NCBI GenBank assembly: GCA_043798935.1
Contig: JAZDOC010000006.1
Span: 24,996 to 88,995 of the forward strand
DNA length: 64,000 nt
DNA from: Patescibacteria group bacterium
GTDB lineage: Bacteria; Patescibacteriota; Patescibacteriia; UBA9570; JAHJKD01
Direction of reading: 5' to 3'
In this document: one piece after another, positions 1 through 64,000 of the stretch
How positions within the stretch are numbered: position 1 is the first letter of the stretch
Layout of the letters: each line of letters starts with the position of its first letter
The notes under the pieces: generated by a model
Database searches by the model: none
What the model saw: the letters and a program-made list of their open reading frames with translations, nothing else
What the model was told of the DNA's origin: nothing
Translations under genes and position numbers: made by a program

Positions 1-95
1 CAGATCACTTCAATATCTGTCTTATGGCGCGCAAGCCGGAATTATATTTATCGTTTTTATAAGTTTATTTGCCAATCATTTTGAAATACGTTCAA

Positions 96-1286
96 CTATG
101 ATTTTACTTTGGTTGTTGCCAGCATTAATTGCACGGTGGCGGTTAGCTCTTGATTCATAATTTCCGCCGTAAAATGATTTTCAGCATAAGCCCTGGATTT
201 TCGCGCCAGGTCTTTTTTTGTTGATTCATCTAAATTTATAAACCACAGCATTTTATCGGCAATGGCTTGTGGCGATGCACTATCCATTATCAATTCTTTA
301 TTTATCGGCGTTAGTATTTCCTTAGTAGCGCCTATCGGAGTTCCAATTACCGGTAGAGCGGAAAATAATGCTTCCAGCGTGGAAATACCCACACCTTCTA
401 AAGCTAATGTTGGCAGTACAAAACACGAAGCTGTTTGATAATGCTTTATTAATTGTTGATCACTTATAACACCCAAGAAGAATAAGCAATCTTGAATGTT
501 AAGTTTGGCGGCAAGATTATGGCATTCTTTTTCCAAGGGTCCGGAGCCGGTCAAAAAAACTTTAAAATTAATATTTTTATCTTTTAAAATTTTTGTGGCT
601 TTAATTAAGTTTAAAACACCGGTGCGAGGGCTTAAACGACGCGAAGTAAAAAAAATGTTTTTTGAATAATCACGGTTAAAATTAGCACTAAACATATCCT
701 TAGGAATACCCGGTGCCAGCGCTTGCAGTTTATTTTTTATTTCCGGATATTTTTCTGCCAGAATTTTTTTGGAAAAGTTGCTTAAATATAATATTTTATC
801 GCTGGTAAGGAGAGTTGTTTTTTCTTTTCGCGCCGTAAAAGCAGTAATTATTTTTTTAGACAGAAAATTATTTAAACATGGCTTAGTCAGGCCTTCAAAA
901 GAAATTTCCATGGGCCGTGAACTATGAAAAATATACAAGGCCGGAATTTTTATATTTTGTTCAAAGAAAATCGAACCGATTAAAGGATGATGAATAATTA
1001 CCAGATCAAATGTTTGTTTTTGTAGTAATTGTTTTAAATATTTTTTTGATTTAAATAAGATGGAATATAAAGTTGACCCCGGAAATGAAAAAGAACTGCC
1101 GGCGCGAATTATTTTTATATTTTGAAACCGCTCTTGCCGTTTTAAATTTTTTCGATAATAAGTGGAGAAAACCGTAATGTCGTATCCGTTTTTTTGCAGT
1201 GCCTGGGCTTGCCATAAAGCCAGTCTTTCGCTGCCGCCAAAAGTATCCGGGTACCATCTTTCAGTTAAAATAAGTATTTTTTTCAT
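96..1286 (-). CDS. glycosyltransferase family 4 (GT4, group 1)
   Basis: C-terminal GT-B motif EGVGISTLEALFSALPVIGTPIGATKEIL typical of GT4; N-terminal Glyco_trans_4-like region. Confidence 0.8.
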   Translation of the reverse strand: MKKILILTERWYPDTFGGSERLALWQAQALQKNGYDITVFSTYYRKNLKRQERFQNIKIIRAGSSFSFPGSTLYSILFKSKKYLKQLLQKQTFDLVIIHHPLIGSIFFEQNIKIPALYIFHSSRPMEISFEGLTKPCLNNFLSKKIITAFTARKEKTTLLTSDKILYLSNFSKKILAEKYPEIKNKLQALAPGIPKDMFSANFNRDYSKNIFFTSRRLSPRTGVLNLIKATKILKDKNINFKVFLTGSGPLEKECHNLAAKLNIQDCLFFLGVISDQQLIKHYQTASCFVLPTLALEGVGISTLEALFSALPVIGTPIGATKEILTPINKELIMDSASPQAIADKMLWFINLDESTKKDLARKSRAYAENHFTAEIMNQELTATVQLMLATTKVKS

Positions 1287-1348
1287 TTACAATTATTGGT
1301 TAGTATGTTTTAATTATCATATATTACTATAGCAGATTTACATTAAAA

Positions 1349-2239
1349 ATGGAATTAAAACAAAAGCAAAAATTAATAAAAAAACAATTTGAGCTAGAGA
1401 AAAATTACGCTCAACAAATTTTAAAATCCGAAAAAAATTCATTAGCTCGAAAAAATTTAATTGCTCGGGCATATTGCGATGTAACAAATATTATTTATCA
1501 ATATAACCCTCATCAGGCGTACAGTCGCTTCAACGAATTCACCACTGCTCTCGTTAAAAAAAATTTACCGATCAAAAAAAATGTTAGAGTACTCGACTTT
1601 GGTTGCGGTGATGGCGAGTTGGTTCTCTCGTTAAATAAAAATAATGTCGATGCTTATGGGTTTGATGTTTCCGAAAACAGCATTCGCGAAGCCCAAAAAA
1701 AATTAGCTGTTATTAATAAAGAAAAAAATGTTTTCCACGGTGATTTTAATCAAATTCAAGAAAATTTCGACTTAATCATTATGGATAATGTTATAGAGCA
1801 TTTAGTACCAGACGAGCTCCCGGCGATTATCAGTAAGTGCCATGAGTTATTAAACAACCAAGGAATATTACTAATAATTACACCGCATCCTTTTTCCGGC
1901 CCGCATGATATCAGTAATGAATTTTTACCTCTGGGTGCTAAAGCCCAAGGCCTGCATTTAAAAGAATATAAATTGGAGGAATTAAAAGATGTTTTAGAAC
2001 AGAATAATTTTAGCGCTCTTTACGGCTATGGCATGCATCCGCGGATTTTAAATAAATTAAATGTTATTTTTAAAGCAAGCACATTCGGCTTGAAAAAATC
2101 TTTATGGTTAGAGAATTTTTTCGGTAAAAACTTACGATTTATTTTTAACATCAACAGAAATTTATCTCGTCTGTTGAATGCTTTGCTGTTTCCTAATATA
2201 ATTATCGCAAAAAAACATGAAAATCTTACAAATAAATAA
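1349..2239 (+). CDS. class I SAM-dependent methyltransferase
   Basis: Motif I VLDFGCGDGELVLSL plus downstream acidic residue (DVSEN); about 300 aa. Confidence 0.65.
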   Translation: MELKQKQKLIKKQFELEKNYAQQILKSEKNSLARKNLIARAYCDVTNIIYQYNPHQAYSRFNEFTTALVKKNLPIKKNVRVLDFGCGDGELVLSLNKNNVDAYGFDVSENSIREAQKKLAVINKEKNVFHGDFNQIQENFDLIIMDNVIEHLVPDELPAIISKCHELLNNQGILLIITPHPFSGPHDISNEFLPLGAKAQGLHLKEYKLEELKDVLEQNNFSALYGYGMHPRILNKLNVIFKASTFGLKKSLWLENFFGKNLRFIFNINRNLSRLLNALLFPNIIIAKKHENLTNK

Positions 2240-3368
2240 ATTTTGGCATCCCAAAGGCGGCGCCGATACCATGGCCATTAATACTGCAAAATGGCTGGAG
2301 CAAGCCGGCCATGAAGTTGCCAGATTCGGTATGAAGAGCGAAAAGAATATTGATTCAAAATGGAATAAATATTTTATAGATGAAATAGATTTCGGATCGG
2401 CAGATTTTTCTTTATCTAAAGCCGCGCATTTTATTTATTCAACTCAAGCTAAGGAAAAACTCAAGCTACTATTAAAAGAATTCCAACCAGACGCAGTGCA
2501 TCTGCATAATTTTTATCATCATTTAACCACTTCTATTTTGCCCATATTAAAAAGCACCGGCGCAAAAATTATCATGACTTGTCATGACTACAAAATCATG
2601 TGCCCGAATTATAAAATGTTGTCGCATGGAGAAATTTGCGAGCAATGCAGATATCATAATTATTATAAAGCCGCGTTAAATAAATGCACGAAAAATTCTT
2701 TGCCCGCTAGCTTACTGCTCAGCACTGAGGCTTACTTTAATTGGCTGGGAGATAGATATAAAAAGAACATCGACTTATTAATTGCCCCGTCAAAATTCAT
2801 GCAGAAAAAAATAAAAGAATGGCAAGTCGGCATCGACAGCGAATTTTTATTGAATGCCATAGATATCAAACCGTTAGATCAGCCGGCTGTTAAAAAAGAT
2901 TATTTATTATATGTCGGCAGACTGAGCGAAGAAAAGGGGATTGATTTACTAGAAAAAGTTGCTCTGAAAATGCCCGAACAGAAATTTTATATTATCGGTG
3001 ATGGCCCTTATAAAATTAATAACAATATTTCCAACTTAAAATATTTAGGCAGAAAGAATCAAGAAGAAGTTCAGCAATATTTGGCTCAAGCTAAAGCATT
3101 GATCGTGCCGTCGAAATGGTATGAAGTAAACAGCTTGGTTATCCCTGAAGCGCATGCCCTGGGTACCTGGGTAATTGCCGCGAATACCGGTTCTATTGAT
3201 GTTATTAATGATGGCCAAAACGGATGGTTTTTTAAGATGAACAATGTTAATGATTTAATCTCTAAAATTAAATCATTAGAAATTCAAAAAACTAGCTTTC
3301 AGCCTTTTTTGCATATTACTGCTAACGAGTATATTAATAAATTATTAACTTTTTATCCAAGAAGATAA
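2217..3368 (+). CDS. glycosyltransferase family 4
   Basis: GRLSEEKGIDLL ... EAHALGTWVIAANTGSIDVINDGQNGWFF GT4 C-terminal signature. Confidence 0.75.
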   Translation: MKILQINKFWHPKGGADTMAINTAKWLEQAGHEVARFGMKSEKNIDSKWNKYFIDEIDFGSADFSLSKAAHFIYSTQAKEKLKLLLKEFQPDAVHLHNFYHHLTTSILPILKSTGAKIIMTCHDYKIMCPNYKMLSHGEICEQCRYHNYYKAALNKCTKNSLPASLLLSTEAYFNWLGDRYKKNIDLLIAPSKFMQKKIKEWQVGIDSEFLLNAIDIKPLDQPAVKKDYLLYVGRLSEEKGIDLLEKVALKMPEQKFYIIGDGPYKINNNISNLKYLGRKNQEEVQQYLAQAKALIVPSKWYEVNSLVIPEAHALGTWVIAANTGSIDVINDGQNGWFFKMNNVNDLISKIKSLEIQKTSFQPFLHITANEYINKLLTFYPRR

Positions 3369-4259
3369 ATCACGATTTATTAATTTAGATAATTTTTCGA
3401 TATCTAGCTGATAATATTTTGTAAGTTGTTTTTTTGTTTCCGGATCCATAGGAATTTTTTTTAAGTTTTTGGCTTTAACCTGATCACGCATATTGTTCCA
3501 GCTTTTTTCCGGAATTATTTTTTTTAAAATTGATTTTAATTCATCTTTAAGCGGCGCCGGCTTATGCAATAAATTGTATAAAAATTTATTTTTTGGAATA
3601 CCGGAAACATTATGCCGGCGGGATATATCGGGAACGAAATTATCGTCGACTTGCAAAAATTGATAAATGTCTTTTATAATGTTTAACGGTTTTGTTCTGA
3701 GGTCGTCAAATAAATAAATTTTCACCTGTGAAAAATTATCTAAAAAATCTTTTACTTGTTTATAGTATAAACCGGCTTTTTTATATTGCCAGCCCCATTC
3801 CCAATTATTTTGCCGCCTTATTGTTTCTTGCTCTAAGCCCATATTAAATGGCAAATTTTCGCGGAAATCACGAATAAAATGCAAATATTGCGAATAAGCT
3901 CTTTCCACCGGGTTTCTAAGAATGATAATTATTTTAATGTCGCCTAATATTTTTTTAATTTTGGCCACGCTTTGATCGTGATAAAAAAGATAATCCGGGG
4001 ATGCTTCGCCGATAGCAATTTCATTTTTTACGCTACTGAATAATTTTTCGTATTCGCCAAGATTTCTAACGATAACATTATTAAGCGCCACATCATCGCC
4101 AGGCCCCTGATAGTTCTCGTTCATGTCAGAAAAAAATTTGCTTTCTTTGGTGTCGGGCATAAAAATTTGCGGATGCTGATGCAGGTAATCAGCCAGCGAA
4201 GTTGTACCGCATTTTGCTGCGCCGACTATTAAGAAATTTGGAAGATTTTTTTTGTTCAT
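3345..4259 (-). CDS. PAPS-dependent sulfotransferase (Sulfotransfer_1-like)
   Basis: 5'-PSB motif IVGAAKCGTTSL and 3'-PB-like RNPVERAYSQY; about 300 aa cytosolic sulfotransferase size. Confidence 0.7.
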   Translation of the reverse strand: MNKKNLPNFLIVGAAKCGTTSLADYLHQHPQIFMPDTKESKFFSDMNENYQGPGDDVALNNVIVRNLGEYEKLFSSVKNEIAIGEASPDYLFYHDQSVAKIKKILGDIKIIIILRNPVERAYSQYLHFIRDFRENLPFNMGLEQETIRRQNNWEWGWQYKKAGLYYKQVKDFLDNFSQVKIYLFDDLRTKPLNIIKDIYQFLQVDDNFVPDISRRHNVSGIPKNKFLYNLLHKPAPLKDELKSILKKIIPEKSWNNMRDQVKAKNLKKIPMDPETKKQLTKYYQLDIEKLSKLINRDLSSWIKS

Positions 4260-4260
4260 A

Positions 4261-5565
4261 TTACCTGGTTATAAAAGGAAAATAAAAAGCGTTAATATTA
4301 TTTTTTTGCTTAATCATTATTACCGACGCTATATTCCACAAAGCCATGCTGATAAAACTGGCAATAGCCGCGCCATTAATACCGTATAAGGGTATTAAAA
4401 ATAAATTTAAAATAATATTTAAAGCCATGGCAAGAATCACAATGTTGCGAAAAGCAGTTTCACTACCGGTCATTTTCATAAAAGATCCGGCCGTTCCACA
4501 AATCGCATTTAGAAATTGGGATAAAGCTAAAATAATAACAACGTTTCGACCGACTGTAAATTCAGGTCCAAATAAATTCATTAAAAATCCAGACATAATA
4601 ATTAATAACAACACCACCGGTAGCGAAAACCAAAAAATTATTTTAGCCGAAAAGTTAACAATATTTTCAAGTTCAGTTTGTTTTTTGGCCCAAAATAAAT
4701 GGGAAAATTTTGGCGCCACCACGGTGTTAAGAGCTATTAATATAAAACTGGTGGTGGCGGCTAATTTTATCGCTACGTTATAAATACCAATACTATCTGT
4801 GGAGGTAAAAATTCCCAGCATAAAAGTGTCGGTGTAGGTCATGAAAAAGAAAGCTAAGCCTGTAATCATCATGGCTGAAGAACTTTTAATAATTTGCCTT
4901 CTGGATTCAGAAATTTTTTCGGATTGAGTAAAATTTTTAAACTTGGCAAACAAGTAAAAACTGGAAATTAAAAAAGCAATGCTTAAAGAAATATCGTAAA
5001 TTACAACCGGTAAATTAATATCTTTATGACCAAGTGTTAAAATTAAAATTATGTTTATTATCGGAATTATGGAGCGGCGTAAAAATTCAGATAATTTAAT
5101 ATTGTTGAAGCCTCTGATTAATTCAACATTAATTAAAAATAAAACATAAAACGGAACTACCAAGCTAATAATTTTTAAACTCGCTGCCAAATCAGCGTCT
5201 TTAAATATTATTTCCGAAAGAGCATTTGAAAAGGTGTATAAAAGGATGCTTATAATAATTGAAATCGGAATTGATATTTGAAAAAAAATTTTATAGAGAT
5301 CTTTTATTTTATATAGCTTATTCTCGGATTGAAATTTACCGATATATTTTAGTGATGCGTTATTAAAACCAAAATTAGCCATCATGCCTAAAACAAATAA
5401 ACTGGCTGTAGCCAAGCTGTAAATACCGGTTCCACGAGCGCCATAATTGTGCGCAATTATATAAATAAATCCATAACCGGCTATCAGCCCAATAATAATC
5501 ATGATAAAAGCCGATAAGCTGTTTTTTAAAATGTTAGTATTGACAGAATCGTTATTTTTTGCCAT
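4261..5565 (-). CDS. polysaccharide flippase, MOP/Wzx family (start trimmed to MAKNND to avoid divergent overlap)
   Basis: 12-14 predicted TM helices, about 435 aa, composition typical of oligosaccharide flippases. Confidence 0.6.
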   Translation of the reverse strand: MAKNNDSVNTNILKNSLSAFIMIIIGLIAGYGFIYIIAHNYGARGTGIYSLATASLFVLGMMANFGFNNASLKYIGKFQSENKLYKIKDLYKIFFQISIPISIIISILLYTFSNALSEIIFKDADLAASLKIISLVVPFYVLFLINVELIRGFNNIKLSEFLRRSIIPIINIILILTLGHKDINLPVVIYDISLSIAFLISSFYLFAKFKNFTQSEKISESRRQIIKSSSAMMITGLAFFFMTYTDTFMLGIFTSTDSIGIYNVAIKLAATTSFILIALNTVVAPKFSHLFWAKKQTELENIVNFSAKIIFWFSLPVVLLLIIMSGFLMNLFGPEFTVGRNVVIILALSQFLNAICGTAGSFMKMTGSETAFRNIVILAMALNIILNLFLIPLYGINGAAIASFISMALWNIASVIMIKQKNNINAFYFPFITR

Positions 5566-5577
5566 ATTTGTATTATA

Positions 5578-7602
5578 ATGAATAAAATTAAAAAATACAA
5601 AAGATCTGTTTTCGTTCAAAACAGTTTTTTAATAACTGGGCTGTTTTTATTGTTTTTTCCGTTTACTCTAAAAGCGGCTAATATTCATGAATATCCTAAA
5701 TTGTCTCTGTATCACTTAAATTCGGTTTTCGATGAGGAACAAGCTAAGAAAATCGCTCAATTCGATTTAGTAATTCTTACTATGGAAGCTCAGGAATATA
5801 ATCCTCAGGGCATTAAATTATTACGACAATACAATCCAAACATCACTATTCTTCCGTATGTACCCAGCCAAGGAGTCCATTTTTCCGACGCCTCAAATAT
5901 CAGATATAAGTTAATCAAACAAGTCCAAGATAGCTGGTATTTATTAGACGGCGATGGCAATAGAATTTCCCGGTATAAGGGTGAATACGATATGAACATT
6001 ACAAAAAAAGCTTGGCGAAAAGCTTTGGTAAATTTTGTAAAAGATTTAAACACGGCTAAATGCAATGGCGTACGCTGTTGGGACGGTGTCTTTTTTGATG
6101 TGGTTGAAGATAATTTAGATTATTTAGGTGGCATTGATATTAATAATGATGGTGAGGCCGATGATAGTAAATATGTAAATGAAAAGTGGGTGGCAAGCTA
6201 TAAAAAAATATTCAAATCAACCCGAAAAAAATTAGGCAAAAACAAAGTAATTGTAATTAACGGAGTTTCGACAAAAAAACTGCAAGCCAATGTTAACGGC
6301 CGTATGTTTGAAAATTTTCCGACTCCATGGCACGCCGATGGCTCGTGGAAGGGGGTAACTGAAAATACAGTTGATCTGGAAGAATTGAATTATTCGCCGG
6401 TATCAATTATTTTTTCCGCCGAGGGTGATGAAAATGATTATCAAAAATTAAGGTATTCATTAACATCAGCCATGGTTTTTGGAGCTTATGGCGGTTATGA
6501 TAACGGCATTAGTAAAGTTCATAAAAGTGTCTGGCTTTACGATGAATATCAAACTAAATTAGGAAACGCACTAAATACCGGTTATAATTTGCTTGATATA
6601 AATAATACCAAAGTTAAACCCGGTGTTTGGCGGCGTGATTTTGAAAATGGGATAGCCATTGTGAATTCCACAAATATAGCACACAAAGTATTATTAGAGC
6701 AGGGTTTTGAAAAAATCAATGGAACTCAGGGAAATATAAACGATGGCAGTTTGGTTGGCAGTGTAACTATTAATGCCAACGACGGCATTGTTTTATTAGG
6801 CAGAATTCAAACAATTTCATACGCGCCATTTGTAAACGGCGCTCAGGCCAAGGTTTACAACATTAACGGCGTTTCTCAAAGAAAAACTTTTTTCCCCTAT
6901 GACTCTAAATATCCGGGTAGTGTGCAGATTGTGAAATTGCCGGATGTTAATAAAGCTGTAGTAGCTGAAGACACTTATGTAAGCGTTTACAAGAACAATA
7001 AATTAGTAGCTAAGTTTGCGCCTTATGGCGAAGCTTTTTCGGGCGGAGTAAATATTGCGGTTGATCGGTTATACAGCCGAGGCAATAAAGGGGATTATTT
7101 TATTGTTACTGGTACTGAAAAATATGGTCCTCATGTAAGAATATTTACAATTGATGGCAAATTACATGATCCGGGTTGCTTTCCTTATGCGGAAAATTTT
7201 CGCGGTGGAGTATTTGTAGCCATTGGCGACGTGGATAAAGGAAATGCGGGCAAAGAGATTGTGGTTTCAGCCGGCCTTGATGGCGGTCCGCATGTTCGAA
7301 TTCTCAATAATAAGTGCGAGTTAATTAGCCCTGGTTTCATGGCTTACGACACATCCCTCCGTACCGGAATCAATGTAGCTGTGGGCGACGTAAACGGCGA
7401 TGGCAAAAACGAAATTATTACGGGTACTGGTCCGGGCGCCGGTCCGGAAGTGCGGGTTTTTAATAAAAATGGTAAACTATTAAGTAGTTTTTTCGCTTTT
7501 AATAAAAGCGATCGAAACGGCGTCAGAGTCTCGACAGCTGATGTAAGCGGTAATTCAAGAAAAGAAATCATTGCCACCAGTTTCGCTATTTATGGATACT
7601 AA
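5578..7602 (+). CDS. secreted protein: N-terminal signal peptide, putative TIM-barrel glycan hydrolase-like domain, C-terminal FG-GAP repeats
   Basis: Signal peptide LFLLFFPFTLKAANI; repeated VAxGDVNGDGKNEIxTG / AIGDVDKGNAGKEIVVSAG FG-GAP-type repeats in the last about 200 aa. Confidence 0.5.
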   Translation: MNKIKKYKRSVFVQNSFLITGLFLLFFPFTLKAANIHEYPKLSLYHLNSVFDEEQAKKIAQFDLVILTMEAQEYNPQGIKLLRQYNPNITILPYVPSQGVHFSDASNIRYKLIKQVQDSWYLLDGDGNRISRYKGEYDMNITKKAWRKALVNFVKDLNTAKCNGVRCWDGVFFDVVEDNLDYLGGIDINNDGEADDSKYVNEKWVASYKKIFKSTRKKLGKNKVIVINGVSTKKLQANVNGRMFENFPTPWHADGSWKGVTENTVDLEELNYSPVSIIFSAEGDENDYQKLRYSLTSAMVFGAYGGYDNGISKVHKSVWLYDEYQTKLGNALNTGYNLLDINNTKVKPGVWRRDFENGIAIVNSTNIAHKVLLEQGFEKINGTQGNINDGSLVGSVTINANDGIVLLGRIQTISYAPFVNGAQAKVYNINGVSQRKTFFPYDSKYPGSVQIVKLPDVNKAVVAEDTYVSVYKNNKLVAKFAPYGEAFSGGVNIAVDRLYSRGNKGDYFIVTGTEKYGPHVRIFTIDGKLHDPGCFPYAENFRGGVFVAIGDVDKGNAGKEIVVSAGLDGGPHVRILNNKCELISPGFMAYDTSLRTGINVAVGDVNGDGKNEIITGTGPGAGPEVRVFNKNGKLLSSFFAFNKSDRNGVRVSTADVSGNSRKEIIATSFAIYGY

Positions 7603-7603
7603 T

Positions 7604-9340
7604 ATGCATAAAAAAATTTGGCATCACACTAAAAGAATCGCGCATCATACGGCAAAAAAAACCGGTCATATTTTATTTCCGTGGATGGTTCATTTTCTAA
7701 CCGATAAATATCAAAACAAGCATCATCATGTTGTGGTTGATACAATTTTTTCGTTGTGCATTATTGTATTAATTGCTTTCAACATTGGTTTAGGATATTG
7801 GTTTTTTCTATTTACTACACCGGCGCAATTAAATATAAAACTCGATACGCCCACGTTTGTAATTTCCGGATCAGAGATAACCTATTACATCAACTATCAT
7901 AATGTCAGTAAAGACGTTGATAATGTAAATTTTACATTAATTGCACCTTCTACTTTTACTTATACTCATAGTAATTTAGAGAAAACCGAGAATTCATATT
8001 ATTTTGGAGAATTAGATAAATATAAATTTGGTGAAGCTGCTATCAGCGGAGAAATTATCGGACGAGTTAACGAATGGCAGAAAGTGTCGGTAATAATAAA
8101 TTATCGTTATCATGGGCAGGAGTTTTCACAAATTGTTTCGCATTCATACCAAATTTCAGATAGCTCTTTGGAAATTACTACCGAACTGCCGGAAAGCATC
8201 TTGAATAATCAAGAGTTTACCTGGTACATTCATTATAAAAATAATTCTAATTTTAACCGAGATAATATAAATTTTATTCTTGATTTACCCGATACATTAG
8301 CAATTACCAGCGCACCGGAACAATATAATAAAGATGATAAAAAAATTACATTAATAAATGTTGAACCCTGGGCGCAAGGGGATTTAGAATTTAAAGGTAT
8401 TTTTTCAAAAGCCGTGGGTGAAAGCGATACTTTTATTCGTGTTGTTAGCAGTTTCGATGTCTCAGACATTGTTTATGCGCAAACCAGTTATATGGAAACA
8501 GTAGAAGTTTTAACACCGCGAATGAGTATTAATTCCAGCGCAAAAACAGTAGCCGGCATCGGTGAAAAATTTTATTATCGAATTGATTGCAGTAATATTG
8601 GTGATGTCGAACTTACTAATGTAAAAGTTTCAGCATCAGTAGCCGTTAATCAAGAAGCGAATATCGGTTTATATGCTTCCAGTGGGAGTGTATATGAAAA
8701 TAGTGCAACGTGGATTATAGATTCGCTTTTGGCCGGGGAAACCAAATCTGTTTATCTAACAATTTCCACGCCTTATAATTTAAGAAAACAAGATTTGGCT
8801 ATTTCCATGAGTTCAAGCGCGCTGGCCAATATTAGCGATCTCAAAGTGTTAACTTATAGTAATCAAAGCACTGCTAACACAAAATTTAATTCCACTCTAG
8901 ATTTCGAAAATATCGCCAGATATTACGATAACAATGGCGAACAAATTGGCTACGGGCCATACCCGCTCGTAAACGGGGAAATTACAGCAGTTAGTATTTT
9001 TTGGAATCTTCGAGATTTTACCAATGATCTTCACAATGTAACCATTGTTACTACTTTACCATCGCAAGTAGAGTGGACTAACAATACCGCCGTGTCTTCT
9101 GGCGCAAACATTAGCTATAATCCGGCCACACGCGAGGTGATATGGCATACATCGTCTATTCCGGCTTTTGCTGGTCCACAAGGCGCAAATTTTGAGGTTA
9201 GAATACTGCCCAATAACCAGCAAATAGGAACTAGCGTGAACCTTACTAATTCTACCCGTTTTTCAGCTCAAGACGCTTATACTAATTCTATTATGATTCG
9301 CGATTTAGACGCTCTTAAAGCCGATGGTGTTGTTCAATAG
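7604..9340 (+). CDS. membrane-anchored surface protein with four DUF11-like (conserved repeat domain) repeats
   Basis: Start moved to ATG after the upstream stop; His-rich N-terminus, one TM helix, then four repeats of the Y-x-I-x-Y-x-N-x-S/G...(D/N)V-x-(F/L)-x...LP type. Confidence 0.45.
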   Translation: MHKKIWHHTKRIAHHTAKKTGHILFPWMVHFLTDKYQNKHHHVVVDTIFSLCIIVLIAFNIGLGYWFFLFTTPAQLNIKLDTPTFVISGSEITYYINYHNVSKDVDNVNFTLIAPSTFTYTHSNLEKTENSYYFGELDKYKFGEAAISGEIIGRVNEWQKVSVIINYRYHGQEFSQIVSHSYQISDSSLEITTELPESILNNQEFTWYIHYKNNSNFNRDNINFILDLPDTLAITSAPEQYNKDDKKITLINVEPWAQGDLEFKGIFSKAVGESDTFIRVVSSFDVSDIVYAQTSYMETVEVLTPRMSINSSAKTVAGIGEKFYYRIDCSNIGDVELTNVKVSASVAVNQEANIGLYASSGSVYENSATWIIDSLLAGETKSVYLTISTPYNLRKQDLAISMSSSALANISDLKVLTYSNQSTANTKFNSTLDFENIARYYDNNGEQIGYGPYPLVNGEITAVSIFWNLRDFTNDLHNVTIVTTLPSQVEWTNNTAVSSGANISYNPATREVIWHTSSIPAFAGPQGANFEVRILPNNQQIGTSVNLTNSTRFSAQDAYTNSIMIRDLDALKADGVVQ

Positions 9341-9377
9341 AATTTAGCTAATTTTAGCCAAAAAAATAATATGAAGG

Positions 9378-9405
9378 CCCCCAATTAATTGGGGGTGTTT
9401 TTATT
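9378..9405 (+). terminator. rho-independent terminator (CCCCCAATTAATTGGGGG + T-run)
   Basis: 5-bp GC stem, 8-nt loop, followed by TGTTTTTATTGTTTTT. Confidence 0.5.
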
Positions 9406-9426
9406 GTTTTTATCCACACGAATCCC

Positions 9427-9455
9427 TTGACAAAGCAAAAAAAGCATGATAAGGT
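9427..9455 (+). promoter_or_regulatory. candidate sigma70 promoter (TTGACA-17-TAAGGT with upstream TG)
   Basis: Perfect -35, 17-nt spacer, weak -10; 40 nt upstream of the GT4 start at 9496. Confidence 0.35.
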
Positions 9456-9495
9456 ACGCGGTTAAATATTTATTAATCTATTTGCCAAACAGTAT

Positions 9496-10644
9496 ATGAA
9501 AATCGCAATGATTGGTCAAAAAGGAATCCCTAGTATCTACGGCGGTATTGAAAAACACGTCGAAGAGCTTAGTGTTCGTTTAGCCGATTTAGGCAATAAA
9601 GTTTATGTTTATACTCGTGCTTATTATACAGATAAAAACAAGAAAAAATATCAGACAGTAAATTTAATTAATTTGCCCACAATTCACACCAAACATTTAG
9701 ATGCCATTTCTCATACTTTGTTTTCAAGCGTTCACGCTTTATTTCAGGACTACGATATTATTCATTACCATGGCGTAGGCCCTTGTTTGTTATCATTTAT
9801 ACCAAGAATACTTAAACCGCAAGCTAAAGTAGTCTGCACTTTTCATTGCATCGACCGTCATCATCAAAAATGGGGGTGGTTTGCCAGATTCATGTTGTGG
9901 TTAGGTGAGCGCGCCGCCTGCACTTTTGCTCATGAAGTAGTAACAGTTTCCAAAAATCTGCAAAGCTATACTTATGAGGTTTATAATTGTCGATCACGTT
10001 ATATTCCTAACGGCATTAGTGAAGTACAAAATATCAAGCCATCCATCATTAGCCAAAAATACGGTTTAGATGGAAATGATTATATAGTAGTAGTCAGCCG
10101 TTTAATCCCGCATAAAGGAATTCATTATTTAATTGAAGCTTATCAAGGTTTAATTACTGATAAAAAATTAGTGATCGTGGGCGATTCTTCTTTTACAGAT
10201 CCTTATGTGCGAGCTTTAAAAGAACAAGCTGGTGGTAGTGATAAAATTATTTTTACTGGCTTTGAGTCTGGTCAAACTCTGGCTGAACTTTTTTCTAACG
10301 CTTATGTATATGTCCAACCATCTGAATCGGAAGGCCTTCCCATTTCAGTTTTAGAAGCCGCGGTTTATGGCAAGTGCGTGTTAGCTTCTGATATCCCGGC
10401 TAATATGGAAATTGTTCGAGAATGCGGTTTACATTTTGAAAACACAAATGTATCGGATTTACGTGAAAAATTAAAATTCGTTTTAGAAAATCCAGACGTT
10501 GTAGCCAAAACCGGTAAATACGCCAGAAAATATGTTTTAGAAAATTATAATTGGACTGATATTGTTAAAAAAACAGTTCGCATGTATCGCAAGCCATTAA
10601 AAGCGAATGCCCGAGAATTTTCCGGTTATAAAGCAACGGCTTAA
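9496..10644 (+). CDS. glycosyltransferase family 4
   Basis: ESEGLPISVLEAAVYGKCVLASDIPANMEIV GT4 signature (E-x7-E). Confidence 0.8.
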   Translation: MKIAMIGQKGIPSIYGGIEKHVEELSVRLADLGNKVYVYTRAYYTDKNKKKYQTVNLINLPTIHTKHLDAISHTLFSSVHALFQDYDIIHYHGVGPCLLSFIPRILKPQAKVVCTFHCIDRHHQKWGWFARFMLWLGERAACTFAHEVVTVSKNLQSYTYEVYNCRSRYIPNGISEVQNIKPSIISQKYGLDGNDYIVVVSRLIPHKGIHYLIEAYQGLITDKKLVIVGDSSFTDPYVRALKEQAGGSDKIIFTGFESGQTLAELFSNAYVYVQPSESEGLPISVLEAAVYGKCVLASDIPANMEIVRECGLHFENTNVSDLREKLKFVLENPDVVAKTGKYARKYVLENYNWTDIVKKTVRMYRKPLKANAREFSGYKATA

Positions 10645-10672
10645 TTACATTATTAATATCAATGTGCTCTAA

Positions 10673-10752
10673 TAGCCCCGCCCCTCACGGGCGTGGGCTA
10701 TTTTTAATTGAATGTTTAGCCCACTGGCATAAAGCCAGGGGCTAAATTTTTT
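10673..10752 (+). terminator. two tandem rho-independent terminators sharing a TAGCCC...GGGCTA stem
   Basis: TAGCCCCGCCCCTCACGGGCGTGGGCTA+TTTTT and TTAGCCCACTGGCATAAAGCCAGGGGCTAA+ATTTTTT. Confidence 0.45.
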
Positions 10753-10812
10753 AATTTAATATTAATGATTGCTCTTGCTTATTAATAATGATATACTTAG
10801 AACCATAATTTT

Positions 10813-11235
10813 ATGAAAAAATTAATTCATCAATTTAGCAAATTCGTAATTGTTGGTTTTACAAATACGGCACTTGATTTTTTTTCGTATTTGGCGCTCA
10901 CCAGATTATTTGCTTTCTGCTTTAACCACCCGGTTTTTTCTGCCATGGTATCTTTTTTTATTGCTAATTTAAACAGCTATTTACTAAATAAATATTGGAC
11001 ATTTTCAAACAAAAACAAACAGCATCATGTGCAATACAGTAAATTTTTAATTGTTAGTTTAATCGGTTTGGGTTTAAATTTATTAATTTTTGGCAGTCTA
11101 GTCCACTTGCAAGTTTATGATTTAATAGCCAAGCTTATTCCAGTGCCAATAGTAATGCTCTGGAATTTTATCGCCAATAAAATTTGGACATTTAAAGATA
11201 CTAAAAGCGGGGTAGACAAAATTAGCTCTTTCTAG
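10813..11235 (+). CDS. GtrA-family membrane protein (polyprenyl-phosphate-sugar flippase subunit)
   Basis: 140 aa, 4 TM helices, KFVIVGFTNTALDF ... WNFIANKIWTF typical GtrA signature. Confidence 0.7.
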   Translation: MKKLIHQFSKFVIVGFTNTALDFFSYLALTRLFAFCFNHPVFSAMVSFFIANLNSYLLNKYWTFSNKNKQHHVQYSKFLIVSLIGLGLNLLIFGSLVHLQVYDLIAKLIPVPIVMLWNFIANKIWTFKDTKSGVDKISSF

Positions 11236-11250
11236 TATATTATAAGGGCT

Positions 11251-11982
11251 ATGATTGACGTTTCTATTATCATTCCTGCTTATAATGAAGAGCAGAGAAT
11301 CAGCCAAACTTTACGTGATTATTTGATATATTTCAGCTCTAAAAAAGCTGAAATTATTGTAGTTCTAAATGGTTGCATAGATAATACAATCGATGTTGTA
11401 AAAACATTTCAAACACAATATCCTGATTTATTAAAATATATTGAAATTTCGGAGGCTGTGGGAAAAGGCGGAGCTGTCCAAGCAGGCTTTAAACAAGCCA
11501 AAGGTAATATTATTGGTTTTGTTGACGCCGATGAATCTACTTCGCCGGTTGAATATGATAAATTAATCCATGCTTTACCGGGCAATGACGGCGTTATCGC
11601 TTCTCGCTGGTTAAAAAAATCAATAGTTAAAGAGCGCACCTTGCTTCGTAAAATAACCAGTAAACTTTTCGTTTCATTAGTAAAATTATTTTTTAATTTA
11701 CCGTATCACGATACTCAATGTGGCGCTAAGGTGTTTACTGCGTCAGCCATTAATAAAATTTTACCGCAATTAGAAGTAAAAAATATGGCTTTTGACGTTG
11801 AATTATTAATTGCTTGTCGGGCCAATGATTTAAAAATTAAAGAAGTGCCAACTTTTTGGGTTGATAAAACCAGCTCGGCTTTGCTGGGGTCAAAAATTAA
11901 ATTAATAAAAAGTGCTATACTAATGTTTAAAACATTAATAAAAATAAGAAAAAAAAATTATGGTCAAAAAAGCCATCTTTGA
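11251..11982 (+). CDS. glycosyltransferase family 2, Dpm1/GtrB-like catalytic domain (no C-terminal TM)
   Basis: IIPAYNEEQRI, VDADEST (DxD) and QCGAKVF motifs of polyprenyl-phosphate sugar synthases. Confidence 0.75.
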   Translation: MIDVSIIIPAYNEEQRISQTLRDYLIYFSSKKAEIIVVLNGCIDNTIDVVKTFQTQYPDLLKYIEISEAVGKGGAVQAGFKQAKGNIIGFVDADESTSPVEYDKLIHALPGNDGVIASRWLKKSIVKERTLLRKITSKLFVSLVKLFFNLPYHDTQCGAKVFTASAINKILPQLEVKNMAFDVELLIACRANDLKIKEVPTFWVDKTSSALLGSKIKLIKSAILMFKTLIKIRKKNYGQKSHL

Positions 11983-13003
11983 TAAAAAAAATATATTAGT
12001 AATCGGCGGCGCCGGTTTTATCGGTTCTTTTTTATGCGACGAACTAGTTAAAACAAGCAAAGTAATTTGTATTGATAACTATATTTCTGGACGAATTGAA
12101 AATATAGAGCACTTATTGGGTAATGCTAATTTTATTTTTATTAAACACGATGCCGCGGAGCCCATTGACTTGGAAAAATTTCCGGAATTGGACAAATTTA
12201 AAATAAAATTTCAAGGTGTGCAAGAAGTTTACAATTTAGCTTGTCCAACCATTAAAAAAGATTTTGAAAAAAATATTGTAAATACTCTGTTGGCTAATTC
12301 TAAAGTTGTATACAACAGTTTAGAAGTCGCCAGAACTTATCAGGCTAAATATTTACTTGCTTCATCATCGTCTGTTTATGGAAATCCTTTGGCCGGACAG
12401 GAAGAAATGACCGAAGATTATTGGGGATTTGTTGATCCGGTTGGTCTTAGAAGCTGCTACAATGAAGGTAAGCGTTTTGCTGAAGCGTTTACAATTAATT
12501 ACGGTCGTCAGTATAATCTGGAAACTAAAATTGCCAGAATTTTCAACACTTATGGCCCGCGCATGCGTTTAAATTCCGGGCGCATGATCCCGGATTTTGT
12601 CCAATCGGCCGCTAATAACCAGGCGGTTGTGATCTACGGCGATGGCTCTGAACAAGACAGCTATTGTTATGTTGCCGATATTATTGACGGCTTGATTAAA
12701 TTTATGACTGCTTCTAAAACAGGCGTCATTAATTTTGGCGGGGCTGAAAAATATCGTATTATCGATATCGCTAATAGTATTATTCAGTTAACTGATTCTC
12801 ATTCTAATATTAAATTTGATGCTAAATTACCGTTTATCATCCGCGCCGGCCGAGCGAACATTACTAAAGCTAAAACTGAATTAAGCTGGATACCGGTTAC
12901 AAATTTAGCCACGGGTTTAAAGAAAACTGTCGACGACATGTTAGGTAGCCGAGTGCTCTCTTATGCATCAGTAATGAATAATTTAACTAATAATGAATCA
13001 TGA
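11960..13003 (+). CDS. UDP-glucuronate decarboxylase (UDP-xylose synthase)-like SDR
   Basis: VIGGAGFIGSFL Rossmann motif; DNYISGRIENIEHLLGNANFIFIKHD and YNEGKRFAE match UXS-family signatures. Confidence 0.75.
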   Translation: MVKKAIFDKKNILVIGGAGFIGSFLCDELVKTSKVICIDNYISGRIENIEHLLGNANFIFIKHDAAEPIDLEKFPELDKFKIKFQGVQEVYNLACPTIKKDFEKNIVNTLLANSKVVYNSLEVARTYQAKYLLASSSSVYGNPLAGQEEMTEDYWGFVDPVGLRSCYNEGKRFAEAFTINYGRQYNLETKIARIFNTYGPRMRLNSGRMIPDFVQSAANNQAVVIYGDGSEQDSYCYVADIIDGLIKFMTASKTGVINFGGAEKYRIIDIANSIIQLTDSHSNIKFDAKLPFIIRAGRANITKAKTELSWIPVTNLATGLKKTVDDMLGSRVLSYASVMNNLTNNES

Positions 13004-13941
13004 AAAATAAAAAAACAGTTTTAGTTACCGGCGGCGCCGGTTTTATTGGTTCGCATATTGTCGATAAATTAATTGTTAATAAATATCAAGTTATAGTAGT
13101 CGATGATTTATCTTGCGGTTGCGAGAAAAATGTAAATAAAAAAGCCGTATTACATAAGCTTAAAGTTCAAGATGAAAAGCTAGAAAATATTTTCAAAAAA
13201 AATAAATTTGATCATGTTTTTCATTTAGCGGCCCAAAAAAATGTTCGGGTTTCAGTGGATAATCCTATTCAAGACGCCAAAGATAATATTATCGGATCTT
13301 TGAATCTGCTGGAAAATTGTCGAAAATATAAAATTAGAAAAATAATTTTTTCGTCAACCGGCGGAGCTATTTATGGTGATACAAATATTTTACCAACTAC
13401 CGAGTCTCATTTGAATGCGCCAATTTCGCCTTATGGAGTGGCAAAATTATCCGTGGAAAAGTATTTGCATTATTATAATAAAGTGCATAAAATACGCTAC
13501 GTATGTTTGCGTTACGCCAACGTGTATGGGCCACGACAAGATCCCAAAGGTGAAGCTGGAGTAGTGGCAGTTTTCATTTCGCAATTATTAAAAAAATATA
13601 CCCCAGTTATTAATGGTAATGGCAAACAAACCAGAGATTATGTTTTTGTTGATGACGTGGTTCAAGCTAATATTTTAGCCATGAAGGAAAAAGCACAGGG
13701 GATTTATAATGTTGGTACCGGCATAGAAACTGATGTAAATAAATTATTTTTCGAAATTGCAAAAGGCATGAACTTGAAAATTAAGCCCAAACACGGCCCG
13801 GCATTAATCGGCGAGCAAATGACAAGTTGTTTAAGTAATAAAAAAATAAAAAAAGAATTAAATTTTAAAGTCGGCACAAATTTAACTGTCGGTATAAAAG
13901 AAACCATAAATTGGTTTAATGATAATTTTAAAAATAATTAA
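13000..13941 (+). CDS. NAD-dependent nucleotide-sugar epimerase/dehydratase (GalE-like, short form)
   Basis: VTGGAGFIGSHIVDKL; YxxxK in PYGVAKL; 313 aa. Confidence 0.65.
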   Translation: MKNKKTVLVTGGAGFIGSHIVDKLIVNKYQVIVVDDLSCGCEKNVNKKAVLHKLKVQDEKLENIFKKNKFDHVFHLAAQKNVRVSVDNPIQDAKDNIIGSLNLLENCRKYKIRKIIFSSTGGAIYGDTNILPTTESHLNAPISPYGVAKLSVEKYLHYYNKVHKIRYVCLRYANVYGPRQDPKGEAGVVAVFISQLLKKYTPVINGNGKQTRDYVFVDDVVQANILAMKEKAQGIYNVGTGIETDVNKLFFEIAKGMNLKIKPKHGPALIGEQMTSCLSNKKIKKELNFKVGTNLTVGIKETINWFNDNFKNN

Positions 13942-13953
13942 TATAATAACATC

Positions 13954-15261
13954 ATGAAAATTAGCGTTATTGGAACCGGATATGTAGGATTAGTATCCGG
14001 AACATGTTTAGCAGATATCGGTCATCAAGTTAATTGCTTGGATATCGATGAACAAAAAATAAAAAATTTAAACAGTGGAATCATTCCAATTTATGAACCC
14101 GATCTAGAGCAGTTAGTAAAACATAATATTGAAACCGGACGATTAACTTTTTCTACATCATTAAAAGATAATCTTAATGATAGTGAAGTAGTTTTTATCG
14201 CTGTGGGAACACCTTCAGCTGAAGACGGCCAAGCCGATTTACAGTATGTCTATGCTGTGGCTGAAGAAATTGGAAAGAATATCAATGGTTATAAAGTGAT
14301 TGTTGATAAAAGTACAGTACCGGTTGGTACGGGTAAAGAAGTGGAAAATATCATTAAAAAATATTATAACGGAGAATTTGATGTAGTGTCATGCCCGGAA
14401 TTTTTACGTGAAGGTTCAGCAGTCAAAGATTTTTACGAACCGGATAGAATAGTAATCGGCGTGCGAACTGAAAAGGCCGGAAAAATTATGCAGGATGTTT
14501 TTAAAGATGTTAAAGGAGAAAAATTTATTACTACTGTTGAAAGCGCAGAGCTAATTAAGTACGCTTCTAACGCTTTTTTAGCCACTAAAATTTCTTTTAT
14601 TAATGAAATTGCACATATCTGTGAAAAAGCCGGTGGTGATATCGAAGAAGTGGCTTATGGTGTAGGCTTAGATCAAAGAATCGGCTCTAAATTTTTAAAA
14701 GCCGGCATTGGCTGGGGAGGGAGTTGTTTTCCAAAAGATGTTAAAGCCTTGGATCAAATTGCCGGTAGCCATGGTTATGATTTTAAATTATTAAAATCGG
14801 TAATTGAAGTGAATAAACACCAACGCGATCATTTTGTTGATAAGATTAATAATTTTTTTAGTAACGATTTAAAAGGAAAAAAATTATGTGTTTTAGGCTT
14901 GGCGTTTAAAAATAATACCGACGATATCCGCGAATCGGCCGCGATTGACATTATAAAATTATTAATTCCTAGCGATGCTGATATTCATGCTTTTGATTAT
15001 GAAGCCACGGAAAACGCCAAACGAGTTTTAGGAGATAAAATAACTTATGCCGTTGATCCTTACGAAGCTATTAAAGACAGCGATGCTGTTTTAATAGTGA
15101 CGGAATGGAAAGAATTTAAAGAGCTGGATTGGTCGCGCATTCGCACATTAGTAAAAAATAAAGTTGTTTTTGACGGTCGTAATTTATTAAGCCGATCCAA
15201 AATGAAAGAGCTTGGTTATGCGTATTTTAGCATTGGAAAAAACGGCGAACATTTACAATAA
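13954..15261 (+). CDS. ugd: UDP-glucose 6-dehydrogenase
   Basis: MKISVIGTGYVGLVSG N-terminus, catalytic GGSCFPKDV motif, 435 aa. Confidence 0.85.
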   Translation: MKISVIGTGYVGLVSGTCLADIGHQVNCLDIDEQKIKNLNSGIIPIYEPDLEQLVKHNIETGRLTFSTSLKDNLNDSEVVFIAVGTPSAEDGQADLQYVYAVAEEIGKNINGYKVIVDKSTVPVGTGKEVENIIKKYYNGEFDVVSCPEFLREGSAVKDFYEPDRIVIGVRTEKAGKIMQDVFKDVKGEKFITTVESAELIKYASNAFLATKISFINEIAHICEKAGGDIEEVAYGVGLDQRIGSKFLKAGIGWGGSCFPKDVKALDQIAGSHGYDFKLLKSVIEVNKHQRDHFVDKINNFFSNDLKGKKLCVLGLAFKNNTDDIRESAAIDIIKLLIPSDADIHAFDYEATENAKRVLGDKITYAVDPYEAIKDSDAVLIVTEWKEFKELDWSRIRTLVKNKVVFDGRNLLSRSKMKELGYAYFSIGKNGEHLQ

Positions 15262-15265
15262 AAAT

Positions 15266-16204
15266 ATGAAACTGATTGTTAATATCCCTTGTTATAATGA
15301 GGAAGAAAATTTAGCCAGTGTTATTAAAGAGATCCCGCGATCGATTGAAGGTTTGGAATCGGTGGAAGTTTTAGTTTATGATGATGGTTCAACCGATGGT
15401 ACCGCGCAAATTGCAAAAAGCGCTGGGGCTGATTATGTAATTTCTCATAAAAAAAACAAGGGTTTGGCCGCCACGTTTAAAGATGCAATCTGGGAAGCAG
15501 TAGTACGCGGAGCTGATATTATAGTTAATACCGACGGCGATAATCATTATGATCAGTCCAAAATTGCCACTCTAATTGAACCGATTTTAAAAAAACAAGC
15601 CGATATTGTAATTGGCTCCAGAAAGAACCTGAATACAAAAAATAAAAATTTAAACAAATTTGGCAGTTTTGTAATGACTAAATGGGCTGGTATGCCTAAG
15701 TATGATGTTTCGACCGGATTTCGAGCGTATAATCGTGAAGCCGCATTAAAAATAGGAATATATTCACCACATACTTATTGTCATACTACTTTATTTTCGG
15801 CTCAAGATTTAAATTTAACAGTTAAACAAATTGCCATTGCTGATAGACCTGTTTCCAGACCATCAAGATTAATTAAAAATGTGCCTGATCATATTTGGAA
15901 AGCCGGCTGGAATATTGTTGGTAATGTGGTGATATTTAGATCTATGCGTTTTTTCGGATTTACCGGAGCGTTGTTGTTAATTTTGGGTTTATACCCCATG
16001 CTTAGGTTTGCGTATTATTATATTGTCGAGCAAGGTAATGGCCATATTCAATCTTTAATCGTTGGATCCATGTTAATGATGATTGGATATTTAAACATTG
16101 TTTTAGGACTGCTTGGCTCTTCAATCGGTTGGTCTCGAAAAGTATCTGAAGAAGCATTATATCGAATTAAAAAGATTGAATTAGATAAAAATAAAGAAGA
16201 GTAA
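15266..16204 (+). CDS. GT2 polyprenyl-phosphate glycosyltransferase (GtrB/ArnC/DPM-synthase-like, with C-terminal TM helices)
   Basis: NIPCYNEEENL, DDGSTDGT, TDGDNH (DxD); two C-terminal TM helices; start set at ATG after ugd stop. Confidence 0.7.
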   Translation: MKLIVNIPCYNEEENLASVIKEIPRSIEGLESVEVLVYDDGSTDGTAQIAKSAGADYVISHKKNKGLAATFKDAIWEAVVRGADIIVNTDGDNHYDQSKIATLIEPILKKQADIVIGSRKNLNTKNKNLNKFGSFVMTKWAGMPKYDVSTGFRAYNREAALKIGIYSPHTYCHTTLFSAQDLNLTVKQIAIADRPVSRPSRLIKNVPDHIWKAGWNIVGNVVIFRSMRFFGFTGALLLILGLYPMLRFAYYYIVEQGNGHIQSLIVGSMLMMIGYLNIVLGLLGSSIGWSRKVSEEALYRIKKIELDKNKEE

Positions 16205-16226
16205 TAAAACACTTCGATTCTTTTTT

Positions 16227-17249
16227 ATGAAAATACTATTTATTACCAGAAAGTATCCGCCGCAAATTGGAGGCATGGAAGCCTTTTCTTTTGGACTGAT
16301 TAATAATATTAAATGTGATAAAGAAATAATCGCTTTAAATAAAAAGCAAATTCATTTGCTTTGGTGGCTACCTTATGCATTAATTTTAACTTTATTTAAA
16401 GCGCGTCGTGTCGAGCACATACATTTAGGTGACGGACTGTTAGCGCCGATTGGATTTTTAATAAAAAAAATTTACCGCAAACCGGTATCAGTGACAGTTC
16501 ATGGATTAGACATTACTTATAATAATTTCATTTATCAAAATATAAATGTTAGAGCTCTGAAACATTTAGATAAAATTATTTGTGTTAGTAGTAGCACTAA
16601 GCAGGATTGTATTGAAAAAGGAGTTAGCGAAAGTATAATCGAAATTATTCCAAATGGTATTGATATAAATAAATTTTCAATTTTCAATTTTCAATTTTCT
16701 TCTTCACAAAATAAAATTTTACTAACTGTGGGTCGTTTAGTGAAAAGAAAAGGCGTGGAATGGTTTATTAAAGAAGTAATGCCTAAATTAGATCAAAATA
16801 TTATTTATTTGATTGCCGGTGATGGTCCGGAAATGCAAAATATTCATCATCAAATAATAAATTTAAATTTAGAACACAGAGTAAAATTATTAGGCAGAAT
16901 TAGTCATGAAAAATTAATCGAACTATATAATACAGCTGATCTATTCATTATGCCTAATATTCATGTAAAAGGGGACACAGAAGGGTTTGGAATTGTGGCG
17001 CTTGAAGCCGGCGCTTGCGGATTAATGACTCTAGCAACTGATATTGATGGTATCAGAGATGTTATTAAAGATAATGAAAATGGGTATTTATTGCCAGATA
17101 GAGATGCTCTAATGTGGGCTAATAAAGTGAATGAAATTATCAAGAGTGATTATGAAAGAATCAAAATATGTTCTTATATTCATAGGAATTATTCTTGGAG
17201 AGAAATAACTAATCAATATAAAAAAATATGGGAATCGAAAAAACATTAA
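16227..17249 (+). CDS. glycosyltransferase family 4
   Basis: EGFGIVALEAGACGLMTLATDIDGIRDVIKDNENGYLL. Confidence 0.75.
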   Translation: MKILFITRKYPPQIGGMEAFSFGLINNIKCDKEIIALNKKQIHLLWWLPYALILTLFKARRVEHIHLGDGLLAPIGFLIKKIYRKPVSVTVHGLDITYNNFIYQNINVRALKHLDKIICVSSSTKQDCIEKGVSESIIEIIPNGIDINKFSIFNFQFSSSQNKILLTVGRLVKRKGVEWFIKEVMPKLDQNIIYLIAGDGPEMQNIHHQIINLNLEHRVKLLGRISHEKLIELYNTADLFIMPNIHVKGDTEGFGIVALEAGACGLMTLATDIDGIRDVIKDNENGYLLPDRDALMWANKVNEIIKSDYERIKICSYIHRNYSWREITNQYKKIWESKKH

Positions 17250-17629
17250 GAACCGGTTTAGCAGCGGCTTTATTATCATCTGCGCCTGACGTCTTGGCCG
17301 GAAGAATAGATACTAATGAGGCTACAATTCATGCTGAAAAAAAGGAGTTTATGGATGCGTATAATGGAGCCATAGTAAACGAACCTGGTGCAACGCAGAT
17401 GTTTATCGACCTAGCTAATACATATTGGTATTCAGATCTGTTAGATTCAAATGAAGCGAAAAATTTCTGTGTTTGTATTTTAGAAGTCGCGGAAAATAAT
17501 AATAAAGCGTACGATGCGCTGAAATTAATAATATCAGATAGTAATTTTGCATTGAATTTACATGCAACTACTGCAGAAGAGACAAAATCATTACGACTAA
17601 GATTAGGTTTATTATTAGCTAATAAATAA
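17228..17629 (+). CDS. hypothetical protein
   Basis: 133-aa ORF with a 4-nt-type overlap to the upstream GT4 and balanced composition; preferred over the antisense ORF at 17329-17706. Confidence 0.35.
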   Translation: MGIEKTLRTGLAAALLSSAPDVLAGRIDTNEATIHAEKKEFMDAYNGAIVNEPGATQMFIDLANTYWYSDLLDSNEAKNFCVCILEVAENNNKAYDALKLIISDSNFALNLHATTAEETKSLRLRLGLLLANK

Positions 17630-17644
17630 AATTTTAATAATATA

Positions 17645-17673
17645 TTGACAATGCACTCTAATAGCACTACAAT
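17645..17673 (+). promoter_or_regulatory. consensus sigma70 promoter TTGACA-17-TACAAT
   Basis: Perfect -35 hexamer, exact 17-nt spacer, 5/6 -10 hexamer; sits in the only sizeable gap before the sat operon. Confidence 0.6.
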
Positions 17674-17683
17674 AAGAGTGTAT

Positions 17684-17706
17684 TTGATTAACACAAGGTT
17701 AATCAA
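17684..17706 (+). promoter_or_regulatory. perfect 9-bp inverted repeat TTGATTAAC-N5-GTTAATCAA (operator-like) just downstream of the predicted TSS
   Basis: Seen directly in the sequence; lies at about +5 to +27 of the promoter above. Confidence 0.5.
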
Positions 17707-17725
17707 AATATTTAAATAATTAAAG

Positions 17726-17758
17726 TTATGACCCAGCTTGCCTAGGTCAGAATAAAAA
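17726..17758 (+). other. conserved leader motif copy A (TTATGACCCAGCTTGCCTAGGTCAGAATAAAAA), ends 4 nt before the ATG at 17763
   Basis: 31/33 identical to a second copy at 51603-51635 with identical spacing to a start codon. Confidence 0.5.
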
Positions 17759-17762
17759 TTTT

Positions 17763-17987
17763 ATGGCCGAAATTATTATCCCTAATGATTTGAAAGAATC
17801 GTTAGAACAAATTGTAAAAGATTCTAATGAATTTAGCAGTGTTAATGATTATGCTACTTACATTCTTAAACAAGTAGCCGATAAGAAAAAAGCTTCTCAA
17901 ACACAATCTCATCAAGATCAGGCTTATTCTAAAGAAGATGAAGCTAAAATAAAAGAACGACTTCAAAATCTTGGTTATCTAGATTAA
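17763..17987 (+). CDS. small hypothetical protein, possible ribbon-helix-helix (CopG/Arc-like) DNA-binding protein
   Basis: 74 aa; N-terminal beta-strand-like IIIPNDLKESLEQIV followed by helices; first gene after the promoter/palindrome. Confidence 0.35.
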   Translation: MAEIIIPNDLKESLEQIVKDSNEFSSVNDYATYILKQVADKKKASQTQSHQDQAYSKEDEAKIKERLQNLGYLD

Positions 17988-18029
17988 ATTACAAATTGAT
18001 TAAAAATTGAAAAATTAATTATATATATT

Positions 18030-19178
18030 ATGATTCAACCTCATGGAAATGTTTTAATAAACAGAGTGTTAAAACCTGAAGATGCTTTAAAAGCCAAAAT
18101 TAAGGCTGATGGTTTAAAGAAGATTAAAATAGACGAAGAGTTAGTAAAAGAAGTTAAAAATATTGCGCGCGGTGTTTTTTCTCCGCTCGATGGTTTTATG
18201 AATAAAGCTGATTTTGAAAGCGTAGTAGAAAATATGCACTTGGCAAATGGCGTGGTTTGGCCTTTACCGTTTGTTTTAGATATTAACGATCAAGATGCAG
18301 AAAGTATTGCTGTAGGAGATCAAATTGCTTTAATAGATGATAATAACGAACCGATTGCCTTAATGAACGTGGAAGATAAATATAATTTTGACAAAGATAA
18401 TTTTGCTGTCAAAGTTTTTAAAACTAATGAATTAGCCCATCCGGGTGCTAAAATGGTGAGCGAAATGTATGATATATTAATTGGCGGTGAAATTGAATTA
18501 ATAGATAATTCTAAAGAGCCGTTTAATAGTTTCAATTTGGATCCGCTAGAAACCAGAACATTATTTAAAGAGCGCGGATGGAATACTGTCGTAGGTTTTC
18601 AAACCAGAAATGCTCCTCATTTAGCTCATGAATATATTCAGAGGTGTGCGCTCGAAATTTGCGATGGTTTATTTGTTAATCCGGTAATCGGCAAGAAAAA
18701 ATCCGGTGATTTTCAAGACCAGGTAATTTTAGATTCATATCAGGCGTTAATTAATAATTTTTTTCCTAAACAGAGAGTAGTAATGAGTATTTTACCGCTT
18801 AAAATGCGCTATGCCGGTCCGCGGGAAGCAATTTTTCACGCTATCGTACGCAAGAACTTTGGTTGTACTCATTTTATCGTGGGGCGCGATCACGCCGGCG
18901 TTGGTAAATATTACGGCACTTATGAAGCGCAAGAAATTTTCGATACAATCGAAGATTTAGGCATGACGATTTTAAAATTTGAACATTCATTCTATTGTAA
19001 AAAATGCCGGGCATTGGGAACCGCTAAAAATTGTCCGCATACCGACGAAGATCGTATTGGACCTTCAGGAACAATTATCAGAGAAATGATATCTAAAGGC
19101 GAACTGGTGCCAGAAGAAATTATGCGCCCGGAAATTTCTAAGGTTTTAATTGATGCCGATAAGACTTTTGTTGATTAA
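18030..19178 (+). CDS. sat: sulfate adenylyltransferase (ATP sulfurylase)
   Basis: GFQTRNAPHLAHEYIQ and VGRDHAGVG signature motifs; 382 aa homo-oligomeric type. Confidence 0.85.
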   Translation: MIQPHGNVLINRVLKPEDALKAKIKADGLKKIKIDEELVKEVKNIARGVFSPLDGFMNKADFESVVENMHLANGVVWPLPFVLDINDQDAESIAVGDQIALIDDNNEPIALMNVEDKYNFDKDNFAVKVFKTNELAHPGAKMVSEMYDILIGGEIELIDNSKEPFNSFNLDPLETRTLFKERGWNTVVGFQTRNAPHLAHEYIQRCALEICDGLFVNPVIGKKKSGDFQDQVILDSYQALINNFFPKQRVVMSILPLKMRYAGPREAIFHAIVRKNFGCTHFIVGRDHAGVGKYYGTYEAQEIFDTIEDLGMTILKFEHSFYCKKCRALGTAKNCPHTDEDRIGPSGTIIREMISKGELVPEEIMRPEISKVLIDADKTFVD

Positions 19179-19187
19179 AAATAAAGC

Positions 19188-20183
19188 ATGAATGAATTAG
19201 AGCAATTAAAAAATAATCGAAAAGGATTGATTATCCATCATTGGGATACGGACGGCTTGTGTTCGGCGGCTTTGCTCAAACGTTTTTTTATTGCATTAAA
19301 TTCTAAGATAGCGCTTGATATAATGCCACCGACCATTAATAATTATTTTTTAACGGCTAGAGAATTCACAGAAATTAAACGCGCAAAATATGACTTCATT
19401 ATTACTTGCGATATAAATTTTCCGCCTAAAGTGGTTTTAGAACTCGAGGCCATTAAACCAAAAAAAGTATTTGTTTTTGATCATCATAAGCAAGATCCGA
19501 TTAAAGAAGTGCATTATTATAATCGGCGTTATCCTAGTAACACTTTAGTATTGGCTGAATATCTGGAATTAGATATGGATTTATTAATCAGCTTAGGTGC
19601 TATCGGCGATAAAGAGGAAAAAATAAAACAAGATAAACAATATTGGCCGTTAATAAATAAAGTATTAAATAATAATAATATAAATTTTGAGCAAGTATTA
19701 CAGATTAGAGATTTAGTTGACGCCAGTTACGTTATTAATGATGCAGATTTAATGCGGAAAGTCATTGATGTATTAGCCATTAATCCGTTATTAATCACTA
19801 AAAATGATGAATTGAAAAATTCATTAAATTTAATTCATAGTGAAATTCAAAGTAAAACAGAGCGAACACCAGATGAAATTATTAATGGGGATGTATTATT
19901 ATTTAATATTGAATCTAATTATAATATTTTATCTCAAGCTACCAGAGTTTTAGCTAGAAAATATCTGAATAAAATAATATTAACTTATTCAAAAAAAGGC
20001 GAGCAGACTAATATATACATTCGTCGTCAAGATTTAGATTTAAATTTATCACCACTTATAACTTGGGCCAGATCGCAGAAATTCAATTCCGGCGGAAAAG
20101 AAGAAGTTGTTGGAATAATAATTAATCAGGATTTTTCTAATATTAAATCTGATTTAGTCAATAAAATAAGAGAATTACTATGA
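19188..20183 (+). CDS. DHH-family phosphoesterase, NrnA-like (candidate 3'-phosphoadenosine-5'-phosphate phosphatase)
   Basis: IIHHWDTDGLCSAALL (motif I/II) and VFVFDHHKQD (DHH motif); about 330 aa with DHHA1-like C-terminal half. Confidence 0.65.
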   Translation: MNELEQLKNNRKGLIIHHWDTDGLCSAALLKRFFIALNSKIALDIMPPTINNYFLTAREFTEIKRAKYDFIITCDINFPPKVVLELEAIKPKKVFVFDHHKQDPIKEVHYYNRRYPSNTLVLAEYLELDMDLLISLGAIGDKEEKIKQDKQYWPLINKVLNNNNINFEQVLQIRDLVDASYVINDADLMRKVIDVLAINPLLITKNDELKNSLNLIHSEIQSKTERTPDEIINGDVLLFNIESNYNILSQATRVLARKYLNKIILTYSKKGEQTNIYIRRQDLDLNLSPLITWARSQKFNSGGKEEVVGIIINQDFSNIKSDLVNKIRELL

Positions 20184-21565
20184 GCCAAAAAAAATTATTT
20201 GTTTTGGGGCTTGATTGTGCCACGCCGCAATTTTTATTTGACGAGTATTTAGATGATTTGCCGACATTTAAAAAATTATTTTCTCAAGGAGCCTATGGTA
20301 AATTGCGAAGCACTATTCCGGCTATTACGGTTCCGGCTTGGATGAGCATGATGACAAGCCAAACCCCGGGAGATTTAGGAATCTATGGATTTCGTGGGCG
20401 GCGGGCCGGCTCGGGGTATAACGACATGTTTATTGCCAGTGCTGAGCATGTTCAATATAAAAAAGTTTGGGATTATCTAAACATGGCTGGATTAAAAACC
20501 GGCATGCTAAGCGTGCCGTTAACCTATCCGCCGCAGACCGTGGATGGATTTATGGTAAGCGGTTTTATGACGCCATCGCTGGAAAGTGAATTTACTTATC
20601 CCAAAGAATTAAAACAAGAAATTGCCGATGTGGTAGGCGAATATATTTTTGATTTTGCAAATCGTTCAACCGAAGCTCCGGAAAAGATTTTGGAAAAAAT
20701 TTATGAGATGACCGATAAACGACATAAATTAATCAAGTATTTTATCAAAAACAAGCAGTGGGATTTTTTAATGATGGTAGAAATGGGCGTGGATCGGATT
20801 CATCATTACATGTGGAGCTATGTGGATCCAAAGCATCCTAAATTTCAGGGAGAAAATAATAAATTTAAAAACAGCATTAAAGAATATTATCAGCATATTG
20901 ACCGGCAGCTAAGTGAAATTTTAGATTTATTACCGAAAGAGTGTAGTGTTATGATAGTGTCTGATCACGGCGCTAAGGCCATGGATGGTATGTTTTTAAT
21001 TAATGAATGGCTAATTAAAGAAGGGTATTTAGTATTAAAAAATTATCCAACTAGCGTCACTCGGCTGGAAAAATGTGATATCGACTGGTCTAAAACCAAA
21101 GCTTGGGCTTGGGGCGGTTTTTATTCCCGCATTTTTATTAATGTTAAAAGACGCGATCCGGAAGGTATCGTGGAAGATTTTGAAACAGAGCGAGATTCAT
21201 TAGCCCGAAAATTAAAAGCCATAACCGATGATCACGGTAATAAATTAATAAACATTGTCGCACCGGCTAATGAATTATACAATGATCCCCAAGGCGATGT
21301 ACCGGATTTATTGGGATTTTTTGGAGATTTATCTTGGCGACCAGGCGGTACCGTCGGGCATAATAAAATTTATATTCATGAAAACGATACTGGCCCTGAT
21401 GATGGTGTGCACGATTGGAACGGAATATATGCTTTTTGGCAGCCCGAGAAAACCGGAAGCGGGTTATTGCCGGAGTCGAGTATTTTAGATATTGCGCCAA
21501 CTATTCTAAATTATTTTGGAGTGGATATCCCAAAAGATTTTAAGGGAAAAATAATTAATTACTAA
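20180..21565 (+). CDS. alkaline-phosphatase-superfamily protein, nucleotide pyrophosphatase/phosphodiesterase (PF01663-like)
   Basis: LFVLGLDCATPQF N-terminal metal/nucleophile motif, MIVSDHGA motif; paralog of 25914-27518. Confidence 0.6.
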   Translation: MSQKKLFVLGLDCATPQFLFDEYLDDLPTFKKLFSQGAYGKLRSTIPAITVPAWMSMMTSQTPGDLGIYGFRGRRAGSGYNDMFIASAEHVQYKKVWDYLNMAGLKTGMLSVPLTYPPQTVDGFMVSGFMTPSLESEFTYPKELKQEIADVVGEYIFDFANRSTEAPEKILEKIYEMTDKRHKLIKYFIKNKQWDFLMMVEMGVDRIHHYMWSYVDPKHPKFQGENNKFKNSIKEYYQHIDRQLSEILDLLPKECSVMIVSDHGAKAMDGMFLINEWLIKEGYLVLKNYPTSVTRLEKCDIDWSKTKAWAWGGFYSRIFINVKRRDPEGIVEDFETERDSLARKLKAITDDHGNKLINIVAPANELYNDPQGDVPDLLGFFGDLSWRPGGTVGHNKIYIHENDTGPDDGVHDWNGIYAFWQPEKTGSGLLPESSILDIAPTILNYFGVDIPKDFKGKIINY

Positions 21566-21571
21566 AAAAAT

Positions 21572-22177
21572 ATGACCGAACAAAAAGCAACAAACATCAC
21601 TTGGCATGATGGCGAAATTAATAAAAAAGAGCGTGAGCAGTTATTAAAACAAAAAGGAGTAATTTTGTGGTTTACGGGTCTTTCCGGATCTGGAAAGTCT
21701 ACTGTAGCTGTAGCTTTAGAAAAGAAGCTGTTTGAAATGGGTCACATTAATTACCGTTTAGACGGCGATAATATTCGCCATGGCCTCAATAAAGATTTAG
21801 GCTTTTCACCAGAAGATAGAGTAGAAAATATTCGTCGTATTGGTGAAGTATCAAAATTATTTGCCGATGCTGGCGATATTGTTTCGACATCATTTATTTC
21901 GCCGTATCTTAAAGATCGTGAGATTGTGCGTGATTTAGTTCCAGCCGGAGAGTTTATAGAAGTTTATGTAAAATGTTCGCTGGCTGAATGCGAAAAGCGC
22001 GATCCTAAAGGATTATACAAAAAAGCCCGCGCCGGAGAATTAAAGCAGTTTACAGGCATAGACGCGCCTTATGAAGAGCCAATTAACCCTGAAATGGTGG
22101 TAGAAACCGACAAACAGGCTGTAGAGCAAGTGGTGGATAAAATATTAGCTTATTTAAAAGAAAAAGGCATAATTTAA
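21572..22177 (+). CDS. cysC: adenylyl-sulfate kinase (APS kinase)
   Basis: P-loop [13 protein letters not shown], 201 aa, typical CysC length and motifs. Confidence 0.9.
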
Positions 22178-22224
22178 GCTTTAATCAGAAAAATATACAG
22201 ATTTATTGCTTTATTATTTTAGGC

Positions 22225-22253
22225 TTGCCAAATAACGAAAACTAGGGCATAAT
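22225..22253 (+). promoter_or_regulatory. candidate promoter TTGCCA-17-CATAAT ending 7 nt before the ATG (possible leaderless transcript)
   Basis: 5/6 -35, 17-nt spacer, 5/6 -10; predicted TSS coincides with A of ATG at 22260. Confidence 0.3.
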
Positions 22254-22259
22254 AATGGC

Positions 22260-24017
22260 ATGTTAAAATCGTTACAACGTTTCTGGATAATTACAATTGT
22301 TATCTGTCTAATTTTAGGCGCATTTTTTTCATATATTTATTTTCAGGATCATGCTTGGGGTACCTGGGGAGACGATAGCGCCGGATACATTTATTTGTGG
22401 GGCAAAATGGATCAAAATAAAGATTTAGTTTATCAAGAGCCTTTAACCGTAGCGGCGCTTAAATTTTTTGGTAATGAAAAATTAGCACGCTGGACCACGC
22501 CGACTCATCATGAAATCATCTCGCCGTCGGGGTATGTCGCATCCAAATATCCGATAGGCCTTTCACAAATAATGCTATTGTTTTCTCGGCTCTTTCAAGA
22601 CGATAAGGCTATTTATTATGTCTTGCCATTACTAGCAACAATAAATTTAATTCTTGTATATTTAATATCACTAATATTTTTTAAAGACATTAAATACAAA
22701 CACTTTTTTAGTTTGTTGCCGGCCTTTATGCTGGGCCTGGCTAGCTTGTATTATAATTATGCTATTTCTCAGCCCATGCGGGAAATTCCGTCTATGTTTT
22801 TCTTATTGGCTGGTTATTTATTTTTATTGCTGGCAGTTGAATATTATGGTTCACAAAATCAAAAGAAAGATAAAATATTTTTTTATACTTTAATAATATT
22901 AGCATCATTATTTGCCGGCTATAGCTTAAACGTTAGAGAAACCAGTATCATGATTTTGCCGGCTTTTTTAATAATGTTGTTTAGTATATCTAATAGAAAT
23001 GCTGAGCCCCAAGAAAAAAATAAAAACATTAAGTTTAAAATTAAATTAGCATTATTAGCTTTATTAATGTTAATTATCGCTTATATACCGTCTTTTATTA
23101 ATTCGGCTGATATTACCCAATTTAAAGAAAAATTCAGAGCTAAAGATATCACGTCTATTGCCATTACTTCAAATTTTGATCATATCAGTTCATTTAGCTT
23201 GCAAAATGTTTTTAATAACCAGGGAAAATTCAGGCCCGGGCGCGGTGCTTTACCGCATTATTGGGGCGTAATGAATGATAATTTAGCTGTCTGGCCATGT
23301 TTTATTGTTCTAGCAATAATAGGACTATATTCTATTTATAAAAAAAATAAATGGCTATCGGCCAGTTTACTACTATGGATTCTGGGTGTATTAATAATTT
23401 TTTCTTTATGGATAAACCCTTATTCCAGATATATTTTGCCACTGTTTCCAATATTAGCCATTTGCGGAAGTTATGGATTGTATGCAGTGTGTTTTAAAAT
23501 TGTACCACATTTTTTCAAGAATAAACGCCTACAGTTTTTAGTTTGTTTAATAATATTATTATCTTTAATTATTTCATATCTACCGGCAATAATCGATATT
23601 AAAACTAATTTTAATGAAAATGAAGACGGCGAAGAAAAGTTGGTGTTTAAAGCAATCTCTGAAAATGATTTATTTAGTTTAAAGGGTTTAGGAGAAAAAA
23701 TTTATACTGATAATAAAACTGATAAACCGCCATTAGTGGTTTTTAGCGGTACTTGGCAATACGGAATTTCTGAAACTTTTGAAGCCCATACTGGAATTCA
23801 AGGTATCCACATGCCACTTGAAGACAAGAAAAATGTTTTCGATAAAGAACAGGTAAAAGATTTTTTTACCCAAGAAGTGTTTCCAAATTATAATGTATAT
23901 TTTTGGATAGACGCGACCAGTAAATCAAACAGCGTTGATTTTATTAATTATTTTAAAGTACAACCTAAATATTCTTATTCATTAACATTTGCTAACCCCA
24001 CTATTTATGGAAATTAA
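22260..24017 (+). CDS. multi-pass membrane protein, putative GT-C glycosyltransferase (ArnT/PMT-like)
   Basis: 585 aa, about 10 N-terminal TM helices with early acidic loop motif (WGDDSAGY), large C-terminal extracytoplasmic domain. Confidence 0.4.
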   Translation: MLKSLQRFWIITIVICLILGAFFSYIYFQDHAWGTWGDDSAGYIYLWGKMDQNKDLVYQEPLTVAALKFFGNEKLARWTTPTHHEIISPSGYVASKYPIGLSQIMLLFSRLFQDDKAIYYVLPLLATINLILVYLISLIFFKDIKYKHFFSLLPAFMLGLASLYYNYAISQPMREIPSMFFLLAGYLFLLLAVEYYGSQNQKKDKIFFYTLIILASLFAGYSLNVRETSIMILPAFLIMLFSISNRNAEPQEKNKNIKFKIKLALLALLMLIIAYIPSFINSADITQFKEKFRAKDITSIAITSNFDHISSFSLQNVFNNQGKFRPGRGALPHYWGVMNDNLAVWPCFIVLAIIGLYSIYKKNKWLSASLLLWILGVLIIFSLWINPYSRYILPLFPILAICGSYGLYAVCFKIVPHFFKNKRLQFLVCLIILLSLIISYLPAIIDIKTNFNENEDGEEKLVFKAISENDLFSLKGLGEKIYTDNKTDKPPLVVFSGTWQYGISETFEAHTGIQGIHMPLEDKKNVFDKEQVKDFFTQEVFPNYNVYFWIDATSKSNSVDFINYFKVQPKYSYSLTFANPTIYGN

Positions 24018-24678
24018 TAAAATCAGCGATATTAAAAAATATCAAAAAGCGCACGATAGTATTTTTTCCAAACTAATTACCCGTAAAATTTCAGTTATTT
24101 TTAGCTTTTATTTAATTAAGCGTTGGAAGCAGGTAACACCTAATAAAGTTTCGCTAATTTCTTTTATTACAGCCGTGGTAGCTATCGGATTATTTCTGGC
24201 TGATAATTATTTTGTTCGATTACTCGGCGTAGTTTTTTTACAAATTTCTTTTGCCTTAGATTGCTCTGATGGAGAAATTGCTAGAATTAAAGAAATGAGT
24301 TCTAAATTCGGCGCTTGGATGGATAGTGTTTTAGACAGGTTTAAAGAAGTAATGATGTTTGGAGCATTAACTTTTATTGTTTATAATTATGCCTGGGATA
24401 CGTCTGCTTTATTAATCGGATCTTTGGCAATAATTTTATGGCTATTAGTGGGATTTTTAAGAGAAGCAAAAAAGTCTTCCTGGCCGGAAAAGCGCACAGC
24501 GGAATTATATATTACTGATAACATATATATCGGTACCGTAGATACTACTATTTATTTTGTATGCTTTGCCATAATAATCCACATGGAATTGATGGCGTTA
24601 TGGGTTTTTGCAATTTTGGGATTAATACTACTAGTGAAACAAATTATTAGTGCTTGGCAGCTGGAGAAAAAGATTTAA
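23989..24678 (+). CDS. CDP-alcohol phosphatidyltransferase family protein
   Basis: D-x2-DG-x2-AR-x7/8-G-x3-D-x3-D signature: DCSDGEIARIKEMSSKFGAWMDSVLDRFKE; 6 TM helices. Confidence 0.7.
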   Translation: MLTPLFMEINKISDIKKYQKAHDSIFSKLITRKISVIFSFYLIKRWKQVTPNKVSLISFITAVVAIGLFLADNYFVRLLGVVFLQISFALDCSDGEIARIKEMSSKFGAWMDSVLDRFKEVMMFGALTFIVYNYAWDTSALLIGSLAIILWLLVGFLREAKKSSWPEKRTAELYITDNIYIGTVDTTIYFVCFAIIIHMELMALWVFAILGLILLVKQIISAWQLEKKI

Positions 24679-25966
24679 AATATTTTGTCTGCATAAACAG
24701 CAGAATTATAAAGAGAATAGATAAAGCGATAGTTGAAACTCTGGTTAATATAAAATTACTATTCGGAATGAAATTGTAAAATTCTGTCGAAATGAAAATA
24801 ACAACACTAATAATACTTAAATAAACTTTTTTTTCTTTTAAAAAATAATAGATTAACCATATTAGAATTGGTACGGTCCAAAATAAATATTGAGCATGAA
24901 CACTTTTATTGAACAATAGAAAAAAAGTCATCATCAGAGCATAATCATTTAAATATTGTTGCCCAGAAAGAGTAACTCTTTTTTTATACATTAAGTATAA
25001 AATTGTTGTAAAGAAAAAAATTGTTGATAAAAGAAATAAATCATCAAAAGTTGATATTAAAGTTTGATTGGGCAATGATAAAAAGGGCAAATAATTTTTT
25101 TTAATTGCGACTCGAACAAGGCTATATAAAGAAACTCCTGATGTTAGATCGTTTATGCCATTAACAAAATATTCCCAAAAAACATTTTTCCAGAAATAAT
25201 AAATGCCATTTATTTTAAAATACGGAACAGTCGCGATCACTAATAATATTGATGAAAAAACATAAGATGTCAGGGCACGCCATTGTTTTTTAATAATAAA
25301 ATATGGAACGAAAATAACCGGAAATATTTTTAAGGCTGTTGCTATAGCCAAGATACTGCCAGCCATAATCGGTTTTTTTTTATAAAGAGCAATAAAAGTG
25401 GTGATTAATAAAAATAATATCACCCCATTAATTTGGCCGGTTCCCATTAAGCTGTTAATTGGTGCGGCAAAACATAATAGAAGCAATGAAATGGAAAAAA
25501 GCGGATGGAATAATTTTTTTCGATCAATTAAAAAATAGATACCGGCATAATAAGTAATAATAAATAGCAGTGAATTAAACTAGAGCCAATAGTGAACTAA
25601 TATTTTAAATTTAAAATGCGAAAAAAATAAAAAGAAAAGCGCTGCTTGCGGTGGATATAAAAATTTTGTTCCGCCGCTATCGAATACTTTTCTAACTTCC
25701 GGTCTAAAAAACGGACGATTATAGATGTCGACGGCGGTTAAAGGAGTTAATATACCGGTTAATACTTTTGATGATGTATAATAAACGCACATATCGCTCC
25801 GACCATAGCCTTTGTTATTAAGATAAACACCGTTGTAATAAAGAAAAAAAATAATCGCTATTATAAACAGAACAATACAAAATATCTTATAAAATTTTAA
25901 TAAATTATATTTGTTAAAATTTAATGTCATTGATAAGATTATTAATCGCTTGTTTTTCAGTTTCAA
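24647..25966 (-). pseudogene. GT87/DUF2029-like GT-C membrane glycosyltransferase interrupted by one in-frame TAG (codon at 25580-25582)
   Basis: ORFs 25580..25966 and 24647..25486 are in the same frame; manual translation shows no other stop between them (amber then FNSLLFIITYYAGIYFLIDRKKLFHPFFSISLLLCFAAP...); N-terminal part has the YPPqAAlFF motif typical of DUF2029. Confidence 0.4.
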
Positions 25967-27518
25967 ATATTATTTCTTTTTGTTCCTTAAAAATTTCGGT
26001 TATTACTTTGCCGTCCATGTCGCGCGGGATAGGAATATTTAATAAATGTAATATAGTAGGTGCAAGGTCGGTAATATTATTGTCTTCTAACTCTGTATTT
26101 GATTTAATATTTGGTCCTAGAGCCAAGAAAATACCGTCCATATCATGGTGGTATTTATTACTGTCCTGATTATCATTAAAAATTTTACCTGAATAGAAAT
26201 TACCGTCTAGCCAGTAATTTTTTAAATCGAAAAATAAATCAGGCGCATCTATGGGGGCATTTTTTCCGTAAACATCTTCTTTGGTTAATATTTTTTCGAT
26301 AACTTTTTCTCCTGAAGCATCAGTAAGTTTTTCTAACTTTTGTTTAATTTCGGTTCTGATTTTTAAATATTCTTTTTCGGTTTTAATTATACCGTCGTGA
26401 TATTTTTTTTGATAATTTAGATATACATTAGTAATATGACCGCCTTTTGGGATACAAGCATAAGTTTTGCTGTAGTCAACTCCAATGTTAACTTTTAAAT
26501 TGATCGGTAGATATTTTTTAATGAATTTTTTATACAGCCAAAAACTAAATTTTTCTAACCAGGGAAAGTACGATAAAATTTTAAAAGCGCTTTTTCCTAA
26601 ATTAATTGCCTTGTATTTTGATTGTGTTTTAGTTGCTTCACGTCCGCGACGAGTGACACGGGTTTTAAATTGTTCTGAACCAATTTTAGAAGTGAGATAT
26701 CCTTCTTTTTCTAACCATTTATTGATATAGAAAATTTTGTGAAAAGAAGTGAATCCATGATCGCTCATCATAAGTAAAGTTGTATCAGGAGGCAAGTTTT
26801 CTAAAAACCATCCTAAATAACCATCGATTATTTTATATATTTCTAATGATTTTGGATCGCGATCATTAACAACTTCATCAAAACGAGCGTGCTGAAGCCA
26901 ATCGGTAGCGGAAAAAAGATAAAAGAAAAAATCCCATTTTTTTGTAGTAAATATTTTTTTAACAGCTGCTAAATGATCGTGTTCCATTTGACCGATTTCT
27001 TCAATGTATGCTTCTTGTCTTTCTTTCATGCGCAAAGATTCATTAGGAGTGAGTTTGTATTTTTTTAGTTCTGGAAATTCTTCAATTAATGAATTTGGCC
27101 AAATCCATTGGTCGCCTTGTGTAAGCAAAGAAGTAATAACAATGTGTTTATCTTTTAATCGTGGTGGCCAGGAATTAGGCAGGTTAATTGTAATGGGTTC
27201 TAATCCTTGTTCGGAAATAATTTCGTAAACTGTTTTGCCTTTTATATCACGGGAAGATGTGATACGAAAATCAGTTAGACTGCCATTAGATAATAAAAAA
27301 TCATAAACACCATGCTTGCCGGGTGTTTTACCGGTAGCGAAAGTAGTCCAGGCAGTACCGGTCATGGGTGGAATCGTGGATTTTAAAATTCCATGACTGC
27401 TTAATTCTAATATTTTTTTAAAATTAGGCATTACGCCTTCTTCAGCCAGCGGTTTTAAAATTTTATATGTTCCGCCATCGAGGCCGATTACAACAACTTT
27501 ATTGTTTGCTTGTGTCAT
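25914..27518 (-). CDS. alkaline-phosphatase-superfamily protein, nucleotide pyrophosphatase/phosphodiesterase (PF01663-like), paralog 2
   Basis: VVVIGLDGGTYKIL and MMSDHGF motifs; alignable with 20180-21565 (LKSTIP..T..AW....T..TPG..G.Y.F). Confidence 0.6.
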   Translation of the reverse strand: MTQANNKVVVIGLDGGTYKILKPLAEEGVMPNFKKILELSSHGILKSTIPPMTGTAWTTFATGKTPGKHGVYDFLLSNGSLTDFRITSSRDIKGKTVYEIISEQGLEPITINLPNSWPPRLKDKHIVITSLLTQGDQWIWPNSLIEEFPELKKYKLTPNESLRMKERQEAYIEEIGQMEHDHLAAVKKIFTTKKWDFFFYLFSATDWLQHARFDEVVNDRDPKSLEIYKIIDGYLGWFLENLPPDTTLLMMSDHGFTSFHKIFYINKWLEKEGYLTSKIGSEQFKTRVTRRGREATKTQSKYKAINLGKSAFKILSYFPWLEKFSFWLYKKFIKKYLPINLKVNIGVDYSKTYACIPKGGHITNVYLNYQKKYHDGIIKTEKEYLKIRTEIKQKLEKLTDASGEKVIEKILTKEDVYGKNAPIDAPDLFFDLKNYWLDGNFYSGKIFNDNQDSNKYHHDMDGIFLALGPNIKSNTELEDNNITDLAPTILHLLNIPIPRDMDGKVITEIFKEQKEIIFETEKQAINNLINDIKF

Positions 27519-28203
27519 ATTGCTTGAATTGTTTATAATTTAGATAAATAGAAAAACAAGTATAAATAAATTGAATGATTGCATACATTACTAGTAATAA
27601 AGAAACTTGGTTAAGCAGTGCAAATATAATTATTAAACCATAACGATCCGCTTCTTTAAATAGCAGAGTGTGTTTAAGCGATCGAATGAATTGGCAAGGA
27701 ATTTTTTTAATAATAACTTTTTCAGATATTTGAGCTTTATATTTTAATTCGAAAGATTCGCGCCAATAACGCGACATGTTTCTTAAATATTGGAAACTCA
27801 GTGCAAAAAAAGCGAAGACATAAACTAAGCATTCGTGATTAATTTGATAGGCACCCCAGGCTAATCCAAAAAGAATAAGTACATCTTTAATTTTATCAGT
27901 ATAATGATCATACCATTCTCCTAATTTAGATTGTTTGCTAATCAAGCGCGCTAGTTGCCCATCTACACAATCAAATATTAAAGTTATTAGTAATAATAAA
28001 GAACCCACAATCAATTGATTATTAGCAAATAGCCAGGCAGTAATAATACCGGAAATAAATGAGATAGTTGTGAAAAAGTTAGGTGATAACCATTTTATTT
28101 TAGTAGCCATTTTGGCAATCAAAAAAGATATTTGACCAGCAAAATAATATGTTAGCAAACTATCTTCTTTCTTTATGACGTCGCGCGGGTTGTTATAGCT
28201 CAT
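27499..28203 (-). CDS. CDP-alcohol phosphatidyltransferase family protein, paralog 2
   Basis: DCVDGQLARLISKQSKLGEWYDHYTDKIKD signature; 6 TM helices. Confidence 0.7.
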   Translation of the reverse strand: MSYNNPRDVIKKEDSLLTYYFAGQISFLIAKMATKIKWLSPNFFTTISFISGIITAWLFANNQLIVGSLLLLITLIFDCVDGQLARLISKQSKLGEWYDHYTDKIKDVLILFGLAWGAYQINHECLVYVFAFFALSFQYLRNMSRYWRESFELKYKAQISEKVIIKKIPCQFIRSLKHTLLFKEADRYGLIIIFALLNQVSLLLVMYAIIQFIYTCFSIYLNYKQFKQYDTSKQ

Positions 28204-29245
28204 TTAATAACTGATTAATATTAAAATCATCCAAATTTAATTTTTCTAGAATTGTATATCTATCAGGGCGGGTTTGAGGGGCGAATTTCAGCACTTCTAT
28301 CATTTGGCTATGAGTAAGGTTGATATCTTGATAATGAGTTGGTAGGCTAAGGTTTTTAAATAATTTTTTGTAATTATTATAATAAGCACTATTTCTTAAT
28401 TTTTCGGTAATAATTATTCCTAAAGCTACTTGTTCGCCATGCATGGCCGTGTTTGGAAATAGTTTGTCAATGGCGTGGGAGATTTTATGCTCTGCACCAG
28501 AACAGGGGCGAGAGTTTCCGGAAATATGCATAGCTATACCGCTTAATACTAAGCCGTTAATTAAAGTGAGTAAAAATTTATCTGAGTATATATTAATGTT
28601 ATAATCATCATCGACATTGCCGTAAATTAAATCTGCGGCCGAATAAGCAAGCGACATGGCGAAATCATCAATTTTTTCTTGTTTTTCCATGTGGGCTAGT
28701 TTCCAGTCGGCTAGTGCTGAAAAATTTGATAATAAATCACCTGTGCCAGCTTGAATATTTTTAAGCGGTGCTTTTTTTATTATATCTAAATCCACAATAA
28801 TGCCTGTTGGCATATTAACGCCCATGCTTTGTTTTAAATTATTACCGTCTGTTAAGACTGCAATTGGCGAAGCGATACCGTCGTGCGATGGAGAAGTCGG
28901 TACAGAAATATAATTTACATTAGCCTTAGTGGCAGCGTATTTTCCTACATCCAGAACTTGGCCTCCGCCAATAGCGATTATGGCATCGTGGGCATTAGTT
29001 AGAATTTGATCTTTAATTTTTTCCGCCGCCGTAATAGAACTGTCATTACTAATTAAAATATTTTGAGGTTGACATAATGAATTTAAATTTATATTTTCCA
29101 AATTTTTAACGGTTTTACTAATAAGTATTAAAGGGTTATTAGCAATTAAATTTTCTTCAATTAAAATATTTTTAATATCATTAATAATATTTTTTTCAAT
29201 TTTGATAAATAAGGGAACTTGTGTATCGCGGAAATTTACCGACAT
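28193..29245 (-). CDS. glycerol-1-phosphate dehydrogenase [NAD(P)+]-like (AraM/EgsA family, Fe-ADH/DHQS-like fold)
   Basis: GGGQVLDVGKYAA glycine-rich NAD motif, SVPTSPSHDGIASP (G1PDH-type substrate/metal motif), GAEHKISHAIDKL His pair; 350 aa. Confidence 0.55.
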   Translation of the reverse strand: MSVNFRDTQVPLFIKIEKNIINDIKNILIEENLIANNPLILISKTVKNLENINLNSLCQPQNILISNDSSITAAEKIKDQILTNAHDAIIAIGGGQVLDVGKYAATKANVNYISVPTSPSHDGIASPIAVLTDGNNLKQSMGVNMPTGIIVDLDIIKKAPLKNIQAGTGDLLSNFSALADWKLAHMEKQEKIDDFAMSLAYSAADLIYGNVDDDYNINIYSDKFLLTLINGLVLSGIAMHISGNSRPCSGAEHKISHAIDKLFPNTAMHGEQVALGIIITEKLRNSAYYNNYKKLFKNLSLPTHYQDINLTHSQMIEVLKFAPQTRPDRYTILEKLNLDDFNINQLLNEL

Positions 29246-29249
29246 ATGT

Positions 29250-29984
29250 TTACGGAATTATTTGTTGAATTAATTGTTTGGCGTTTTTTAAGTCTTCATG
29301 AGTATCAATTTCCATGGCCGGTAGGCCCGAAGTGGAAATTTTATAAATTGGAGCATCTTGATCAATAAAATGCTGTAAAGCATCTTCATAATATAAGCTC
29401 GGATCATTTTGCATCACAGTTTCTAAGCTATTAATTAACGCTTGTTTAAATTCACTGCCTAATTTCATGAGGCCAATATATTCGCCGTTAGCTATTTCAG
29501 GTTTTAAAGTTTTGTGAATTTTGTGAATTTTATTATCTTTATCGATGTAAACTTTCATTTCCTCATCAGATAATTTTTTAAAATCATCGATGGCCATAAC
29601 ATTTTTTTGCGGATGATCGAGTAGCGCTTGCAGAATATTTTTGTGAAAAATAGTGTCAGAATTAATAATAATAAAATCGTTAGAAAAAATTGGTTTAGCA
29701 GAGTAAAGAGAATGGATATTACCTTTGCTGTTATATTCGTTATTATAAATTATTTCAATAGAAACATCGGGATTGTTTTTTTTATATTTTTCTGAAAAAG
29801 CTACCACATGTTCATGGCCATGCCCGGTTAATAAGCTAAATTTTTTCAGACCACAAGCTTGGCAGGTATCTAAAATATGGTGCAAAATTTCTTTATCACT
29901 AATTTTAAGTAAGCTTTTTGGATGTTTATCAGTGAGAGGTCGAAGGCGTTTAGATTCGCCGGCAGTTAAAATTAAAACTTGCAT
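29250..29984 (-). CDS. sugar/alcohol-phosphate nucleotidyltransferase (NTP_transferase family)
   Basis: N-terminal LILTAGESKRLRPLTDKHPKSLL (G-x-G-x-R-L motif), 244 aa. Confidence 0.6.
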   Translation of the reverse strand: MQVLILTAGESKRLRPLTDKHPKSLLKISDKEILHHILDTCQACGLKKFSLLTGHGHEHVVAFSEKYKKNNPDVSIEIIYNNEYNSKGNIHSLYSAKPIFSNDFIIINSDTIFHKNILQALLDHPQKNVMAIDDFKKLSDEEMKVYIDKDNKIHKIHKTLKPEIANGEYIGLMKLGSEFKQALINSLETVMQNDPSLYYEDALQHFIDQDAPIYKISTSGLPAMEIDTHEDLKNAKQLIQQIIP

Positions 29985-30000
29985 AATAATTTTGGTAGTA

Positions 30001-31488
30001 TTAATTGTTTATAGCATCAGATTCAGGATTGCTTGACGCATTCTTTTGAAATTTATTAGGAATTAATTGTTTAAATAATGCCATGTCGTAAGCGTCGAGA
30101 AACTTAAAAACCCATAAAAAGAAGCCGTAAATTAAGGCTCCTAATAATATAGTAAATATAACATTTAACTTGTCCATTGTAAAATAGATTACCGTGCCCA
30201 TAATAATGCTCGCCAGAACGGGTTTAATGAGTTTGAGTAGATAAGAGAAAACGTTTAATTTAAGATAATAAAGATCAGTAATAGTGAAAGCGATTCTGAT
30301 AATAAATTCAGTAGCGACAGTACCAATAACAGCGCCCATGAAGCCATATGCATTAATTAGAAAATAATTAATAATTATTAAAAAAATAAATGAAAAAATT
30401 TGGATAATATTTTCCTGTTTTTGTTTATCAATGGCGGTTAAAGATTGCCCGGAAACATTACCGGCAAAGCGAGCGATTAAAAACAGCGCAAAATATTTTA
30501 GGGCAAGGGCCGCTGGGGCATAACCGGGCTTACTGTAGATTAAATGAATAATAGGGTCGGCCAATAAAAAAGTGCCGATTACTATTGGAATACTTAAAGC
30601 ATTTAAATATCGAAAAATTAAAAGGTGAATTCGCTTATACTTGTTAATGTCTAAAGTACTGTACTTAAACATTAATGGTAAAGCAATTTGAAAAATCATT
30701 TGTGGCAGAATTAGAATTAAAATAATTAATTTAGCCGCCGCTGAATAAAGACCAGCCTCGGTATTGCCTTTAAAATACTGCAACATCAATATACTGATTT
30801 GAAAATAAGCAATTAGAAATATATCGTAAATGGAATATTTAAGGCCGTCTTTAACCATGGGCCATAAAAGTTTTAAATTGAATGTTGGTTTCACAAGTTT
30901 TAAGTCGTAAAGGAATACCGATAGTATAAATAACAGATTCATAATCAGCGGCGCCCCGGCTATCAAAATAATACCGAAATTTCGGTCATTAATAATATAG
31001 CTAATAGCTAAAGTTAAAATGAAGATACAAAAACCCGTAATGACTTCAAAAATTGAAACCACTTTCATTTTTAGCATAATACGTAAAACAGCTCGAAATG
31101 ATTTTCTAAATTCAAAGAAAACAGTTGCCAAACCTAAGAGTACTACCAAAATCATGGTTTGCGAGTCGTAGTGCAACACTACGGCCATCACAATTGTTAT
31201 AATAAAGAAAAAAGTCGAAGCAATGGATTGAATAATAATAGAATTTCCGAAATAAAGGCTGATTGAATCTTTATGGCGTGATCCTTCGCGCATTAGGAGA
31301 GTGGTAGAGCCAATATCGTTGGCTACTAGAAAGGTATTGGTTAAGGCGAGGGCTGTAGAATACATACCGAATTTTTCCACGCCAGCATAACGCGCGATAA
31401 TAATTGCAACCAGAGCATTAAAAATGCGATATAAAACACGAGCGATTAAAACCGCAAAAGCGTTATTGAATAATTTGCGAAACATCAT
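30001..31488 (-). CDS. polysaccharide flippase, MOP/Wzx family
   Basis: 495 aa, about 14 TM helices. Confidence 0.6.
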   Translation of the reverse strand: MMFRKLFNNAFAVLIARVLYRIFNALVAIIIARYAGVEKFGMYSTALALTNTFLVANDIGSTTLLMREGSRHKDSISLYFGNSIIIQSIASTFFFIITIVMAVVLHYDSQTMILVVLLGLATVFFEFRKSFRAVLRIMLKMKVVSIFEVITGFCIFILTLAISYIINDRNFGIILIAGAPLIMNLLFILSVFLYDLKLVKPTFNLKLLWPMVKDGLKYSIYDIFLIAYFQISILMLQYFKGNTEAGLYSAAAKLIILILILPQMIFQIALPLMFKYSTLDINKYKRIHLLIFRYLNALSIPIVIGTFLLADPIIHLIYSKPGYAPAALALKYFALFLIARFAGNVSGQSLTAIDKQKQENIIQIFSFIFLIIINYFLINAYGFMGAVIGTVATEFIIRIAFTITDLYYLKLNVFSYLLKLIKPVLASIIMGTVIYFTMDKLNVIFTILLGALIYGFFLWVFKFLDAYDMALFKQLIPNKFQKNASSNPESDAINN

Positions 31489-32372
31489 AAGTTAATTTGT
31501 TTTTTACACACGGCCGATAATAATCCGTATTTAATAGCCAGAATATTTAATAATTTAAAGAATTTATAATTAATAAATATTTTTGCCGGCCAACGACAAA
31601 CTGTTAATCCGAGCTTACAAATAATCCGTAAACATTGAGCAGGAAAATTATTTTGATGGGCTAATAAATGTGGAAAATATTTTTTGATAAAGCTTGGATT
31701 ATGAAGAGAAGTGATTAAAAAATTATTATAATTTTGTTTGATGCGTTTTTTTATAATTACATCTAAACAAATTTCATTAACGTGATTAATAATAACATTT
31801 TCGGAAAAGATAATTGTTTTATTATGCTCGTGTAAGAGCGCACCGAATTCCATATCGCCGCCGTACTGAAGCCGGCTATTAAAACCATTAAGTTTTTCAA
31901 AGACGTGTTTTTTAATAGCAAAATTTCTAGTATCAATGCGGCTTAATGTTTTATTATTATTGTTTAGAAAATCATGGGTAATTTGTTCATAAAATTTTTG
32001 TTCAAACTCGGCAATATTATTTTTATTTATACCTAATATTTTACCCATAAGGCTGTCTACATTTTGATCGAATGTTTTATCAATCTCTTTTAACCAATTG
32101 CTAGTCACTTGGCAGTCTGAATCAATAAAAATTAATATCTCACCACCAGCGTTATTAGCACCGGTGTTTCTAGCTTGATAGGATCCTGTTATTGGTTCAT
32201 GGACGTATTTAACCAAGTATTTATCAGCAAAATAGCGTAATTGCTTTTCGTGATTATTATCTACTAAAATTACTTCAAAATCAGAAATTGGATAATCTAA
32301 ATTTTGAATTGATTTTAAGCAATCATTAAGATATTTTGAAGATGAACAGGGGATAATAATTGAATATTTCAT
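31485..32372 (-). CDS. glycosyltransferase family 2
   Basis: SIIIPCSSSKYLNDCLKSI and DSDC (DxD-type) motifs. Confidence 0.7.
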   Translation of the reverse strand: MKYSIIIPCSSSKYLNDCLKSIQNLDYPISDFEVILVDNNHEKQLRYFADKYLVKYVHEPITGSYQARNTGANNAGGEILIFIDSDCQVTSNWLKEIDKTFDQNVDSLMGKILGINKNNIAEFEQKFYEQITHDFLNNNNKTLSRIDTRNFAIKKHVFEKLNGFNSRLQYGGDMEFGALLHEHNKTIIFSENVIINHVNEICLDVIIKKRIKQNYNNFLITSLHNPSFIKKYFPHLLAHQNNFPAQCLRIICKLGLTVCRWPAKIFINYKFFKLLNILAIKYGLLSAVCKKQINL

Positions 32373-32408
32373 TGTCTTATTATACTATAATGCATTAGTA
32401 AAATCAAC

Positions 32409-32437
32409 TTGGCAAAATCGGTTAATTAATCTATAAT
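32409..32437 (+). promoter_or_regulatory. sigma70 promoter TTGGCA-17-TATAAT
   Basis: 5/6 -35, 17-nt spacer, perfect -10; 8 nt before the ATG at 32445, in a divergent intergenic region. Confidence 0.55.
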
Positions 32438-32444
32438 AACGGCA

Positions 32445-33926
32445 ATGTTTTTAAACAATAAATCAGAAAAAAAAATAAATTATAAAGCCGTTATTGTCGC
32501 TGTTTTTTTTATAATTTTATTTTTTGTGGCACTCTACTTACGCTATAAAAATATCGATTATATAAATTTTCAAAATGATGAATATTATCATTTGAATACC
32601 GCCGTTGGTTTTCTGAAAACCGGCCATTTTGAGACATGGGATTTTGTAGAACAGAGAACTCTAAGGCCATATCCGCGCGCTCGAATATTTACTATTCAAG
32701 TTGCGGCCAGCTTTAAACTGCTGGGTATAAATGAATTTGCGGGCCGTCTGCCGGCATTAATTTGGGGATTATTATTATTACCGCTTATATACTTTGTTTC
32801 TTATAAAGTAAGTAAATCGCATCTGGTATCTTTAATTGCAGTTTATACAGTAAGTTTCGATAATATGTTTATCTGGTCATCGCGAATTTGTCGAATGTAT
32901 TCCATGTTTGCATTTTTAGCTTTACTTTTTTCTTGGCTGGCTTATAAAGCGCTGAATACAAAAAATAATTATAAATATATTTATTATTTATTAGCTATTA
33001 TTACTTTTTATTTGGCGTTTATTACCCACGCCGAAGTATTAGTATTAGCGATCGGTTTTTTAATTTATTTTATTTTGAATTTTTTTAAAGAGTTTAAATA
33101 TAAAGTTTTTACAATTAGTGCAATTATTGGCGGGGTAGTAATTGCTGTGTATCATTTTTTTATTGCTAAAATTTCTTATTTAAATTTTATTGGCTGGCAA
33201 GCAAAGCCTAATTGGTCTTATATTGCGGAATTATTTAATCAGTTTAAGTTTGAATACTTAGGATGGATAGTTTTATTAGCGGGAATAATATTTTTATTTA
33301 CGCATAAAAATAATTTACGAACTTATTATTATTGTTTGTTTTCCGGGCCGCTAGTATATTTTGTTTGGTTTGCGGATCGTTATGCGGCAAAAAAATATAT
33401 TTTATTTTTAATTCCTTTTATCATAATAATTTTTTCCGACAGTTTATATAGAATTTGTTCATTATGTTTTAAAAAGCAAAAATATGCACAGTACATTTTA
33501 TTAATCATAATTTTATTATTTGCTGGCCCATATTTTTCTTGGCCAAGCGTAAAGGAAAATTATTTTTTCCAGCCGGCGCGGGCCGATTGGACATATTCAA
33601 ATTCGCAAATGCATAATTACCGCGATGCTTACAATTATATCGCCGATAATAATAAAAATAGCGATCCGGTATTAATTTACTCTAAAAGAACTTATTATCT
33701 TGAAAATAAAGCCTTAAATTTAGTTTATTTCACTGAAAATACCACTATCAATGATATTCAAGAATTAGTTAAAAAAAATAAAAGTGGCTGGATTGTTTGG
33801 CCACAATACAAAGCCAGGGCTCATTTATCGGCCAAGGTAATGAAATATATTCAGAAAAATTTTAAAAAAATTGAACCCATCAGTAATGATACGCATGTAA
33901 TCATTTTTCACTGGGAGAATAATTAA
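32445..33926 (+). CDS. GT-C membrane glycosyltransferase, ArnT/PMT (GT39/GT83)-like
   Basis: 493 aa, about 11 TM helices, first extracytoplasmic loop with NDEYYHLNTAVGF (DE motif of the PMT_2/ArnT family). Confidence 0.5.
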   Translation: MFLNNKSEKKINYKAVIVAVFFIILFFVALYLRYKNIDYINFQNDEYYHLNTAVGFLKTGHFETWDFVEQRTLRPYPRARIFTIQVAASFKLLGINEFAGRLPALIWGLLLLPLIYFVSYKVSKSHLVSLIAVYTVSFDNMFIWSSRICRMYSMFAFLALLFSWLAYKALNTKNNYKYIYYLLAIITFYLAFITHAEVLVLAIGFLIYFILNFFKEFKYKVFTISAIIGGVVIAVYHFFIAKISYLNFIGWQAKPNWSYIAELFNQFKFEYLGWIVLLAGIIFLFTHKNNLRTYYYCLFSGPLVYFVWFADRYAAKKYILFLIPFIIIIFSDSLYRICSLCFKKQKYAQYILLIIILLFAGPYFSWPSVKENYFFQPARADWTYSNSQMHNYRDAYNYIADNNKNSDPVLIYSKRTYYLENKALNLVYFTENTTINDIQELVKKNKSGWIVWPQYKARAHLSAKVMKYIQKNFKKIEPISNDTHVIIFHWENN

Positions 33927-34846
33927 TTTTTTATAACGCGTTCAATATTATATGGTCGGCGTTTATCGTTGAAGTAATTTTTTATTAGAATTTCGCCCAG
34001 TAATCCGGAAACAAAAAGCTGGATGCCGGCCAAAATTAAAAATACTGAAATGGTTGGCCAAATGCGGTTTGATAAATAAAAATTGAAAAATAATCTTAAG
34101 ATAAACAAACTAAATAGCATGGTGCTGCCAATCAATGTTAATAATATTCCGCTTCCGCCGAAAATATGCAATGGGCGAGAAGCATATTTTCTCCAGAACC
34201 AAACACCGATCATATCCACAAAGCCTTTTAAAATTCGTTTGTAATTGTATTTGGTTTGGCCATATTGGCGTGCTACATGCTCAACTTCAACTTCTCCCAC
34301 TTTATAGCCTTGCCATAATAATATACCCGGAATAAAGCGGTGAATTTCTCCATACAAATCTATCTGGTGGAAACATTCTTTTTTGTAAGCTTTAAGCGAG
34401 CAACCAGAATCGTGGATTTTGTCATCAATAAAAAATTTACGTAAAACATTTGCGCCGCGAGAAATAAATTTTTTACCAAAAGTGTCTTTGCGTTTATGGC
34501 GCCAACCGGAAACAACATCAAATCCTTCTTGCATTTTGTTTAATAGTTTCGGTATTTCTTCGGGGGGATTTTGCAAGTCGCCATCAAGTGTTATTAGAAT
34601 TTCGCCTTCAGCCTCTTTGATGCCGGCATCCATGGCGGCTGTTTGGCCGAAATTTTTACGGAATTTAATAAGCTTAACAGGGGATAGTTTTAATAGTTCA
34701 CTATAAGTGTTATCGTCACTACCATCATCAATAATGATTATCTCATAGTCTTTTTGTAAAGAATCCATTACTTTTTTAACGCGTTCATGAAGTTCAATTA
34801 TATTTTTTTCCTCATTATAAACCGGAATAATTACTGAATATTTCAT
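33923..34846 (-). CDS. GT2 polyprenyl-phosphate glycosyltransferase (GtrB/ArnC-like) with C-terminal TM helices
   Basis: SVIIPVYNEEKNI, IIDDGSDDNT, LDGDLQ (DxD); two C-terminal TM helices. Confidence 0.75.
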   Translation of the reverse strand: MKYSVIIPVYNEEKNIIELHERVKKVMDSLQKDYEIIIIDDGSDDNTYSELLKLSPVKLIKFRKNFGQTAAMDAGIKEAEGEILITLDGDLQNPPEEIPKLLNKMQEGFDVVSGWRHKRKDTFGKKFISRGANVLRKFFIDDKIHDSGCSLKAYKKECFHQIDLYGEIHRFIPGILLWQGYKVGEVEVEHVARQYGQTKYNYKRILKGFVDMIGVWFWRKYASRPLHIFGGSGILLTLIGSTMLFSLFILRLFFNFYLSNRIWPTISVFLILAGIQLFVSGLLGEILIKNYFNDKRRPYNIERVIKN

Positions 34847-34878
34847 AAATTGTTTGATAATAGATTAAATGTTTAACT

Positions 34879-36426
34879 TTGGCTATTATATCAAGCTTGA
34901 TTTATTTTGGCAATTTATTTATAATAATGAAGATGAAAATAGAGAAAATTACGAAAATTTGGTCAATTTTTTTATTTGTGGCGATTGTGGCTCTTTTTTT
35001 GTTTTTACTTAATAATTACTTTGTTTTTAACGGAAAATTAACAATTTCATACGATTTTTGCTCGCCAGCAACACTCATTACTGAATTTACGCCTACTGGC
35101 CGAGCCTTAGCCATTGAAAAAAACCTAAAAACGGGGGAATGTTATCAGAGAATCGTCGGAGAGCCGGTTTATTTCACTTCTTATGTACCCCGTTCGTTTG
35201 ATACGGCGGAGGTGGCTATAAATTATCAAAACCCCAGCCAAAGCATTTTAGAGCTTGGTGTGCAAAAATCCATTGATTGGAATTTCGAGTTAAAGCCTTT
35301 GGAAAATAAATTTATCGATAATTCGACTTGGGATAGAATAAACACTGATAATATAATTTTTTTACAAAAACAAAAAAAATATAATAGCTATCAGGAATTT
35401 TTAGATAATGTTCCGACTGATAAAAAAATAGCTACTTATAATTATAGTTTGCCGTATAAATTTGTGATCGACGATTATGAGCCAAGCGACAAACAGCTTG
35501 AAATTAATACGGCACTGCGAGGCCGGCATGAATTTTATACTTATTTAGGCAAAGGCGAAGATCTTGATTTTACTTTCTATTGGCAAGATATTAACTGGGC
35601 GCTGAGCGCGGATAATTTTATAGTGCGTATTTACAAAGATGACACTGAAATTCAAACCGAAGTCGAGCCCGGAGACGGCAATACCGATATTAGTGGCACG
35701 GCTTCACTGGTTAAAGAGAAACAAATAAAACTAACTAATTTAAGCGGTGGGTTATTCCGGATAGTAGTTGATGTTAGTAATGATGTTTTTATTCGAAAAA
35801 TTATCACTAAGCAACATTTGCTAGTAGTAAAAAACAGAATTTTTTTAGCTGACAGCGAGGCCCATAAAAATAGCATTTCAGATTTAACTCTGGATCCTAC
35901 CACGTTATATACTAACAGTGATATTTTATTAGCGCGTACTGATCATTCGGAAAGTTTGCAAAGCATAAGCATTAACAACGACAAATTAGAACTTATTCGC
36001 ACCGGTGAAGATTTTAAATGGAGTGATGATAATAATTTAGGTTCCATAAAAATTATTAACGCTGTTTTAAATGATGTATACATTCAAGGATTTGGCTATT
36101 ATTCTTTTACGCCCGAAAGTTTTTTTGATCCCGACTATGGCATAGATATTTTGCGCACCGACATGAATATGGATAATTACGATTATTTAATTGCCAAAGA
36201 TTATTCTGCCCCGACAGCTGTTCGCAGTTGGAACGCGGCTACGCAAAGTTTTGTTTTAGACACGGTACCGGGCGACAGAAAAACATTAAATTTTATTCTG
36301 TCCGCACCCGGAATCACCGATATTAATAGCCAGATTATAGTTAAAAATATTGAAATTAAATTTAAAAAAGATCCATTAAATTTAAAAAATTTATGGCCGC
36401 GGCTAAAGTTTAAATTAGGCTTATGA
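34879..36426 (+). CDS. hypothetical exported protein with an N-terminal TM anchor (true start possibly the MKMKIEK methionine)
   Basis: 515 aa; one N-terminal hydrophobic helix then a large hydrophilic domain; no recognisable motif. Confidence 0.35.
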   Translation: MAIISSLIYFGNLFIIMKMKIEKITKIWSIFLFVAIVALFLFLLNNYFVFNGKLTISYDFCSPATLITEFTPTGRALAIEKNLKTGECYQRIVGEPVYFTSYVPRSFDTAEVAINYQNPSQSILELGVQKSIDWNFELKPLENKFIDNSTWDRINTDNIIFLQKQKKYNSYQEFLDNVPTDKKIATYNYSLPYKFVIDDYEPSDKQLEINTALRGRHEFYTYLGKGEDLDFTFYWQDINWALSADNFIVRIYKDDTEIQTEVEPGDGNTDISGTASLVKEKQIKLTNLSGGLFRIVVDVSNDVFIRKIITKQHLLVVKNRIFLADSEAHKNSISDLTLDPTTLYTNSDILLARTDHSESLQSISINNDKLELIRTGEDFKWSDDNNLGSIKIINAVLNDVYIQGFGYYSFTPESFFDPDYGIDILRTDMNMDNYDYLIAKDYSAPTAVRSWNAATQSFVLDTVPGDRKTLNFILSAPGITDINSQIIVKNIEIKFKKDPLNLKNLWPRLKFKLGL

Positions 36427-36629
36427 ATACAGTAAAAAATACCAGGCGTCAGTTATTTAGCGAAATTCTTAAATTATTATTTAAAGCTTTATTTGTTAGC
36501 TATTTTCTACTGATCATTTTAAATGTTTTTACTGATAATTTTGTAGAGTATTATATAAATTTTAATTATTGGTTAGTTGGTTTATTAACTATCGTAGTTT
36601 TATATATTTTAATAAAAGATAAAAATTAA
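36423..36629 (+). CDS. small membrane protein, hypothetical
   Basis: 68 aa, two hydrophobic helices, 4-nt overlap with the upstream gene. Confidence 0.25.
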   Translation: MNTVKNTRRQLFSEILKLLFKALFVSYFLLIILNVFTDNFVEYYINFNYWLVGLLTIVVLYILIKDKN

Positions 36630-36642
36630 TTTTAAAGTCAAT

Positions 36643-37665
36643 ATGAAAAAGAAAGCATTAATAACAGGTATTTCCGGGCAAGATGGTTATTTTTTAACTA
36701 AGTTGCTTTTAGAAAAGGATTATGAAGTTCACGGTTTACTTCGTCGTAATAGCCGTAATGACATCGGTAATTTAAATGATTTAAATGATGCCGATAAAGC
36801 ATTATTAATATTACACTGGGGAGATATCATTGATCATACCTATGTTGAAAAATTAATTCGTACTTATCAATATGATGAAGTGTATCATTTAGCGGCTCAA
36901 AGCTTCGTTGGTCTTAGTTTTACAAATCCCCGCGCAACTTACGATATTAATATCAGCGGAACTTTAAATGTAATTAACGCCATCAAAGAATTTTCTCCGC
37001 ACACTAAATTGTATTTTGCCGCCACATCAGAATTATATGGAAAAGTTCATGAAGTGCCACAGAACGAAGAAACGCCTTTTCATCCGCGCAGCCCTTATGG
37101 CGTATCAAAGTTGGCTGGATTTTGGACCATTAAAAATTATCGGGAAAGCTATAATTTATTTATGTCTAACGGTATATTATTCAATCATGAATCCGAAATG
37201 CGCGGACCGGAATTTGTCACTAGAAAAATTTCTATTGGTATTTCTAAAATTAAAAACGGATCAGCCGAGTGTATTGAACTTGGCAATTTAGACGCTAAAA
37301 GAGATTGGGGATATGCCAAAGATTATGTACTGGGCATGTGGCAGATTATGCAGTATGAAAAAGCCGATGATTTTGTATTAGCTATGGGCAAAAATCACAG
37401 CATCAGAGAATTTGTAGAATTAGGTTTTGAAGTAATCGGTAAAGAGATAGTTTGGGAAGGCGAAGGCGTAAATGAAATCGGCAAAGATAAAATTAGCGGT
37501 GAAGTGCTGGTAAAAGTGAATCCGGAATTTTTCCGCCCGGCTGAAGTAGATGAATTATTGGGTGACGCCACCAAGGCCAAAGAAAAATTAAATTGGCAAC
37601 CACAAACATCATTTTCTGAATTAGTTGAGATTATGGTTAAACATGATTTGGAAAAAAATAAATAA
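36643..37665 (+). CDS. gmd: GDP-mannose 4,6-dehydratase
   Basis: KKALITGISGQDGYFLTKLLLEKDYEVHGLLRR N-terminus and SPYGVSKLAGFW catalytic YxxxK region are characteristic of Gmd. Confidence 0.85.
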   Translation: MKKKALITGISGQDGYFLTKLLLEKDYEVHGLLRRNSRNDIGNLNDLNDADKALLILHWGDIIDHTYVEKLIRTYQYDEVYHLAAQSFVGLSFTNPRATYDINISGTLNVINAIKEFSPHTKLYFAATSELYGKVHEVPQNEETPFHPRSPYGVSKLAGFWTIKNYRESYNLFMSNGILFNHESEMRGPEFVTRKISIGISKIKNGSAECIELGNLDAKRDWGYAKDYVLGMWQIMQYEKADDFVLAMGKNHSIREFVELGFEVIGKEIVWEGEGVNEIGKDKISGEVLVKVNPEFFRPAEVDELLGDATKAKEKLNWQPQTSFSELVEIMVKHDLEKNK

Positions 37666-37700
37666 ATGTTTTTTTGTAAAAATAATAAATATATTTCAGC

Positions 37701-38870
37701 ATGATTAGCAAAAAAAATATTCTCATGATTGCCGCAACGCCATTTTTTTCTGATCGTGGTTGTCATATTCGTATATACAATGAAATAAAATATTTATTAA
37801 AAAATAATATTTCTGTAGATCTTTGCACTTATAATTTGGGAAAAAATCCGCCCGGTATCGATATATGTAATATTAAGCGTTCAATAAATATTCCCTGGTA
37901 TCGCAAAACTACACCCGGTGCTTCATGGCATAAAATTTATTTGGACTTCTTTTTGTTGCTCACTTCCATAAAACATTGGGCTCATACTAAAAATAGAATA
38001 ATCCACGCTCATTTATATGAAGCATTATGCATTGCTATAATTATTAAGATTATCTCTTTTGGAAAAAGTAAAATTATTTTTGACTGCCAGGGAAGCTTAG
38101 CTGAAGAAATGTATCAGTATACATTATCAAAAAATAAATTTATGAGATTGTTTTATTATTTTTTTATAGTTATTGAAAAATTTTTACTTTTATTTCCCGA
38201 TTACATATTTTGTAGCTCGACTAATAGTCGAGATTTATTATTAAAACGATATAAGATTGATATAAATAAGATCGATGTGCTAAATGATGGAATTGATTTT
38301 GATCTTTTTTTGAACTTTGATAGAGTTAAAGAAAAAAAAGACCTAAAACACAAATTAAATATTGCAGATGAACAAAATATAATTTTATATACGGGCTCAT
38401 TAAGCCGAGCGAAAGGAGTAGATAAGTATTTAGAAGCGTTAGAAGGTATTAGTATAAATAACCCCGGGTATATTTTTGTTTTTGCTGGTTATGGTGAATT
38501 AGAAGAAGTGTATAAAATAAAATATCATCAAATGATCATCGAAAAGAAATTATTTTTTTTAGGAGGATTTGATTATTTTTCTTTACCAAAAATTTTATCA
38601 ATTGCAGATATTTTTATCGAACCAAAAAATAATAGCAGTGAATCTTCAGGTAAAATATATAATTATTTGTTTTTTGGTTTACCAATTATTTGTTTTAAAA
38701 ATAAATTAACCAGTAAGTTGTTAGATGATAACGGTGTATTTATTGATAATTATCAAGAATTTGTTAAATTAGATAATATAAAATCAAATATTTATTCCAT
38801 TAATATACCAGAAGAATTATCATGGCAAAAAATTATTTCCAAATGTATCACATTATATGAAAAATATTAA
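37701..38870 (+). CDS. glycosyltransferase family 4
   Basis: GT-B architecture, RAKGVDKYLEAL and C-terminal E-x7-E-like region; weaker than other GT4 calls. Confidence 0.6.
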   Translation: MISKKNILMIAATPFFSDRGCHIRIYNEIKYLLKNNISVDLCTYNLGKNPPGIDICNIKRSINIPWYRKTTPGASWHKIYLDFFLLLTSIKHWAHTKNRIIHAHLYEALCIAIIIKIISFGKSKIIFDCQGSLAEEMYQYTLSKNKFMRLFYYFFIVIEKFLLLFPDYIFCSSTNSRDLLLKRYKIDINKIDVLNDGIDFDLFLNFDRVKEKKDLKHKLNIADEQNIILYTGSLSRAKGVDKYLEALEGISINNPGYIFVFAGYGELEEVYKIKYHQMIIEKKLFFLGGFDYFSLPKILSIADIFIEPKNNSSESSGKIYNYLFFGLPIICFKNKLTSKLLDDNGVFIDNYQEFVKLDNIKSNIYSINIPEELSWQKIISKCITLYEKY

Positions 38871-39975
38871 AATCGGAATTGACATCAGAACTGTTTCGCA
38901 GGGCGCGGGAGTAGCAACATATGTGAATAATGTAATTCCTCGATTATTAAAGAAAATGGAGAATTACGATGTTTATTTATTTTCCATGAAAAAAATAAAT
39001 AAAAACTTTTTTTCCAATAATAACAATGTAAAATTAGTAGTTTTTCCGATTCCAAAACTTTTTTTATTATTTTATGATTGGTTTTGTCTTCCTGTATACT
39101 GTTATTTCAAAGGAGTTAATATTTTTCACGGAACAAAGAGTGCCTGTTCGCCATTATATAAATTATTTGGTATCAAAACTATTGTTAATTTGCACGATGT
39201 AATACCTTTAACTAATCCTGAAACCGAACGAATTCCAAATTATATATATTGGAAGATTCAAATCCCTTTAGCGTATTATTTTGCCGATTCAATAATTACC
39301 CTTTCTAATTTTTCTAGCGAAGAGCTTATTAGAAGATACAAGAGACGAAAAAATTTATTTGTAGTTTATGCTTCCGGCAATAAAATTGATTTTGAAAATA
39401 ATATAATAAATTGGGACGAGTTTAAACAAAAAAACGGTTTAGCAGAAAAATATTTGTTATATGTAGGTACATTGCAGCCTAGAAAAAACGTTTTAAATGC
39501 AATAAAAGCATTTTGTATTTCAGATATTAATCATAGTTCCCAGTTTGTAGTTGTAGGTAAAAAGGGATGGCTATATAAAGACATTTTTGATTACACTAAG
39601 CAAAATAATCTAGAAAAGAAAATTATTTTTTTAGATTATATTAGTAATAGCGAGCTAGATGCAGTTTATAATCATGCATCAGCGTTCATTTATATTTCTT
39701 CAAACGAAGGCTTTGGTTTGCCTATTATTGAAGCAATGGAGCACAATTTACCGGTCATTACATCAAGTTGTAGTTGTTTACCTGAAATCGCTGGGGATAC
39801 TGCCGTTCTTGTAGATCCAACTGATATAAATGGAATTGCAAACGCAATAAATAAAGTTTTTTGTGATGAAAATTTACGCGAACAGATGATTATAAAAGGA
39901 AAAAAAAATATCCTTAAATTTAACTGGGAGACTACCGCGGAAGAAATTTGGGCAGTTTATCAGAAATATTTATAA
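38857..39975 (+). CDS. glycosyltransferase family 4
   Basis: EGFGLPIIEAMEHNLPVITSSCSCLPEIAGDTAVLVDP. Confidence 0.8.
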   Translation: MKNIKIGIDIRTVSQGAGVATYVNNVIPRLLKKMENYDVYLFSMKKINKNFFSNNNNVKLVVFPIPKLFLLFYDWFCLPVYCYFKGVNIFHGTKSACSPLYKLFGIKTIVNLHDVIPLTNPETERIPNYIYWKIQIPLAYYFADSIITLSNFSSEELIRRYKRRKNLFVVYASGNKIDFENNIINWDEFKQKNGLAEKYLLYVGTLQPRKNVLNAIKAFCISDINHSSQFVVVGKKGWLYKDIFDYTKQNNLEKKIIFLDYISNSELDAVYNHASAFIYISSNEGFGLPIIEAMEHNLPVITSSCSCLPEIAGDTAVLVDPTDINGIANAINKVFCDENLREQMIIKGKKNILKFNWETTAEEIWAVYQKYL

Positions 39976-40002
39976 TATAATAACTATCTATATTGTCTCA
40001 CG

Positions 40003-41100
40003 ATGAATAAAATTTTAATAATAACGAGAGAATTTCCCCCACATGTTATAGGAGGTGCTGGTTTTCATTCATTTTTTTTAGCTAAATCTTTTTTGGAAAA
40101 TAATATTAAAGTAACAGTTTTCTCGGCATATAATGGATCGAAAGATATTACCGAAACAGTATTGGTTAATAATAACAATTTTGATATTAATCGGATAACA
40201 TATTTTAATAAAATTATTCCAAGAATTTGGTTTAATAGAAAAATAATAAAAATTTTAAGAAATATAGATTTAACTGATTATGATGCTATAATTTCGCATG
40301 AATATATTGATTTTACAAAAATAAAGTTTGGCGGAAAAAAAATATTAAAAACACATATTAATATATTTAAAAAAAGTGAAGAATACAAAGAAAAAAAAAT
40401 ATTGCATTTTTTTATGAATTATTTCATTTGGCCTTTTGAGCGATCTTTAGAAAAAAAATCTTTATTTTCGGCTGATATTATTATCCATAATAGTAGATTA
40501 ACTCGTAATTTGTATATCCAGAAATTTCCGGAGCTTAAAAAAATAGAACAGCAAGTTGTTTATAATGGTGTAGAAAGTGATAAATTTGAATTTTGTGTTG
40601 ACAAAAAAAAATATTTTCTTTTTGTGGGTGGCGATTCACGCAGAAAAGGATTTAATAATATTCTTAAATTAGCAAAATTATTGCCAGATGATTTTACAAT
40701 AAAGATCGCAGGAACAATGAATAAAAAAAATCGAAATATTGTAAATAATATTCATAATATTGAATATATTGGCAAGATTAGCCAAAGTGATTTGATTCAT
40801 TATTACAAGAATGCATTAGTATTAGTACACCCATGTTTTTACGAGCCATTTGGTAATGTTATATTTGAAGCATTGGCGTGTGGCTCATTAGCAATAATAT
40901 CAAATGAAAAATATTGTGGCGCCGCGGAAATTATTCCTAATTCTTTTTCTATTAGAGTAGATCCATATGATATTAAGATAAATTTAGACGAGTTAAAAAA
41001 TAAACTATCAAAAATAAACAGAAAAGAACTTGCTGCGTTTATTAAACAAAATTCTTGGAATTTACATTGTAATAAAATAATTAATTTAATTCTTAAATAA
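40003..41100 (+). CDS. glycosyltransferase family 4
   Basis: EPFGNVIFEALACGSLAIISN; PPHVIGGAGFHSFFLAKSF N-terminal GT4 motif. Confidence 0.75.
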   Translation: MNKILIITREFPPHVIGGAGFHSFFLAKSFLENNIKVTVFSAYNGSKDITETVLVNNNNFDINRITYFNKIIPRIWFNRKIIKILRNIDLTDYDAIISHEYIDFTKIKFGGKKILKTHINIFKKSEEYKEKKILHFFMNYFIWPFERSLEKKSLFSADIIIHNSRLTRNLYIQKFPELKKIEQQVVYNGVESDKFEFCVDKKKYFLFVGGDSRRKGFNNILKLAKLLPDDFTIKIAGTMNKKNRNIVNNIHNIEYIGKISQSDLIHYYKNALVLVHPCFYEPFGNVIFEALACGSLAIISNEKYCGAAEIIPNSFSIRVDPYDIKINLDELKNKLSKINRKELAAFIKQNSWNLHCNKIINLILK

Positions 41101-41112
41101 AATTATTTTAAA

Positions 41113-42420
41113 TTGGAAAATATTAATATGATAAAAATAATTAAAGAGTTAATTAATAAAAATAAGTTGTTGATACATAATTTTTCAGCTTTATCTGCTT
41201 TGCAAGTTGCAGAATATGTTTTTCCACTTATTACTTTACCATATTTAGTAAGAGTTTTAGGTCCAGATAAATTTGGTTTGGTAGTTTTTGCTCAATCGTT
41301 TATTGCTTATTTTATTTTGTTAACCGAATATGGTTTTAAATTATCGGCAACCAGAGAAATATCAATAAATCGGAATGATAATAATAAAGTTTCGCAAATT
41401 TTTTGTTCTGTATATATTGTATATTTTTTATTATTTATAGTTTCCACGGCAGTGTTTTCTGTTATTGTATTTAATATACCAAAATTTCATTCAGAGTACA
41501 TTGTTTATTTATTTGCATATATTATGGTTTTTGGAACCATTATATTTCCTGTATGGCTTTTTCAGGGCATGGAAAAGATGAAGTATATAACAATTATTAA
41601 TGTTTCCGTAAAATTATTATTTTTAATTTTTATATTTATTTTTATTAAAAATCAAGATGATTATATTTATGTGCCATTAATAAGCTCATTAGGTTTTTTA
41701 ATGTCAGGTTTGATTGCGCTTGTTTTCGGAATAAAAATTTTTAAAATTAAATTGATTTTACCAAAATATCATTTTGTACTACATCAACTTAAAGAAGGAT
41801 GGTATATATTTATATCAACGATCGCAATTAGCCTTTATTCCAATTCGAATGTGTTTATCCTTGGCATGTTTACAAGTAATACAGTAGTTGGCTACTATTC
41901 TGGTGCAGAAAAAATTATTAAAGCTGTTAAGAGCTTAATGATTCCAATTTCGCAATCAGTCTATCCTCATATAAATAAAATTGCTAATGAGTCTCATGAA
42001 AAAGCATTATTTTTTATTAAAAAATTATTTAAAATCGTTGGCGGTGGTACATTTGTTATGTCTTCGATAATTTTTTTATTTGCCGATCGAATTATTAGTG
42101 TTGCCTTAGGTCCTCAATATCAGCAGTCCATAATAATTTTAAGATTATTATCTTTTTTACCGTTTTTAGTAGGCTTAAGCAATGTTTTAGGAATTCAAAC
42201 CATGCTTACATTTAATTTTAAAAAAGCTTTTTCAAAGATACTATCAATAGCAGGTTTGTTTAGTATTGTTGCAGTTTTTATTATCGCCCCAATTTACCAG
42301 GGTGCTGGTATTGCATTAACGTTGCTTATAACAGAATTATTCATTACTATTAGTATGTTTGTATATCTTTATAAGAAAGGTTTAAATATTTTAACTTTAC
42401 GGAAAAATGAAAAAAAATAA
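41113..42420 (+). CDS. oligosaccharide flippase, MOP/Wzx family
   Basis: 435 aa, about 12 TM helices, immediately upstream of glf. Confidence 0.65.
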   Translation: MENINMIKIIKELINKNKLLIHNFSALSALQVAEYVFPLITLPYLVRVLGPDKFGLVVFAQSFIAYFILLTEYGFKLSATREISINRNDNNKVSQIFCSVYIVYFLLFIVSTAVFSVIVFNIPKFHSEYIVYLFAYIMVFGTIIFPVWLFQGMEKMKYITIINVSVKLLFLIFIFIFIKNQDDYIYVPLISSLGFLMSGLIALVFGIKIFKIKLILPKYHFVLHQLKEGWYIFISTIAISLYSNSNVFILGMFTSNTVVGYYSGAEKIIKAVKSLMIPISQSVYPHINKIANESHEKALFFIKKLFKIVGGGTFVMSSIIFLFADRIISVALGPQYQQSIIILRLLSFLPFLVGLSNVLGIQTMLTFNFKKAFSKILSIAGLFSIVAVFIIAPIYQGAGIALTLLITELFITISMFVYLYKKGLNILTLRKNEKK

Positions 42421-43519
42421 AAAAATATTAATTGTCGGAGCTGGAATTACTGGGATTACTTTGGCTGAAAGATTTGCGAATGTTGGAAATACGGTTTTGA
42501 TAATTGAAAAGCGAGAACAAATTGGCGGAAATTGTTATGATTATAAAAATGATAATAATTTATTAGTGCATAAATATGGGCCTCACATTTTTCATACAGA
42601 TTATAAAGATGTTTGGAATTATTTATCTAAATTCACAGAATGGATTCCATACAAACATAAAGTAACTGGGTTAATTGATGGAAAAAATGTTCCAATACCA
42701 TTTAATTTAGATACATTGAATAAATTAATACCTGAAAAATCTGAAAAACTTGAAAAAAAATTAATAAATTATTTTGGAAAAAATAAAAAAGTCACTATTT
42801 TAGATTTAAAAAAGTTAAAAGATTCAGATTTTAAATTTTTAGCTAATTTTATATATGAGAAAGTTTTTTTATATTATACTCAAAAGCAATGGGGATTAAA
42901 ACCAGAAAAGATTGATCCATCTGTAACTGCCAGAGTACCAATAAACATATCACAAGAAGATGGATATTTTTTCGACAAATATCAAGCAATGCCAAAAAAT
43001 GGATATACGGCGATGTTTAAAAAAATGCTTGCTCATAAAAATATTAAAATTAATTTAAATACTGATTACAAAAAAAATAAAAATAATACAGATTTTGATT
43101 TAATATATTATTCAGGGCCGATTGATGAATTCTTTAATTATGAATTTGGGCGATTAGAATATCGTTGTTTTAAATTAATGCTTAAAACATTTAATAAAAA
43201 AGATTTTCAGCCATCTGCAGTCGTTAATTATCCGGACTTAGAGCATAGATTTACCAGAACTACAGAATTTAAAAAATTAACAATGCAAAAAAATAGCAAA
43301 ACAATAATTGCTTATGAATATCCTGGAAAAACAGGTTATGTTGGTTGGCCGTTTTTAAATGATAAAAATAATAAAATTTTAAGTAAGTATAATAGTAAAG
43401 CTAAAAAAATAAAGAAGGTAACCTTTGTCGGCAGACTGGGTGAATTTAAATACTATGACATGGATGATGCAATTAATAATGCATTAAATATATTTAATAA
43501 AAATAATCATGGAAAATAA
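42407..43519 (+). CDS. glf: UDP-galactopyranose mutase
   Basis: ILIVGAGITGITLAERF FAD motif, GGNCYDY, HKYGPHIFHT signatures; 370 aa. Confidence 0.85.
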   Translation: MKKNKKILIVGAGITGITLAERFANVGNTVLIIEKREQIGGNCYDYKNDNNLLVHKYGPHIFHTDYKDVWNYLSKFTEWIPYKHKVTGLIDGKNVPIPFNLDTLNKLIPEKSEKLEKKLINYFGKNKKVTILDLKKLKDSDFKFLANFIYEKVFLYYTQKQWGLKPEKIDPSVTARVPINISQEDGYFFDKYQAMPKNGYTAMFKKMLAHKNIKINLNTDYKKNKNNTDFDLIYYSGPIDEFFNYEFGRLEYRCFKLMLKTFNKKDFQPSAVVNYPDLEHRFTRTTEFKKLTMQKNSKTIIAYEYPGKTGYVGWPFLNDKNNKILSKYNSKAKKIKKVTFVGRLGEFKYYDMDDAINNALNIFNKNNHGK

Positions 43520-44432
43520 TAATTTAGTAAAAATCGCTGCAGTAGTTGTAACATACAACAGAAAAGAATTACTTAAAGAGTGTTTAGATTCCTTATTGAA
43601 GCAAGATCATAAGTTAGATGCAATTATTATAATAGATAATGCTTCAAACGACGGTACTGGAGAGATGTTAGAAAAAAAATACTTAAATAATTCTGTTTTT
43701 GATTACATTAATTTAAAAGAAAATTTAGGTGGAGCGGGTGGATTCCACTATGGAATTAAAAGAGCTTGCGAAAAAGGGTTTGATTGGATTTGGTGTATGG
43801 ATGATGACGTGGTTCCACAGTCAAACGCATTGCAAAATATGCTTAATGTTTCTTTGGATAAGAAAATTGGTTATTTATGTAGCAGAGTTGTCGGTATAAA
43901 TGGGGAGTCAATTAATACGCCGGTCATAGATTTTAGAAAAAACATTAATATGTATCCTTCTTGGGAAGAAAATTTAAATAAAAGCCTTGTTAAGGTTAGA
44001 TTTTCTACATTCGTATCTGTTCTTTTAAATCGAAATATTGTAAATAAAGTAGGACTACCTTTTAAGGAATTTTTTATTTGGGGTGATGACACTGAATATA
44101 CTTCGCGAATAACAAATATTTGTCCAGGGTACATTGTCGGTAATAGTATAGTTGTGCATAAGAGAAAGATTCAAGAACCACCGGAAATTTTTAGAGAAAA
44201 AGATCCAGTAAGAATTAAGAATTTTTTTTATAAAACTCGAAATGTATTATTTTATAAAAAAAAATATTCAAAACAATATTTTTTGCCATTTTCAATTATT
44301 TGGGAATTGTGTATTCTATTAAGATGTTTAGTTAGTTTTCCATATCCATTATTAAAAGCCAAAATAGTTTTAAAAGGATTGTTATTTTTCTTTTTTTTCC
44401 ATCCCAAAATTGAATTTCCAAAAGAAAAGTAA
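43509..44432 (+). CDS. glycosyltransferase family 2 (candidate galactofuranosyl/rhamnosyl transferase)
   Basis: AAVVVTYNRKELLKECLDSL, MDDD (DxD); translationally coupled to glf. Confidence 0.65.
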   Translation: MENNNLVKIAAVVVTYNRKELLKECLDSLLKQDHKLDAIIIIDNASNDGTGEMLEKKYLNNSVFDYINLKENLGGAGGFHYGIKRACEKGFDWIWCMDDDVVPQSNALQNMLNVSLDKKIGYLCSRVVGINGESINTPVIDFRKNINMYPSWEENLNKSLVKVRFSTFVSVLLNRNIVNKVGLPFKEFFIWGDDTEYTSRITNICPGYIVGNSIVVHKRKIQEPPEIFREKDPVRIKNFFYKTRNVLFYKKKYSKQYFLPFSIIWELCILLRCLVSFPYPLLKAKIVLKGLLFFFFFHPKIEFPKEK

Positions 44433-44459
44433 ATTTAGTTTATCAAAAATTTTTTTGAA

Positions 44460-46700
44460 TTAATTAAATATCACAATGCTAATTTTATCGTTATCAGAGT
44501 TTATCGTTTTTACAAAAATGGTGTTATCCATGTTAATTTTATCTAAATGATATTTTATTAGTTTGTAATTTCTCTCATCATAAACAAAAATTAATTTTTT
44601 CCCCTTATTAATATAATTAATAAAATTTTTATACGTAATTCCGATTATTTTTGTATTTCTTTCACGCAAACTTGTTTTTAGAATATCTCTTCTGTCTAAT
44701 AAATAGTTAATTTTTAGATCATTTTCTAAATAATTAACAAAAGCAAAGGAGTGATCGCTAATGGTTTTATAATCTTTAAATTCCGGTGACTTTAATATTT
44801 GAAATATTTCATGATAAGGAAGATTTTTTTGTTCATATTTAGAAGTCAGAGTTAATGGTGAATACGCTTCTTTTAATCCGGAAAATAAACTGATGCCAAT
44901 AATTGTTATTAGTAATATAGATAAAAAGACTTTAAATATTTTATTTTTTTTATTGTAAAAAGAAATAACGATATAAGCTGTAGCTATAAATATGAATGGA
45001 AAAATAAAATAGTAATATCTTAAAAGTGCGAAATAGCCGACTCCTTGGAAAGAAATTATCGAGTAAAGTCCAATAAGCATGGAAAATAAGTATATCTCGT
45101 TAATTTTACTTTTTTTAATTACACTATAAAAAAGTATTGCTAAAATTATTATTAAATAGAAATAATGATTAAAAAATAATTCAATTAAAAAATGCAAATA
45201 GTTTGCCTGATTATAAATTTCTCCAAACCAACTGGGCATTGTGTATTTCAGCCAAATTTCTTGATGGCTAATTAAATGACCAAGCAAAAGCAATGTTAAA
45301 GAAATTGTTGTTATTAATGTTCCGATCTTTTTTGATTTTAAGTATAAAATTAATCCGAAGAATAATAGCGCATATAAAATAAAAAAAGTTAAATCTTGTG
45401 TTTTAAACGAAATAAAGAAAATTATAGCTGAAATTAAAAAGTACGTAAATATTAAAATTAATTGCTTACAATATTTTTTTTTATTTTGCATGAATAAAGT
45501 TATGTGAAAAAAGTTTTTCAATCCTTTAAAAAGGAAAAAGTTGCCAATTAAAAATAAACATATAAACATTTCATAAAATCTTATTTCTCTCGCCATTGCA
45601 ATCCCAACCCAGGAAAAAGCAAAAAGAAATATAGCAAGTAAACCAGCTTTTTTATTTAGCAGTTCTTTTCCAAATAAATATAAAAAAATGGATGTTAAAA
45701 TATAAAAAGGTATATTCGCAATAATGCCAACCCAGAATTCATCATTAAATTGATAAAAGAACGATAAATAAGAATGATATAAAAAAGCTCTATTATATGC
45801 ATCGCCGTTAATTAATACATGTCCCAATCCATTTACAATATTTTGGGCAACACTTATAGATAAGCCTTCATCATACCATATAGATAATTTTTTAATATTG
45901 TTTAATCTAAGAGCAATGCCGGATATAATAATAGTTATTAAACCAATAATATACCATATGCCTTCTTTGTATACCCATTTAATAACATTTTTTAAAAGTG
46001 GAATTTTGTTAATTTTAGGGAATTTAACAGAGAATTCTGTAATTTTTTTTTGTTCAATTAATTTATCTGTTTCGATTAAGTCTTCATTTTCAATATCTTG
46101 TGCAATATCTTCTTTATTAAGATAAAATTTTAATAAACCAATGAAAATTGTCAGGACAAATAAAACAGACTGAAAATGATTAAAAATTTCAATTATATTT
46201 TTGCCAATATTAAGATTAGTCGATGGTTTGATAAGTGACAAAAAACTGCATAACAACAAAACGGGAAACAGATAAGAAGTAATTTTTTTTGTCCTTGCCA
46301 GTAATATAATTTTTTTTGTTATTTTTTGATAAATAATTACAATGGTTGTAATACAAATAATAAAAGTACTTATTAATAAATATAGCTGAAGGAAATCAAT
46401 ATTTTTTATTATAGAAGTGTCGCCATTTTTTAATATAAATGTATTAATAACAAATGCAAATAAATTAAAAAGTGTTACTACAAACAACAATAAAGACAAA
46501 TGATTACTTTGAAAATATTTTTTTGAAATTAATAAAAAAATAAGTAATAAAAGTGTTATTATAAAGATATATACATCAAAATAATGACAATTATTATAAA
46601 AAATAAATGTATATAATGCTGAAAATAAAATATTTAAAAAAACAACCACTATTAAGCCGATTTCGTAAAACAGTTGACTTTTATGTTTTAATTCAGACAT
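44460..46700 (-). CDS. large GT-C membrane glycosyltransferase, ArnT/PMT (GT39/GT83)-like, with a 230-aa N-terminal membrane extension
   Basis: 746 aa, at least 16 TM helices; loop motif SIWYDEGLSISVAQNIVNG (DE motif) characteristic of the ArnT/PMT_2 family. Confidence 0.5.
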   Translation of the reverse strand: MSELKHKSQLFYEIGLIVVVFLNILFSALYTFIFYNNCHYFDVYIFIITLLLLIFLLISKKYFQSNHLSLLLFVVTLFNLFAFVINTFILKNGDTSIIKNIDFLQLYLLISTFIICITTIVIIYQKITKKIILLARTKKITSYLFPVLLLCSFLSLIKPSTNLNIGKNIIEIFNHFQSVLFVLTIFIGLLKFYLNKEDIAQDIENEDLIETDKLIEQKKITEFSVKFPKINKIPLLKNVIKWVYKEGIWYIIGLITIIISGIALRLNNIKKLSIWYDEGLSISVAQNIVNGLGHVLINGDAYNRAFLYHSYLSFFYQFNDEFWVGIIANIPFYILTSIFLYLFGKELLNKKAGLLAIFLFAFSWVGIAMAREIRFYEMFICLFLIGNFFLFKGLKNFFHITLFMQNKKKYCKQLILIFTYFLISAIIFFISFKTQDLTFFILYALLFFGLILYLKSKKIGTLITTISLTLLLLGHLISHQEIWLKYTMPSWFGEIYNQANYLHFLIELFFNHYFYLIIILAILFYSVIKKSKINEIYLFSMLIGLYSIISFQGVGYFALLRYYYFIFPFIFIATAYIVISFYNKKNKIFKVFLSILLITIIGISLFSGLKEAYSPLTLTSKYEQKNLPYHEIFQILKSPEFKDYKTISDHSFAFVNYLENDLKINYLLDRRDILKTSLRERNTKIIGITYKNFINYINKGKKLIFVYDERNYKLIKYHLDKINMDNTIFVKTINSDNDKISIVIFN

Positions 46701-46776
46701 TAAACTGAATGTTGTTATGCATTTAAGTTAGTATTATATATATTAATATATATAATCGTTTCAATTATTTTTATTG

Positions 46777-46805
46777 TTGACATATCCGCATTAACTTCAT
46801 ATAAT
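46777..46805 (+). promoter_or_regulatory. perfect consensus sigma70 promoter TTGACA-17-TATAAT
   Basis: Exact hexamers and spacer; 38 nt upstream of the ATG at 46844. Confidence 0.6.
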
Positions 46806-46843
46806 ATACAAGAATTTATTAAAAAGATCAAGAAAAATTAACT

Positions 46844-47797
46844 ATGAACATTTTAATAACCGGGAGCGCGGGTTTTATTGGCTTTCATACAGCTAAAAAA
46901 CTCCTAGAAAGAGGCGACAATGTTATTGGAATCGATAATTTCAATGATTACTATGATGTTTCATTGAAAGAAGCCAGGAACAAAATATTAGAGACATTTC
47001 CTAATTTTAAGCTTTATAGACTCGATTTTTCTGATTTAAAAAGGTTGGAGCAGGTTTTTAAGTCCGAAAAAATAGAAAAAATTTGCCATCTTGGTGCACA
47101 GGCCGGCGTAAGATACTCTTTGGAAAATCCGCATGCTTATGAGATAACAAATATAAGTGGTACGCTTAATCTGCTGGAAATGGCTAGGAATTATAAAATA
47201 AAAGATTTTGTATTCGCTTCCTCATCTTCTGTTTACGGCGATAATAAAAAAGTTCCGTTTTCTGAAAGCGACAACGTGGATAATCCGATTTCTATTTATG
47301 CCGCCACAAAAAAAGCCGATGAATTAATGGCTTATACATATCATCATCTTTATGGTTTAAATTGCACAGGATTAAGGTTTTTTACAGTTTATGGACCATG
47401 GGGACGGCCAGATATGGCATTATTTAAATTTATCAAGCTAATTACAGCCGGTAAAGAAATTCCGGTATACGGAAACGGCCAGCATAAAAGGGATTTTACT
47501 TATATCGAAGATATTATTAGCGGAGTACTGAGTGCTATCGATAATCCATTCGGTTATGAAATTATTAATCTAGGAAACAATCAGCCCATAACGTTGAAAT
47601 ATTTTATCGAGATCATTGAAAAAGAGTTGAATCAGAAAGCCAGCAAGAAAATGCTGCCTAAACAACCAGGGGACGTTGATGAAACTTACGCTGATATTAT
47701 TAAAGCAAAAAAATTACTAAATTATGAACCTAAAACCAGTATTGAAGACGGAGTGAAGAAATTTATAGAATGGTATAAGGAATATTATAAAATATAA
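46844..47797 (+). CDS. UDP-glucuronate 4-epimerase-like SDR (UDP-GalA forming)
   Basis: ILITGSAGFIGFH; GIDNFNDYYDVSLKEAR motif typical of the Cap1J/GlaE/LpsL group; YAATKKA catalytic YxxxK. Confidence 0.7.
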   Translation: MNILITGSAGFIGFHTAKKLLERGDNVIGIDNFNDYYDVSLKEARNKILETFPNFKLYRLDFSDLKRLEQVFKSEKIEKICHLGAQAGVRYSLENPHAYEITNISGTLNLLEMARNYKIKDFVFASSSSVYGDNKKVPFSESDNVDNPISIYAATKKADELMAYTYHHLYGLNCTGLRFFTVYGPWGRPDMALFKFIKLITAGKEIPVYGNGQHKRDFTYIEDIISGVLSAIDNPFGYEIINLGNNQPITLKYFIEIIEKELNQKASKKMLPKQPGDVDETYADIIKAKKLLNYEPKTSIEDGVKKFIEWYKEYYKI

Positions 47798-47853
47798 TTT
47801 TAAATTGTAATTAACAAAGAAAGCGAGTCTCCCGACGAGCTAAAATAAAATAT

Positions 47854-48576
47854 ATGAAAGGAATAATACTTGCCGGTGGTAGCGGTTCGCGCTTGGCACC
47901 GCTTACAAAAGTAACCAGTAAACAATTACTGCCTATTTATAATAAACCCATGATTTATTACCCGCTTAATACTTTGCTGGAAGCTGGAATAAATGAAATA
48001 TTATTTATCGTGGCACCCGAACACGCGGGCGATTATGTAAATTTTTTAGGGTCGGGCAGAGAATTTAACGCCCGGTTTTCTTTTGAAGTGCAAGATAAAC
48101 CATTGGGGTTGGCACACGGGTTGTCGCTAGCGGAAAATTTTGTTAATGGAGAAACCTGTTGCATGATTCTGGGAGACAATATTTTTCTTGGACATGATTT
48201 TAAAAAGGATGTATCTGGCTTTACATCAGGCGCAAAAATTTATGTTAAAGAAGTGCCTGACCCGGAACGTTTTGGTGTGGCTGAATTCGATGCCGAGGGT
48301 CATGTAATATCAATTGAAGAAAAACCTAAAAATCCAAAAACAAATTTTGCTCAGGTAGGAATGTATATGTACGATGAGCCCGTTTTCGATTTAATTAAAA
48401 CCATGAAGCCATCAGACAGGGGCGAGTTGGAAATTACGGATTTAAATAATATTTATTTAAATAAAGGGGTTTTAACAGCTGAAATAATGACTGGAAACTG
48501 GATTGATGCCGGAACATTTGAATCTTTGCATAAAGCCGCAATATTAATTAGAGAACGAGAGTTGAATGAAAAATAA
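47854..48576 (+). CDS. glucose-1-phosphate thymidylyltransferase-like nucleotidyltransferase (short RmlA-type)
   Basis: MKGIILAGGSGSRLAPLTKVTSKQLLPIYNKPMIYYPL; 240 aa, shorter than canonical RmlA. Confidence 0.7.
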   Translation: MKGIILAGGSGSRLAPLTKVTSKQLLPIYNKPMIYYPLNTLLEAGINEILFIVAPEHAGDYVNFLGSGREFNARFSFEVQDKPLGLAHGLSLAENFVNGETCCMILGDNIFLGHDFKKDVSGFTSGAKIYVKEVPDPERFGVAEFDAEGHVISIEEKPKNPKTNFAQVGMYMYDEPVFDLIKTMKPSDRGELEITDLNNIYLNKGVLTAEIMTGNWIDAGTFESLHKAAILIRERELNEK

Positions 48577-49495
48577 TATAATATTTATTTCCGGGTCATT
48601 AGCGTTTGACAGGATTATGAATTTTCCTGGTTATTTTAAAGATAATATTTTGCCCGATAAAATTCATAATTTAAACGTTTCTTTTAATATTGATAAATTA
48701 GAAGAAAGGTATGGCGGAACAGCCGGTAATATTGCTTATAATTTATCGCTCTTAAGCTTGAAATCGATTATTATCGGTTCGGTCGGAAAAGATTTCGATA
48801 AATATAAAAAATATTTAGAGGAAAAAAATATTGATGTTAGTGGTATTAAAATAGCAGAAAATGATTTTACGGCCGCGGCCTACATTATTACCGATAAAGC
48901 TAATAATCAAATTACCGGTTTTCATATGGGTGCGATGGCGATTGATACTGACTATGAAATTAAAGACGGGGATTTACTGATCATTTCTCCGGGAAATATT
49001 CATGATATGCTAAGGTATCAGGATCAAGCGCAGAAAATAAATATGCCTTATATTTTTGATCCGGGGCAAACTTTGCCGTTTTTTCAACCCGAGGAATTAA
49101 AAGCCTTAGTGCGCGGCGCCAAAGTATTAATAACTAACGATTATGAGTTAGATTTAGTTATTAAAAAAACCGGATATACTAAAGAGCAGATTTTAGAAAT
49201 TGTTGAAATATTAGTAACTACTAAAGGTGAAAATGGTTCGACAATTCAGAAAAAAAATGTTACAATAAACATTCCGTGCGCTAAAACCGAGCATGTTTTA
49301 GACCCAACCGGAGCCGGAGATGCCTATCGCGCTGGTTTTATTTATGGATTACTGAATAATCAAGAACTTGAAATTTGCGGTCAATTAGGCGCTGTTTCAG
49401 CAGTTTATGCAGTTGAAAAATACGGCACGCAAGAGCATGAATATAATATGGCAGAGCTTAATGAAAGATATAAAAAGAATTTAATAAAGAAATAA
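48566..49495 (+). CDS. PfkB-family carbohydrate/nucleoside kinase
   Basis: C-terminal DPTGAGDAYRAGFIYGL signature (PfkB motif 2), N-terminal GG-containing substrate lid. Confidence 0.75.
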   Translation: MKNNIIFISGSLAFDRIMNFPGYFKDNILPDKIHNLNVSFNIDKLEERYGGTAGNIAYNLSLLSLKSIIIGSVGKDFDKYKKYLEEKNIDVSGIKIAENDFTAAAYIITDKANNQITGFHMGAMAIDTDYEIKDGDLLIISPGNIHDMLRYQDQAQKINMPYIFDPGQTLPFFQPEELKALVRGAKVLITNDYELDLVIKKTGYTKEQILEIVEILVTTKGENGSTIQKKNVTINIPCAKTEHVLDPTGAGDAYRAGFIYGLLNNQELEICGQLGAVSAVYAVEKYGTQEHEYNMAELNERYKKNLIKK

Positions 49496-49590
49496 ATTTT
49501 TAATTTTTTGTTCCTTGAATAAATTCAGGTTTAAAAAATCAATGTAAATATAGAGGCCCTGAATTTATTCAGGGTGTCAAAAAATAATAA

Positions 49591-50859
<1,269 letters not shown>

Positions 50860-50871
50860 TTAAAAATAAAC

Positions 50872-51552
50872 ATGGCAGTTTATCATGATAGAGATCCAAG
50901 AGAAAAATTACCGCCGCTAATTCAAGTGGAAGAGTATTTAACTGATCCCGGATTAATTAGTTTTATTAACGAGCAGGTCGACGCCTATATTCAAGATTTA
51001 GAACAAATTAATGGTGTTACACAAGGACTGCAACAAGAAAAACGATTAACTCCTCAAGCGCAAGAAGCTCTACAGCAACAAAAAAAAGATACCCTTAAAA
51101 AAATTGAGGCTGTTCGGTTGATGGCACAAACCAGGGCAGTTGCTAGTCATTTTAAAATCAATAATCAAGCAGCTATATTATTAATTGAACAAATAAATAA
51201 TAATAGAAAGCTGAGATTGATAGCAGAGCGTCGGCCCACAGTACCAAGAACACTGCAAAGAGAGCTAACGCTTGAAAGAACGAAGCGCAAGCCTAAAATT
51301 TTAGAAATATTAGAAAGCAAGTCGAGCGTGGCAGAAGTACGTGAATTTATTGAATATCTTCATAGAGAAAAAGATAATAAAGAAATAGTTTTAGATGCTA
51401 GTCAATCGCAGTTCGCTTATGAAATAGTAAATAACAGCCGAGACAGAGGACCAATTGTTTTTCTTCGCGATGCTGGTAATAGACGCAATGTTGTAAGTTT
51501 AACACCTCAGTTTAAAAAAGTTGTTCTTGAAATAGTTGCTTATTATAAATAA
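50872..51552 (+). CDS. hypothetical protein (Gln/Glu-rich, predicted coiled regions)
   Basis: 226-aa ORF, no recognisable motif. Confidence 0.3.
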   Translation: MAVYHDRDPREKLPPLIQVEEYLTDPGLISFINEQVDAYIQDLEQINGVTQGLQQEKRLTPQAQEALQQQKKDTLKKIEAVRLMAQTRAVASHFKINNQAAILLIEQINNNRKLRLIAERRPTVPRTLQRELTLERTKRKPKILEILESKSSVAEVREFIEYLHREKDNKEIVLDASQSQFAYEIVNNSRDRGPIVFLRDAGNRRNVVSLTPQFKKVVLEIVAYYK

Positions 51553-51602
51553 TTAAATGATTTAGACAAGCTAAATCATAACATTAGTATGAATATAAAA
51601 TG

Positions 51603-51635
51603 TTATGACACAGCTTGCCTTGGTCAGAATAAAAA
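51603..51635 (+). other. conserved leader motif copy B (TTATGACACAGCTTGCCTTGGTCAGAATAAAAA), ends 4 nt before the ATG at 51640
   Basis: 31/33 identical to copy A at 17726-17758. Confidence 0.5.
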
Positions 51636-51639
51636 AAAT

Positions 51640-52101
51640 ATGATTAACGGTGTAAAAATTAAAGAAATAAAAACGCATGCCCACGGGCGGGGAAATTTTC
51701 AGGAAATTCTTCGTGACGATGATAATCTTTTAGAGAAATTTGGGCAATGTTCAATTACTGTCACTTATCCGGGCGTGATTAAAGCTTTTCATTGGCACAA
51801 AAAGCAAGATGATTTATGGTATGCGGTCAGTGGAAATGCCAGAGTGGTGCTTCATGATTTGCGAAAAGAATCAGAAACCTATGGTCAAACCCAAGAAATA
51901 TATATGGGTGAAAACAGTAATAATTCAAGAATAGTGCTTATTCCTAAAGGTGTAGCCCACGGGTATCAGGTTTTAGGAAACAGTAATTTTACTTTAATGT
52001 ATTTTACAACATTGTCTTACGACCCAAAAAATCCAGATGAAGAAAGAATCTCTTATGATGATAAAAATATTAATTTTGATTGGACTATTAAACACGAATA
52101 A
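51640..52101 (+). CDS. rmlC: dTDP-4-dehydrorhamnose 3,5-epimerase-like cupin (start corrected to MINGVKIKE)
   Basis: GRGNFQEI, FHWHKKQDDLWYAVSG, PKGVAHGYQVL: RmlC-family motifs; ORF-track start at 51589 would place the conserved leader motif inside the CDS. Confidence 0.65.
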   Translation: MINGVKIKEIKTHAHGRGNFQEILRDDDNLLEKFGQCSITVTYPGVIKAFHWHKKQDDLWYAVSGNARVVLHDLRKESETYGQTQEIYMGENSNNSRIVLIPKGVAHGYQVLGNSNFTLMYFTTLSYDPKNPDEERISYDDKNINFDWTIKHE

Positions 52102-52103
52102 TT

Positions 52104-53105
52104 ATGAAGCTATTAGTTACCGGCGGGGCTGGATTCATTGGATCAAATTTTATTCTTCAATATTTAAAAAATAATCCTGCAGATGAAATTGTTAATTTAG
52201 ATAAATTAACTTACGCAGGCAATTTAGAAAATTTAAAGTCTGTAGAAAAGAACAGCCATTACAAGTTTGTGAAAGCAGACATTTGCAATTATCAGGTTAT
52301 TGAGCCATTAGTTGAAAATTGTGATATTGTAGTTCACTTTGCGGCCGAATCACATGTGGATAGATCTATTTTAGGGCCGACTGAGTTCGTTCAAACAAAT
52401 GTCTTGGGAACACAAACCATTTTAGAAGCAGCGAGAAAATTTAATCGACGCTTTCATCATGTTTCAACCGACGAAGTTTTTGGTCAGTTGGAATTGAATA
52501 CTGATACAAAATTTAGCGAAACCACGGCGTATAACCCGTCCAGCCCGTACTCAGCGTCGAAAGCGGCTTCAGATCATTTAGTGCGCGCTTATTATGAAAC
52601 TTATAAACTGCCGATTACCATTTCTAACTGCACGAACAATTATGGCCCATTTCAATTTCCGGAAAAGTTAATACCATTATTCATTACAAATTTAATTGAA
52701 GGTAAAAAAGTACCGGTTTATGGTAATGGTTTAAATGTACGCGACTGGATTCATGTTGATGATCATAATCGAGGGGTGGAGCTGATTATTAAAAAAGGGG
52801 AAATTGGTCAAACTTATTGCTTGGGCGGAGAGTCGGAAAAGAGCAACTTAGAAATAACCAAAATTATTTTAAATGCTTTTAATAAAGGTGAAGAGAGTAT
52901 GGAATATGTTAAAGATCGTCCGGGGCACGATTTACGATACGCCATGGATATTTCTAAAATTAAAAAAGAATTAGGCTTTAATCTGGAAAAAACTTTCGAA
53001 CAGGGGATTAATGAAACCATTGAATGGTATAAAAATAATGAAGTGTGGTGGAAGAATGTTAAATCCGGCGAGTACAAAGAATATTATCAAAAACAATATC
53101 AATAA
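52104..53105 (+). CDS. rmlB: dTDP-glucose 4,6-dehydratase
   Basis: MKLLVTGGAGFIGSNF, HVSTDEVFG, SPYSASKAASDHLVRAY. Confidence 0.85.
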   Translation: MKLLVTGGAGFIGSNFILQYLKNNPADEIVNLDKLTYAGNLENLKSVEKNSHYKFVKADICNYQVIEPLVENCDIVVHFAAESHVDRSILGPTEFVQTNVLGTQTILEAARKFNRRFHHVSTDEVFGQLELNTDTKFSETTAYNPSSPYSASKAASDHLVRAYYETYKLPITISNCTNNYGPFQFPEKLIPLFITNLIEGKKVPVYGNGLNVRDWIHVDDHNRGVELIIKKGEIGQTYCLGGESEKSNLEITKIILNAFNKGEESMEYVKDRPGHDLRYAMDISKIKKELGFNLEKTFEQGINETIEWYKNNEVWWKNVKSGEYKEYYQKQYQ

Positions 53106-53114
53106 TATAATTTT

Positions 53115-53549
53115 ATGACTAGTAATTATAAAATTAATTATCATTATCCCGAGACAAATGTCGGCGTGATTATGAATGACGACGGAATTTTAGAAATTCA
53201 TTATTCAGAAAACACTTATACAGAAGAAGAGAATGTGGCAGAAACAGTTTGGGTGCGAGATACGCTAGATAAAATTATTAGTGATTACCCGGATATTAAA
53301 ATTTATGCTTTAATGGATGTTACTTCGGCCGGCGACGCTGAGGAAATTAGTGATGAATCAATGAAAATTTACAGCAAGACAATGAATTATCCGCAAGTTA
53401 AAAATATTGCAATTTTCGGACAAACCAAATGGTTTGCTATGTTATTAAATATCATGGTTAAACTAAGTAAAACTTTCGGCAAAACAAAATTGTTTGATGA
53501 TAAAGAAAATGCAATAGCCTGGCTGAAAGAAAAAAAAGCAAAAAGATAA
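53115..53549 (+). CDS. hypothetical protein inserted between rmlB and rmlD
   Basis: 144 aa, acidic, no recognisable motif. Confidence 0.3.
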   Translation: MTSNYKINYHYPETNVGVIMNDDGILEIHYSENTYTEEENVAETVWVRDTLDKIISDYPDIKIYALMDVTSAGDAEEISDESMKIYSKTMNYPQVKNIAIFGQTKWFAMLLNIMVKLSKTFGKTKLFDDKENAIAWLKEKKAKR

Positions 53550-53574
53550 ATAAAATAGCAAAGGCAATAAATAG

Positions 53575-54408
53575 ATGGATAAAACTAAAATAATAATTAC
53601 CGGTGCCAATGGGATGCTAGGGCACGATTTACAAGAAAAATTTAAAGATTTTAATTTACTTTGTTTTGATAAAGATAATTTAGATATTACTAATTATAAA
53701 CAGGTAAGCGAAATTATTAGTCGGGAAAAACCACAGGTCGTTATTAATGCAGCCGCTTATACAGATGTGGATGGATGCGAAACCAATAAAGATTTGTGTA
53801 TGCAAATTAATGGTTATGGTGTCGGAAATTTAGCCCAGGCTTGTAAAGAAAATGATGTTATATTAGTGCATTACAGTACTGATTACATTTTTAATGGTCA
53901 AAATAAAGATGGCTACAGCGAAGATTATAATGAAATCGATCCAATTAGTGTTTATGGCCAAAGTAAAGCGCTGGGAGAAAAATTAATTAAAGAGAATTGT
54001 GATAAATATTATATTTTAAGAACTGCTTGGTTATATGGAAAAAACGGTAAGAATTTTGTTGATACCATGATAAAGCTAGGCCAAGAAAAAGATGAGCTTA
54101 AAGTTGTTGATGATCAGCATGGTAGCCCGACATTTTCGAAAGATTTAGCGCAGGAAACAAAAAAAATTATTGCCAACCTTAAACCTGATTTTGGTGTTTT
54201 TCATGTTACTAATTCCGGAAATTGTACTTGGTTTGAATTTGCTAAAGGAATTTTTAATATTAAAAATATTAAAATAAAATTAGAGCCTTGCACAAGCAAT
54301 GAATTTCCGCGACCAGCGCGCCGGCCAAAATATTCTATTTTACTTAATACCAAATTATCAGAATTAAGAACTTGGCAAGAAGCGCTGAAAGACTATCTCA
54401 AAGATTAA
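53575..54408 (+). CDS. rmlD: dTDP-4-dehydrorhamnose reductase
   Basis: IIITGANGMLGHDL, SVYGQSKALGE (YxxxK), 277 aa. Confidence 0.8.
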   Translation: MDKTKIIITGANGMLGHDLQEKFKDFNLLCFDKDNLDITNYKQVSEIISREKPQVVINAAAYTDVDGCETNKDLCMQINGYGVGNLAQACKENDVILVHYSTDYIFNGQNKDGYSEDYNEIDPISVYGQSKALGEKLIKENCDKYYILRTAWLYGKNGKNFVDTMIKLGQEKDELKVVDDQHGSPTFSKDLAQETKKIIANLKPDFGVFHVTNSGNCTWFEFAKGIFNIKNIKIKLEPCTSNEFPRPARRPKYSILLNTKLSELRTWQEALKDYLKD

Positions 54409-55298
54409 TTCATTAAACTTAATTCCCAAAAATTATCGTCTGTTTCATAAAACAGGTTTTTTTGTTTTTTATTGGTTGTAAAATTATAAGCATTGTTAAT
54501 AGATACTAATTCATAAGTTTGGCGCAAATCGCGATTATCAAGCTCGATGGCTTTAACGGCGCTGTTTTCACTGTAAATTATATAATCATCAGATAGCCAG
54601 ACTGCTTCATTAATAGCCTCGCTCTGCCTGGTAATAAGCTCTTCTTGCATGGTGTCATAATAATATACCCAGATTTCCATGGGATTATAATAAAGAAGCA
54701 AATTATGTTTTTGGTTCCAAGCGAAATTCGTAACTGCGGAACCGAATTTCTTAACGCTCATAGCATCATTATTTAATTCAACGATATAAAGCATCCGGGT
54801 TTTTTCATCCAAAATAGTTAAAAGATTGCTGTATTTTTCATAATTTATTTTAGGTGATATATTCAGTTCGGTTAATACGCTCGCAATTTCCGCATCCATG
54901 TTTTCTTGCGGTGCCATGGCCGGATAATTATCTTTAGAAATTTTTTTCGGTTCAGCATTTTTTAATAAATTTAGCTCTTTAACAAAAGTTGTTTCCATGG
55001 ATAAAACATCTAATTTTTTCTCCCAGGAAAAATAACCATCGAAATTAATTTTTACACTGTATTCACCTGGGATCAGGTTATTTATAAGAACCGGTGTTTT
55101 TTTAGGATTAAAATCGCCGTTTACATAAAGACTGGCATTTTTAGGAATGGTCTCAATATACAGGCTTCCGGTTTTTACTACTTGCATTTTTTTTTTATTT
55201 ATTCGATATCCGGAGGCATATAGAAGTAACATCGGAATTAGGATGATGGTAAGAATAAAAATGAACCAAAAATATATATCACGATAAGCTTTTTTCAT
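54405..55298 (-). CDS. membrane-anchored protein with PEGA-like domain
   Basis: N-terminal TM helix, then SLYVNGDF...NLIPGEYSVKINFDGYF resembling a PEGA domain. Confidence 0.4.
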   Translation of the reverse strand: MKKAYRDIYFWFIFILTIILIPMLLLYASGYRINKKKMQVVKTGSLYIETIPKNASLYVNGDFNPKKTPVLINNLIPGEYSVKINFDGYFSWEKKLDVLSMETTFVKELNLLKNAEPKKISKDNYPAMAPQENMDAEIASVLTELNISPKINYEKYSNLLTILDEKTRMLYIVELNNDAMSVKKFGSAVTNFAWNQKHNLLLYYNPMEIWVYYYDTMQEELITRQSEAINEAVWLSDDYIIYSENSAVKAIELDNRDLRQTYELVSINNAYNFTTNKKQKNLFYETDDNFWELSLMN

Positions 55299-55373
55299 AC
55301 TTTGACAAGAACGTTAATTATTATTAAACTACTAGATATATATAATAGCAGACAATTGAAAAATTTAAAAAAA

Positions 55374-56636
55374 ATGGAAAAACTAGTTATAAATGGCGGT
55401 AAAAAGCTACACGGCTCTATCAACGTAAAAGGTGCTAAAAATTGCGCTTTAAAGGTTATGGCCGCCTCTTTGCTAACAGATGGAGTTTTTAATATTAAAA
55501 ACGTGCCGGAAATTGAAGATGTTTTTAGATTGCAGGAAATACTTAAAGATTTGGGCTGTAAGGCTAAGCGACACAAAAAAGGGGAATGGTCATTTCAGGC
55601 CGATAATATTCATAAAATCGAACTAGATAAAAATTTAGTTCCAAAATTGCGTTCATCGGTATTACTAATTGGTCCTCTTTTAACTAGATTCAAAAAAGTA
55701 AAAATGCCTCATCCCGGAGGCTGTGCTATTGGTAAAAGGCCAATCGATATTTTTATCAGTGGTTTTAAAACATTAGGCGCTAAAGTAAAATGCGATGAAC
55801 AAGGTTATATTTTTGAAGCTAAACAATTAATCGGTGCCAAGCTAGCATTTCCTAAAATCAGCGTTACCGGTACCGAAACCATGATGATGGCCGCAGTTTT
55901 AGCTAAAGGTAAAACCACATTAATTAATTCAGCTTGTGAACCCGAAATTAAAGCTTTGGCTGATTTTTTAAATTCGCTGGGTGCAAAAATATCCGGAGCC
56001 GGTACGCCCACTATTGAAATTAACGGTGTGGAAAAAATTAGCGGTGGGTCTTTTACAGTAATTCCCGATCGCATTGAAGCTTTTTCTTTTTTAGCTTTAG
56101 CCGTAGCTACTAATAGCCATTTGGAAATAAAAAAATGTAACACCGAACATTTAACCATTCCATTGTTAGTTCTAAAAGAAATGGGAGTAAAAATGAAAAT
56201 CGGTAATGATAATATTAAAATTACGGATGCAAGTTGTTTGACGGCCGTGAATGTTACAACTCATGAATATCCAGGTTTTCCCACTGATTGCCAATCACCT
56301 CTAACTGTCGCCCTTACTCGGGCTAAAGGAGAGAGCTATGTTTCAGAAACAATTTTTGAAGACAGGTTTTTATATACAGATTTTTTGCGTCGCATGGGAG
56401 CCGATATTCAAATGATTAATCAACAAAAAATTTCAATCACGGGGCCATCCGTACTAACTGGTAAAAAAGTCGAAAGCCCGGATTTGCGCGCTGGTATTGC
56501 CATGGTAATCGCGGCGCTGATGGCTAACGGAAAGACCGAGATTGATAATATTTATCAAATCGATCGAGGATATGAAAATATCGATGCGCGTTTACGCCGA
56601 TTAGGTGCAGACATTAAACGAGAGAAATATATATGA
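55374..56636 (+). CDS. murA: UDP-N-acetylglucosamine 1-carboxyvinyltransferase
   Basis: MEKLVINGGKKLHGSINVKGAKNCALKVMAASLL N-terminus, catalytic-loop region KRPIDIF; start set at in-frame ATG 55374 rather than ORF-track 55302. Confidence 0.9.
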   Translation: MEKLVINGGKKLHGSINVKGAKNCALKVMAASLLTDGVFNIKNVPEIEDVFRLQEILKDLGCKAKRHKKGEWSFQADNIHKIELDKNLVPKLRSSVLLIGPLLTRFKKVKMPHPGGCAIGKRPIDIFISGFKTLGAKVKCDEQGYIFEAKQLIGAKLAFPKISVTGTETMMMAAVLAKGKTTLINSACEPEIKALADFLNSLGAKISGAGTPTIEINGVEKISGGSFTVIPDRIEAFSFLALAVATNSHLEIKKCNTEHLTIPLLVLKEMGVKMKIGNDNIKITDASCLTAVNVTTHEYPGFPTDCQSPLTVALTRAKGESYVSETIFEDRFLYTDFLRRMGADIQMINQQKISITGPSVLTGKKVESPDLRAGIAMVIAALMANGKTEIDNIYQIDRGYENIDARLRRLGADIKREKYI

Positions 56637-57922
56637 TGCCTTACTATACTCGGCCCAATATTTCTGTGGCTCGAAAAAAACCGCAAAATACTTTAATTGT
56701 TTCAACCGTATTGCTTTTTTTTGTTTTTGGTTTTTGGGGTGGATATTTTTTGGGTCATTTTGATCGCAGTCAAGATACGGCCGAAACAGCAATTAAGCAA
56801 GAGATTGTCCAACAAGCCGGCAAGCAAGATGTTTCCGAATCATTAGATTTTAATTTATTTTGGCAAGTATGGGATAATATTAAAAATAATTATGTTGACA
56901 ACAATATTGATGATAAAAATTTATTTTACGGGGCGCTTTCTGGTTTAGTATATAGTTTAAACGATCCATACTCTATTTTTTTTGATCCCGAAGAAGCCAA
57001 GGGTTTTGAAGATGCGGTTAGCGGTACATTCGAAGGAATCGGAGCGGAAATCGGTATTCGAGACGACCATATGGTAATAATTAGTCCGCTAGTGGGGTCT
57101 CCGGCCGAAACAGCCGGATTGCTACCACTAGATGCTATTTTAGCAATCGACGGCACTAGCACTACAAATATGAGCACAGAGCAAGCCGTAGAATTAATTA
57201 AAGGAGAAAAAGGCACAGACGTGGTTTTAACCATTAAGCATAAAAATGAAGAAAATTCACAAGATATTTCCATAACTCGCAATACTATTAAAATAGATAG
57301 CGTTACTTGGGAAATGCTAAATATAGATAGTGAAAAAATCGCTTATATAAATATTGTTAATTTTAATGATGAAACATCCACTAAGTTTAATGAAGCTATT
57401 AAAGAGACCTTGCTAACCCAACCAAAAGGAATTATTTTGGATTTACGCAGCAACCCCGGAGGCTTATTATCACAATCCATTGAAATAGCATCTCGCTTTA
57501 TTCCTGAAGGAGTGATTCTCAATGAAACCGAAAGAGATGGTTCTAAAAATACTTATAAAGCTATAGGTAATGCTTCTTTGACCGGAATCTCCACAGTAGT
57601 GCTTGTAAATAGCGGTAGTGCTTCGGCTTCGGAAATTGTTGCCGGAGCTTTGCAAGATTATAATATAGCTAAAATAGTGGGTGAGACTACTTTTGGCAAA
57701 GGGTCGGTTCAGAATTACATAAATTTTCAAGATGGATCCAGTTTAAAATTAACTGTTGCTAAATGGTTCACGCCGAATGGTACATCTATCGATAAACAAG
57801 GTATTACACCCGATGAGATTATTGAGCTTACCAAAGAAGATTATGATAACAATACTGATCCTCAACTTGATCGCGCCAAAGAGATAATTTTAAATAATGA
57901 ACTTGAAACAACTCAAGAATAA
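56633..57922 (+). CDS. ctp: carboxy-terminal processing protease (S41 family) with PDZ domain
   Basis: PDZ GSPAETAGLLPLDAILAIDG; catalytic region VLVNSGSASASEIVAGALQD ... TFGKGSVQ. Confidence 0.85.
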   Translation: MMPYYTRPNISVARKKPQNTLIVSTVLLFFVFGFWGGYFLGHFDRSQDTAETAIKQEIVQQAGKQDVSESLDFNLFWQVWDNIKNNYVDNNIDDKNLFYGALSGLVYSLNDPYSIFFDPEEAKGFEDAVSGTFEGIGAEIGIRDDHMVIISPLVGSPAETAGLLPLDAILAIDGTSTTNMSTEQAVELIKGEKGTDVVLTIKHKNEENSQDISITRNTIKIDSVTWEMLNIDSEKIAYINIVNFNDETSTKFNEAIKETLLTQPKGIILDLRSNPGGLLSQSIEIASRFIPEGVILNETERDGSKNTYKAIGNASLTGISTVVLVNSGSASASEIVAGALQDYNIAKIVGETTFGKGSVQNYINFQDGSSLKLTVAKWFTPNGTSIDKQGITPDEIIELTKEDYDNNTDPQLDRAKEIILNNELETTQE

Positions 57923-57977
57923 TATACTCATTTTGATCCGCGCAAAACTCGTGAATAACAAGGTTTTGAAGAAATAT

Positions 57978-58006
57978 TTGATAAATTTACGATTATATAT
58001 TAAAAT
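57978..58006 (+). promoter_or_regulatory. candidate sigma70 promoter TTGATA-17-TAAAAT for rplI
   Basis: 5/6 -35, 17-nt spacer, 4/6 -10; 32 nt upstream of the ATG. Confidence 0.4.
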
Positions 58007-58037
58007 ATTTGAATATAACTATTAATTAAAGAAAAAG

Positions 58038-58466
58038 ATGAAAGTCATAATTTTAAAGACAGGTGAAGTAAAAGACGTGGCCGATGGTTATGCCCGTAAT
58101 TATTTACTACCTAACAAATTAGCTGTAGTTGCAACAGCTAGTGAATTAAAGAAAACTGAAGAAAGAAAAAAGAAATATCTGGCTGATTTAGCCAAGAAAA
58201 AAGCTGAGGAGGAAAAAGTTATTGGTCAGTTAAAAGATATTTTAGTAAAAATTGAAGTTAATACCAATGACGAAGGCACGATGTTTGCGGCTTTAGCCGA
58301 TAAAGAAATTATTATCGCTTTAGAAAAACAGTATCAAATTAAACTTCCAACTGAATGGATAGAATTTAAAGAACCAATTAAGCAATTAGGAGATTTCGTG
58401 TTAAATGTAAAAACCGGTGCTGGCTTAAAAGCTAAATTAAAGATTCAGTTAAACAAAAAACAATAA
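58038..58466 (+). CDS. rplI: 50S ribosomal protein L9
   Basis: MKVIILKTGEVKDVADGYARNYLLPNKLAV N-terminus; 142 aa. Confidence 0.85.
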   Translation: MKVIILKTGEVKDVADGYARNYLLPNKLAVVATASELKKTEERKKKYLADLAKKKAEEEKVIGQLKDILVKIEVNTNDEGTMFAALADKEIIIALEKQYQIKLPTEWIEFKEPIKQLGDFVLNVKTGAGLKAKLKIQLNKKQ

Positions 58467-58483
58467 TATCTAATTAATTTAGT

Positions 58484-60118
58484 ATGGCAAAAAAACCAAA
58501 ATTTATCTTTGTTGTTGGCGGTGTAATGTCGAGTGTGGGAAAAGGAGTCACAACATCATCAATCGGCTTATTATTGCAAAGCAAAGGTTATAAAGTGACA
58601 GCTATTAAAGCTGACCCATATATAAACGTTGATGCTGGCACCATGAATCCAACCGAACATGGCGAAGTATTTGTGACCGAAGACAAAGACGAATGCGATC
58701 AAGATATCGGCAACTACGAACGATTTTTAGACACAAATATCTATTCAGTAAACTACATGACCACCGGCCGTGTTTATGAGACAGTCATTCATAAAGAGAG
58801 GAATTTAGAATATAAAGGCAAATGCGTGGAAGTTGTGCCTCACATTCCGCTGGAAATTATTCGTCGTATTAAAAATGCTCAAAAAAAAGCCAAAGCCGAT
58901 GTAACAATTATTGAAATTGGCGGAACTATTGGCGAGTATCAGAACATATTGTTTTTGGAAGCTGGTCGCATGATGAAACAAAGAAATCCTCAAGATGTGA
59001 CTTTTGTGTTAGTTAGTTATTTACCGATTCCAAAAAGAGTTGGTGAAATGAAAACCAAGCCCACCCAAAACGCCGCCCGAGCTTTAAACAGCGTGGGGAT
59101 TATAGCGGATTTTATTATTTGTCGCGCTGAATTACCGCTCGATAATAAACGTCGTGAAAAAATAGCTACCTTCTGCGGTATTTCCAAAGAAAATGCAATT
59201 TCTGCGCCAGACGCTGATTCTATTTACGATATTCCATTATATTTTGAAAAAGATAAACTAGGTGATAAAATTTTAAAAGAATTGAATTTGAAAAATCGGC
59301 CATCAAAATTGAAGGAGTGGCGCAAAATGGTAAGTAAAATAAAAACTTCCACTAAAGAAGTTAAAATCGGCGTAGTGGGAAAGTATTTTGGCACTGGCGA
59401 TTTTACTTTGGCCGACTCATACATTTCAGTAATCGAAGCTTTAAAGCATGCTTGCTGGGTAAATGGCGTAAAACATAAATTAACTTGGATTGACTCTGAA
59501 GAATACGAGCATAATCCGCGGAGCGTAAAAGAATTAAGTAAATACGATGGCATCATCGTGCCGGGTGGTTTTGGTACTCGTGGCATTGAAGGAATTATAA
59601 AAGCCATTAAATATGTTCGTGAAAATAATATTCCTTATTTTGGTTTATGCTATGGTATGCAACTAGCTTGTGTGGAACTAGCTCGAAATATTTTAAATCT
59701 TAAAGATGCCCACACGGTTGAAGTAAATCCTGATACAAAAAATCCAATTATCCATGTAAATCCCGAGCAGGCTAAAAATATCGAAGAGCAAAAATATGGC
59801 GGAACTTTGCGCCTAGGATCTTACCGCTGTAAATTAATGAAAAATAGTTTAGCCGGGCAAGCTTATAATAAAAATATAATTTCCGAGCGCCATCGCCATC
59901 GTTATGAATTTAATAATGAATACAAAGATACTTTAGCAACTGCCGGCATTAAATTTTCCGGAATTAACCCCGAACACAATTTAGTTGAGATTATTGAAAA
60001 TATTAATCATCCTTGGTTTGTGGGCGTTCAATATCATCCCGAATTTAAATCTCGTCCATTAAATCCCCATCCATTATTTAGAGATTTTATTGCTGCGGCT
60101 AAAAAGCGCGCTAAATAA
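58484..60118 (+). CDS. pyrG: CTP synthase
   Basis: KFIFVVGGVMSSVGKG N-terminus; GATase domain GLCYGMQLACVE ... YHPEF; 544 aa. Confidence 0.9.
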   Translation: MAKKPKFIFVVGGVMSSVGKGVTTSSIGLLLQSKGYKVTAIKADPYINVDAGTMNPTEHGEVFVTEDKDECDQDIGNYERFLDTNIYSVNYMTTGRVYETVIHKERNLEYKGKCVEVVPHIPLEIIRRIKNAQKKAKADVTIIEIGGTIGEYQNILFLEAGRMMKQRNPQDVTFVLVSYLPIPKRVGEMKTKPTQNAARALNSVGIIADFIICRAELPLDNKRREKIATFCGISKENAISAPDADSIYDIPLYFEKDKLGDKILKELNLKNRPSKLKEWRKMVSKIKTSTKEVKIGVVGKYFGTGDFTLADSYISVIEALKHACWVNGVKHKLTWIDSEEYEHNPRSVKELSKYDGIIVPGGFGTRGIEGIIKAIKYVRENNIPYFGLCYGMQLACVELARNILNLKDAHTVEVNPDTKNPIIHVNPEQAKNIEEQKYGGTLRLGSYRCKLMKNSLAGQAYNKNIISERHRHRYEFNNEYKDTLATAGIKFSGINPEHNLVEIIENINHPWFVGVQYHPEFKSRPLNPHPLFRDFIAAAKKRAK

Positions 60119-60134
60119 AAAAAATCAATAAAAA

Positions 60135-60160
60135 AACAACCCGGTAAAATGGGTTGTTTT
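60135..60160. terminator. bidirectional rho-independent terminator between convergent pyrG and rpmA
   Basis: AACAACCC-GGTAAAAT-GGGTTGTT hairpin flanked by an A-run upstream and TT downstream. Confidence 0.5.
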
Positions 60161-60175
60161 GAAATAAGTAAAATT

Positions 60176-60454
60176 TTATGCGCAAACGATGCTAATGTAT
60201 TTTGCTGTTTGCAGTTGACCATTAAATTTTTTAACCTTACGGGTTGTGAATTTAATTACCCCGGCTTTTCCGGCATATAAAGTATCATCTTCACCGCGTT
60301 TTACATTTTTTCCAGGTCTTACTTTAGTGCCTCGCTGACGAACTAATATTTCTCCGGCTTTTACTTCCTGACCGCTGAATCTTTTAATGCCAAGTCTTTT
60401 TGATACTGAATCTCGGCCATATTGAGTTGAGCCGCCTGCTTTTGTGTGTGCCAT
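60176..60454 (-). CDS. rpmA: 50S ribosomal protein L27
   Basis: [48 protein letters not shown]. Confidence 0.9.
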
Positions 60455-60507
60455 ATATAACTGTCAATTATTAATTTATAAATGTTATAATATTTTTAGA
60501 CTTCCAT

Positions 60508-60550
60508 ATAATATATATTTTTTGACATTATGTCAAGAGATGGTTATGAT
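60508..60550. promoter_or_regulatory. back-to-back promoters sharing the palindrome TTGACA-TTA-TGTCAA
   Basis: Plus strand TTGACA(60522)-17-TATGAT(60545) for the cysteine desulfurase; minus strand TTGACA(rc of 60531-60536)-17-TATTAT(rc of 60508-60513) for rpmA. Confidence 0.45.
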
Positions 60551-60579
60551 ATGAATATAATTTTTAAAAGTAATTAAAT

Positions 60580-61737
60580 ATGCAAGTTTATTTAGATAAT
60601 GCCGCTACCACTAAGCTAGATCCGATGGTTTTAAAAGCCATGATGCCGTATCTAGCAGATAATTATGGCAATGCCATGAGCGTACATCAGTACGGGCAAA
60701 ATGCTTTATCCGGTACCGACAAAGCTCGTGAACAAGTAGCGAATTTTTTGAATTGTAAGAGTACAGAAGTGCTTTTTACTTCCGGAGCTACTGAAAGCAA
60801 CAACTTGGCTTTAAAAGGCGTTGTAGACGCTTATAAAGAGGCTTTAAAGCCACATTTAATAGTTTCAGCCATTGAGCACGATTGTGTATTAGAAACTGCT
60901 AAATATTTGAAAAACAAGGATCTAATAGAATTAGATTTTGTAAAACCAGATAATCAAGGCATAATCTCACCTTTGGCAGTTAAAAAAATTATTAAACCAA
61001 ATACAATCTTGATTTCAATTATGTATGTTAATAATGAAATTGGCGTAATTCAACCAATTGCCGAAATAGCAAAGCAAATTAAAAAAATAAATAAGAATAT
61101 TTATTTTCATACCGATGCTGTGCAGGCCATGAATTATTTAAGTTGTAATGTTGATGACTTAGGCGTTGATCTATTATCTTTTTCGGGTCATAAAATTTAT
61201 GGGCCCAAAGGTATTGGAGTATTATATCGTCGAAGCGGAGTTAAAATAAATAAAATTCAGCATGGCGGAGAACAAGAAAACAGGTTGCGCGCCGGTACAC
61301 ATAATGTTTCTGGAATTGTTGGTTTAGGCGAAGCCGTAGCATTAATCGATTTTAAACATAATGCAAATATTAAAAAATTACGCGATTATCTTTTTTTAGG
61401 CATTAAAAAAAATATTAGCAACATTGAAATTAACGGATCGTTTACCGAACGCACACCAAACAATTTAAATGTAAGTTTTAAAAATATTGAAGGCGAGGGG
61501 ATTCTTATTTCTTTAGATCTTGAAGGCATTGCTGTTTCCACCGGCTCGGCCTGTTCATCCGGCTCATTAGATCCTTCACACGTGATTATGGAAATATCCA
61601 ACTCTGATCATCTGCGTTCGCATGCCTCGGTGCGCTTCACTTTAAGCAAGTTTACTACCAAAAAAGAAATCGATTATGTTTTAAAAAAGCTACCATTAGT
61701 GGTAGCCCGATTAAGAAAAATATCGCCTTTTAAATAA
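60580..61737 (+). CDS. cysteine desulfurase (IscS/NifS-like, class V aminotransferase)
   Basis: PLP-lysine motif SFSGHKIYGPKGIGVLY; active-site cysteine loop STGSACSSGSLDPSHV. Confidence 0.85.
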   Translation: MQVYLDNAATTKLDPMVLKAMMPYLADNYGNAMSVHQYGQNALSGTDKAREQVANFLNCKSTEVLFTSGATESNNLALKGVVDAYKEALKPHLIVSAIEHDCVLETAKYLKNKDLIELDFVKPDNQGIISPLAVKKIIKPNTILISIMYVNNEIGVIQPIAEIAKQIKKINKNIYFHTDAVQAMNYLSCNVDDLGVDLLSFSGHKIYGPKGIGVLYRRSGVKINKIQHGGEQENRLRAGTHNVSGIVGLGEAVALIDFKHNANIKKLRDYLFLGIKKNISNIEINGSFTERTPNNLNVSFKNIEGEGILISLDLEGIAVSTGSACSSGSLDPSHVIMEISNSDHLRSHASVRFTLSKFTTKKEIDYVLKKLPLVVARLRKISPFK

Positions 61738-61739
61738 GC

Positions 61740-62012
61740 TTAAAAAGGATTAATTATTTTGTTAGGTAAAGAATCTTTTTGTTTTTCAATTTCTTTATTA
61801 ATAATCGATTTATAAGTAGCTTGATTTACCGAATTACTGCCTTTGGCTTGAATGAGCGCATCTTCATTTTGGTATAAATCATAAATATTTTTATAAATAT
61901 TATAAAGCATAATACTACTGTATATCATGGCGACGGCAATCACAACAAAACCATAATTATGAATAAGAAATTTTTTAAGATAATGTAAATATTTAGACAT
62001 AATTAATTCCAA
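61740..62012 (-). CDS. small membrane protein, hypothetical (last gene of the pil cluster, PilP-like position)
   Basis: 90 aa with a single TM helix; 10-nt overlap with the upstream gene. Confidence 0.3.
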   Translation of the reverse strand: MELIMSKYLHYLKKFLIHNYGFVVIAVAMIYSSIMLYNIYKNIYDLYQNEDALIQAKGSNSVNQATYKSIINKEIEKQKDSLPNKIINPF

Positions 62013-62545
62013 TAAGTTTTAGCCGATATTTTCATATTAATAAAATCTTCAGGCACTATTTCATCAATAGCATGGGGGGCTTGTTCGGATGTTGAGATTA
62101 TAATACCACTGTAATTTATATAGTATTCTTGTTGTTCTAGCCGATTAATATAATTAAGCGCATCGTTTAAAGTGCAGCTAAGAGTTAAGCCCAGGTTAAG
62201 CATCTCATAAGGAGCGTTGCTTTGCGGATCTGATAAATCGATGTTTAAGATGCAATTATTATCTTGCGCCAGGTTTTCAAGGGAATTTACAAATTGAAGC
62301 GTATTTTCGGTTGAAAAAAAGATTTTTTCAATATCGGTTTTATTAAGTTTGTGATATTCATTATAACTAGCAATAATATTATGATTTGCGGCTTGATTTT
62401 CCGACGAAGTTTGTTTTTTTTCAGAAATTTGTTGCTGTAAAGATAAACTTTTATTTTGCAAAAAAGTAAGAAGCCAAAAAATTATTACCAAGGCGGAAAC
62501 AACCATTAAAACAGTTAAAATAATTATTTTATATTTATTTTTCAT
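62003..62545 (-). CDS. pilO: type IV pilus assembly protein PilO-like
   Basis: 180 aa, N-terminal TM helix then periplasmic domain; gene order pilM-pilN-this gene. Confidence 0.4.
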   Translation of the reverse strand: MKNKYKIIILTVLMVVSALVIIFWLLTFLQNKSLSLQQQISEKKQTSSENQAANHNIIASYNEYHKLNKTDIEKIFFSTENTLQFVNSLENLAQDNNCILNIDLSDPQSNAPYEMLNLGLTLSCTLNDALNYINRLEQQEYYINYSGIIISTSEQAPHAIDEIVPEDFINMKISAKTYWN

Positions 62546-63074
62546 AATCAGGGTTTATTTGGCCGGTATATTCAAATTTGATATTTTCTTTTTCAGACCA
62601 AGTACTGATTGGGTATTTAAAATTGGTGAAAATTTCGCTATTCGAAAGTTGATCCTGGAGAATAGATAATTGATCGCGATCAGTAGCTATGCCGGCAATT
62701 ACGACAGATTTCTTGTCGATTGAAAATTCCATGCGATTAACCGTAATACCGCTTGGAATTAATTTGCTTAATTCAGTAATTAAAATAACCGGATTAATAT
62801 GTTCGGTCTGAATTTGTTCAGCTTTTTTTAGCATTTGGTTAAAATTGATAATTTCTTGTTTTTTATTATCCACATTTTGCTGTTGCTCGACCGGAATTAA
62901 ATTTTGAGTGTCCATATCATTTAAAATAGCCGAAAAAAATATATAATTACCAATATATAAAACTGCCGGAATGATCAGAATAAAAATAAAAATATAAAAA
63001 ACTTTAAGCGCTATTTTATATTGGCGTTTAAATGTAACTTCTTTTTTTATGGTCGGCGGTAGAATATTTAGCAT
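62535..63074 (-). CDS. pilN: type IV pilus assembly protein PilN
   Basis: N-terminal MLNILPPT (INLLP-type PilM-binding motif), single TM helix, 179 aa. Confidence 0.55.
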   Translation of the reverse strand: MLNILPPTIKKEVTFKRQYKIALKVFYIFIFILIIPAVLYIGNYIFFSAILNDMDTQNLIPVEQQQNVDNKKQEIINFNQMLKKAEQIQTEHINPVILITELSKLIPSGITVNRMEFSIDKKSVVIAGIATDRDQLSILQDQLSNSEIFTNFKYPISTWSEKENIKFEYTGQINPDYEK

Positions 63075-63078
63075 ATAT

Positions 63079-64000
63079 TTAAATGTAATCTTTGTTTAAT
63101 GATCGGCGCAAAGCCAAGCCAATAGCCGTAGTGTAGGCCAGGGGATATTGCATTTTTTTCATTAAGGTAAGCTGACCATTTTTTATATTTTGCCATGGAT
63201 TACCGGGTAAGCTGTTAAGCTGGAATTTGTCCTGTGTAATTTCACTTAAATTTTTTATGTAAGCACCACTACCGCAAGTAATGATGGTGGAGATTCTAGC
63301 CTCGGCAAATAAGTGGTTATTATAAAAGATTATTACTTTGTTAATGGCATTTAATAAATCCGAAATATAAGCCTCATGATTAGAAATTACGGTTGCAAAA
63401 CTTATTGAAAATGTAACCGTGTTTTTATAAACTATGAATACGGTTGTGCGTGCTTGGCCGATATCAACAATAATATAAACCGACTGATCATCGTAGTGTC
63501 GGTTTGGTAATAAGCATCTGGTGATAGCTTCGGTTTCCACTTCCATTACCTCTACTTCATAGCCAGCTTCATTTAAAACATCTAAATAATTATTAATGAA
63601 AGTTTTTTTGCAAGCCGAAAAATGCAGAGCATCGGAATTATTAAAATAATTCGGAAGAATTTTGTAATCCAAATATATTTCTTCAAATTTAAAAGGCAAG
63701 TGTTTAGAAATTTCATCCAGTATTAATTCTTTCTTGCGGGTATTAATATCTTCAAGTTTCATGAAAGATTGTTTTTCTGGCAAACTAACGATAATTTTGT
63801 TTTTTTGAATTTTTGCTCCGACTACGTCTTTTTTTAATAATTTCAATAACCCGACGATTTTATCTTGATCAATAATTATGCCATCAGTAATGATCCCGTG
63901 AGGCACATCGACTTCGGAAAAAGAAACTAATTTAACACGGCGATTATTATTGTTTAATTGCACCAAGCGCAATTTATAATCGCTGATATCCAAGCCTAAA
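63079..64000 (-). CDS. pilM: type IV pilus assembly ATPase-fold protein PilM (5' end runs off the window)
   Basis: Actin-like fold motifs (VDIGQARTTVFIV), C-terminal YTTAIGLALR; reading frame stays open to position 64000 with ..LGLDISDYKL resembling the PilM N-terminal GLDIG motif. Confidence 0.7.
   Translation of the reverse strand, partial: LGLDISDYKLRLVQLNNNNRRVKLVSFSEVDVPHGIITDGIIIDQDKIVGLLKLLKKDVVGAKIQKNKIIVSLPEKQSFMKLEDINTRKKELILDEISKHLPFKFEEIYLDYKILPNYFNNSDALHFSACKKTFINNYLDVLNEAGYEVEVMEVETEAITRCLLPNRHYDDQSVYIIVDIGQARTTVFIVYKNTVTFSISFATVISNHEAYISDLLNAINKVIIFYNNHLFAEARISTIITCGSGAYIKNLSEITQDKFQLNSLPGNPWQNIKNGQLTLMKKMQYPLAYTTAIGLALRRSLNKDYI

What the first reader, a model, noticed from the sequence alone, without database searches (positions are those of the whole stretch)
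1..55298. 55-kb glycan island with three Wzx-type flippases and at least 15 glycosyltransferases, but no initiating phosphoglycosyltransferase, Wzy or Wzz recognisable in the window
Three MOP flippases (4261-5565, 30001-31488, 41113-42420) imply at least three separate lipid-linked oligosaccharide pathways. Precursor genes cover UDP-GlcA, UDP-Xyl, UDP-GalA, UDP-Galf, GDP-4-keto-6-deoxymannose and dTDP-rhamnose. There is also methylation (MTase at 1349-2239 with ahcY nearby), sulfation and phospho-alcohol decoration. I could not identify a WecA/WbaP-type initiating transferase, a chain-length regulator or a clear polymerase. The large GT-C proteins may take the polymerase or ligase roles. Such density and diversity of surface-glycan genes is striking for what appears to be a small, streamlined genome.
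Basis: partly seen in the sequence, partly recalled or inferred. Interest (0 to 1): 0.5.

Follow-up and report, generated by a model that had tools for sequence, protein, structure and literature searches.

The report
Patescibacteria envelope-glycan locus with conserved core
The first 55 kb of the window is a real, densely packed surface-sugar gene locus of a tiny "candidate phyla radiation" bacterium; its middle 25 kb is a gene cassette shared by distant relatives, which hints at how these uncultured bacteria build their unknown cell envelope.

Summary
Positions 1-55,298 are 97% coding. They carry three MOP/Wzx flippases and 16 glycosyltransferases: 7 GT4, 5 GT2 and 4 GT-C, one of which has an in-frame stop. 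They also carry nucleotide-sugar, PAPS-sulfation and CDP-alcohol genes. A Pfam sweep of every ORF of at least 55 aa found no WecA/WbaP-type initiating transferase, Wzy, Wzz, LCP, TagF or LicD.

The organism is a Patescibacteria (CPR) MAG. The locus has four parts:
- a variable left module (1-9.3 kb);
- a ~25-kb core (9.5-34.8 kb) that is collinear in six other Patescibacteria contigs;
- a low-GC variable Wzx/Glf module (36.6-47.8 kb);
- a conserved rml/ahcY block next to murA.

Three GT2s look like polyprenyl-phosphate sugar synthases. With GtrA or Wzx and the GT-C enzymes they fit multi-component transmembrane glycosylation systems, so the GT-Cs are probably not polymerases. None of eight cassette neighbourhoods holds an initiating transferase, so it is probably encoded elsewhere, as wecA, gacO and tagO are. 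A route without one is not excluded.

The least precedented feature is a narrow GT-C family always paired with a CDP-alcohol phosphotransferase. The left flank could not be retrieved. Functions are inferred from homology.

The parts
96..1286 (-). GT4 glycosyltransferase (variable left module).
   Evidence: PF00534 at 1.6e-29. No counterpart in related loci.
1349..2239 (+). SAM-dependent methyltransferase.
   Evidence: PF13489 at 1e-19.
2217..3368 (+). GT4 glycosyltransferase.
   Evidence: PF00534 at 5.7e-23.
3345..4259 (-). PAPS-type sulfotransferase.
   Evidence: PF13469 and PF00685 at about 1e-12. N-terminal GAAKCGTTS motif, a 5'-PSB-like site.
4261..5619 (-). MOP flippase no. 1 (Wzx/MATE-like, about 10 TM).
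   Evidence: PF01943 at 1.5e-18 and PF01554 at 2.5e-9. TM count. Only generic MOP hits in NCBIfam.
5578..9340 (+). Two membrane-anchored or secreted proteins: a GHL15 glycosyl-hydrolase-like protein with FG-GAP repeats (5578-7602) and a DUF11 protein (7571-9340).
   Evidence: PF14885 at 2.4e-26 and PF01345 at 5e-10. One N-terminal TM each.
9496..10644 (+). GT4 with a DUF1972 N-terminal domain. This is the first gene of the conserved core.
   Evidence: PF00534 at 4e-33 and PF09314 at 26.8 bits. Full-length weak match to rhamnosyltransferase Cps2T, 89 bits. 55% identical homolog in L036.
10813..11982 (+). GtrA-family small membrane protein (10813-11235) followed by a soluble GT2 resembling a polyprenyl-phosphate sugar synthase (11251-11982).
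   Evidence: PF04138 at 1.8e-25 and PF00535 at 1.5e-22. AglJ, PgfS, ArnC and PpgS are the best NCBIfam hits. The same pair occurs in L034 and L037; L036 has only the GtrA gene there.
11960..15261 (+). UDP-sugar block: UXS-like decarboxylase (11960-13003), GalE-like 4-epimerase (13000-13941) and UDP-glucose 6-dehydrogenase (13954-15261).
   Evidence: Best PDB matches are human UXS1 at 2.6e-68 and the T. maritima 4-epimerase 4zrm at 1e-89. UGDH scores 479 bits against a cut-off of 190. 65-76% identical UGDH in six related loci.
15212..16204 (+). GT2 with C-terminal TM helices: a polyprenyl-phosphate hexose synthase-like enzyme (AglJ, Dol-P-hexose and PpgS type).
   Evidence: PF00535 at 1.6e-19. 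Full-length AglJ match, 85 bits. TMs at about residues 239-300. 57-76% identical in L032, L034, L035, L036, L037 and L038.
16227..17249 (+). GT4 glycosyltransferase.
   Evidence: PF00534 at 3e-39.
18030..22177 (+). PAPS module: ATP sulfurylase (18030-19178), DHH-family PAP phosphatase (19188-20183), NPP-like alkaline-phosphatase-superfamily enzyme (20180-21565) and APS kinase (21572-22177).
   Evidence: PF01747 at 6e-92, PF01583 at 3e-69 and PF01663 at 4e-42. The DHH protein's only PDB match is the PAP phosphatase 8a8k at 1.3e-19. Same gene order in L032, L034, L037 and L038.
22260..24017 (+). GT-C glycosyltransferase of a narrow, Patescibacteria-associated family (585 aa, invariant D38-D39 after TM1).
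23989..24678 (+). CDP-alcohol phosphotransferase 1. It overlaps the GT-C gene and is paired with it in all 8 genomes viewed.
   Evidence: PF01066 at 3e-13. Best NCBIfam hits are DIPPS, AIP synthase and PIP synthase. Signature motif intact at residue 91. Pairing seen.
24647..25966 (-). GT87-family GT-C gene interrupted by a single in-frame TAG.
   Evidence: PF09594 at 6.6e-19 on the 3' part, and profile positions 1-26 on the 5' part. Single frame with one stop. Absent from relatives.
25914..29984 (-). CDP-alcohol module, read along the - strand: cytidylyltransferase-like NTP transferase (29250-29984), glycerol-1-phosphate dehydrogenase-like enzyme (28193-29245), CDP-alcohol phosphotransferase 2 (27499-28203) and NPP-like enzyme 2 (25914-27518).
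   Evidence: Pfam hits. G1PDH NCBIfam match at 2e-84, and PDB G1PDH 4rgq at 1e-43 against classical glycerol dehydrogenases at about 1e-13. The NTP transferase best matches LicC at 6.6e-11, then the 6pd1 nucleotidyl transferase/class-V aminotransferase fusion. Motif intact in CDP-AP2. Same order in L029, L032, L034, L037 and L038.
30001..31488 (-). MOP/Wzx flippase no. 2 (conserved core).
   Evidence: PF01943 at 5e-18 and PF13440 at 5e-14. 29-57% identical homologs at the same position in six loci.
31485..32372 (-). GT2 glycosyltransferase (soluble).
   Evidence: PF00535 at 3.5e-22.
32445..33926 (+). PMT/ArnT-like GT-C (493 aa, about 10 TM, an NDEYYH motif after TM1).
   Evidence: PF13231 and PF02366 at about 1e-4. 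Homologs in relatives carry clear PMT and PMT_2 hits. Sequence.
33923..34846 (-). ArnC/PgfS-like polyprenyl-phosphate glycosyltransferase (GT2 with two C-terminal TMs). It is adjacent to the GT-C.
   Evidence: PF00535 at 8e-36. Full-length matches to ArnC (189 bits) and PgfS (183 bits). TMs.
34879..36426 (+). Membrane-anchored 515-aa protein of unknown function.
   Evidence: No Pfam, NCBIfam or PDB match. A 36% identical homolog lies directly upstream of rmlA in L001.
36643..37665 (+). GDP-mannose 4,6-dehydratase.
   Evidence: TIGR01472 at 446.6 bits against a cut-off of 415.
37701..41100 (+). Three GT4 glycosyltransferases (37701-38870, 38857-39975, 40003-41100) in the low-GC variable module.
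   Evidence: PF00534 hits. GC of 24-29%. No counterparts in relatives.
41113..42420 (+). MOP/Wzx flippase no. 3.
   Evidence: PF01943 at 2.7e-57.
42407..44432 (+). UDP-galactopyranose mutase (42407-43519) and a GlfT1-like GT2 (43509-44432).
   Evidence: TIGR00031 at 398.7 bits against a cut-off of 304. GlfT1 match at 109 bits.
44460..46700 (-). Large GT-C glycosyltransferase. The ORF is 746 aa, the NCBI call is 593 aa, and GC is 22%.
   Evidence: P0001 is 100% identical and named 'glycosyltransferase family 39 protein'. A conserved SIWYDEG motif follows a TM. The 21 best Foldseek PDB hits are all GT-C enzymes, although the model is poor at pLDDT 52.
46844..47797 (+). Extended SDR, a nucleotide-sugar epimerase or reductase of unassigned specificity.
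   Evidence: PF16363 and PF01370. No NCBIfam equivalog cut-off reached.
47854..54408 (+). Conserved block: rmlA (47854-48576), nucleoside kinase (48566-49495), ahcY (49603-50859), unknown (50872-51552), rmlC (51589-52101), rmlB (52104-53105), STAS-like gene (53115-53549) and rmlD (53575-54408).
   Evidence: Largely the same genes, 52-73% identical, lie next to murA in L001.
54405..55298 (-). Membrane-anchored PEGA-domain protein. This is the last gene before murA.
   Evidence: PF08308 at 9e-11. Homolog at the same position in L001.

Best explanation
The region is the main cell-envelope glycan locus of a Patescibacteria (CPR) bacterium. It is a conserved backbone with variable inserts.

Shown:
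- A ~25-kb core (9.5-34.8 kb) is collinear in at least six other Patescibacteria contigs.
- A rmlACBD/nucleoside-kinase/ahcY block next to murA is also conserved.
- The left 9 kb has no counterpart in relatives.
- Neither does the 36.6-47.8 kb module, whose genes at 37.7-46.7 kb have low GC.

Inferred mechanism:
- Cytoplasmic enzymes make UDP-GlcA, UDP-Xyl (and possibly its 4-epimer), UDP-Galf, a GDP-6-deoxyhexose precursor, dTDP-rhamnose, PAPS and a CDP-alcohol. The CDP-alcohol is most likely CDP-glycerol made from glycerol-1-phosphate.
- Three GT2 enzymes load single sugars onto polyprenyl phosphate.
- GtrA and/or the MOP flippases move these lipid-linked sugars across the membrane.
- The GT-C enzymes transfer them to an outside acceptor. 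This is the logic of multi-component transmembrane glycosylation, as in GtrABC, CsbB/GtcA/YfhO, GacIJKL and ArnC/ArnT.
- In parallel, soluble GT4 and GT2 enzymes extend lipid-linked oligosaccharides that Wzx flips.
- Sulfate, phospho-alcohol and methyl groups make the product anionic and decorated. That would suit a teichoic-acid-like role in a bacterium without LPS.

The initiating phosphoglycosyltransferase, any polymerase and any wall ligase are not part of the locus. They are most likely encoded elsewhere in the genome.
For: - **Organism.** MurA (TIGR01072, 500.8 bits against a cut-off of 392.7) best matches Patescibacteria MAGs at 58% identity or less. Window proteins are 100% identical to NCBI 'Patescibacteria group bacterium' entries V1898_01555 / MFH0818658.1.
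- **Conserved core.** Gene order and 30-78% identity hold in L032, L034, L036, L037, L038, L029 and, in minimal form, L035.
- **Conserved rml block.** Largely the same rml/ahcY/murA genes occur in L001, on the same contig as L029.
- **Variable module.** GC is 25.8% at 37.7-46.7 kb against 33-34% elsewhere (Mann-Whitney p = 8e-8). Relatives have no counterparts.
- **Polyprenyl-phosphate sugar synthases.** 33923-34846 matches ArnC and PgfS full length at 189 and 183 bits. 15212-16204 is AglJ/Dol-P-hexose/PpgS-like with C-terminal TMs. 11251-11982 sits beside a GtrA gene.
- **Flippase precedent.** Wzx-type GacK and a MATE flippase are described for polyprenyl-P-sugars (PMC8035078; PMC11127046).
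- **PAPS set.**
- **CDP-alcohol set.** A G1PDH-clade dehydrogenase, a LicC-like cytidylyltransferase and intact CDP-alcohol phosphotransferase motifs.
- **Missing functions.** No initiating transferase, Wzy, Wzz, LCP, TagF or LicD in any ORF of at least 55 aa. None within about 10 kb (less where a contig ends) either side of the core GT-C gene in the seven relatives viewed.
- **Hint of an Und-PP-sugar acceptor.** A DUF1972-type GT4 resembling Cps2T points to an acceptor made by a transferase encoded in trans.
Against: - Every function is inferred from homology, often below curated cut-offs. This applies to G1PDH (283 bits against 413), RmlA, RmlC, all three GT2 sugar-synthase assignments and the PMT hit of the 493-aa GT-C.
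- No acceptor, product or carrier lipid is known.
- The pairing of particular GT2s, flippases and GT-Cs is by adjacency only.
- The left flank of the window, and the rest of the 102-kb contig and the MAG, could not be read. A transferase 'elsewhere' is therefore an assumption.
- No known multi-component system includes a CDP-alcohol phosphotransferase, so part of the core is unexplained by this model.
- One GT-C (GT87) is disrupted.
- The role of the two NPP-like enzymes is unknown.
Confidence: 0.6

Rival explanations
1. This is a standard Wzx/Wzy-dependent O-antigen or capsule cluster. Its initiating transferase, polymerase and chain-length regulator lie just outside the window on the left.
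For: - The window starts inside the locus: a GT4 ends at position 96. About 38 kb of the 102-kb source contig is unseen.
- There are three Wzx genes and many soluble GT4 and GT2 genes.
- The DUF1972-type GT4 resembles Cps2T, which acts on an Und-PP-sugar.
Against: - The seven relatives' cassette views, up to about 10 kb either side of the core GT-C gene, hold no PF00953, PF02397, Wzy_C or Wzz hit.
- By published description, CPR bacteria lack LPS genes (PMC5220378).
- Four GT-C genes, three polyprenyl-phosphate sugar synthase-like GT2s, two CDP-alcohol phosphotransferases and a PAPS operon are not features of standard O-antigen or capsule clusters.
- The right flank is housekeeping.
Confidence: 0.12
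2. Assembly does not need a phosphoglycosyltransferase and is archaeal-like. An AglJ-like GT2 starts the glycan on polyprenyl monophosphate, soluble GTs extend it, a Wzx (AglR-like) flips it, and a GT-C transfers it en bloc to proteins such as pilins or S-layer proteins.
For: - The best NCBIfam hits of several core genes are Haloferax Agl proteins: AglJ for 15212-16204 and 11251-11982, AglM for UGDH (406 bits), AglF for the NTP transferase and Agl16 for GT4s.
- The core GT-C aligns structurally with AglB, STT3 and PglB about as well as with ArnT and Pmt4.
- No initiating transferase appears in eight neighbourhoods.
- Type IV pilus genes pilM and pilN lie 7 kb downstream.
Against: - All Agl matches are far below equivalog cut-offs.
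- No WWDYG motif is present. Only a 'TWQYG' sits at a comparable position, which may be coincidence.
- No acceptor sequon evidence exists.
- Absence from a neighbourhood does not show absence from the genome.
Confidence: 0.13
3. The locus makes a lipoglycan or glycolipid, in a PIM/LM-like or LTA-like way. The CDP-alcohol phosphotransferases build or remodel a glycerophospholipid anchor, for example from scavenged diacylglycerol and CDP-glycerol. GT4 enzymes glycosylate the anchor inside the cell, and GT-C enzymes extend it outside using polyprenyl-P-sugars.
For: - The CDP-alcohol phosphotransferases fall in the PIP/AIP/DIPP synthase clade and keep the catalytic motif.
- The part list of GT87 (the PimE family), GT4s, polyprenyl-phosphate sugar synthases and PMT_2-like GT-Cs parallels mycobacterial PIM/LM synthesis (PMC3485146 and PMC12041525, listed).
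- The strict pairing of GT-C with CDP-AP suggests a lipid acceptor made next door.
- By general knowledge, CPR bacteria lack de novo lipid synthesis. PMC5220378 notes missing fatty-acid and isoprenoid pathways.
Against: - The window has no inositol-phosphate synthase and no LtaS-type polymerase.
- GT87 is disrupted here and absent from relatives.
- The cytidylyltransferase resembles phospho-alcohol activators such as LicC, not CdsA.
- There is no direct evidence for a lipid acceptor.
Confidence: 0.15

Closest known systems
Multi-component (three-component) transmembrane glycosylation systems: GtrA/GtrB/GtrC, CsbB/GtcA/YfhO, GacI-J-K-L, and the polyprenyl-phosphoribose synthase/MATE/GT136 systems.
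   Same: The part list matches: GT2 polyprenyl-phosphate sugar synthases (one with a separate small membrane partner), a GtrA or MOP-type flippase, and GT-C transferases with an acidic motif after TM1. The GT2 at 33923-34846 and the GT-C at 32445-33926 are adjacent.
   Different: - Several systems are stacked in one locus.
- They are fused with PAPS and CDP-alcohol modules.
- The core GT-C family is a narrow lineage of its own.
- That family is always paired with a CDP-alcohol phosphotransferase, which no described system contains.
- The polymer being decorated is unknown.
Arn pathway of Gram-negative bacteria (Ugd, ArnA, ArnC, ArnT).
   Different: There is no aminotransferase, formyltransferase or deformylase, and no lipid A in CPR. 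The sugar would be GlcA, Xyl or a 4-epimer rather than Ara4N.
Wzx/Wzy-dependent O-antigen, capsule and secondary cell-wall polysaccharide clusters.
   Same: Wzx flippases, blocks of GT4 and GT2 genes, nucleotide-sugar genes (rml, glf, gmd), and a compositionally atypical variable module.
   Different: No Wzy, Wzz/PCP, initiating transferase or LCP ligase is detectable. The organism has no LPS pathway according to the CPR literature.
Pneumococcal teichoic acid decoration (LicC cytidylyltransferase, LicD phosphotransferase, TacF Wzx-type flippase) and TarI/TarJ CDP-ribitol synthesis.
   Same: A dehydrogenase and a cytidylyltransferase make a CDP-alcohol next to a Wzx flippase. The nearest solved relative of the NTP transferase is LicC.
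   Different: The transferase is a membrane CDP-alcohol phosphotransferase (PF01066), not a LicD or TagF enzyme. The alcohol phosphate is predicted to be sn-glycerol-1-phosphate, from an archaeal-type G1PDH homolog.
IPCT/DIPPS (di-myo-inositol phosphate) and CDP-glycerol-dependent phosphodiester synthesis in hyperthermophiles.
   Same: Both halves of the bifunctional IPCT/DIPPS enzyme match separate genes here, at 79 and 64-84 bits. The CDP-alcohol phosphotransferase motif is intact.
   Different: There is no inositol-1-phosphate synthase. The genes are embedded in a flippase, GT-C and GT operon rather than a compatible-solute context.
Haloferax volcanii Agl N-glycosylation pathway (AglJ, AglM, AglF, AglR, AglB).
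   Same: The cast is similar: an AglJ-like GT2, UGDH, an NDP-sugar pyrophosphorylase-like enzyme, a Wzx-like flippase and a GT-C. That pathway starts without a phosphoglycosyltransferase.
   Different: All matches are well below equivalog cut-offs. No WWDYG motif is present. The organism is a bacterium with peptidoglycan genes: murA lies next to the locus.

Membership tests
Wzx/Wzy-dependent polysaccharide cluster | Wzx (MOP/PST) flippase | tested here: met
   Three PF01943 proteins.
Wzx/Wzy-dependent polysaccharide cluster | Wzy polymerase | tested here: not met
   No PF04932, PF14296 or EpsG hit in any ORF of at least 55 aa. Every multi-TM protein is accounted for as Wzx, GT-C, CDP-AP or GtrA. 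Wzy proteins are divergent, so a miss is possible, but no unassigned candidate remains.
Wzx/Wzy-dependent polysaccharide cluster | Initiating phosphoglycosyltransferase (PF00953 or PF02397), in the cluster or in the genome | tested here: inconclusive
   Absent from the window and from the neighbourhoods of seven relatives, up to about 10 kb either side of the core GT-C gene. The rest of the genome was not readable.
Wzx/Wzy-dependent polysaccharide cluster | Chain-length regulator (Wzz/PCP) | tested here: not met
   No PF02706 hit.
Multi-component transmembrane glycosylation system | GT2 polyprenyl-phosphate glycosyltransferase, membrane-anchored or with a separate membrane partner | tested here: met
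   33923-34846 is ArnC/PgfS-like over its full length with 2 TMs. 15212-16204 is AglJ/PpgS-like with C-terminal TMs. 11251-11982 is adjacent to a GtrA gene. This is homology only, below equivalog cut-offs.
Multi-component transmembrane glycosylation system | GtrA-type or Wzx/MATE-type flippase | tested here: met
   PF04138 at 10813-11235, plus three MOP proteins. Which substrate each one flips is not testable here.
Multi-component transmembrane glycosylation system | GT-C fold transferase with an acidic motif in the first outside loop | tested here: met
Multi-component transmembrane glycosylation system | Polyprenyl-P-monosaccharide donor and a defined polymer acceptor | not testable with these tools
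   Needs biochemistry or glycan analysis.
PAPS-dependent sulfation pathway | ATP sulfurylase, APS kinase, PAP phosphatase and sulfotransferase, without PAPS/APS reductase | tested here: met
   PF01747, PF01583, the DHH match to PDB 8a8k PAP phosphatase, and PF13469/PF00685 with a PSB-like motif. No reductase family appears in the window.
CDP-alcohol phosphotransferase family (PF01066) | D(x)2DG(x)2AR(x)7-12G(x)3D(x)3D motif in a multi-TM protein | tested here: met
   Both paralogs carry the full motif, at residues 91 and 78, and have 3-5 predicted TMs.
IPCT/DIPPS di-myo-inositol phosphate system | myo-Inositol-1-phosphate synthase supplying the alcohol phosphate | tested here: not met
   No MIPS family hit in the window. 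The adjacent dehydrogenase is G1PDH-like instead.
Wall teichoic acid pathway (TagO/TagA/TagF/TagGH) | TagF-type CDP-glycerol glycerophosphotransferase, ABC exporter and LCP ligase | tested here: not met
   No PF04464, ABC transporter or PF03816 hit in the window.
dTDP-L-rhamnose pathway | RmlA, RmlB, RmlC and RmlD | tested here: met
   RmlB (482 bits against 365) and RmlD (312 against 224) pass equivalog cut-offs. RmlA (291 against 361) and RmlC (70 against 156) match below cut-off but have clear Pfam hits.
Oligosaccharyltransferase (STT3/AglB/PglB) | WWDYG motif and preferential structural similarity to oligosaccharyltransferases | tested here: not met

The most novel reading that the evidence does not exclude
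The conserved core is a Patescibacteria-specific pathway that needs no classical phosphoglycosyltransferase. A CDP-alcohol phosphotransferase, always paired with its own narrow GT-C family, would use CDP-glycerol made from archaeal-type sn-glycerol-1-phosphate. With polyprenyl-P-GlcA or pentose donors and PAPS, it would build a sulfated, glycerophosphate-containing lipoglycan or wall polymer. That polymer would be a CPR analogue of teichoic acids made by new enzymology, including a possible sulfuryl or phosphoryl-transfer role for the NPP-like enzyme conserved inside the PAPS operon.
Probability: 0.2. Interest if true: 0.75.

Novelty: new variant of a known kind. Interest (0 to 1): 0.5.

Why it matters
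The cell envelope of CPR/Patescibacteria is chemically unknown. These bacteria make up a large share of bacterial diversity, and many are thought to live attached to other cells (my general knowledge, not tested here). PMC5220378 states that the envelope's formation and structure 'remain unclear'.

A cassette that keeps its gene order across distant Patescibacteria gives a concrete and testable candidate for their main anionic surface polymer. The cassette combines uronic-acid and pentose activation, polyprenyl-phosphate/GT-C glycosylation, PAPS sulfation and a glycerol-1-phosphate-derived CDP-alcohol.

The variable modules beside it are candidate determinants of strain-specific surfaces, which could matter for recognition by phages or host cells. 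The fixed pairing of a GT-C with a CDP-alcohol phosphotransferase may also point to enzymology with no described precedent.

Tried and rejected
**Retrieving the left flank or the whole genome.** All attempts failed.
- Exact-protein look-ups of four window proteins found nothing, including the NCBI-called P0001.
- The genome-contig scan found only relatives of 58% identity or less.
- The metagenome-contig scan found only remote GT4s.

**Searches that returned nothing.**
- Sequence searches of the three large unknown proteins against the PDB gave only noise.
- There are no tRNAs and no Rfam families in the window.
- The low-GC module has no flanking direct or inverted repeats beyond AT-rich chance matches, and no mobile-element genes.

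**Low-value result.** The 746-aa GT-C model had low confidence (pLDDT 52). I used it only for fold class.

**Readings I considered and rejected.**
- *A di-inositol-phosphate or inositol-lipid pathway.* There is no inositol-phosphate synthase.
- *A classical wall teichoic acid pathway.* There is no TagF, TagGH or LCP.
- *Assimilatory sulfate reduction.* The window has no PAPS/APS or sulfite reductase.
- *Recent gene duplication as the source of the many GTs and flippases.* All paralog pairs are 32% identical or less.

**Literature.** Six searches aimed at CPR/Patescibacteria found no paper describing this cassette. The library is limited, so this is not proof of novelty.

Full report
**Observation**

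The window has about 32% GC, no tRNA genes and no Rfam hits. Positions 1-55,298 are 96.6% coding.

- Three MOP/Wzx flippases lie at 4261-5619(-), 30001-31488(-) and 41113-42420(+).
- There are seven GT4 and five GT2 glycosyltransferases.
- There are four GT-C enzymes. Two of them had no Pfam hit and had to be identified another way.
 - The 746-aa ORF (44460-46700) is 100% identical to an NCBI protein named 'glycosyltransferase family 39 protein'. It has a conserved WYDEG motif after a TM helix. Its model is poor, but its 21 best Foldseek hits are all GT-C enzymes.
- The GT87 gene (24647-25966) is a single reading frame broken by one in-frame TAG.

This gives 16 glycosyltransferases, 15 of them intact.

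**The absences**

None of the 59 ORFs hits PF00953 (WecA/MraY), PF02397 (WbaP/PglC), Wzy, Wzz, LCP, TagF or LicD, even at relaxed thresholds for the proteins with no assignment. I then swept the other 127 six-frame stop-to-stop ORFs of at least 55 aa. Only ribosomal protein L27 turned up. Every multi-TM protein is accounted for as Wzx, GT-C, CDP-alcohol phosphotransferase or GtrA, so no unassigned Wzy candidate remains.

**Precursor and decoration genes**

- GMD, Glf, RmlB and RmlD pass NCBIfam equivalog cut-offs. UGDH passes the nucleotide-sugar dehydrogenase cut-off. RmlA and RmlC match below cut-off.
- 11960-13003 best matches human UDP-glucuronate decarboxylase at 2.6e-68, so UDP-Xyl is supported.
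- 13000-13941 is a GalE-like 4-epimerase, so UDP-GalA is a guess.
- The sulfation set is complete. It comprises ATP sulfurylase, APS kinase, a DHH protein whose only PDB match is an archaeal PAP phosphatase, and a sulfotransferase with a PAPS-binding-type motif. The window has no reductase.
- The 'phospho-alcohol' genes form an operon on the - strand:
 - a cytidylyltransferase whose closest solved relative is LicC, followed by the 6pd1 nucleotidyl transferase/aminotransferase fusion;
 - a dehydrogenase in the glycerol-1-phosphate dehydrogenase clade, at 1e-43 to G1PDH structures against about 1e-13 to classical glycerol dehydrogenases;
 - a CDP-alcohol phosphotransferase with the full catalytic motif;
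 - an NPP-like alkaline-phosphatase-superfamily enzyme.

**Organism and source**

The gene at 55302-56636 is murA. Its closest relatives among GTDB species representatives are Patescibacteria MAGs at 58% identity or less. Window proteins are identical to NCBI entries from a 'Patescibacteria group bacterium' MAG (V1898_01555 = MFH0818658.1) on a 102,189-bp contig.

That contig could not be read with any tool. What lies left of position 1 is therefore unknown. The right flank holds murA, ctpA, rplI, pyrG, rpmA, a class-V aminotransferase and pilN/pilM, all housekeeping.

**Architecture: the main new result**

Look-ups of homologs of the 585-aa GT-C returned neighbourhoods from seven other genomes. 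Window 9.5-34.8 kb is collinear, at 30-78% protein identity, with contigs from:
- a JGI metagenome (L032);
- two Kerfeldbacteria-like MAGs (L034, L037);
- L038 and L036;
- in part, L029.

The shared gene order is as follows. Not every locus carries every gene, and the strand of a few flanking glycosyltransferases differs.
1. DUF1972-type GT4
2. GtrA
3. GT2
4. UXS-like decarboxylase
5. 4-epimerase
6. UGDH
7. AglJ-like GT2
8. GT4
9. ATP sulfurylase
10. PAP phosphatase
11. NPP-like enzyme
12. APS kinase
13. GT-C
14. CDP-alcohol phosphotransferase
15. On the opposite strand: NPP-like enzyme, CDP-alcohol phosphotransferase, G1PDH-like enzyme, cytidylyltransferase, Wzx and a GT
16. PMT-like GT-C

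A minimal version, UGDH - GT2 - GT-C - CDP-alcohol phosphotransferase, sits among housekeeping genes in L035.

The GT-C and CDP-alcohol phosphotransferase pair is present in 8 of 8 genomes. Of the 40 phosphotransferase homologs on contigs of at least 7 kb, 29 share their contig length with a contig holding a GT-C homolog. The GT-C family is narrow, with 65 cluster representatives among 1.84 billion proteins.

Two parts look variable.
- Window 1-9.3 kb has no counterpart in relatives.
- Window 36.6-47.8 kb has none either. Its genes at 37.7-46.7 kb average 25.8% GC against 33-34% elsewhere (p = 8e-8). It has no flanking repeats or mobile-element genes.

The rmlA, nucleoside kinase, ahcY, rmlC, rmlB, rmlD, PEGA and murA block is conserved in L001. 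L001 lies on the same contig as L029, about 20 kb from the cassette, which is the same overall layout as the window.

**Mechanism (inferred)**

Three GT2s look like polyprenyl-phosphate glycosyltransferases.
- 33923-34846 matches ArnC and PgfS over their full length and has two C-terminal TMs.
- 15212-16204 is AglJ/Dol-P-hexose/PpgS-like with C-terminal TMs.
- 11251-11982 is soluble but sits beside a GtrA gene.

[quoted passage not shown] The chain UGDH, UXS-like decarboxylase, GT2, GT-C also mirrors the Arn pathway. I therefore read the GT-C proteins as extracytoplasmic transferases fed by polyprenyl-P-sugars, not as polymerases. I also do not take the three flippases to prove three oligosaccharide pathways.

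The soluble GT4 and GT2 enzymes, the GlfT1-like GT2 next to Glf and the Cps2T-like DUF1972 GT4 still argue that at least one lipid-linked oligosaccharide is built and flipped. The Cps2T resemblance hints at an Und-PP-sugar acceptor. Such an acceptor would come from an initiating transferase encoded elsewhere, as in systems where wecA, gacO or tagO lie outside the glycan cluster (my own knowledge; TagO initiation is described in PMC8035078).

Sulfate, a phospho-alcohol (probably glycerol phosphate) and methyl groups would make the product anionic. That suits a bacterium that lacks LPS according to published CPR genome analyses (PMC5220378).

**What this model does not explain**

- No described system pairs a GT-C with a CDP-alcohol phosphotransferase.
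- The two NPP-like enzymes have no assigned role. One is conserved inside the PAPS operon.
- Most relatives' cores show no recognisable sulfotransferase. L038 is the exception.

These gaps leave room for three rivals:
- a standard Wzx/Wzy cluster cut off by the window edge (confidence 0.12);
- an archaeal-like route without an initiating phosphoglycosyltransferase, ending in protein glycosylation (0.13);
- lipoglycan or glycolipid synthesis on a phospholipid anchor made by the CDP-alcohol phosphotransferases (0.15).

The last two overlap with the main model in most steps.

**Novelty and score**

Every individual family is known. High GT counts and rmlABCD have been reported for a Parcubacterium: 20 GTs genome-wide (PMC5220378). 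What I could not find described is the conserved cassette itself, and in particular three things:
- the GT-C and CDP-alcohol phosphotransferase pair;
- the G1PDH-based CDP-alcohol module;
- the PAPS operon.

Six literature searches aimed at CPR/Patescibacteria found nothing. The library is limited, so this does not prove novelty.

I class the finding as a new variant of a known kind, with interest 0.5. All functions rest on homology, and the key absence cannot be extended to the whole genome with the tools available.

Noticed in passing
window 24647-25966 (-): The GT87-family GT-C gene is one continuous frame interrupted by a single in-frame TAG. It could be a pseudogene, a strain polymorphism or a sequencing error. 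The gene is absent from the same position in relatives.
   Followed up: partly
window ~60179-60454 (-): A ribosomal protein L27 gene (rpmA) sits in the 461-nt 'gap' between pyrG and the aminotransferase. It was missed by the ORF list of at least 100 aa.
   Followed up: yes
L032, L034, L036, L037, L038 (contig coordinates): In all five long relatives' contigs, the fetched locus around the cassette starts 8-39 kb from a contig end (8.6, 13.5, 14.3, 12.4 and 38.8 kb). Assemblies may tend to break in a hypervariable region next to the cassette.
   Followed up: no
window 20180-21565; L032 7965-9347; L034 8007-9398; L037 7974-9362; L038 6136-7527: An NPP-like alkaline-phosphatase-superfamily gene is conserved inside the PAPS operon, between the PAP phosphatase and the APS kinase. 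Most cores have no recognisable sulfotransferase; only L038 has a weak Sulfotransfer_2 hit. The role of this enzyme is unexplained.
   Followed up: partly
window 44460-46700 (-): The NCBI gene call (593 aa) starts 153 codons downstream of the longest ORF. Homologs P0002, P0003, P0005 and P0006 also have an N-terminal multi-TM region before the GT-C core, so the annotated start is probably too late.
   Followed up: partly
L039 3736-6876: The 47-48% identical homolog of the 746-aa GT-C sits beside a phosphoribosyltransferase-family gene (Pribosyltran). This recalls the polyprenyl-phosphoribose synthase/MATE/GT-C systems that add furanoses. In the window the same GT-C sits next to Glf and a GlfT1-like GT2.
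   Followed up: no
L036 12787-19084: One relative replaces the G1PDH/cytidylyltransferase/CDP-AP2/Wzx block with a MurJ-like flippase and three tandem NPP-like paralogs. No ATP sulfurylase is visible in that view.
   Followed up: no
L029 3427-4404: An exosortase (EpsH-family) gene lies about 3 kb upstream of the core GT-C in the marine-biofilm relative, next to two beta-helix proteins.
   Followed up: no
window 50872-51552 and 53115-53549: A 226-aa protein of unknown function lies between ahcY and rmlC; L001 has a 227-aa ORF just downstream of ahcY, before rmlB. A STAS/SpoIIAA-like gene lies between rmlB and rmlD, inside the rhamnose block.
   Followed up: no
window 62003-63993 (-): pilM and pilN, plus a 180-aa single-TM protein (possibly a pilO analogue), mark the start of a type IV pilus assembly operon at the right edge of the window.
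   Followed up: no

Follow-up and report, generated by a model that had tools for sequence, protein, structure and literature searches.

The genes at positions 17645-22177 of the window (the whole 64-kb stretch of DNA that was analysed) probably form an operon that supplies activated sulfate for the sulfation of cell-surface glycans and not for cysteine synthesis, with its alkaline-phosphatase-superfamily enzyme, AlkP460, tentatively read as a by-product hydrolase. In many bacteria and archaea the sulfate-activation module has AlkP460 as a conserved core component.

Organization of the operon

The operon and the genes that follow it are laid out as follows:

17645..17673, plus strand: promoter-like site TTGACA-17 nt-TACAAT, 5' of the operon (consensus match only)
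17763..17987, plus strand: 74-aa small protein, between the promoter-like site and sat (ORF reading)
18030..19178, plus strand: Sat, ATP sulfurylase (profiles, PDB, motifs)
19188..20183, plus strand: DHH-family PAP (3'-phosphoadenosine 5'-phosphate) phosphatase of the MtPAPP type (homology)
20180..21565, plus strand: AlkP460, cytoplasmic NPP/PafA-like alkaline-phosphatase-superfamily enzyme tied genomically to Sat and CysC
21572..22177, plus strand: CysC, APS kinase (profiles, motifs)
22260..24017, plus strand: 585-aa hydrophobic, apparently membrane-spanning protein directly 3' of cysC
23989..24678, plus strand: CDP-alcohol phosphatidyltransferase-family protein (PF01066, 50.8 bits)

The four ORFs sat, DHH, AlkP and cysC, proposed in an earlier sequence-only reading, are present at exactly the coordinates that it gave, all on the plus strand. 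That reading had also described them as tightly packed with 4-nt overlaps; the spacings of +9, -4 and +6 nt leave one such overlap, and none at the other two junctions. The start it had chosen, 17645, coincides with the first base of this promoter-like site, which is the best match within 17000-25600 (11 of 12 positions); the total count of consensus promoter-like sites showed no excess over shuffled expectation. Read from the sequence, the gene for the 74-aa protein is a fifth gene, heading the operon behind this near-consensus site. The genes at 17645-22177 are probably a single operon, which would extend to 24678. Searches of Pfam, NCBIfam and PDB gave no match for the 585-aa protein, the gene for which keeps the same position in four CPR relatives (L005, L007, L008 and L085). 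It overlaps by 29 nt the CDP-alcohol phosphatidyltransferase-family gene, which is kept in two of these (L008 and L085) and the product of which has weak NCBIfam matches to inositol-phosphate transferases. The host, one of the tiny-genome Patescibacteria, is a bacterium: other genes of the window specify ribosomal protein L9, a MurA-like enzyme, CtpB and PilM/N.

The 74-aa protein has an N-terminal ribbon-helix-helix-like domain and a conserved C-terminal tail, YSKEDEAKIKERLQNLGYLD. The domain assignment is weak (NikR models were matched by 6 of 13 members, with a best E of 0.0035, and NikR in PDB at E 0.53). About 20 of 83 related loci have a homologous small ORF ahead of sat/AlkP460. The "RLxxLGYL" tail is common to the small protein, CysC and AlkP paralogues, and in other genomes a tail of this type is attached to CysC or AlkP paralogues. 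The 74-aa protein is probably a regulator or adaptor of the module.

Sulfate activation and PAP removal

By their sequences, Sat and CysC are bona fide, with catalytic motifs intact. Sat matched PF01747 (307 bits), PUA_2 (175 bits) and NF003166 (539.5 bits, cut-off 387), contains the motifs QTRNAPHLAH and GRDHAG, and has MtATPS (8a8d, 5.6e-126) as its best PDB match. CysC matched PF01583 (232 bits) and NF003013 (312.5 bits, cut-off 163) and carries the FISP motif.

The DHH protein (PF01368, 38.8 bits, cut-off 28.1) had been proposed to be an NrnA-like phosphoesterase that removes PAP. Its single PDB match was the PAP phosphatase of Methanothermococcus thermolithotrophicus, MtPAPP (8a8k, 1.3e-19, residues 13-315); no NrnA was matched in PDB and no DHHA1 domain in Pfam. 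The NrnA-like identity was rejected, and the assignment as a PAP-phosphatase homologue was retained. All of the MtPAPP metal ligands (His/Asp) and the DHH motif are kept, and the HHWDTDG, DIN, DHH, GD and GGK segments align with the metal- and nucleotide-binding residues of MtPAPP. MtPAPP is biochemically proven to be a PAP-specific phosphatase, and its gene adjoins those for ATPS and APSK (PMC10322725).

A glycan setting for the operon

The neighbours of the operon encode glycosyltransferases, flippases and sugar-nucleotide enzymes, and this glycan module, operon included, has conserved synteny over ~22 kb in a related CPR genome, L085. A putative consumer of PAPS is found 13.8 kb from the operon, on the opposite strand, together with a flippase:

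3345..4259, minus strand: PAPS-dependent carbohydrate-type sulfotransferase, putative PAPS consumer (profiles, PDB, motifs)
4261..5619, minus strand: Wzx-type flippase directly upstream of the sulfotransferase and co-directional with it (PF01943, 67.6 bits)

A sulfotransferase with recognisable motifs had been predicted here, and the protein passed the profile searches (Sulfotransfer_3, 49.2 bits, cut-off 27; Sulfotransfer_1, 47.6 bits, cut-off 22), with a 5'-PSB loop, KCGTT, spanning residues 16-20 and the sequence RNPVERAYS spanning residues 115-123. It resembles carbohydrate sulfotransferases: its best PDB match was the sulfotransferase 3rnl (3e-74), followed by heparan-sulfate 3-O-sulfotransferases. 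The flippase-then-sulfotransferase pair recurs in L087 and L088: in Thermosulfurimonas and in a Brocadiaceae MAG, homologues of the enzyme likewise sit behind a flippase gene in a Wzx/Wzy polysaccharide locus. The nearest homologue is just 56% identical, and no sulfotransferase was found within +/-10 kb of the module in L085; the enzyme thus falls outside the conserved module, and shared location is its one link to the operon.

In the proposed pathway, Sat would convert ATP and sulfate to APS and pyrophosphate, and CysC would phosphorylate APS to PAPS. A cytoplasmic sulfotransferase, for which the Wzx-coupled enzyme is the candidate, would consume PAPS on a lipid-linked sugar unit before flipping, and the MtPAPP-type DHH enzyme would convert PAP, an inhibitory by-product, to AMP. 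Strong homology underlies the Sat, CysC and PAP-hydrolysis steps, and the sulfotransferase and its acceptor are putatively assigned from location.

Rhizobial NodPQ/NodH, mycobacterial CysDNC/Stf0 and the cyanobacterial xss sulfated-EPS cluster are systems for glycan or lipid sulfation in which, as in the locus described here, a dedicated PAPS supply goes together with a canonical PAPS-dependent sulfotransferase and the setting is that of a surface glycan. They use a CysD/CysN heterodimeric sulfurylase or housekeeping genes, whereas Sat here is of the homo-oligomeric type. We know of no operon-encoded PAP phosphatase, AlkP-family member or tailed small protein in those systems.

The operon might instead feed assimilatory sulfate reduction, as in M. 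thermolithotrophicus, with PAPS and sulfite reductases encoded elsewhere in the genome. This is very unlikely. Patescibacteria are generally without amino-acid biosynthesis, and, in agreement with the earlier claim that the window holds no assimilatory genes, a Pfam scan of its large ORFs was negative for cysH/PAPS reductase, for cysD/N and for sulfite reductase; the search for reductases covered these 64 kb only. The closest PDB relatives of Sat and the DHH phosphatase are nevertheless assimilation enzymes of that archaeon, MtATPS and MtPAPP, which belong with MtAPSK to its sulfate-activation set (Jespersen et al. 2023, PMC10322725), and genes for Sat, PAPP and APS kinase are clustered in both organisms. 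There, the MtPAPP gene lies near those for ATPS and APSK in a predicted sulfate-reduction operon (PMC10322725), whereas here a CPR bacterium is the host and the cassette lies among glycan genes that are conserved along with it. Further differences are that the present window has no PAPS reductase or Fsr, that its CysC resembles APS kinases of plants and bacteria more than MtAPSK, and that a small protein with a tail and an enzyme of the AlkP family are added. The identities of Sat, CysC, PAPP and the sulfotransferase, the glycan synteny and the lack of any reductase in 64 kb support the earlier proposal that PAPS is made for sulfation rather than for cysteine.

The AlkP460 family

The role of the AlkP/NPP protein (PF01663, 145.6 bits) had been flagged as unexplained, and it was found to belong to a large uncharacterised family, with 45-55% identity between members from CPR, from Asgard and other archaea, and from Chloroflexota, Verrucomicrobiota and Planctomycetes. 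At 63 of 83 loci the AlkP460 gene has sat or cysC within 3 kb, and at 44 it has both; of the 50 loci that extend 3 kb or more in both directions from it, 35 have sat or cysC nearby. Genomes ranging from CPR bacteria to Asgard archaea repeat the gene order sat-(PAPP)-AlkP460-cysC. Natural sat::AlkP460 fusions occur in eight Chloroflexota species and AlkP460::CysC fusions in three lineages (P0060 included). A divergent paralogue is encoded near the operon:

25914..27518, minus strand: AlkP535, 29% identical to AlkP460 (PF01663, 114.5 bits)

The active-site alignment columns show its metal ligands and Thr nucleophile to be intact, and L001, L004, L026, L074 and L085 likewise have such paralogues next to the cassette.

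The fold, two-metal ligand set and Thr nucleophile of AlkP460 are shared with the NPP/PafA/PhoK branch (PF01663), to which its identity is only 12-18%. It differs from that branch in being cytoplasmic (no signal peptide was found when looked for), in a conserved insertion of roughly 100 residues (our own reading of the alignment and model) and in the additional arginines Arg72 and Arg206, which are invariant in the family, as are the full bimetal ligand set and Thr50. The cap region is highly conserved (W309, Y315, R317, N321 and R325 are invariant), and in our own motif mapping the positions of the NPP adenine sandwich, which stacks the base, are aliphatic (Val/Ile). The bimetal site, Thr nucleophile and extra invariant arginines together point to phosphoryl-transfer chemistry.

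Candidate reactions of AlkP460

Hydrolysis of a phosphate-containing by-product by AlkP460 would pull the unfavourable Sat reaction forward, and pyrophosphate from Sat is put forward, tentatively, as the most likely substrate. In known triads a third enzyme is coupled physically or genetically to Sat and APS kinase for sulfation: APK-ATPS-PPase triple fusions serve sulfation in diatoms, haptophytes and oomycetes (PMC4220642), and Entamoeba has a mitosomal AS+APSK+IPP triad (PMC3149026). AlkP460 sits in the third-enzyme slot and is fused to either partner; it is not homologous to family I/II pyrophosphatases but has an NPP/PafA-like fold, and its pyrophosphatase activity is a predicted one. No family-I PPase or CysQ homologue was found in the 83 loci or the window with approximate query sequences; the PPase of the known triads and its absence from these loci were counted in favour of a pyrophosphatase role. 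Counted against it were loci with cysC only and the AlkP460::CysC fusions with no sat nearby, which make the link to cysC at least as tight as that to sat, and the approximately 15 of 50 full-flank loci that have neither gene and carry GHMP sugar kinase, GDP-mannose dehydratase, glycosyltransferase and exosortase genes and an AlkP paralogue. At 460 aa, and with its highly conserved cap, the enzyme also looks built for a larger ligand, and we know of no dedicated cytoplasmic pyrophosphatase in the AlkP superfamily.

Two other reactions were weighed. AlkP460, its AlkP paralogues or both could consume PAPS as a new class of AlkP-fold sulfuryl (or phosphosulfate) transferase, working through a covalent Thr/Ser intermediate as EptA (phosphoethanolamine transferases) and LtaS do for phospho-alcohols. 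Some consumer of PAPS is implied by the PAP phosphatase of the operon. A canonical sulfotransferase lies within +/-10 kb of AlkP460 in just one of the 83 loci. Of these loci, 26 have AlkP paralogues within 10 kb, often as two or three divergent copies with nucleophile and metal ligands intact, which is the pattern of canonical sulfotransferases in Wzx/Wzy loci. AlkP460 is, moreover, fused to the PAPS producer CysC, exopolysaccharide loci house its family even without sat and cysC as neighbours, and Thr50 aligns with the formylglycine Cys of the arylsulfatase 6hhm. True sulfatases, however, use formylglycine and one metal, and a two-metal site with a Thr nucleophile suits phosphoryl rather than sulfuryl transfer. 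The identity across domains suggests a universal small substrate and not a variable glycan acceptor, the fusion to Sat is left unaccounted for, and the window already has a canonical sulfotransferase; a transferase appears unlikely.

Another possibility, judged improbable, is that AlkP460 works as a phosphomonoesterase on a 3',5'-bisphosphate nucleotide, as a second PAP phosphatase or a regulator of PAPS/APS levels; in most genomes, which are without the DHH enzyme, AlkP460 would then be the PAP phosphatase of the module. The DHH PAPP is found in only about 6-8 of the 83 loci (CPR, Freyarchaeota and Methanomethylicota), and the lack of CysQ from all 83, the link and fusion to CysC, the PafA/PhoK-like monoesterase affinities and the invariant arginines are consistent with such a role. 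Where sat and cysC are missing, AlkP460 lies beside a GHMP kinase and SIS isomerase in an arrangement resembling heptose 1,7-bisphosphate chemistry, which requires a bisphosphate phosphatase. This activity would, however, be redundant here and in L004, L005, L008, L052 and L085, where AlkP460 and the DHH PAPP share an operon, and it offers no rationale for the fusion to Sat.

Overall, the locus is best read as making PAPS for the sulfation of a glycan. The new result is that an uncharacterised family, AlkP460, accompanies and sometimes fuses with sulfate-activating enzymes. Its member here is the most interesting component of the operon. If AlkP460 were a transferase, the operon would hold every step of sulfation: Sat, CysC, transferase and PAP phosphatase.

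Genes of the sulfate-activation operon

The operon is carried on the forward strand and comprises the following features:

17645: start of the promoter-like site (TTGACA-17-TACAAT) that scores best in the region, a consensus match only
17763-17987 (+): 74-aa ORF
18030-19178 (+): ATP sulfurylase (Sat), predicted
19188-20183 (+): DHH protein, predicted PAP phosphatase
20180-21565 (+): AlkP/NPP-family protein, AlkP460
21572-22177 (+): APS kinase (CysC), predicted

The 74-aa ORF comes after the promoter-like site, and the positions of the four genes from sat to cysC, originally read from the sequence alone, were reproduced exactly by the ORF list. Several 4-nt overlaps had been described between these genes, but only one is present, the successive junctions being +9, -4 and +6 nt.

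By profile and motif, the products of 18030-19178 and 21572-22177 are predicted to be an ATP sulfurylase and an APS kinase, respectively. Sat matches PF01747 at 307.3 bits, the PUA-like N-domain PF14306 at 175.2 bits and NF003166 at 539.5 bits (cut-off 387), and contains FQTRNAPHLAH from residue 190 and GRDHAG at residue 285, corresponding to the catalytic motifs QxRNxxHxxH and GRDHAG of this enzyme. Its nearest PDB entry is MtATPS, the ATP sulfurylase of Methanothermococcus thermolithotrophicus (5.6e-126). CysC matches PF01583 at 232.3 bits and NF003013 at 312.5 bits (cut-off 163), and has the P-loop GLSGSGKS at residue 36, DGD at 64 and FISP at 108.

The DHH protein matches the DHH N-domain at 38.8 bits in Pfam, and its sole match in the PDB is MtPAPP, the DHH-type PAP phosphatase of M. 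thermolithotrophicus (8a8k, 1.3e-19, residues 13-315). MtPAPP is a PAP-specific, Mn-stimulated phosphatase whose gene lies beside those for the ATP sulfurylase and APS kinase, and whose sequence similarity to NrnA or RecJ is limited to the DHH motif (PMC10322725). The Mn ligands of MtPAPP are His6, Asp8, Asp10, Asp57, His76, His77 and Asp127 (PMC10322725); equivalents of all seven are kept in the window's protein, where HHWDTDG, DIN, DHH and GD align at these positions. The sequence-only reading had proposed PAP recycling by an NrnA-type DHH/DHHA1 protein. DHHA1 is absent from the Pfam matches, no NrnA chain was found among the PDB matches at E <= 0.01, and the NCBIfam RecJ matches fall far under their cut-offs; the NrnA-type assignment was therefore dropped. 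The recycling function itself stands, because the only PDB match is MtPAPP and the metal ligands are kept: the protein is a predicted PAP phosphatase of the MtPAPP type, here in a bacterium.

Association of AlkP460 with sulfate activation

AlkP460 belongs to a family for which no description was found in the literature; it matches more than 7,200 database clusters built at 90% identity (E <= 1e-5). The best 120 of these clusters are 47-80% identical over their full length and come from Patescibacteria, Asgard lineages, Thermoplasmatota, DPANN, Brocadiaceae, KSB1, Acidobacteria and Dependentiae; the only names they carry are 'alkaline phosphatase family protein' and 'predicted AlkP superfamily phosphohydrolase/phosphomutase'. 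Among GTDB species representatives there are at least 589 confirmed matching stretches, and those listed include Chloroflexota, Verrucomicrobiota, Planctomycetes (among them Singulisphaera sp. Ch08, which is in culture), Bathyarchaeota and Nitrosopumilaceae.

Neighbouring genes were counted by searching the six-frame ORFs of 83 loci that encode an AlkP460 homologue with the window's proteins. Within 3 kb of AlkP460, sat was found in 51 of the 83 loci, cysC in 56, at least one of the two in 63 and both in 44; when only loci with at least 3 kb of flank on each side were considered, one or both adjoined AlkP460 in 35 of 50. A Freyarchaeota contig and the CPR window share the identical order sat-(DHH)-AlkP460-cysC. 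AlkP460 is found fused to either partner: sat::AlkP460 is present in eight Chloroflexota species, and AlkP460::CysC in protein P0060 of locus L001, in a Desulfocucumis MAG and in a Nitrosopumilaceae MAG. In two loci a sat::cysC fusion adjoins AlkP460. The proximity, the kept order and the fusions together make a strong genomic case for AlkP460 working alongside the enzymes of sulfate activation.

The whole family belongs to exopolysaccharide loci. In Verrucomicrobiota and Ktedonobacteria (L039, L047, L069, L073, L078 and others) the gene after AlkP460 encodes a GHMP sugar kinase, and genes for a SIS (GmhA-like) isomerase and GDP-mannose dehydratase are close by, whether or not sat and cysC are present; in Planctomycetes and a Schekmanbacteria MAG it is found inside exosortase (EpsH/DUF3485) loci.

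Active site and candidate reaction of AlkP460

AlkP460 was placed in the NPP/alkaline-phosphatase superfamily by a match to PF01663 above the profile cut-off (145.6 bits), a two-metal ligand set and a Thr nucleophile. D12, T50, D205, R206, H209, D262 and H263 are invariant in the family alignment and H411 is nearly so; this set corresponds to the superfamily's two-metal site and nucleophile. R72 is also invariant, and a W/Y/R/N-rich stretch at 303-329 is conserved. A sequence search of the PDB returned no match and a profile search only marginal ones (arylsulfatase, PhnA and Xac NPP), which were used only to place the nucleophile: in these alignments Thr50 falls on the nucleophile of Xac NPP, of phosphonoacetate hydrolase and of an arylsulfatase.

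Xac NPP holds its nucleotide base with a stacking aromatic pair (F91/Y205) and has an Asn at position 111, and NPP proper is extracytoplasmic. In a motif alignment, an approximate mapping made without structural superposition, the corresponding residues of AlkP460 are V/I51, V200 and F71/R72, so that R72 would adjoin the position of Asn111; by a similar mapping, R206, directly after the first metal-binding Asp, would take the place of Lys328 of E. coli alkaline phosphatase. No signal peptide was found, the N-terminus leading straight into strand 1. An NPP1- or Xac NPP-like enzyme was rejected, as in this mapping neither the stacking pair nor the Asn is matched and the signal peptide is absent. 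The Val/Ile at the stacking positions, R206, R72 and the absence of a signal peptide would suit an enzyme transferring phosphoryl groups on a highly charged substrate in the cytoplasm better than a classical nucleotide diesterase or a sulfatase.

With Sat, CysC and a PAP phosphatase already assigned in the operon, the step of sulfate activation left without an enzyme would be the removal of pyrophosphate. In other systems a pyrophosphatase is known to act as the third partner, in the APK-ATPS-PPase fusion that serves cytosolic sulfation in diatoms, haptophytes and oomycetes (PMC4220642) and in the AS/APSK/IPP triad of Entamoeba, in which the pyrophosphatase is essential (PMC3149026). Searches of the 83 loci gave no CysQ-like gene and no match to E. 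coli Ppa, the latter also having no match in the window. Because the step is unfilled, a pyrophosphatase fills it elsewhere, and the loci have neither Ppa nor CysQ, the reading tentatively favoured, on sequence and analogy, is that AlkP460 may be a hydrolase of a pathway by-product, most likely pyrophosphate. Membership of the family I or II inorganic pyrophosphatases by homology was rejected, as the fold is that of NPP and E. coli Ppa has no match in the window; the suggestion is therefore that AlkP460 may work like a pyrophosphatase, not that it is a member of such a family.

A C-terminal tail shared by proteins of the cassette

The 74-aa protein (17763-17987) ends in YSKEDEAKIKERLQNLGYLD. 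A corresponding motif, [YF][ST]x[ED][ED]Exx[VIL]xxRLxxLGY[LIV] followed by an optional D or E at the extreme C-terminus, was found in 65 ORFs from 60 of the 83 loci (among them L001, L004, L005, L008 and L015) and in none of the shuffled ORFs. The tail has the consensus [YF][ST]xEEExx[VI]xxRLxxLGY[LI][DE]-COOH, and usually one protein per locus bears it. The carrier is CysC in 27 ORFs, a small protein homologous to the window's 74-aa protein in 22, an AlkP paralogue in 10 and AlkP460 itself in three; the remaining carriers are a GT2 glycosyltransferase (L008), a 774-aa membrane sulfatase-family protein and a 180-aa ORF with no Pfam match (both L066). The small proteins align well; at the N-terminus they show the pattern usual for ribbon-helix-helix DNA binders, with weak matches to NikR and CdrS. 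In the model of P0065, an AlkP460 homologue with a natural tail, the tail helix (473-485) has a moderate pLDDT of 66-78 and the linker one below 50. As several types of protein in the module carry the tail, it is probably a shared docking or regulatory peptide. Tyrosine sulfation of the tail was set aside, the aromatic position often being Phe.

AlkP paralogues and a possible role in sulfuryl transfer

The cassette can also be read as an unrecognised bacterial and archaeal sulfation module in which AlkP460, its paralogues or both are sulfuryl or phosphosulfate transferases, and in which the ribbon-helix-helix-like protein and the RLxxLGYL tail take part, the tail assembling or regulating a complex. 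The link of AlkP460 to cysC is no weaker than its link to sat, and some of its fusions have no sat nearby. In the 15 full-flank loci that lack both sat and cysC, the genes accompanying AlkP460 are those for a GHMP sugar kinase, a SIS isomerase, GDP-mannose dehydratase, glycosyltransferases, exosortase/EpsI proteins and an AlkP paralogue. AlkP paralogues lie within 10 kb of AlkP460 in 26 of the 83 loci, often as several divergent copies, and in every one the metal ligands are intact and the nucleophile is Thr or Ser. Homology to the window's enzyme and a PSB-loop regular expression, which divergent enzymes could escape, located a canonical sulfotransferase within 10 kb on either side in a single locus of the 83 (L074). 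The multiplication of AlkP paralogues mirrors that of canonical sulfotransferases in Wzx/Wzy loci, and this keeps the idea of an AlkP-fold transferase alive. In the window, the gene of the paralogue AlkP535 (25914-27518, -) shows translational coupling to that of a CDP-alcohol transferase, and its product could equally be a phosphatase or a phospho-alcohol transferase. Considered as a whole, the transferase module is unlikely, and hydrolysis of a by-product, for which the sulfate-activation pathway has an unfilled step, is the preferred reading of AlkP460.

A distinct paralogue of ~450 aa, with Ser replacing Thr as the nucleophile, is found in L012, L034, L040, L045, L062, L064, L067, L074, L080 and L002. 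It retains R206 and R317 and lacks R72. As it lies directly downstream of cysC in loci without the DHH PAP phosphatase, it may substitute for that enzyme.

Conservation of the glycan module

An 82-nt gap separates cysC from the gene for a 585-aa hydrophobic, apparently membrane-spanning protein, which has no match in Pfam, NCBIfam or the PDB and whose gene overlaps that of a CDP-alcohol phosphatidyltransferase by 29 nt. In L085, a locus from a CPR relative whose AlkP460 is 78% identical to the window's, the order small ORF, sat, DHH, AlkP, cysC, membrane protein and CDP-OH transferase is kept. This run is preceded by genes for GtrA, GT2, two epimerases, UDP-glucose dehydrogenase, GT2 and GT4, and on its 3' side lies a convergent operon encoding GT2, a flippase, a nucleotidyltransferase, Fe-ADH_2, a CDP-OH transferase and a second AlkP protein. 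The operon core is also present in L008 (Kerfeldbacteria) and L005. The operon therefore belongs to a glycan module as one of its integral and conserved parts.

Two MAGs labelled 'uncultured Gammaproteobacteria', L005 (CAZNEH010000032.1) and L007 (CAZMTW010000120.1), contain a CPR-type cassette that includes the 585-aa membrane protein, with AlkP460 homologues 71% and 54% identical to the window's, respectively. Either these contigs are mis-binned or the cassette was recently transferred.

The window's own convergent operon (24647-29984, -), also conserved in L085, encodes a nucleotidyltransferase, Fe-ADH_2 (glycerol-1-phosphate-dehydrogenase-like), a CDP-alcohol phosphatidyltransferase, AlkP535 and GT87, and looks like a pathway for CDP-alcohol (glycerol- or inositol-phosphate) decoration with archaeal-type affinities. 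Its GT87-family ORF (24647-25486, -) covers profile positions 62-234 only, and just upstream is a 128-aa ORF with no family match (25580-25966, -); the two may be a single gene split by a frameshift or stop. GT87 was not called at the corresponding position in L085.

Glycan genes at 15212-17249, 23989-24678 and 27499-28203 score best on archaeal models (AglJ-like GT2, Agl16-like GT4 and archaetidylinositol-phosphate or DIPP synthase-like CDP-OH transferases). As Sat and the PAP phosphatase are also nearest to methanogen enzymes, these affinities suggest that the whole module may have been exchanged between domains. A second polysaccharide region (36643-54408) encodes GDP-mannose dehydratase, three GT4, Wzx, UDP-galactopyranose mutase, GT2, dTDP-rhamnose genes, AdoHcy hydrolase and a PfkB kinase; GC content is 0.24-0.28 at 38-48 kb and ~0.32-0.37 elsewhere in the window. 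An archaeal host, first suggested by the AglJ, Agl16 and archaetidylinositol-synthase-like matches, was rejected because the window also encodes L9, a MurA-like enzyme, CtpB and PilM/N; it is bacterial, and its proteins are identical to NCBI entries from a Patescibacteria MAG. No tRNA or Rfam family was found in it.

Sulfotransferase and use of PAPS

Two adjacent genes are relevant to the use of PAPS:

3345-4259 (-): sulfotransferase
4261-5619: Wzx-type flippase

The Sulfotransfer_1-type enzyme recognised at 3345-4259 by its 5'-PSB and 3'-PB motifs was confirmed by profile search (Sulfotransfer_3, 49.2 bits; Sulfotransfer_1, 47.6 bits; both above the gathering score), and the motifs are KCGTT at residue 16 (5'-PSB, KxGTT) and RNPVERAYS at residue 115 (3'-PB, RxPxxRxxS). 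Its PDB matches are the bacterial 3rnl (3e-74), then heparan-sulfate 3-O-sulfotransferases (1e-8 to 1e-9). Homologues of ~50% identity occur in Thermosulfurimonas, Hippea, Methanocaldococcus infernus, Brocadiaceae and cyanobacteria, the closest being 56% identical. The flippase gene directly precedes the sulfotransferase gene, an order also seen in homologous loci of Thermosulfurimonas and a Brocadiaceae MAG, which hold Wzy, GLF, glycosyltransferases and more sulfotransferases. The pairing with a flippase in polysaccharide loci supports a role in sulfating polysaccharide units, and from the gene content of the locus UDP-GlcA-derived and galactofuranose units would be candidate sugars. The enzyme is outside the conserved CPR module, and none was found within 10 kb on either side in L085; from co-location, we infer that it consumes the PAPS of this operon. 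Beside the flippase/sulfotransferase pair (5578-9340) are a 674-aa protein with GHL15 and FG-GAP and a 589-aa DUF11 protein, which may be surface or glycan-processing proteins.

The window had been read as free of assimilatory genes, and a Pfam scan of the large ORFs of the 64 kb indeed found no PAPS/APS reductase, CysD/N or sulfite reductase. These ORFs thus give no support to an assimilatory sulfate reduction pathway. The best-supported reading is still the one originally proposed, with the family of the DHH enzyme corrected: PAPS is made for sulfation, and PAP recycled, within a glycan island. The system is a sulfate-activation/sulfation module that additionally has a conserved, uncharacterised enzyme of the AlkP superfamily and a small protein bearing the tail, and in which AlkP paralogues recur.

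Implications

PAPS synthesis is usually presented as a two-enzyme pathway. AlkP460 is a third conserved partner, fused to Sat or CysC in several phyla, and as an enzyme target it can be tested cheaply. As a dedicated hydrolase of a by-product, it would explain how anaerobes that conserve pyrophosphate (such as CPR, Asgard archaea and Anaerolineae) drive an unfavourable reaction; as a transferase, it would represent a new sulfotransferase fold and structural class. The archaeal MtPAPP type of PAP phosphatase is now extended to bacteria. Under either reading of AlkP460, the cassette suggests that Patescibacteria and Asgard archaea sulfate glycans of their envelope.

Follow-up and report, generated by a model that had tools for sequence, protein, structure and literature searches.

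A putative ribbon-helix-helix regulator and a conserved inverted repeat at the promoter of a sulfate-activation operon in Patescibacteria

Which of the DNA elements at the head of a patescibacterial sulfate-activation operon could control its expression, and is the small protein encoded by its first gene a plausible regulator? The operon lies in a 64,000 nt stretch of contig JAZDOC010000006.1 (assembly GCA_043798935.1), here referred to as the window. A first-pass annotation had described a consensus promoter, a perfect palindrome directly after it and a 74-aa open reading frame compatible with a ribbon-helix-helix (RHH) DNA-binding protein, and had proposed that the palindrome was the operator of a self-contained switch for PAPS production. 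Little is known about the control of sulfate activation in Archaea and candidate-phylum bacteria. The features of the locus are collected in Table 1.

Table 1. Features of the sulfate-activation locus, with positions in the window.
Feature	Position	Strand	Basis or remark
-35 hexamer TTGACA	17645..17650	+	Read from sequence; in 9/13 distinct orthologous upstream regions
Distal left arm GCACTCTAAT (family consensus ACACTCTTAT)	17653..17662	+	Inside the -35/-10 spacer; in 9/13 orthologues
Proximal left sub-site AGCACT (TACACT in some orthologues)	17663..17668	+	Pairs with AGTGTA at 17677-17682 across 8 nt
-10 hexamer TACAAT	17668..17673	+	Read from sequence; invariant in 13/13 orthologues
Right arm ATAAGAGTGT	17672..17681	+	Extends over the -10 box end and the predicted transcription start
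Palindrome HP1	17683..17707	+	Proposed stem-loop at the mRNA 5' end, not operator; folds as 10-bp stem
Second leader hairpin HP2, TGACCCAG-CTTGC-CTAGGTCA	17729..17749	+	Hairpin at the same place in 7 orthologues
74-aa RHH-like protein with invariant C-terminal tail YSKEDEAKIKERLQNLGYLD	17763..17987	+	ATG ORF, homologues, predicted fold
sat, ATP sulfurylase (PUA_2 and ATP-sulfurylase domains)	18030..19178	+	E 5.7e-92
DHH phosphoesterase, probably PAP phosphatase	19188..20183	+	Homologous cluster members characterised in PMC10322725, PMC8268124
Type I phosphodiesterase / nucleotide pyrophosphatase family enzyme (PDE, PF01663)	20180..21565	+	E 3.6e-42
cysC, APS kinase	21572..22177	+	E 3e-69

The genes for ATP sulfurylase, the DHH enzyme, the PF01663 enzyme and APS kinase are closely spaced and lie on the same strand as the small gene, which ends at 17987, ahead of the sat start at 18030. 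The same order, with the small gene first and sat, DHH, PDE and cysC after it, was found for all 12 close homologues, in agreement with the earlier description of an operon headed by this promoter. A gene-order scan with one genome per species gave 80 loci, mostly from Asgard archaea, Thermoplasmata, Woesearchaeota and Methanosarcinales, and in addition from Aminicenantes, Clostridia and one more Patescibacteria MAG. The small gene was the first gene, directly before sat, PDE, DHH or cysC, in about 60 of these 80 loci. At two loci (L109, L104) it preceded cysD, tauE and cysN, which encode the non-homologous type of ATP sulfurylase. Since the small gene is found before sat as well as before the CysD/CysN genes, its link is to the pathway and not to one enzyme, and this link together with the first-gene position fits a regulator.

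The operon is flanked (13954-17249 and 22260-24678) by genes for UDP-glucose dehydrogenase, for glycosyltransferases of families GT2 and GT4, for a multi-pass membrane protein of 585 aa and for a CDP-alcohol phosphatidyltransferase-like protein; UDP-glucose dehydrogenase and glycosyltransferases are encoded upstream, the membrane protein downstream. This neighbourhood of glycosyltransferase and membrane-protein genes is kept in the orthologous loci. The placement of the cassette among glycosyltransferase genes suggests that PAPS is used there to sulfate a surface glycan or lipid and not to make cysteine. Within the cassette, sat and cysC account for the synthesis of PAPS and DHH for the removal of PAP, the DHH enzyme of such clusters being a PAP phosphatase (PMC8268124; PMC10322725), and no recognisable sulfotransferase or PAPS reductase was found in it. 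The constant PF01663 enzyme gave weak matches to the sulfatase family; the published guess for its role is PPi hydrolysis (PMC8268124). In one orthologous locus (L011, 1593-2183) a gene with PaaX_M and CRISPR_Cas2 Pfam matches separates sat from the DHH gene.

Both the cluster and the proposal of a CopG regulator have been published before. A five-gene sulfate-assimilation cluster, PYCH_17520-17560, has been reported from Pyrococcus yayanosii and also from Ferroglobus, Aciduliprofundum, Aeropyrum and Ignicoccus, with PYCH_17520 called 'a putative copG transcription factor' that 'potentially regulates the pathway' and with a TauE gene nearby (PMC8268124). The gene order of the P. yayanosii cluster is the same as in the window, namely copG regulator, ATP sulfurylase, DHH phosphoesterase (pApase), type I phosphodiesterase and APS kinase, and the association with a TauE/DUF81 transporter is a further likeness. 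Unlike in P. yayanosii, the cluster described here is located in a Patescibacteria genome and preceded by a sigma-70 promoter. The regulatory role proposed for the P. yayanosii protein, the only such proposal in the literature searched, is an annotation-based guess, with no operator, family signature or binding described.

A protein 100% identical to the 74-aa protein was found at NCBI in a Patescibacteria MAG under the name 'CopG family transcriptional regulator', and the 12 close homologues share 54-85% identity with it. The last 20 residues are nearly unchanged among the close orthologues, and 16 of the 20 codons vary synonymously, so the constraint acts on the protein. By this pattern of conservation the 74-aa ORF is a real, conserved gene. 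An exhaustive HMMER search returned 160 representative clusters of proteins of about 65-80 aa, and a profile search returned at least 3,204 clusters (90% identity), including members from Archaeoglobus, Thermococcus and Pyrococcus abyssi. The family is large, mostly archaeal and uncharacterised. Its members have the N-terminal pattern xIxIPxxL...F.SV..YV.YVL.QV, then an acidic linker that varies and, as the C-terminal end, a tail that is nearly invariant, (Y/F)SxE[DE]Exx(V/I)KxRLxxLGY(L/I)(D/E). Of the 162 family proteins retrieved, most terminate in LGY(L/I/M/V) plus at most two residues, most of the others in a close variant such as MGY(L/I/V), and the window protein likewise carries the tail at its C-terminal end. 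A literature search on the tail motif turned up only casein peptides.

Family units were also observed as adjacent paralogues and as fusions (L014, L017, L040, L104; proteins P0015, P0044, P0048, P0141). The fusions have two or three RHH units, two tandem tails, or a family unit attached to a classical RHH domain; RHH part and tail look like separate modules. The tail, in the form K.RL..LGY(L/I/M), is resembled by CysD C-termini, which read ...MMQKLRALGYM at one locus (L109, 2423-3226) and ...MEEKKRQGY(F) in P. syringae (PDB 1zun_A); this may be either chance or mimicry of a docking motif.

Structure prediction had been put forward as a check of the RHH assignment. The AF2 monomer model, built from a 13-sequence alignment (pLDDT 78), has an extended segment (residues 1-7), a first helix (8-20) and a long second helix (27-69), which is the strand-helix-helix order characteristic of the RHH superfamily. 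A natural two-unit fusion (P0048) modelled without an alignment gave a pLDDT of 47. The best structural matches were RHH antitoxins (ParD, 7etr_B, 6xrw_D, MazE4, 1y9b). Pfam and NCBIfam scans of the protein and 140 relatives gave no RHH or other model above threshold. RHH_1 was matched below threshold by 19 of the 140 family members (best E 4e-4), and some members matched RHH_5 or FitA in the same way. PDB profile matches to CopG, NikR and HP0222 were weak (E 0.24-0.43) and in the same register, and PDB sequence matches all had E > 0.2. Frequent sub-threshold matches to UFL1_C, PG_binding and POTRA were ascribed to the K.RL..LGY pattern and to composition, not to homology. Thus, the suggestion of an RHH-compatible ORF is supported by the predicted fold, but not by any curated RHH sequence model above threshold. 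Among known folds the model of the 74-aa protein matches ribbon-helix-helix best.

The TTGACA and TACAAT hexamers are separated by a 17 nt spacer (17645-17673). The window DNA has a G+C content of 32%, and sigma-70-like matches in it were at chance level overall (82 versus 77.8 +/- 8.8 in shuffled sequence). Neither the promoter nor the palindrome is compelling alone, and the case rests on comparison with related sequences. For this purpose 13 distinct orthologous upstream regions were anchored on the -10 box. The recurrence of TACAAT (13/13) and TTGACA (9/13) makes the promoter credible, and rho-independent terminators of the preceding gene, located upstream of the promoter at several loci (L001, L002, L009, L012), make it more so. 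Transcription is predicted to start at about 17680-17682. The promoter reported earlier was accordingly confirmed as real. The idea of a self-contained switch held up in part: the fixed first place of the small gene fits a dedicated regulator, but in a sub-clade of three loci (L011, L097, L098) the small gene overlaps the upstream gene and its own promoter is absent. A candidate uORF in the leader (ATG at 17727) was rejected, as its frame and length are not kept among orthologues. The spacer between the GT4 gene and the regulator gene is variable. In the window it holds a 133-aa ORF (17228-17629) which has no Pfam match and no counterpart in any orthologous locus, and unrelated ORFs are present there in L002 and L009.

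The comparison revealed a conserved repeat, ACACTCTTAT-N9-ATAAGAGTGT, at 17653-17681, extending across the -10 box and +1. GAGTGT was invariant in 13 of 13 orthologues, the flanking arm positions varied in 0-3 of the 13, and those next to the core in A(A/G/T)(A/G)GAGTGT(A) in 1-3; identity in the DNA around it is 40-60%. In nine loci the -35/-10 spacer contains ACACTC(T/C)(T/A/G)AT, which results in a 10-bp inverted repeat. Complementarity between the distal arm and the right arm is 8/10 in the window and 10/10 in four orthologues (L003, L008, L093, L012); the perfect repeat of L008 has a covarying TAAT/ATTA change. In the four loci without a distal arm (L001, L002, L006, L099) the proximal arm, (T)ACACT-N8-AGTGTA, matches at 5-6 of 6 positions, and four loci with a weak proximal arm (2-4/6) all have the distal arm (8-10/10). 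The right arm thereby pairs with the distal arm, the proximal arm or both in every orthologue. The CACT-type sub-sites of the window are located at 17654-17657, 17665-17668 and, inverted, 17677-17680, and are 11 and 12 bp apart. An 18-mer around the right arm is single copy in the window, and no further copies of the repeat or of a half-site were found in the 64 kb, so no regulon is visible there. On the evidence of this comparison, the conserved cis-element is the inverted repeat over the -10 box and +1, not the palindrome.

Recurrence of the repeat was studied by scanning metagenome contigs for CACTCNNATNNNNNTACAATNNGAGTGT, which gave 12 stretches corresponding to nine distinct loci. TACAAT was forced by the scan pattern, and its presence in archaeal matches is therefore uninformative. 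One of the nine loci is the orthologue L093. At three loci (L104, L109, L110) an archaeal-style TATA box, TTTATATA, is followed by the repeat and then at once by the leaderless ATG of DKVTIKIPRELYE-type family members. In a GC-rich bacterium (L106) the repeat is nested in a second repeat, ACACCCCTAT...ATAGGGGTGT, and the genes after it are a family member, sat, a sulfatase-like gene and cysC. A perfect repeat combined with TTGACA-17-TACAAT was also found before a TauE/SafE transporter gene in GC-rich DNA (L105/L108), with no family member within 13.8 kb. The remaining matches, L102/L111 (BrnT-like gene), L103 and L107 (cyclase-family gene), look like chance and were set aside.

The reading preferred here, with a probability of roughly 0.55, is that the 74-aa protein is an RHH regulator dedicated to the sulfate-activation cassette, most likely repressing its own sigma-70-type promoter through the repeat. 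The target would be the CACT-type sub-sites, which together make up the inverted repeat reaching from the -35/-10 spacer over the -10 box to +1. Dimers bound to sub-sites spaced by about 10-11 bp would cover the core promoter, or in archaea the DNA from TATA box to start site, and would keep RNA polymerase away. The invariant C-terminal tail could serve inter-dimer contacts and cooperativity, or the sensing of an effector or partner. Such autorepression is plausible in view of the invariance of TACAAT and GAGTGT among the 13 orthologues while the flanks diverge. The first-gene position before the pathway genes, the recurrence of the repeat before distant family members, the TAATTA arrays of other branches and the published copG annotation of the P. 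yayanosii cluster count in its favour as well. Several observations speak against it: curated RHH models stayed below threshold, the monomer model gives no view of a beta-ribbon dimer, the repeat is single copy in the 64-kb window, and the strand that should read the DNA has unfavourable properties. In the window clade the RHH part is net acidic, and basic residues are lacking on this putative DNA-reading strand, which reads MAEIIIP, or AQVNIP, ATITIP and the like. Between orthologues that have an identical repeat in common, residues of the strand change (E/Q/T/S and I/T/N), and the window-clade strand differs strongly from that of KVTIKIP-type members bearing the same repeat. The strands of archaeal relatives read KKYTTISIP or DKVTIKIP.

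The acidic RHH part, and the variation of its strand under an identical repeat, would be explained if the repeat were bound by another sulfur-responsive regulator, with its gene elsewhere, and the small protein were an adaptor or co-regulator acting through its tail, not a reader of DNA. Its partner could be a protein or a pathway metabolite, as RHH antitoxin tails bind toxins. Such an arrangement would be in line with the repeat at L105/L108, where a family member is lacking nearby, with the strong protein-level constraint on the tail and the resemblance of the tail to the CysD C-terminus, and with closest structural matches that are antitoxins whose C-terminal helices bind partners. It is nevertheless considered unlikely, because family members of at least four unrelated lineages have the repeat immediately before them, because possible partner enzymes are inconstant (the sulfurylase is Sat or CysDN, and PDE and DHH may be missing), and because relatives of the protein have basic strands and periodic operator-like arrays.

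The first-pass assignment of the operator to the palindrome did not survive the comparison. The perfect 9-bp palindrome is present as described, with TTGATTAAC (17684-17692) and GTTAATCAA (17698-17706) on either side of ACAAG, and T17683/A17707 extend it to a 10-bp stem. Its place right after the predicted start is a classic roadblock position, and palindromes occur at the same position in L093/L094 (ATGATTAAG-ATAAA-CTTAATCAT) and L003 (GGCTAAG-ACAAG-CTTAGCC). As the DNA operator of the RHH protein it is nonetheless very unlikely, since it was found upstream of only 3 of the 13 distinct orthologous operons (window, L093/L094 and L003) and is missing from the other 10, among them loci (L008, L092, L099) that encode an identical N-terminal strand, AEITIP. 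Among the three carriers complementarity is kept and sequence is not, with three base pairs altered on both sides. The search for the palindrome elsewhere in the window gave no extra copies. With up to three mismatches 0.21 matches were expected, and at least one match was found in 17 of 100 shuffles; on its own the palindrome is not far above chance for DNA this rich in AT.

Pairing that is retained although the sequence drifts is more suggestive of RNA hairpins than of a protein-binding site, and HP1 probably forms a stem-loop at the mRNA 5' end. The second leader hairpin, HP2, has unrelated stem sequences and intact pairing in the 7 orthologues that carry it; pairs 4-8 show 2-4 pair types with few non-pairs, as counted by script, the MAFFT alignment having set a gap in the 3' stem. 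Folding z-scores of the leader versus shuffles were -5.7 for L093 and -5.4 for L003, and weaker, -1.5, for the window. Six orthologues have a short leader without HP1 and HP2. Neither hairpin is followed by a U-tract, and a role as terminators was therefore rejected. An Rfam search of the whole window gave no match at the gathering threshold, the sole match, a snoRNA model on the opposite strand (E 0.07), being spurious. Some bacterial mRNAs are stabilized by 5'-terminal stem-loops, for example those of the ompA, aprE and ermC leaders. HP1 resembles these in beginning 1-4 nt past the predicted transcription start and in having its pairing upheld by compensatory changes; unlike them, it is missing from most orthologues, and its stabilizing role is a proposal. 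HP1 and HP2 would act after transcription, probably on mRNA stability or translation rather than as an operator.

The least probable explanation is that the invariant block, TACAATAAGAGTGTA, reflects promoter, discriminator or initial-transcribed-sequence needs of the polymerase, the upstream arm being incidental and no operator present: the position of the block at the -10 box and +1 does agree with this, as does the conserved -35 hexamer, but polymerase needs leave the substitution of distal and proximal arms and the covarying TAAT/ATTA change unexplained, the repeat recurs in archaeal-style TATA promoters and in GC-rich bacteria, and it is absent from the other window promoter examined (9427-9455).

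If the 74-aa protein is an autorepressor as preferred here, it would in function resemble most closely the Arc/CopG/MetJ type (CopG 2cpg, Arc, MetJ, NikR N-terminal domain). These are small proteins encoded first in the operon, as here. The predicted topology of strand, helix and helix is shared, the candidate operator sub-sites repeat at about 10-11 bp and overlap the core promoter, and MetJ likewise controls sulfur amino-acid metabolism. The window protein differs from them in having no significant sequence match to RHH models, an extra near-invariant C-terminal helix and tail, and a non-basic strand. In predicted structure it is nearest to the type II RHH antitoxins, which have an RHH domain and a C-terminal helix that binds the partner. 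Unlike in antitoxin operons, the genes after the 74-aa gene are metabolic. A toxin-antitoxin reading was rejected: there is no adjacent toxin gene, ATP sulfurylase being encoded downstream and glycosyltransferases upstream.

Other branches of the family, with strands of the YTT(V/I)SIP type, have a different upstream pattern. TAATTA hexamers were found at 17.1 per kb in the 100 nt upstream of these genes versus 0.95 per kb elsewhere, and 96 distances between neighbouring hexamers were exactly 10 bp. Judged by their 10-bp period, the arrays look typical of RHH dimers arrayed on one face of the helix. The CACTC...GAGTG repeat was present in none of 78 archaeal-type loci, and the two operator types therefore belong to separate branches. 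At a Patescibacteria locus (L029) a TAATTA array overlaps a TTGACT promoter. In the window, TAATTA pairs were marginally above chance and none lies at the promoter studied here.

A tentative extension of the preferred reading, for which the odds are clearly below even, is that the family is a sulfate-activation regulator common to both prokaryotic domains and the first candidate for such a regulator in Archaea. The tail (...EDEEKVKERLRxLGYLD) would be a sensor module tying repression to the state of the pathway, and branches would have re-targeted the RHH domain either to CACTC...GAGTG repeats or to 10-bp-period TAATTA arrays. As a sensor the tail might bind APS, PAPS or PAP, or dock on a cassette enzyme like an antitoxin tail on its toxin, possibly mimicking the similar CysD C-terminus.

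The main value of the present results is corrective, in that a striking palindrome is not the conserved regulatory element. What they add to the published cluster is a family signature, candidate operators, a distribution across domains and a possible regulon member, the TauE transporter. The earlier guess of a CopG regulator has thereby gained testable content, with a signature made up of an RHH-like domain plus an invariant tail and with two operator types. The bacterial version, with its consensus sigma-70 promoter, could be assayed directly in E. coli.

Two minor observations were made on the orthologous loci. The closest match among species-representative genomes (L012, CAZNEH010000032.1) has 58% identity and shares gene order and operator; it bears the label 'uncultured Gammaproteobacteria', although its promoter, operator and neighbours are of the Patescibacteria type, and it may be a mis-binned contig. 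A 9-mer, TTATCCACA, identical to the DnaA-box consensus, was found at 9410-9418 in the window and upstream of the small gene in L008, L009, L095, L096 and L012. In the window it is located 8 nt upstream of a TTGACA (9427-9432), after a terminator and before an ORF starting at 9496. In the orthologous loci it lies about 6-8 nt upstream of the -35 hexamer where this is recognisable (L012, L008), and 21 nt upstream of the distal operator arm in L009, L095 and L096. The 9-mer looks like a recurring upstream promoter element in the lineage.

Follow-up and report, generated by a model that had tools for sequence, protein, structure and literature searches.

The 33-nt sequence recurring ahead of two genes in a glycan island of a Patescibacteria (CPR) genome is the right-hand half of a 65-69-nt inverted doublet, which contains two copies of a single palindromic unit. 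On balance, this doublet is probably a palindromic repeat of the REPIN, BIME or MITE kind that sits in two 5' leaders. This reading is favored by the inverted-doublet symmetry, the existence of empty orthologous sites, the patchy distribution among relatives, the presence of sister families in the clade and the lack of conserved unpaired sequence. The window, meaning the whole 64-kb stretch of DNA that was analyzed, belongs to a MAG labeled "Patescibacteria group bacterium," in which proteins identical to the RHH-like and rmlC-like products of the window are annotated as MFH0818653.1 and MFH0818685.1 on a contig of 102 kb.

The motif reads TTATGAC[C/A]CAGCTTGCCT[A/T]GGTCAGAATAAAAA and occurs on the plus strand at 17726-17758 (site 1) and 51603-51635 (site 2). 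Coordinates, strand and the match at 31 of 33 positions, as given in a preliminary description of this DNA, were confirmed, and none of 100 dinucleotide shuffles contained two matches. No third copy was found in the window at up to three mismatches, and the pair is the sole notable non-coding direct repeat in the 64 kb. The copies are also, as described, richer in GC (0.52 and 0.48) than their surroundings (0.30-0.36). The motif is thus a genuine, non-random and hairpin-forming element in the untranslated leaders of two genes. Its extent had been set too short at 33 nt: in an alignment of the two sites, the similarity covers about 80 nt, from 17685 and 51558 up to each ATG. The internal inverted repeat TGACC-N11-GGTCA is present in the first copy only, the second reading TGAC-N13-GTCA; arms of 8 nt enclosing a 5-nt loop, with one mismatch in copy 1 and two in copy 2, describe both copies better. 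Similarly, each 33-mer does end 4 nt before its ATG, but a 4-nt distance between the A-run and the start codon is not general and reflects the end chosen for the 33-mer; the run of copy 2 comprises 8 A and ends 1 nt short of the ATG. The robust spacing figure is the distance from the foot of the second hairpin to the ATG, which is 13 nt in both window copies and 13 and 14 nt in the orthologous elements of two related loci (L005 and L011, respectively).

At site 1, the doublet spans 17685-17749 (65 nt, plus strand). Its first unit (hairpin 1, 17685-17705) reads TGATTAAC-ACAAG-GTTAATCA with eight perfect pairs and represents a copy of the unit in reverse orientation, scoring 34.9 bits on the minus strand. 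An AT-rich spacer (17706-17728), the last bases of which are the GTTA foot of unit 2, leads to the second unit (hairpin 2, 17729-17749), TGACCCAG-CTTGC-CTAGGTCA, which forms seven of eight pairs, scores 37.9 bits and constitutes the core of the 33-mer. An A-rich tail of 13 nt (17750-17762, GAATAAAAATTTT) follows up to the ATG at 17763 and corresponds to the context that starts generally have in this genome. The doublet at site 2 spans 51558-51626 (69 nt, plus strand) and begins with hairpin 1 (51558-51578), TGATTTAG-ACAAG-CTAAATCA, which has eight pairs, two of them compensated relative to site 1, scores 40.8 bits on the minus strand and is followed by a TAAC foot (51579-51582). The spacer from TAAC to GTTA (51579-51605) exceeds that of site 1 by 4 nt, hairpin 2 (51606-51626) reads TGACACAG-CTTGC-CTTGGTCA with six of eight pairs and 35.9 bits, and a 13-nt A-rich tail (51627-51639, GAATAAAAAAAAT) extends to the rmlC ATG at 51640.

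The unit underlying these hairpins comprises 25 nt, namely a GTTA foot, an 8-nt arm, a 5-nt loop of the form YTTRY and a second 8-nt arm. In the four elements available (two in the window and one each in L005 and L011), the AT-rich stretch between the units measures 19-23 nt, feet excluded. Hairpin 1 of site 2, read on the minus strand (GTTATGATTTAGCTTGTCTAAATCA), and hairpin 2 (GTTATGACACAGCTTGCCTTGGTCA) are the same unit. This correspondence between the minus strand of unit 1 and the plus strand of unit 2 is seen in each of the four elements, so that the element is an inverted doublet of one 25-nt unit. Such symmetry is sensible at the DNA level and not for an RNA or protein reader. The agreement extends across elements, as unit 1 of L011 (minus strand) and unit 2 of L005 are identical at 23 of 25 positions and have the loop TTTAT in common, which suggests exchange among family members.

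Both copies lie within a region encoding many glycosyltransferases, flippases and nucleotide-sugar enzymes as well as one sulfotransferase, as judged by Pfam matches of the window ORFs. A GT87-family ORF of this island (24647-25447, minus strand) covers no more of the Pfam profile than its C-terminal part and adjoins, within the region 24647-25913, a 466-nt stretch without a called gene; it may be a disrupted gene. Downstream of site 1, a gene for an RHH-like protein is followed by sat, a DHH phosphoesterase gene, a phosphodiesterase-like gene and cysC. Site 2 is embedded in a same-strand string consisting of rmlA, pfkB, ahcY and orf226, then the element, and then rmlC, rmlB, a SpoIIAA-like gene and rmlD. 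The assignment of products in the preliminary description is sound, with sat and cysC leading to PAPS, rmlC, rmlB and rmlD leading to dTDP-rhamnose, and the sulfotransferase encoded in the same island. The SpoIIAA-like/DUF7793 gene between rmlB and rmlD (53115-53549) is not found at that position in the related loci L013, L017 and L020.

The start codons behind both copies are correctly placed. The corrected rmlC start at 51640 agrees with the NCBI protein of 153 aa and with homologues of 150-185 aa, mostly 151-153 aa, and the RHH start is the true one, given that 13 homologues of 71-74 aa align from residue 1 with MAE- or MAQ-like beginnings. An N-terminal coding extension into the motif at site 1 was rejected because of an in-frame TAA at 17721 with no start codon beyond it. 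A leader peptide starting at the ATG within GTTATGA was likewise discarded, as the peptides and their stops vary (MTQLA*, MTQLALVRIKKI*, MIKFILIKQITLWPK*); the other strand of unit 1 holds the same ATG, which makes it a feature of the unit. The motif had also been thought to replace a Shine-Dalgarno sequence. There is nothing for it to replace, since none of the approximately 60 listed ORF starts in the window is preceded by one and A-rich leaders are the rule. Several genes carry a TATAAT-like hexamer 0-8 nt before the ATG (for example at 34915-34926, 5566-5577 and 32433-32444), and hexamers that near the start suggest leaderless or very short-leader mRNAs. A crude systematic scan did not uphold hairpins ending 12-15 nt before starts as a rule of the clade, the spread being 9-45 nt. 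A promoter borne by the element was also considered; a TAGACA-16-TAGTAT arrangement is present at 51563-51590, but hexamer matches are no commoner than in shuffles.

Across eight units, 93.8% of cells pair and five of the eight pairs are changed on both sides, values that were reached by none of 500 shuffles; slid controls gave pairing of at most 45%, and 95.2% of cells pair in the four full elements. RNAalifold independently recovers both local hairpins. Both hairpins hence keep pairing through compensatory changes, in the window as well as in its relatives, under the covariation and folding check that had been suggested for the motif. Base pairing is clearly maintained while the arm sequence varies. 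One-sided (G-U) changes were seen at no pair across the units, and the absence of G-U intermediates fits palindromes kept at the DNA level. Pairing may be kept in RNA, in single-stranded DNA or through templated palindrome repair, the sequence being compatible with each of them. The units may also pair with one another: a long single hairpin is more stable than two separate hairpins at site 2 (-21.4 vs. -9.0 kcal/mol) and in L011 (-18.0 vs. -14.5 kcal/mol) and less stable at site 1 (-8.9 vs. -13.1 kcal/mol) and in L005 (-16.0 vs. -19.5 kcal/mol). Kissing of the loops ACAAG and CUUGC was dismissed, this match being confined to the window and lost in L005, where loop 2 is UUUAU, and in L011, where loop 1 is AUAAA. 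Concerted evolution or a tighter constraint on hairpin 2 found no backing in a comparison of left- and right-half identity (Fisher p at least 0.17).

The RHH/sat loci of related populations were collected through protein homologues and a degenerate DNA scan of metagenomes. The doublet is present at the orthologous site in two of five lineages. In L005-L010 (RHH protein identity 70%), it has diverged with compensation, the units being GGCTAAG-ACAAG-CTTAGCC and TGATCAAG-TTTAT-CTTGATCA; in L011/L012 (78%), they are TGATTAAG-ATAAA-CTTAATCA and TGATCAAG-CTTGC-CTTGATCA. Two further lineages, L003 and L004 (approximately 80%), lack the doublet and have a leader of about 28 nt, and in L028 (59%), the ATG is preceded at a distance of 10 nt by a lone palindrome, AGACGTGGCATGCCACGTCT, which is unrelated. 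Where the site-1 copy is present, it has been retained with compensatory changes though the RHH genes share only 72-80% DNA identity. None of the five related populations examined (L013-15, L016, L017-19, L020-23 and L024-27) has the element before rmlC. Some of these are represented in both comparisons, with L013 lying on the same contig as L003, L016 on the same contig as L004, and L020-23 coming from the samples of L005.

These comparisons bear directly on the earlier proposal that precursor supply is coordinated through a cis-regulatory element common to both leaders. The absence from orthologous leaders that the preliminary description had named as telling against it is found in five of five rmlC leaders and in two of five RHH/sat leaders (L003 and L004), with the unrelated hairpin in L028 in addition. 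Co-regulation within this genome may still occur but is not supported. A rival reading along these lines is a dedicated structured 5'-UTR RNA, in which two stem-loops and the A-rich tail would be recognized by a common trans-acting factor (a protein, a small RNA or a ligand) that couples expression of the PAPS operon with that of rmlC-B-D. This is an unlikely reading, although several points speak in its favor: both copies lie in leaders and are oriented alike, the AUG following hairpin 2 after 13 nt, a strong conserved promoter lies upstream of site 1, both hairpins covary, the site-1 element persists in three lineages, and the downstream genes supply one glycan island that includes a sulfotransferase. 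Apart from the patchy distribution, it is at odds with the hairpins being inverted copies of a DNA unit, so that their loops differ as RNA (ACAAG vs. CUUGC), and with the variation of the loops among relatives (AUAAA in L011, UUUAU in L005), which leaves no conserved unpaired recognition surface and removes the CAAG/CUUG loop-loop pairing of the window. Furthermore, the fold at site 1 reaches a z-score of only -1.66, and no Rfam family matches the window at the gathering threshold; with the limit relaxed to E up to 10, only spurious low-score matches to snoRNAs, miRNAs and the like appear around both sites. Finally, rmlA (47854) lies upstream of site 2 on the same strand and rmlC is not the first gene of the string, so the rhamnose pathway would not be controlled as a unit.

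Occupied and empty orthologous sites thus both exist, in the rmlC spacer as well as in the RHH leader, which is empty in L003 and L004. In L013-15, orf239 is followed by rmlC with the gene order of the window and a spacer of 18 nt. The rmlC spacer of the window measures 87 nt, from which subtraction of the 69-nt element leaves 18 nt, exactly the spacer of L013; this is the signature of a discrete insertion at site 2. The rmlC copy accordingly looks like a discrete, lineage-specific insertion of 69 nt into an 18-nt spacer. No target-site duplication was found in the flanks, which read ...GTGTATT before and GAATAAAA after the element at site 1, and ...AATTAAA before and GAATAAAA after it at site 2. 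Further units were not found elsewhere in approximately 155 kb of related DNA. A scan of GTDB representative genomes gave one chance match only, viral contigs gave a chance match in one scan and nothing in a second, and JGI metagenomes yielded the site-1 orthologue only. No Y1/RAYT or other transposase was detected among the Pfam matches of the window ORFs.

With just two copies visible and a similarity that reaches the ATG, the RHH/sat leader might instead have been copied once to the front of rmlC by illegitimate recombination, implying neither mobility nor a family, with the hairpin symmetry upheld by intrastrand templated repair. An old single duplication would fit the identity between the window paralogues (76%), which does not exceed their identity to the L011 orthologue (78-79%). 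This scenario is nonetheless improbable. Site 2 possesses a TAAC foot that has been lost at site 1 and is retained in L005 and L011, and thus does not simply duplicate site 1 as it now stands. Nor was the promoter/operator part of the leader copied; moreover, the compensated changes in hairpin 1 indicate continued pairing pressure, and the clade has similar doublets of other families.

Upstream of site 1, a near-consensus, promoter-like TTGACA-17-TACAAT sequence (17645-17673, plus strand) lies outside the repeat and places the doublet in the 5' UTR. It is overlapped by an inverted repeat on the same strand, CACTCT (17654-17659) and AGAGTG (17675-17680), with 15 nt between the arms. All lineages retain the promoter and the AAGAGTG next to it, even where the hairpin element is missing; the -10 hexamer and the right arm are conserved in each of the six orthologous promoters, four of which also have the complete repeat. 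Promoter and inverted repeat are found together at 9885-9920 in L005, 1080-1117 in L011 and 900-935 in L028. The CACTCT-N15-AGAGTG sequence is probably an autoregulatory operator of the RHH-like protein. The RHH/CopG-like protein (17763-17987) comprises 74 aa, has no Pfam match and carries an invariant C-terminal motif, YSKEDExKIKxRLxNLGYLD; its gene precedes sat and the DHH gene in 14 of 14 loci, followed by the phosphodiesterase gene and cysC where the contig reaches. In an AF2 model (pLDDT 78), the N-terminus is extended and two helices are seen, one of them long. The top Foldseek match of this model, the RHH antitoxin ParD2, is not significant (E 5), and the best hit of a PDB sequence search with the RHH profile has an E of 0.16.

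The vicinity of a putative RHH/CopG-type regulator raises the question of whether the units themselves are operators. They could be two palindromic sites of the form TGAYNNAG-N5-CTNNRTCA, about four helical turns apart, bound by a dimeric transcription factor, possibly the adjacent RHH protein acting as a roadblock or through a loop at both loci. Each unit is indeed a 21-bp palindrome in which the mismatches of hairpin 2 would be harmless as duplex DNA, and the distance between the unit centers is 44 bp both at site 1 and in L011. The centers are, however, 48 bp apart at site 2, and the half-sites vary (TGATTAAC, TGACCCAG, TGATTTAG, GGCTAAG and TGATCAAG) while complementarity is kept. Five of eight arm positions change, always in both arms together, a pattern that marks a folded strand and not duplex recognition. 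In addition, L003, L004 and L028 retain the RHH gene and the CACTC...GAGTG repeat over the -10 hexamer although their palindromes are absent or of another kind; that repeat is therefore a likelier RHH operator than the units. An operator function of the units is accordingly very improbable. Finally, dif/Xer sites, integron attC sites and RNA thermometers were set aside, their generally known features being a poor fit in terms of arm spacing, core sequences and a start codon that is not sequestered here.

The reading as a repeat element gains weight from the neighboring spacers of the clade, which hold several other hairpin repeat families at non-orthologous sites and in both orientations. A repeat of about 45 nt with the core GATTTTTTCGAAGAAAAAATTGTATCGAA is present in four copies within 9 kb of L020, at 5972-6000 (minus strand), 6032-6060 (plus), 7882-7910 (plus) and 8899-8927 (minus), of which the first two form an inverted doublet directly upstream of rmlB (5972-6060); a single copy occurs before rmlC in a second lineage (L017, 9955-9983). 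A second hairpin repeat, GCGAGTCTCCNGACGAGC, is located before rmlA in the window (47823-47841), before rmlC in L016 (9962-9980) and between sat and the DHH gene in L004 (3059-3077, minus strand). The window contains another inverted doublet, CCTTGAATAAATTCAGG ... CCTGAATTTATTCAGG (49514-49573), within the 107-nt spacer before ahcY; it forms a 17-bp hairpin of -27 kcal/mol and is unrelated to the 33-mer doublet. In four relatives, pfkB and ahcY overlap and leave no spacer. The CCTGAATTTATTCAGG unit recurs in L004 at 1441-1456, and CCCACTGGCATRAAGCCAGGGG is present in both the window and L024. A GC-rich hairpin, CCCACTGGCAT[A/G]AAGCCAGGGG, is nearly identical between the window (10720-10741) and L024 (5939-5960), where it lies in unrelated spacers. 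L024 further repeats CCGGCTTTACGCCGG before both rmlC and rmlB. Seen against these families, the 33-mer doublet would be one instance of a lineage-variable population of intergenic palindromes.

REPINs are REP doublets that form hairpins and are known, together with BIMEs, from Proteobacteria (Bertels & Rainey 2011, PMC3337134, PMC3116915). The present element resembles them in its short imperfect palindromic unit, in the inverted arrangement of two such units around a short spacer that varies in length and sequence, in its extragenic site and in a content that differs strongly among relatives. A fold of the doublet into one long hairpin, as in REPINs, is possible and is the favored one in two of four instances (site 2 and L011). 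The unit center is likewise asymmetric and shows an orientation of the AA-TT style (ACAAG ... CTTGC). REP cores of P. fluorescens center on GCTTGC (PMC3337134, PMC3116915), a coincidence that is a curiosity. Differences are found in the visible copy number, which is low here (four units in 64 kb), in the lack of a RAYT gene in the window, in the AT-rich stems, in the location directly upstream of start codons and not at gene 3' ends, and in the host, a reduced Patescibacteria genome. High copy number and RAYT association define REPINs; the doublet works like this kind of element and probably belongs to it.

Small MITEs such as the Correia elements of Neisseria land near gene starts and alter expression. 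The doublet shares with them that it is short, non-coding, bounded by inverted repeats, situated in an intergenic spacer, presumably co-transcribed with its neighbor, and a potential source of hairpins, processing sites and promoter-like hexamers. It differs in having no recognizable target-site duplication, in being far shorter (65-69 bp), in inverted repeats that are themselves palindromes and in showing no sequence similarity to a known family. Stabilizing or two-hairpin 5' UTRs, known from the ompA 5' hairpin and from mini-ykkC-type tandem hairpins, offer a further comparison. Site 1 has a stem-loop a few nt from the likely 5' end, and the hairpins form a tandem pair with the second near the start codon; unlike those leaders, the element lacks a conserved loop sequence, matches no Rfam family and is not conserved in orthologous leaders, and it sequesters neither the start codon nor the A-rich loading region.

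If the doublet is such a repeat, it would belong to a set of lineage-variable hairpin families that occupy short intergenic spacers of this clade. Its copy in the RHH/sat leader would be old enough to be common to two related populations, and the copy before rmlC would have entered the 18-nt spacer in one lineage. As both copies lie between the likely transcription start, or the upstream gene, and the start codon, they would be co-transcribed and form two stem-loops of 7-8 bp that end 13 nt before the AUG, leaving the A-rich ribosome-loading stretch free. The constant offset would then reflect what selection lets an insertion leave intact and not a regulatory design. Effects on expression may arise as passive by-products, for instance through protection of the 5' end, insulation from the cistron upstream or a promoter carried by the element, with no signal-responsive switch expected. 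Spread may have occurred by means of a single-strand transposase acting in trans or by recombination.

Several observations run counter to the palindromic repeat: only four units in two doublets are present in 64 kb and none elsewhere in the approximately 155 kb of related DNA, the window shows no transposase among its Pfam matches and no target-site duplication, the long hairpin is disfavored at site 1 and in L005, and the two window copies and the two orthologous copies share their orientation and a nearly equal distance to the ATG. Such uniform orientation and spacing, together with the long retention at site 1, also fit a selected function in the mRNA. Both readings might be joined, such that Patescibacteria carry several REPIN-like doublet families that settle preferentially before SD-less starts, in the few nt between a stop codon and an A-rich start, and turn over between close lineages, and that this family has been co-opted as a shared leader through which PAPS and dTDP-rhamnose synthesis answer one trans-acting factor. 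Taken as a whole, this combination is decidedly unlikely.

CPR genomes are usually regarded as streamlined and repeat-poor. Full-text literature searches turned up no account of REP, REPIN or MITE-like elements in CPR/Patescibacteria. The doublet is a real feature and most likely an element of an ordinary kind whose host is unusual. If this holds true, several short hairpin repeat families, some of them inverted doublets, would be documented in a CPR clade, and a repeated "leader motif" before related operons would call for caution, since it can be a palindromic repeat and not the signal of a regulon. Residing within SD-less 5' leaders, such elements could affect mRNA stability or access to the start site, and they would provide easy markers for strain-level population studies.
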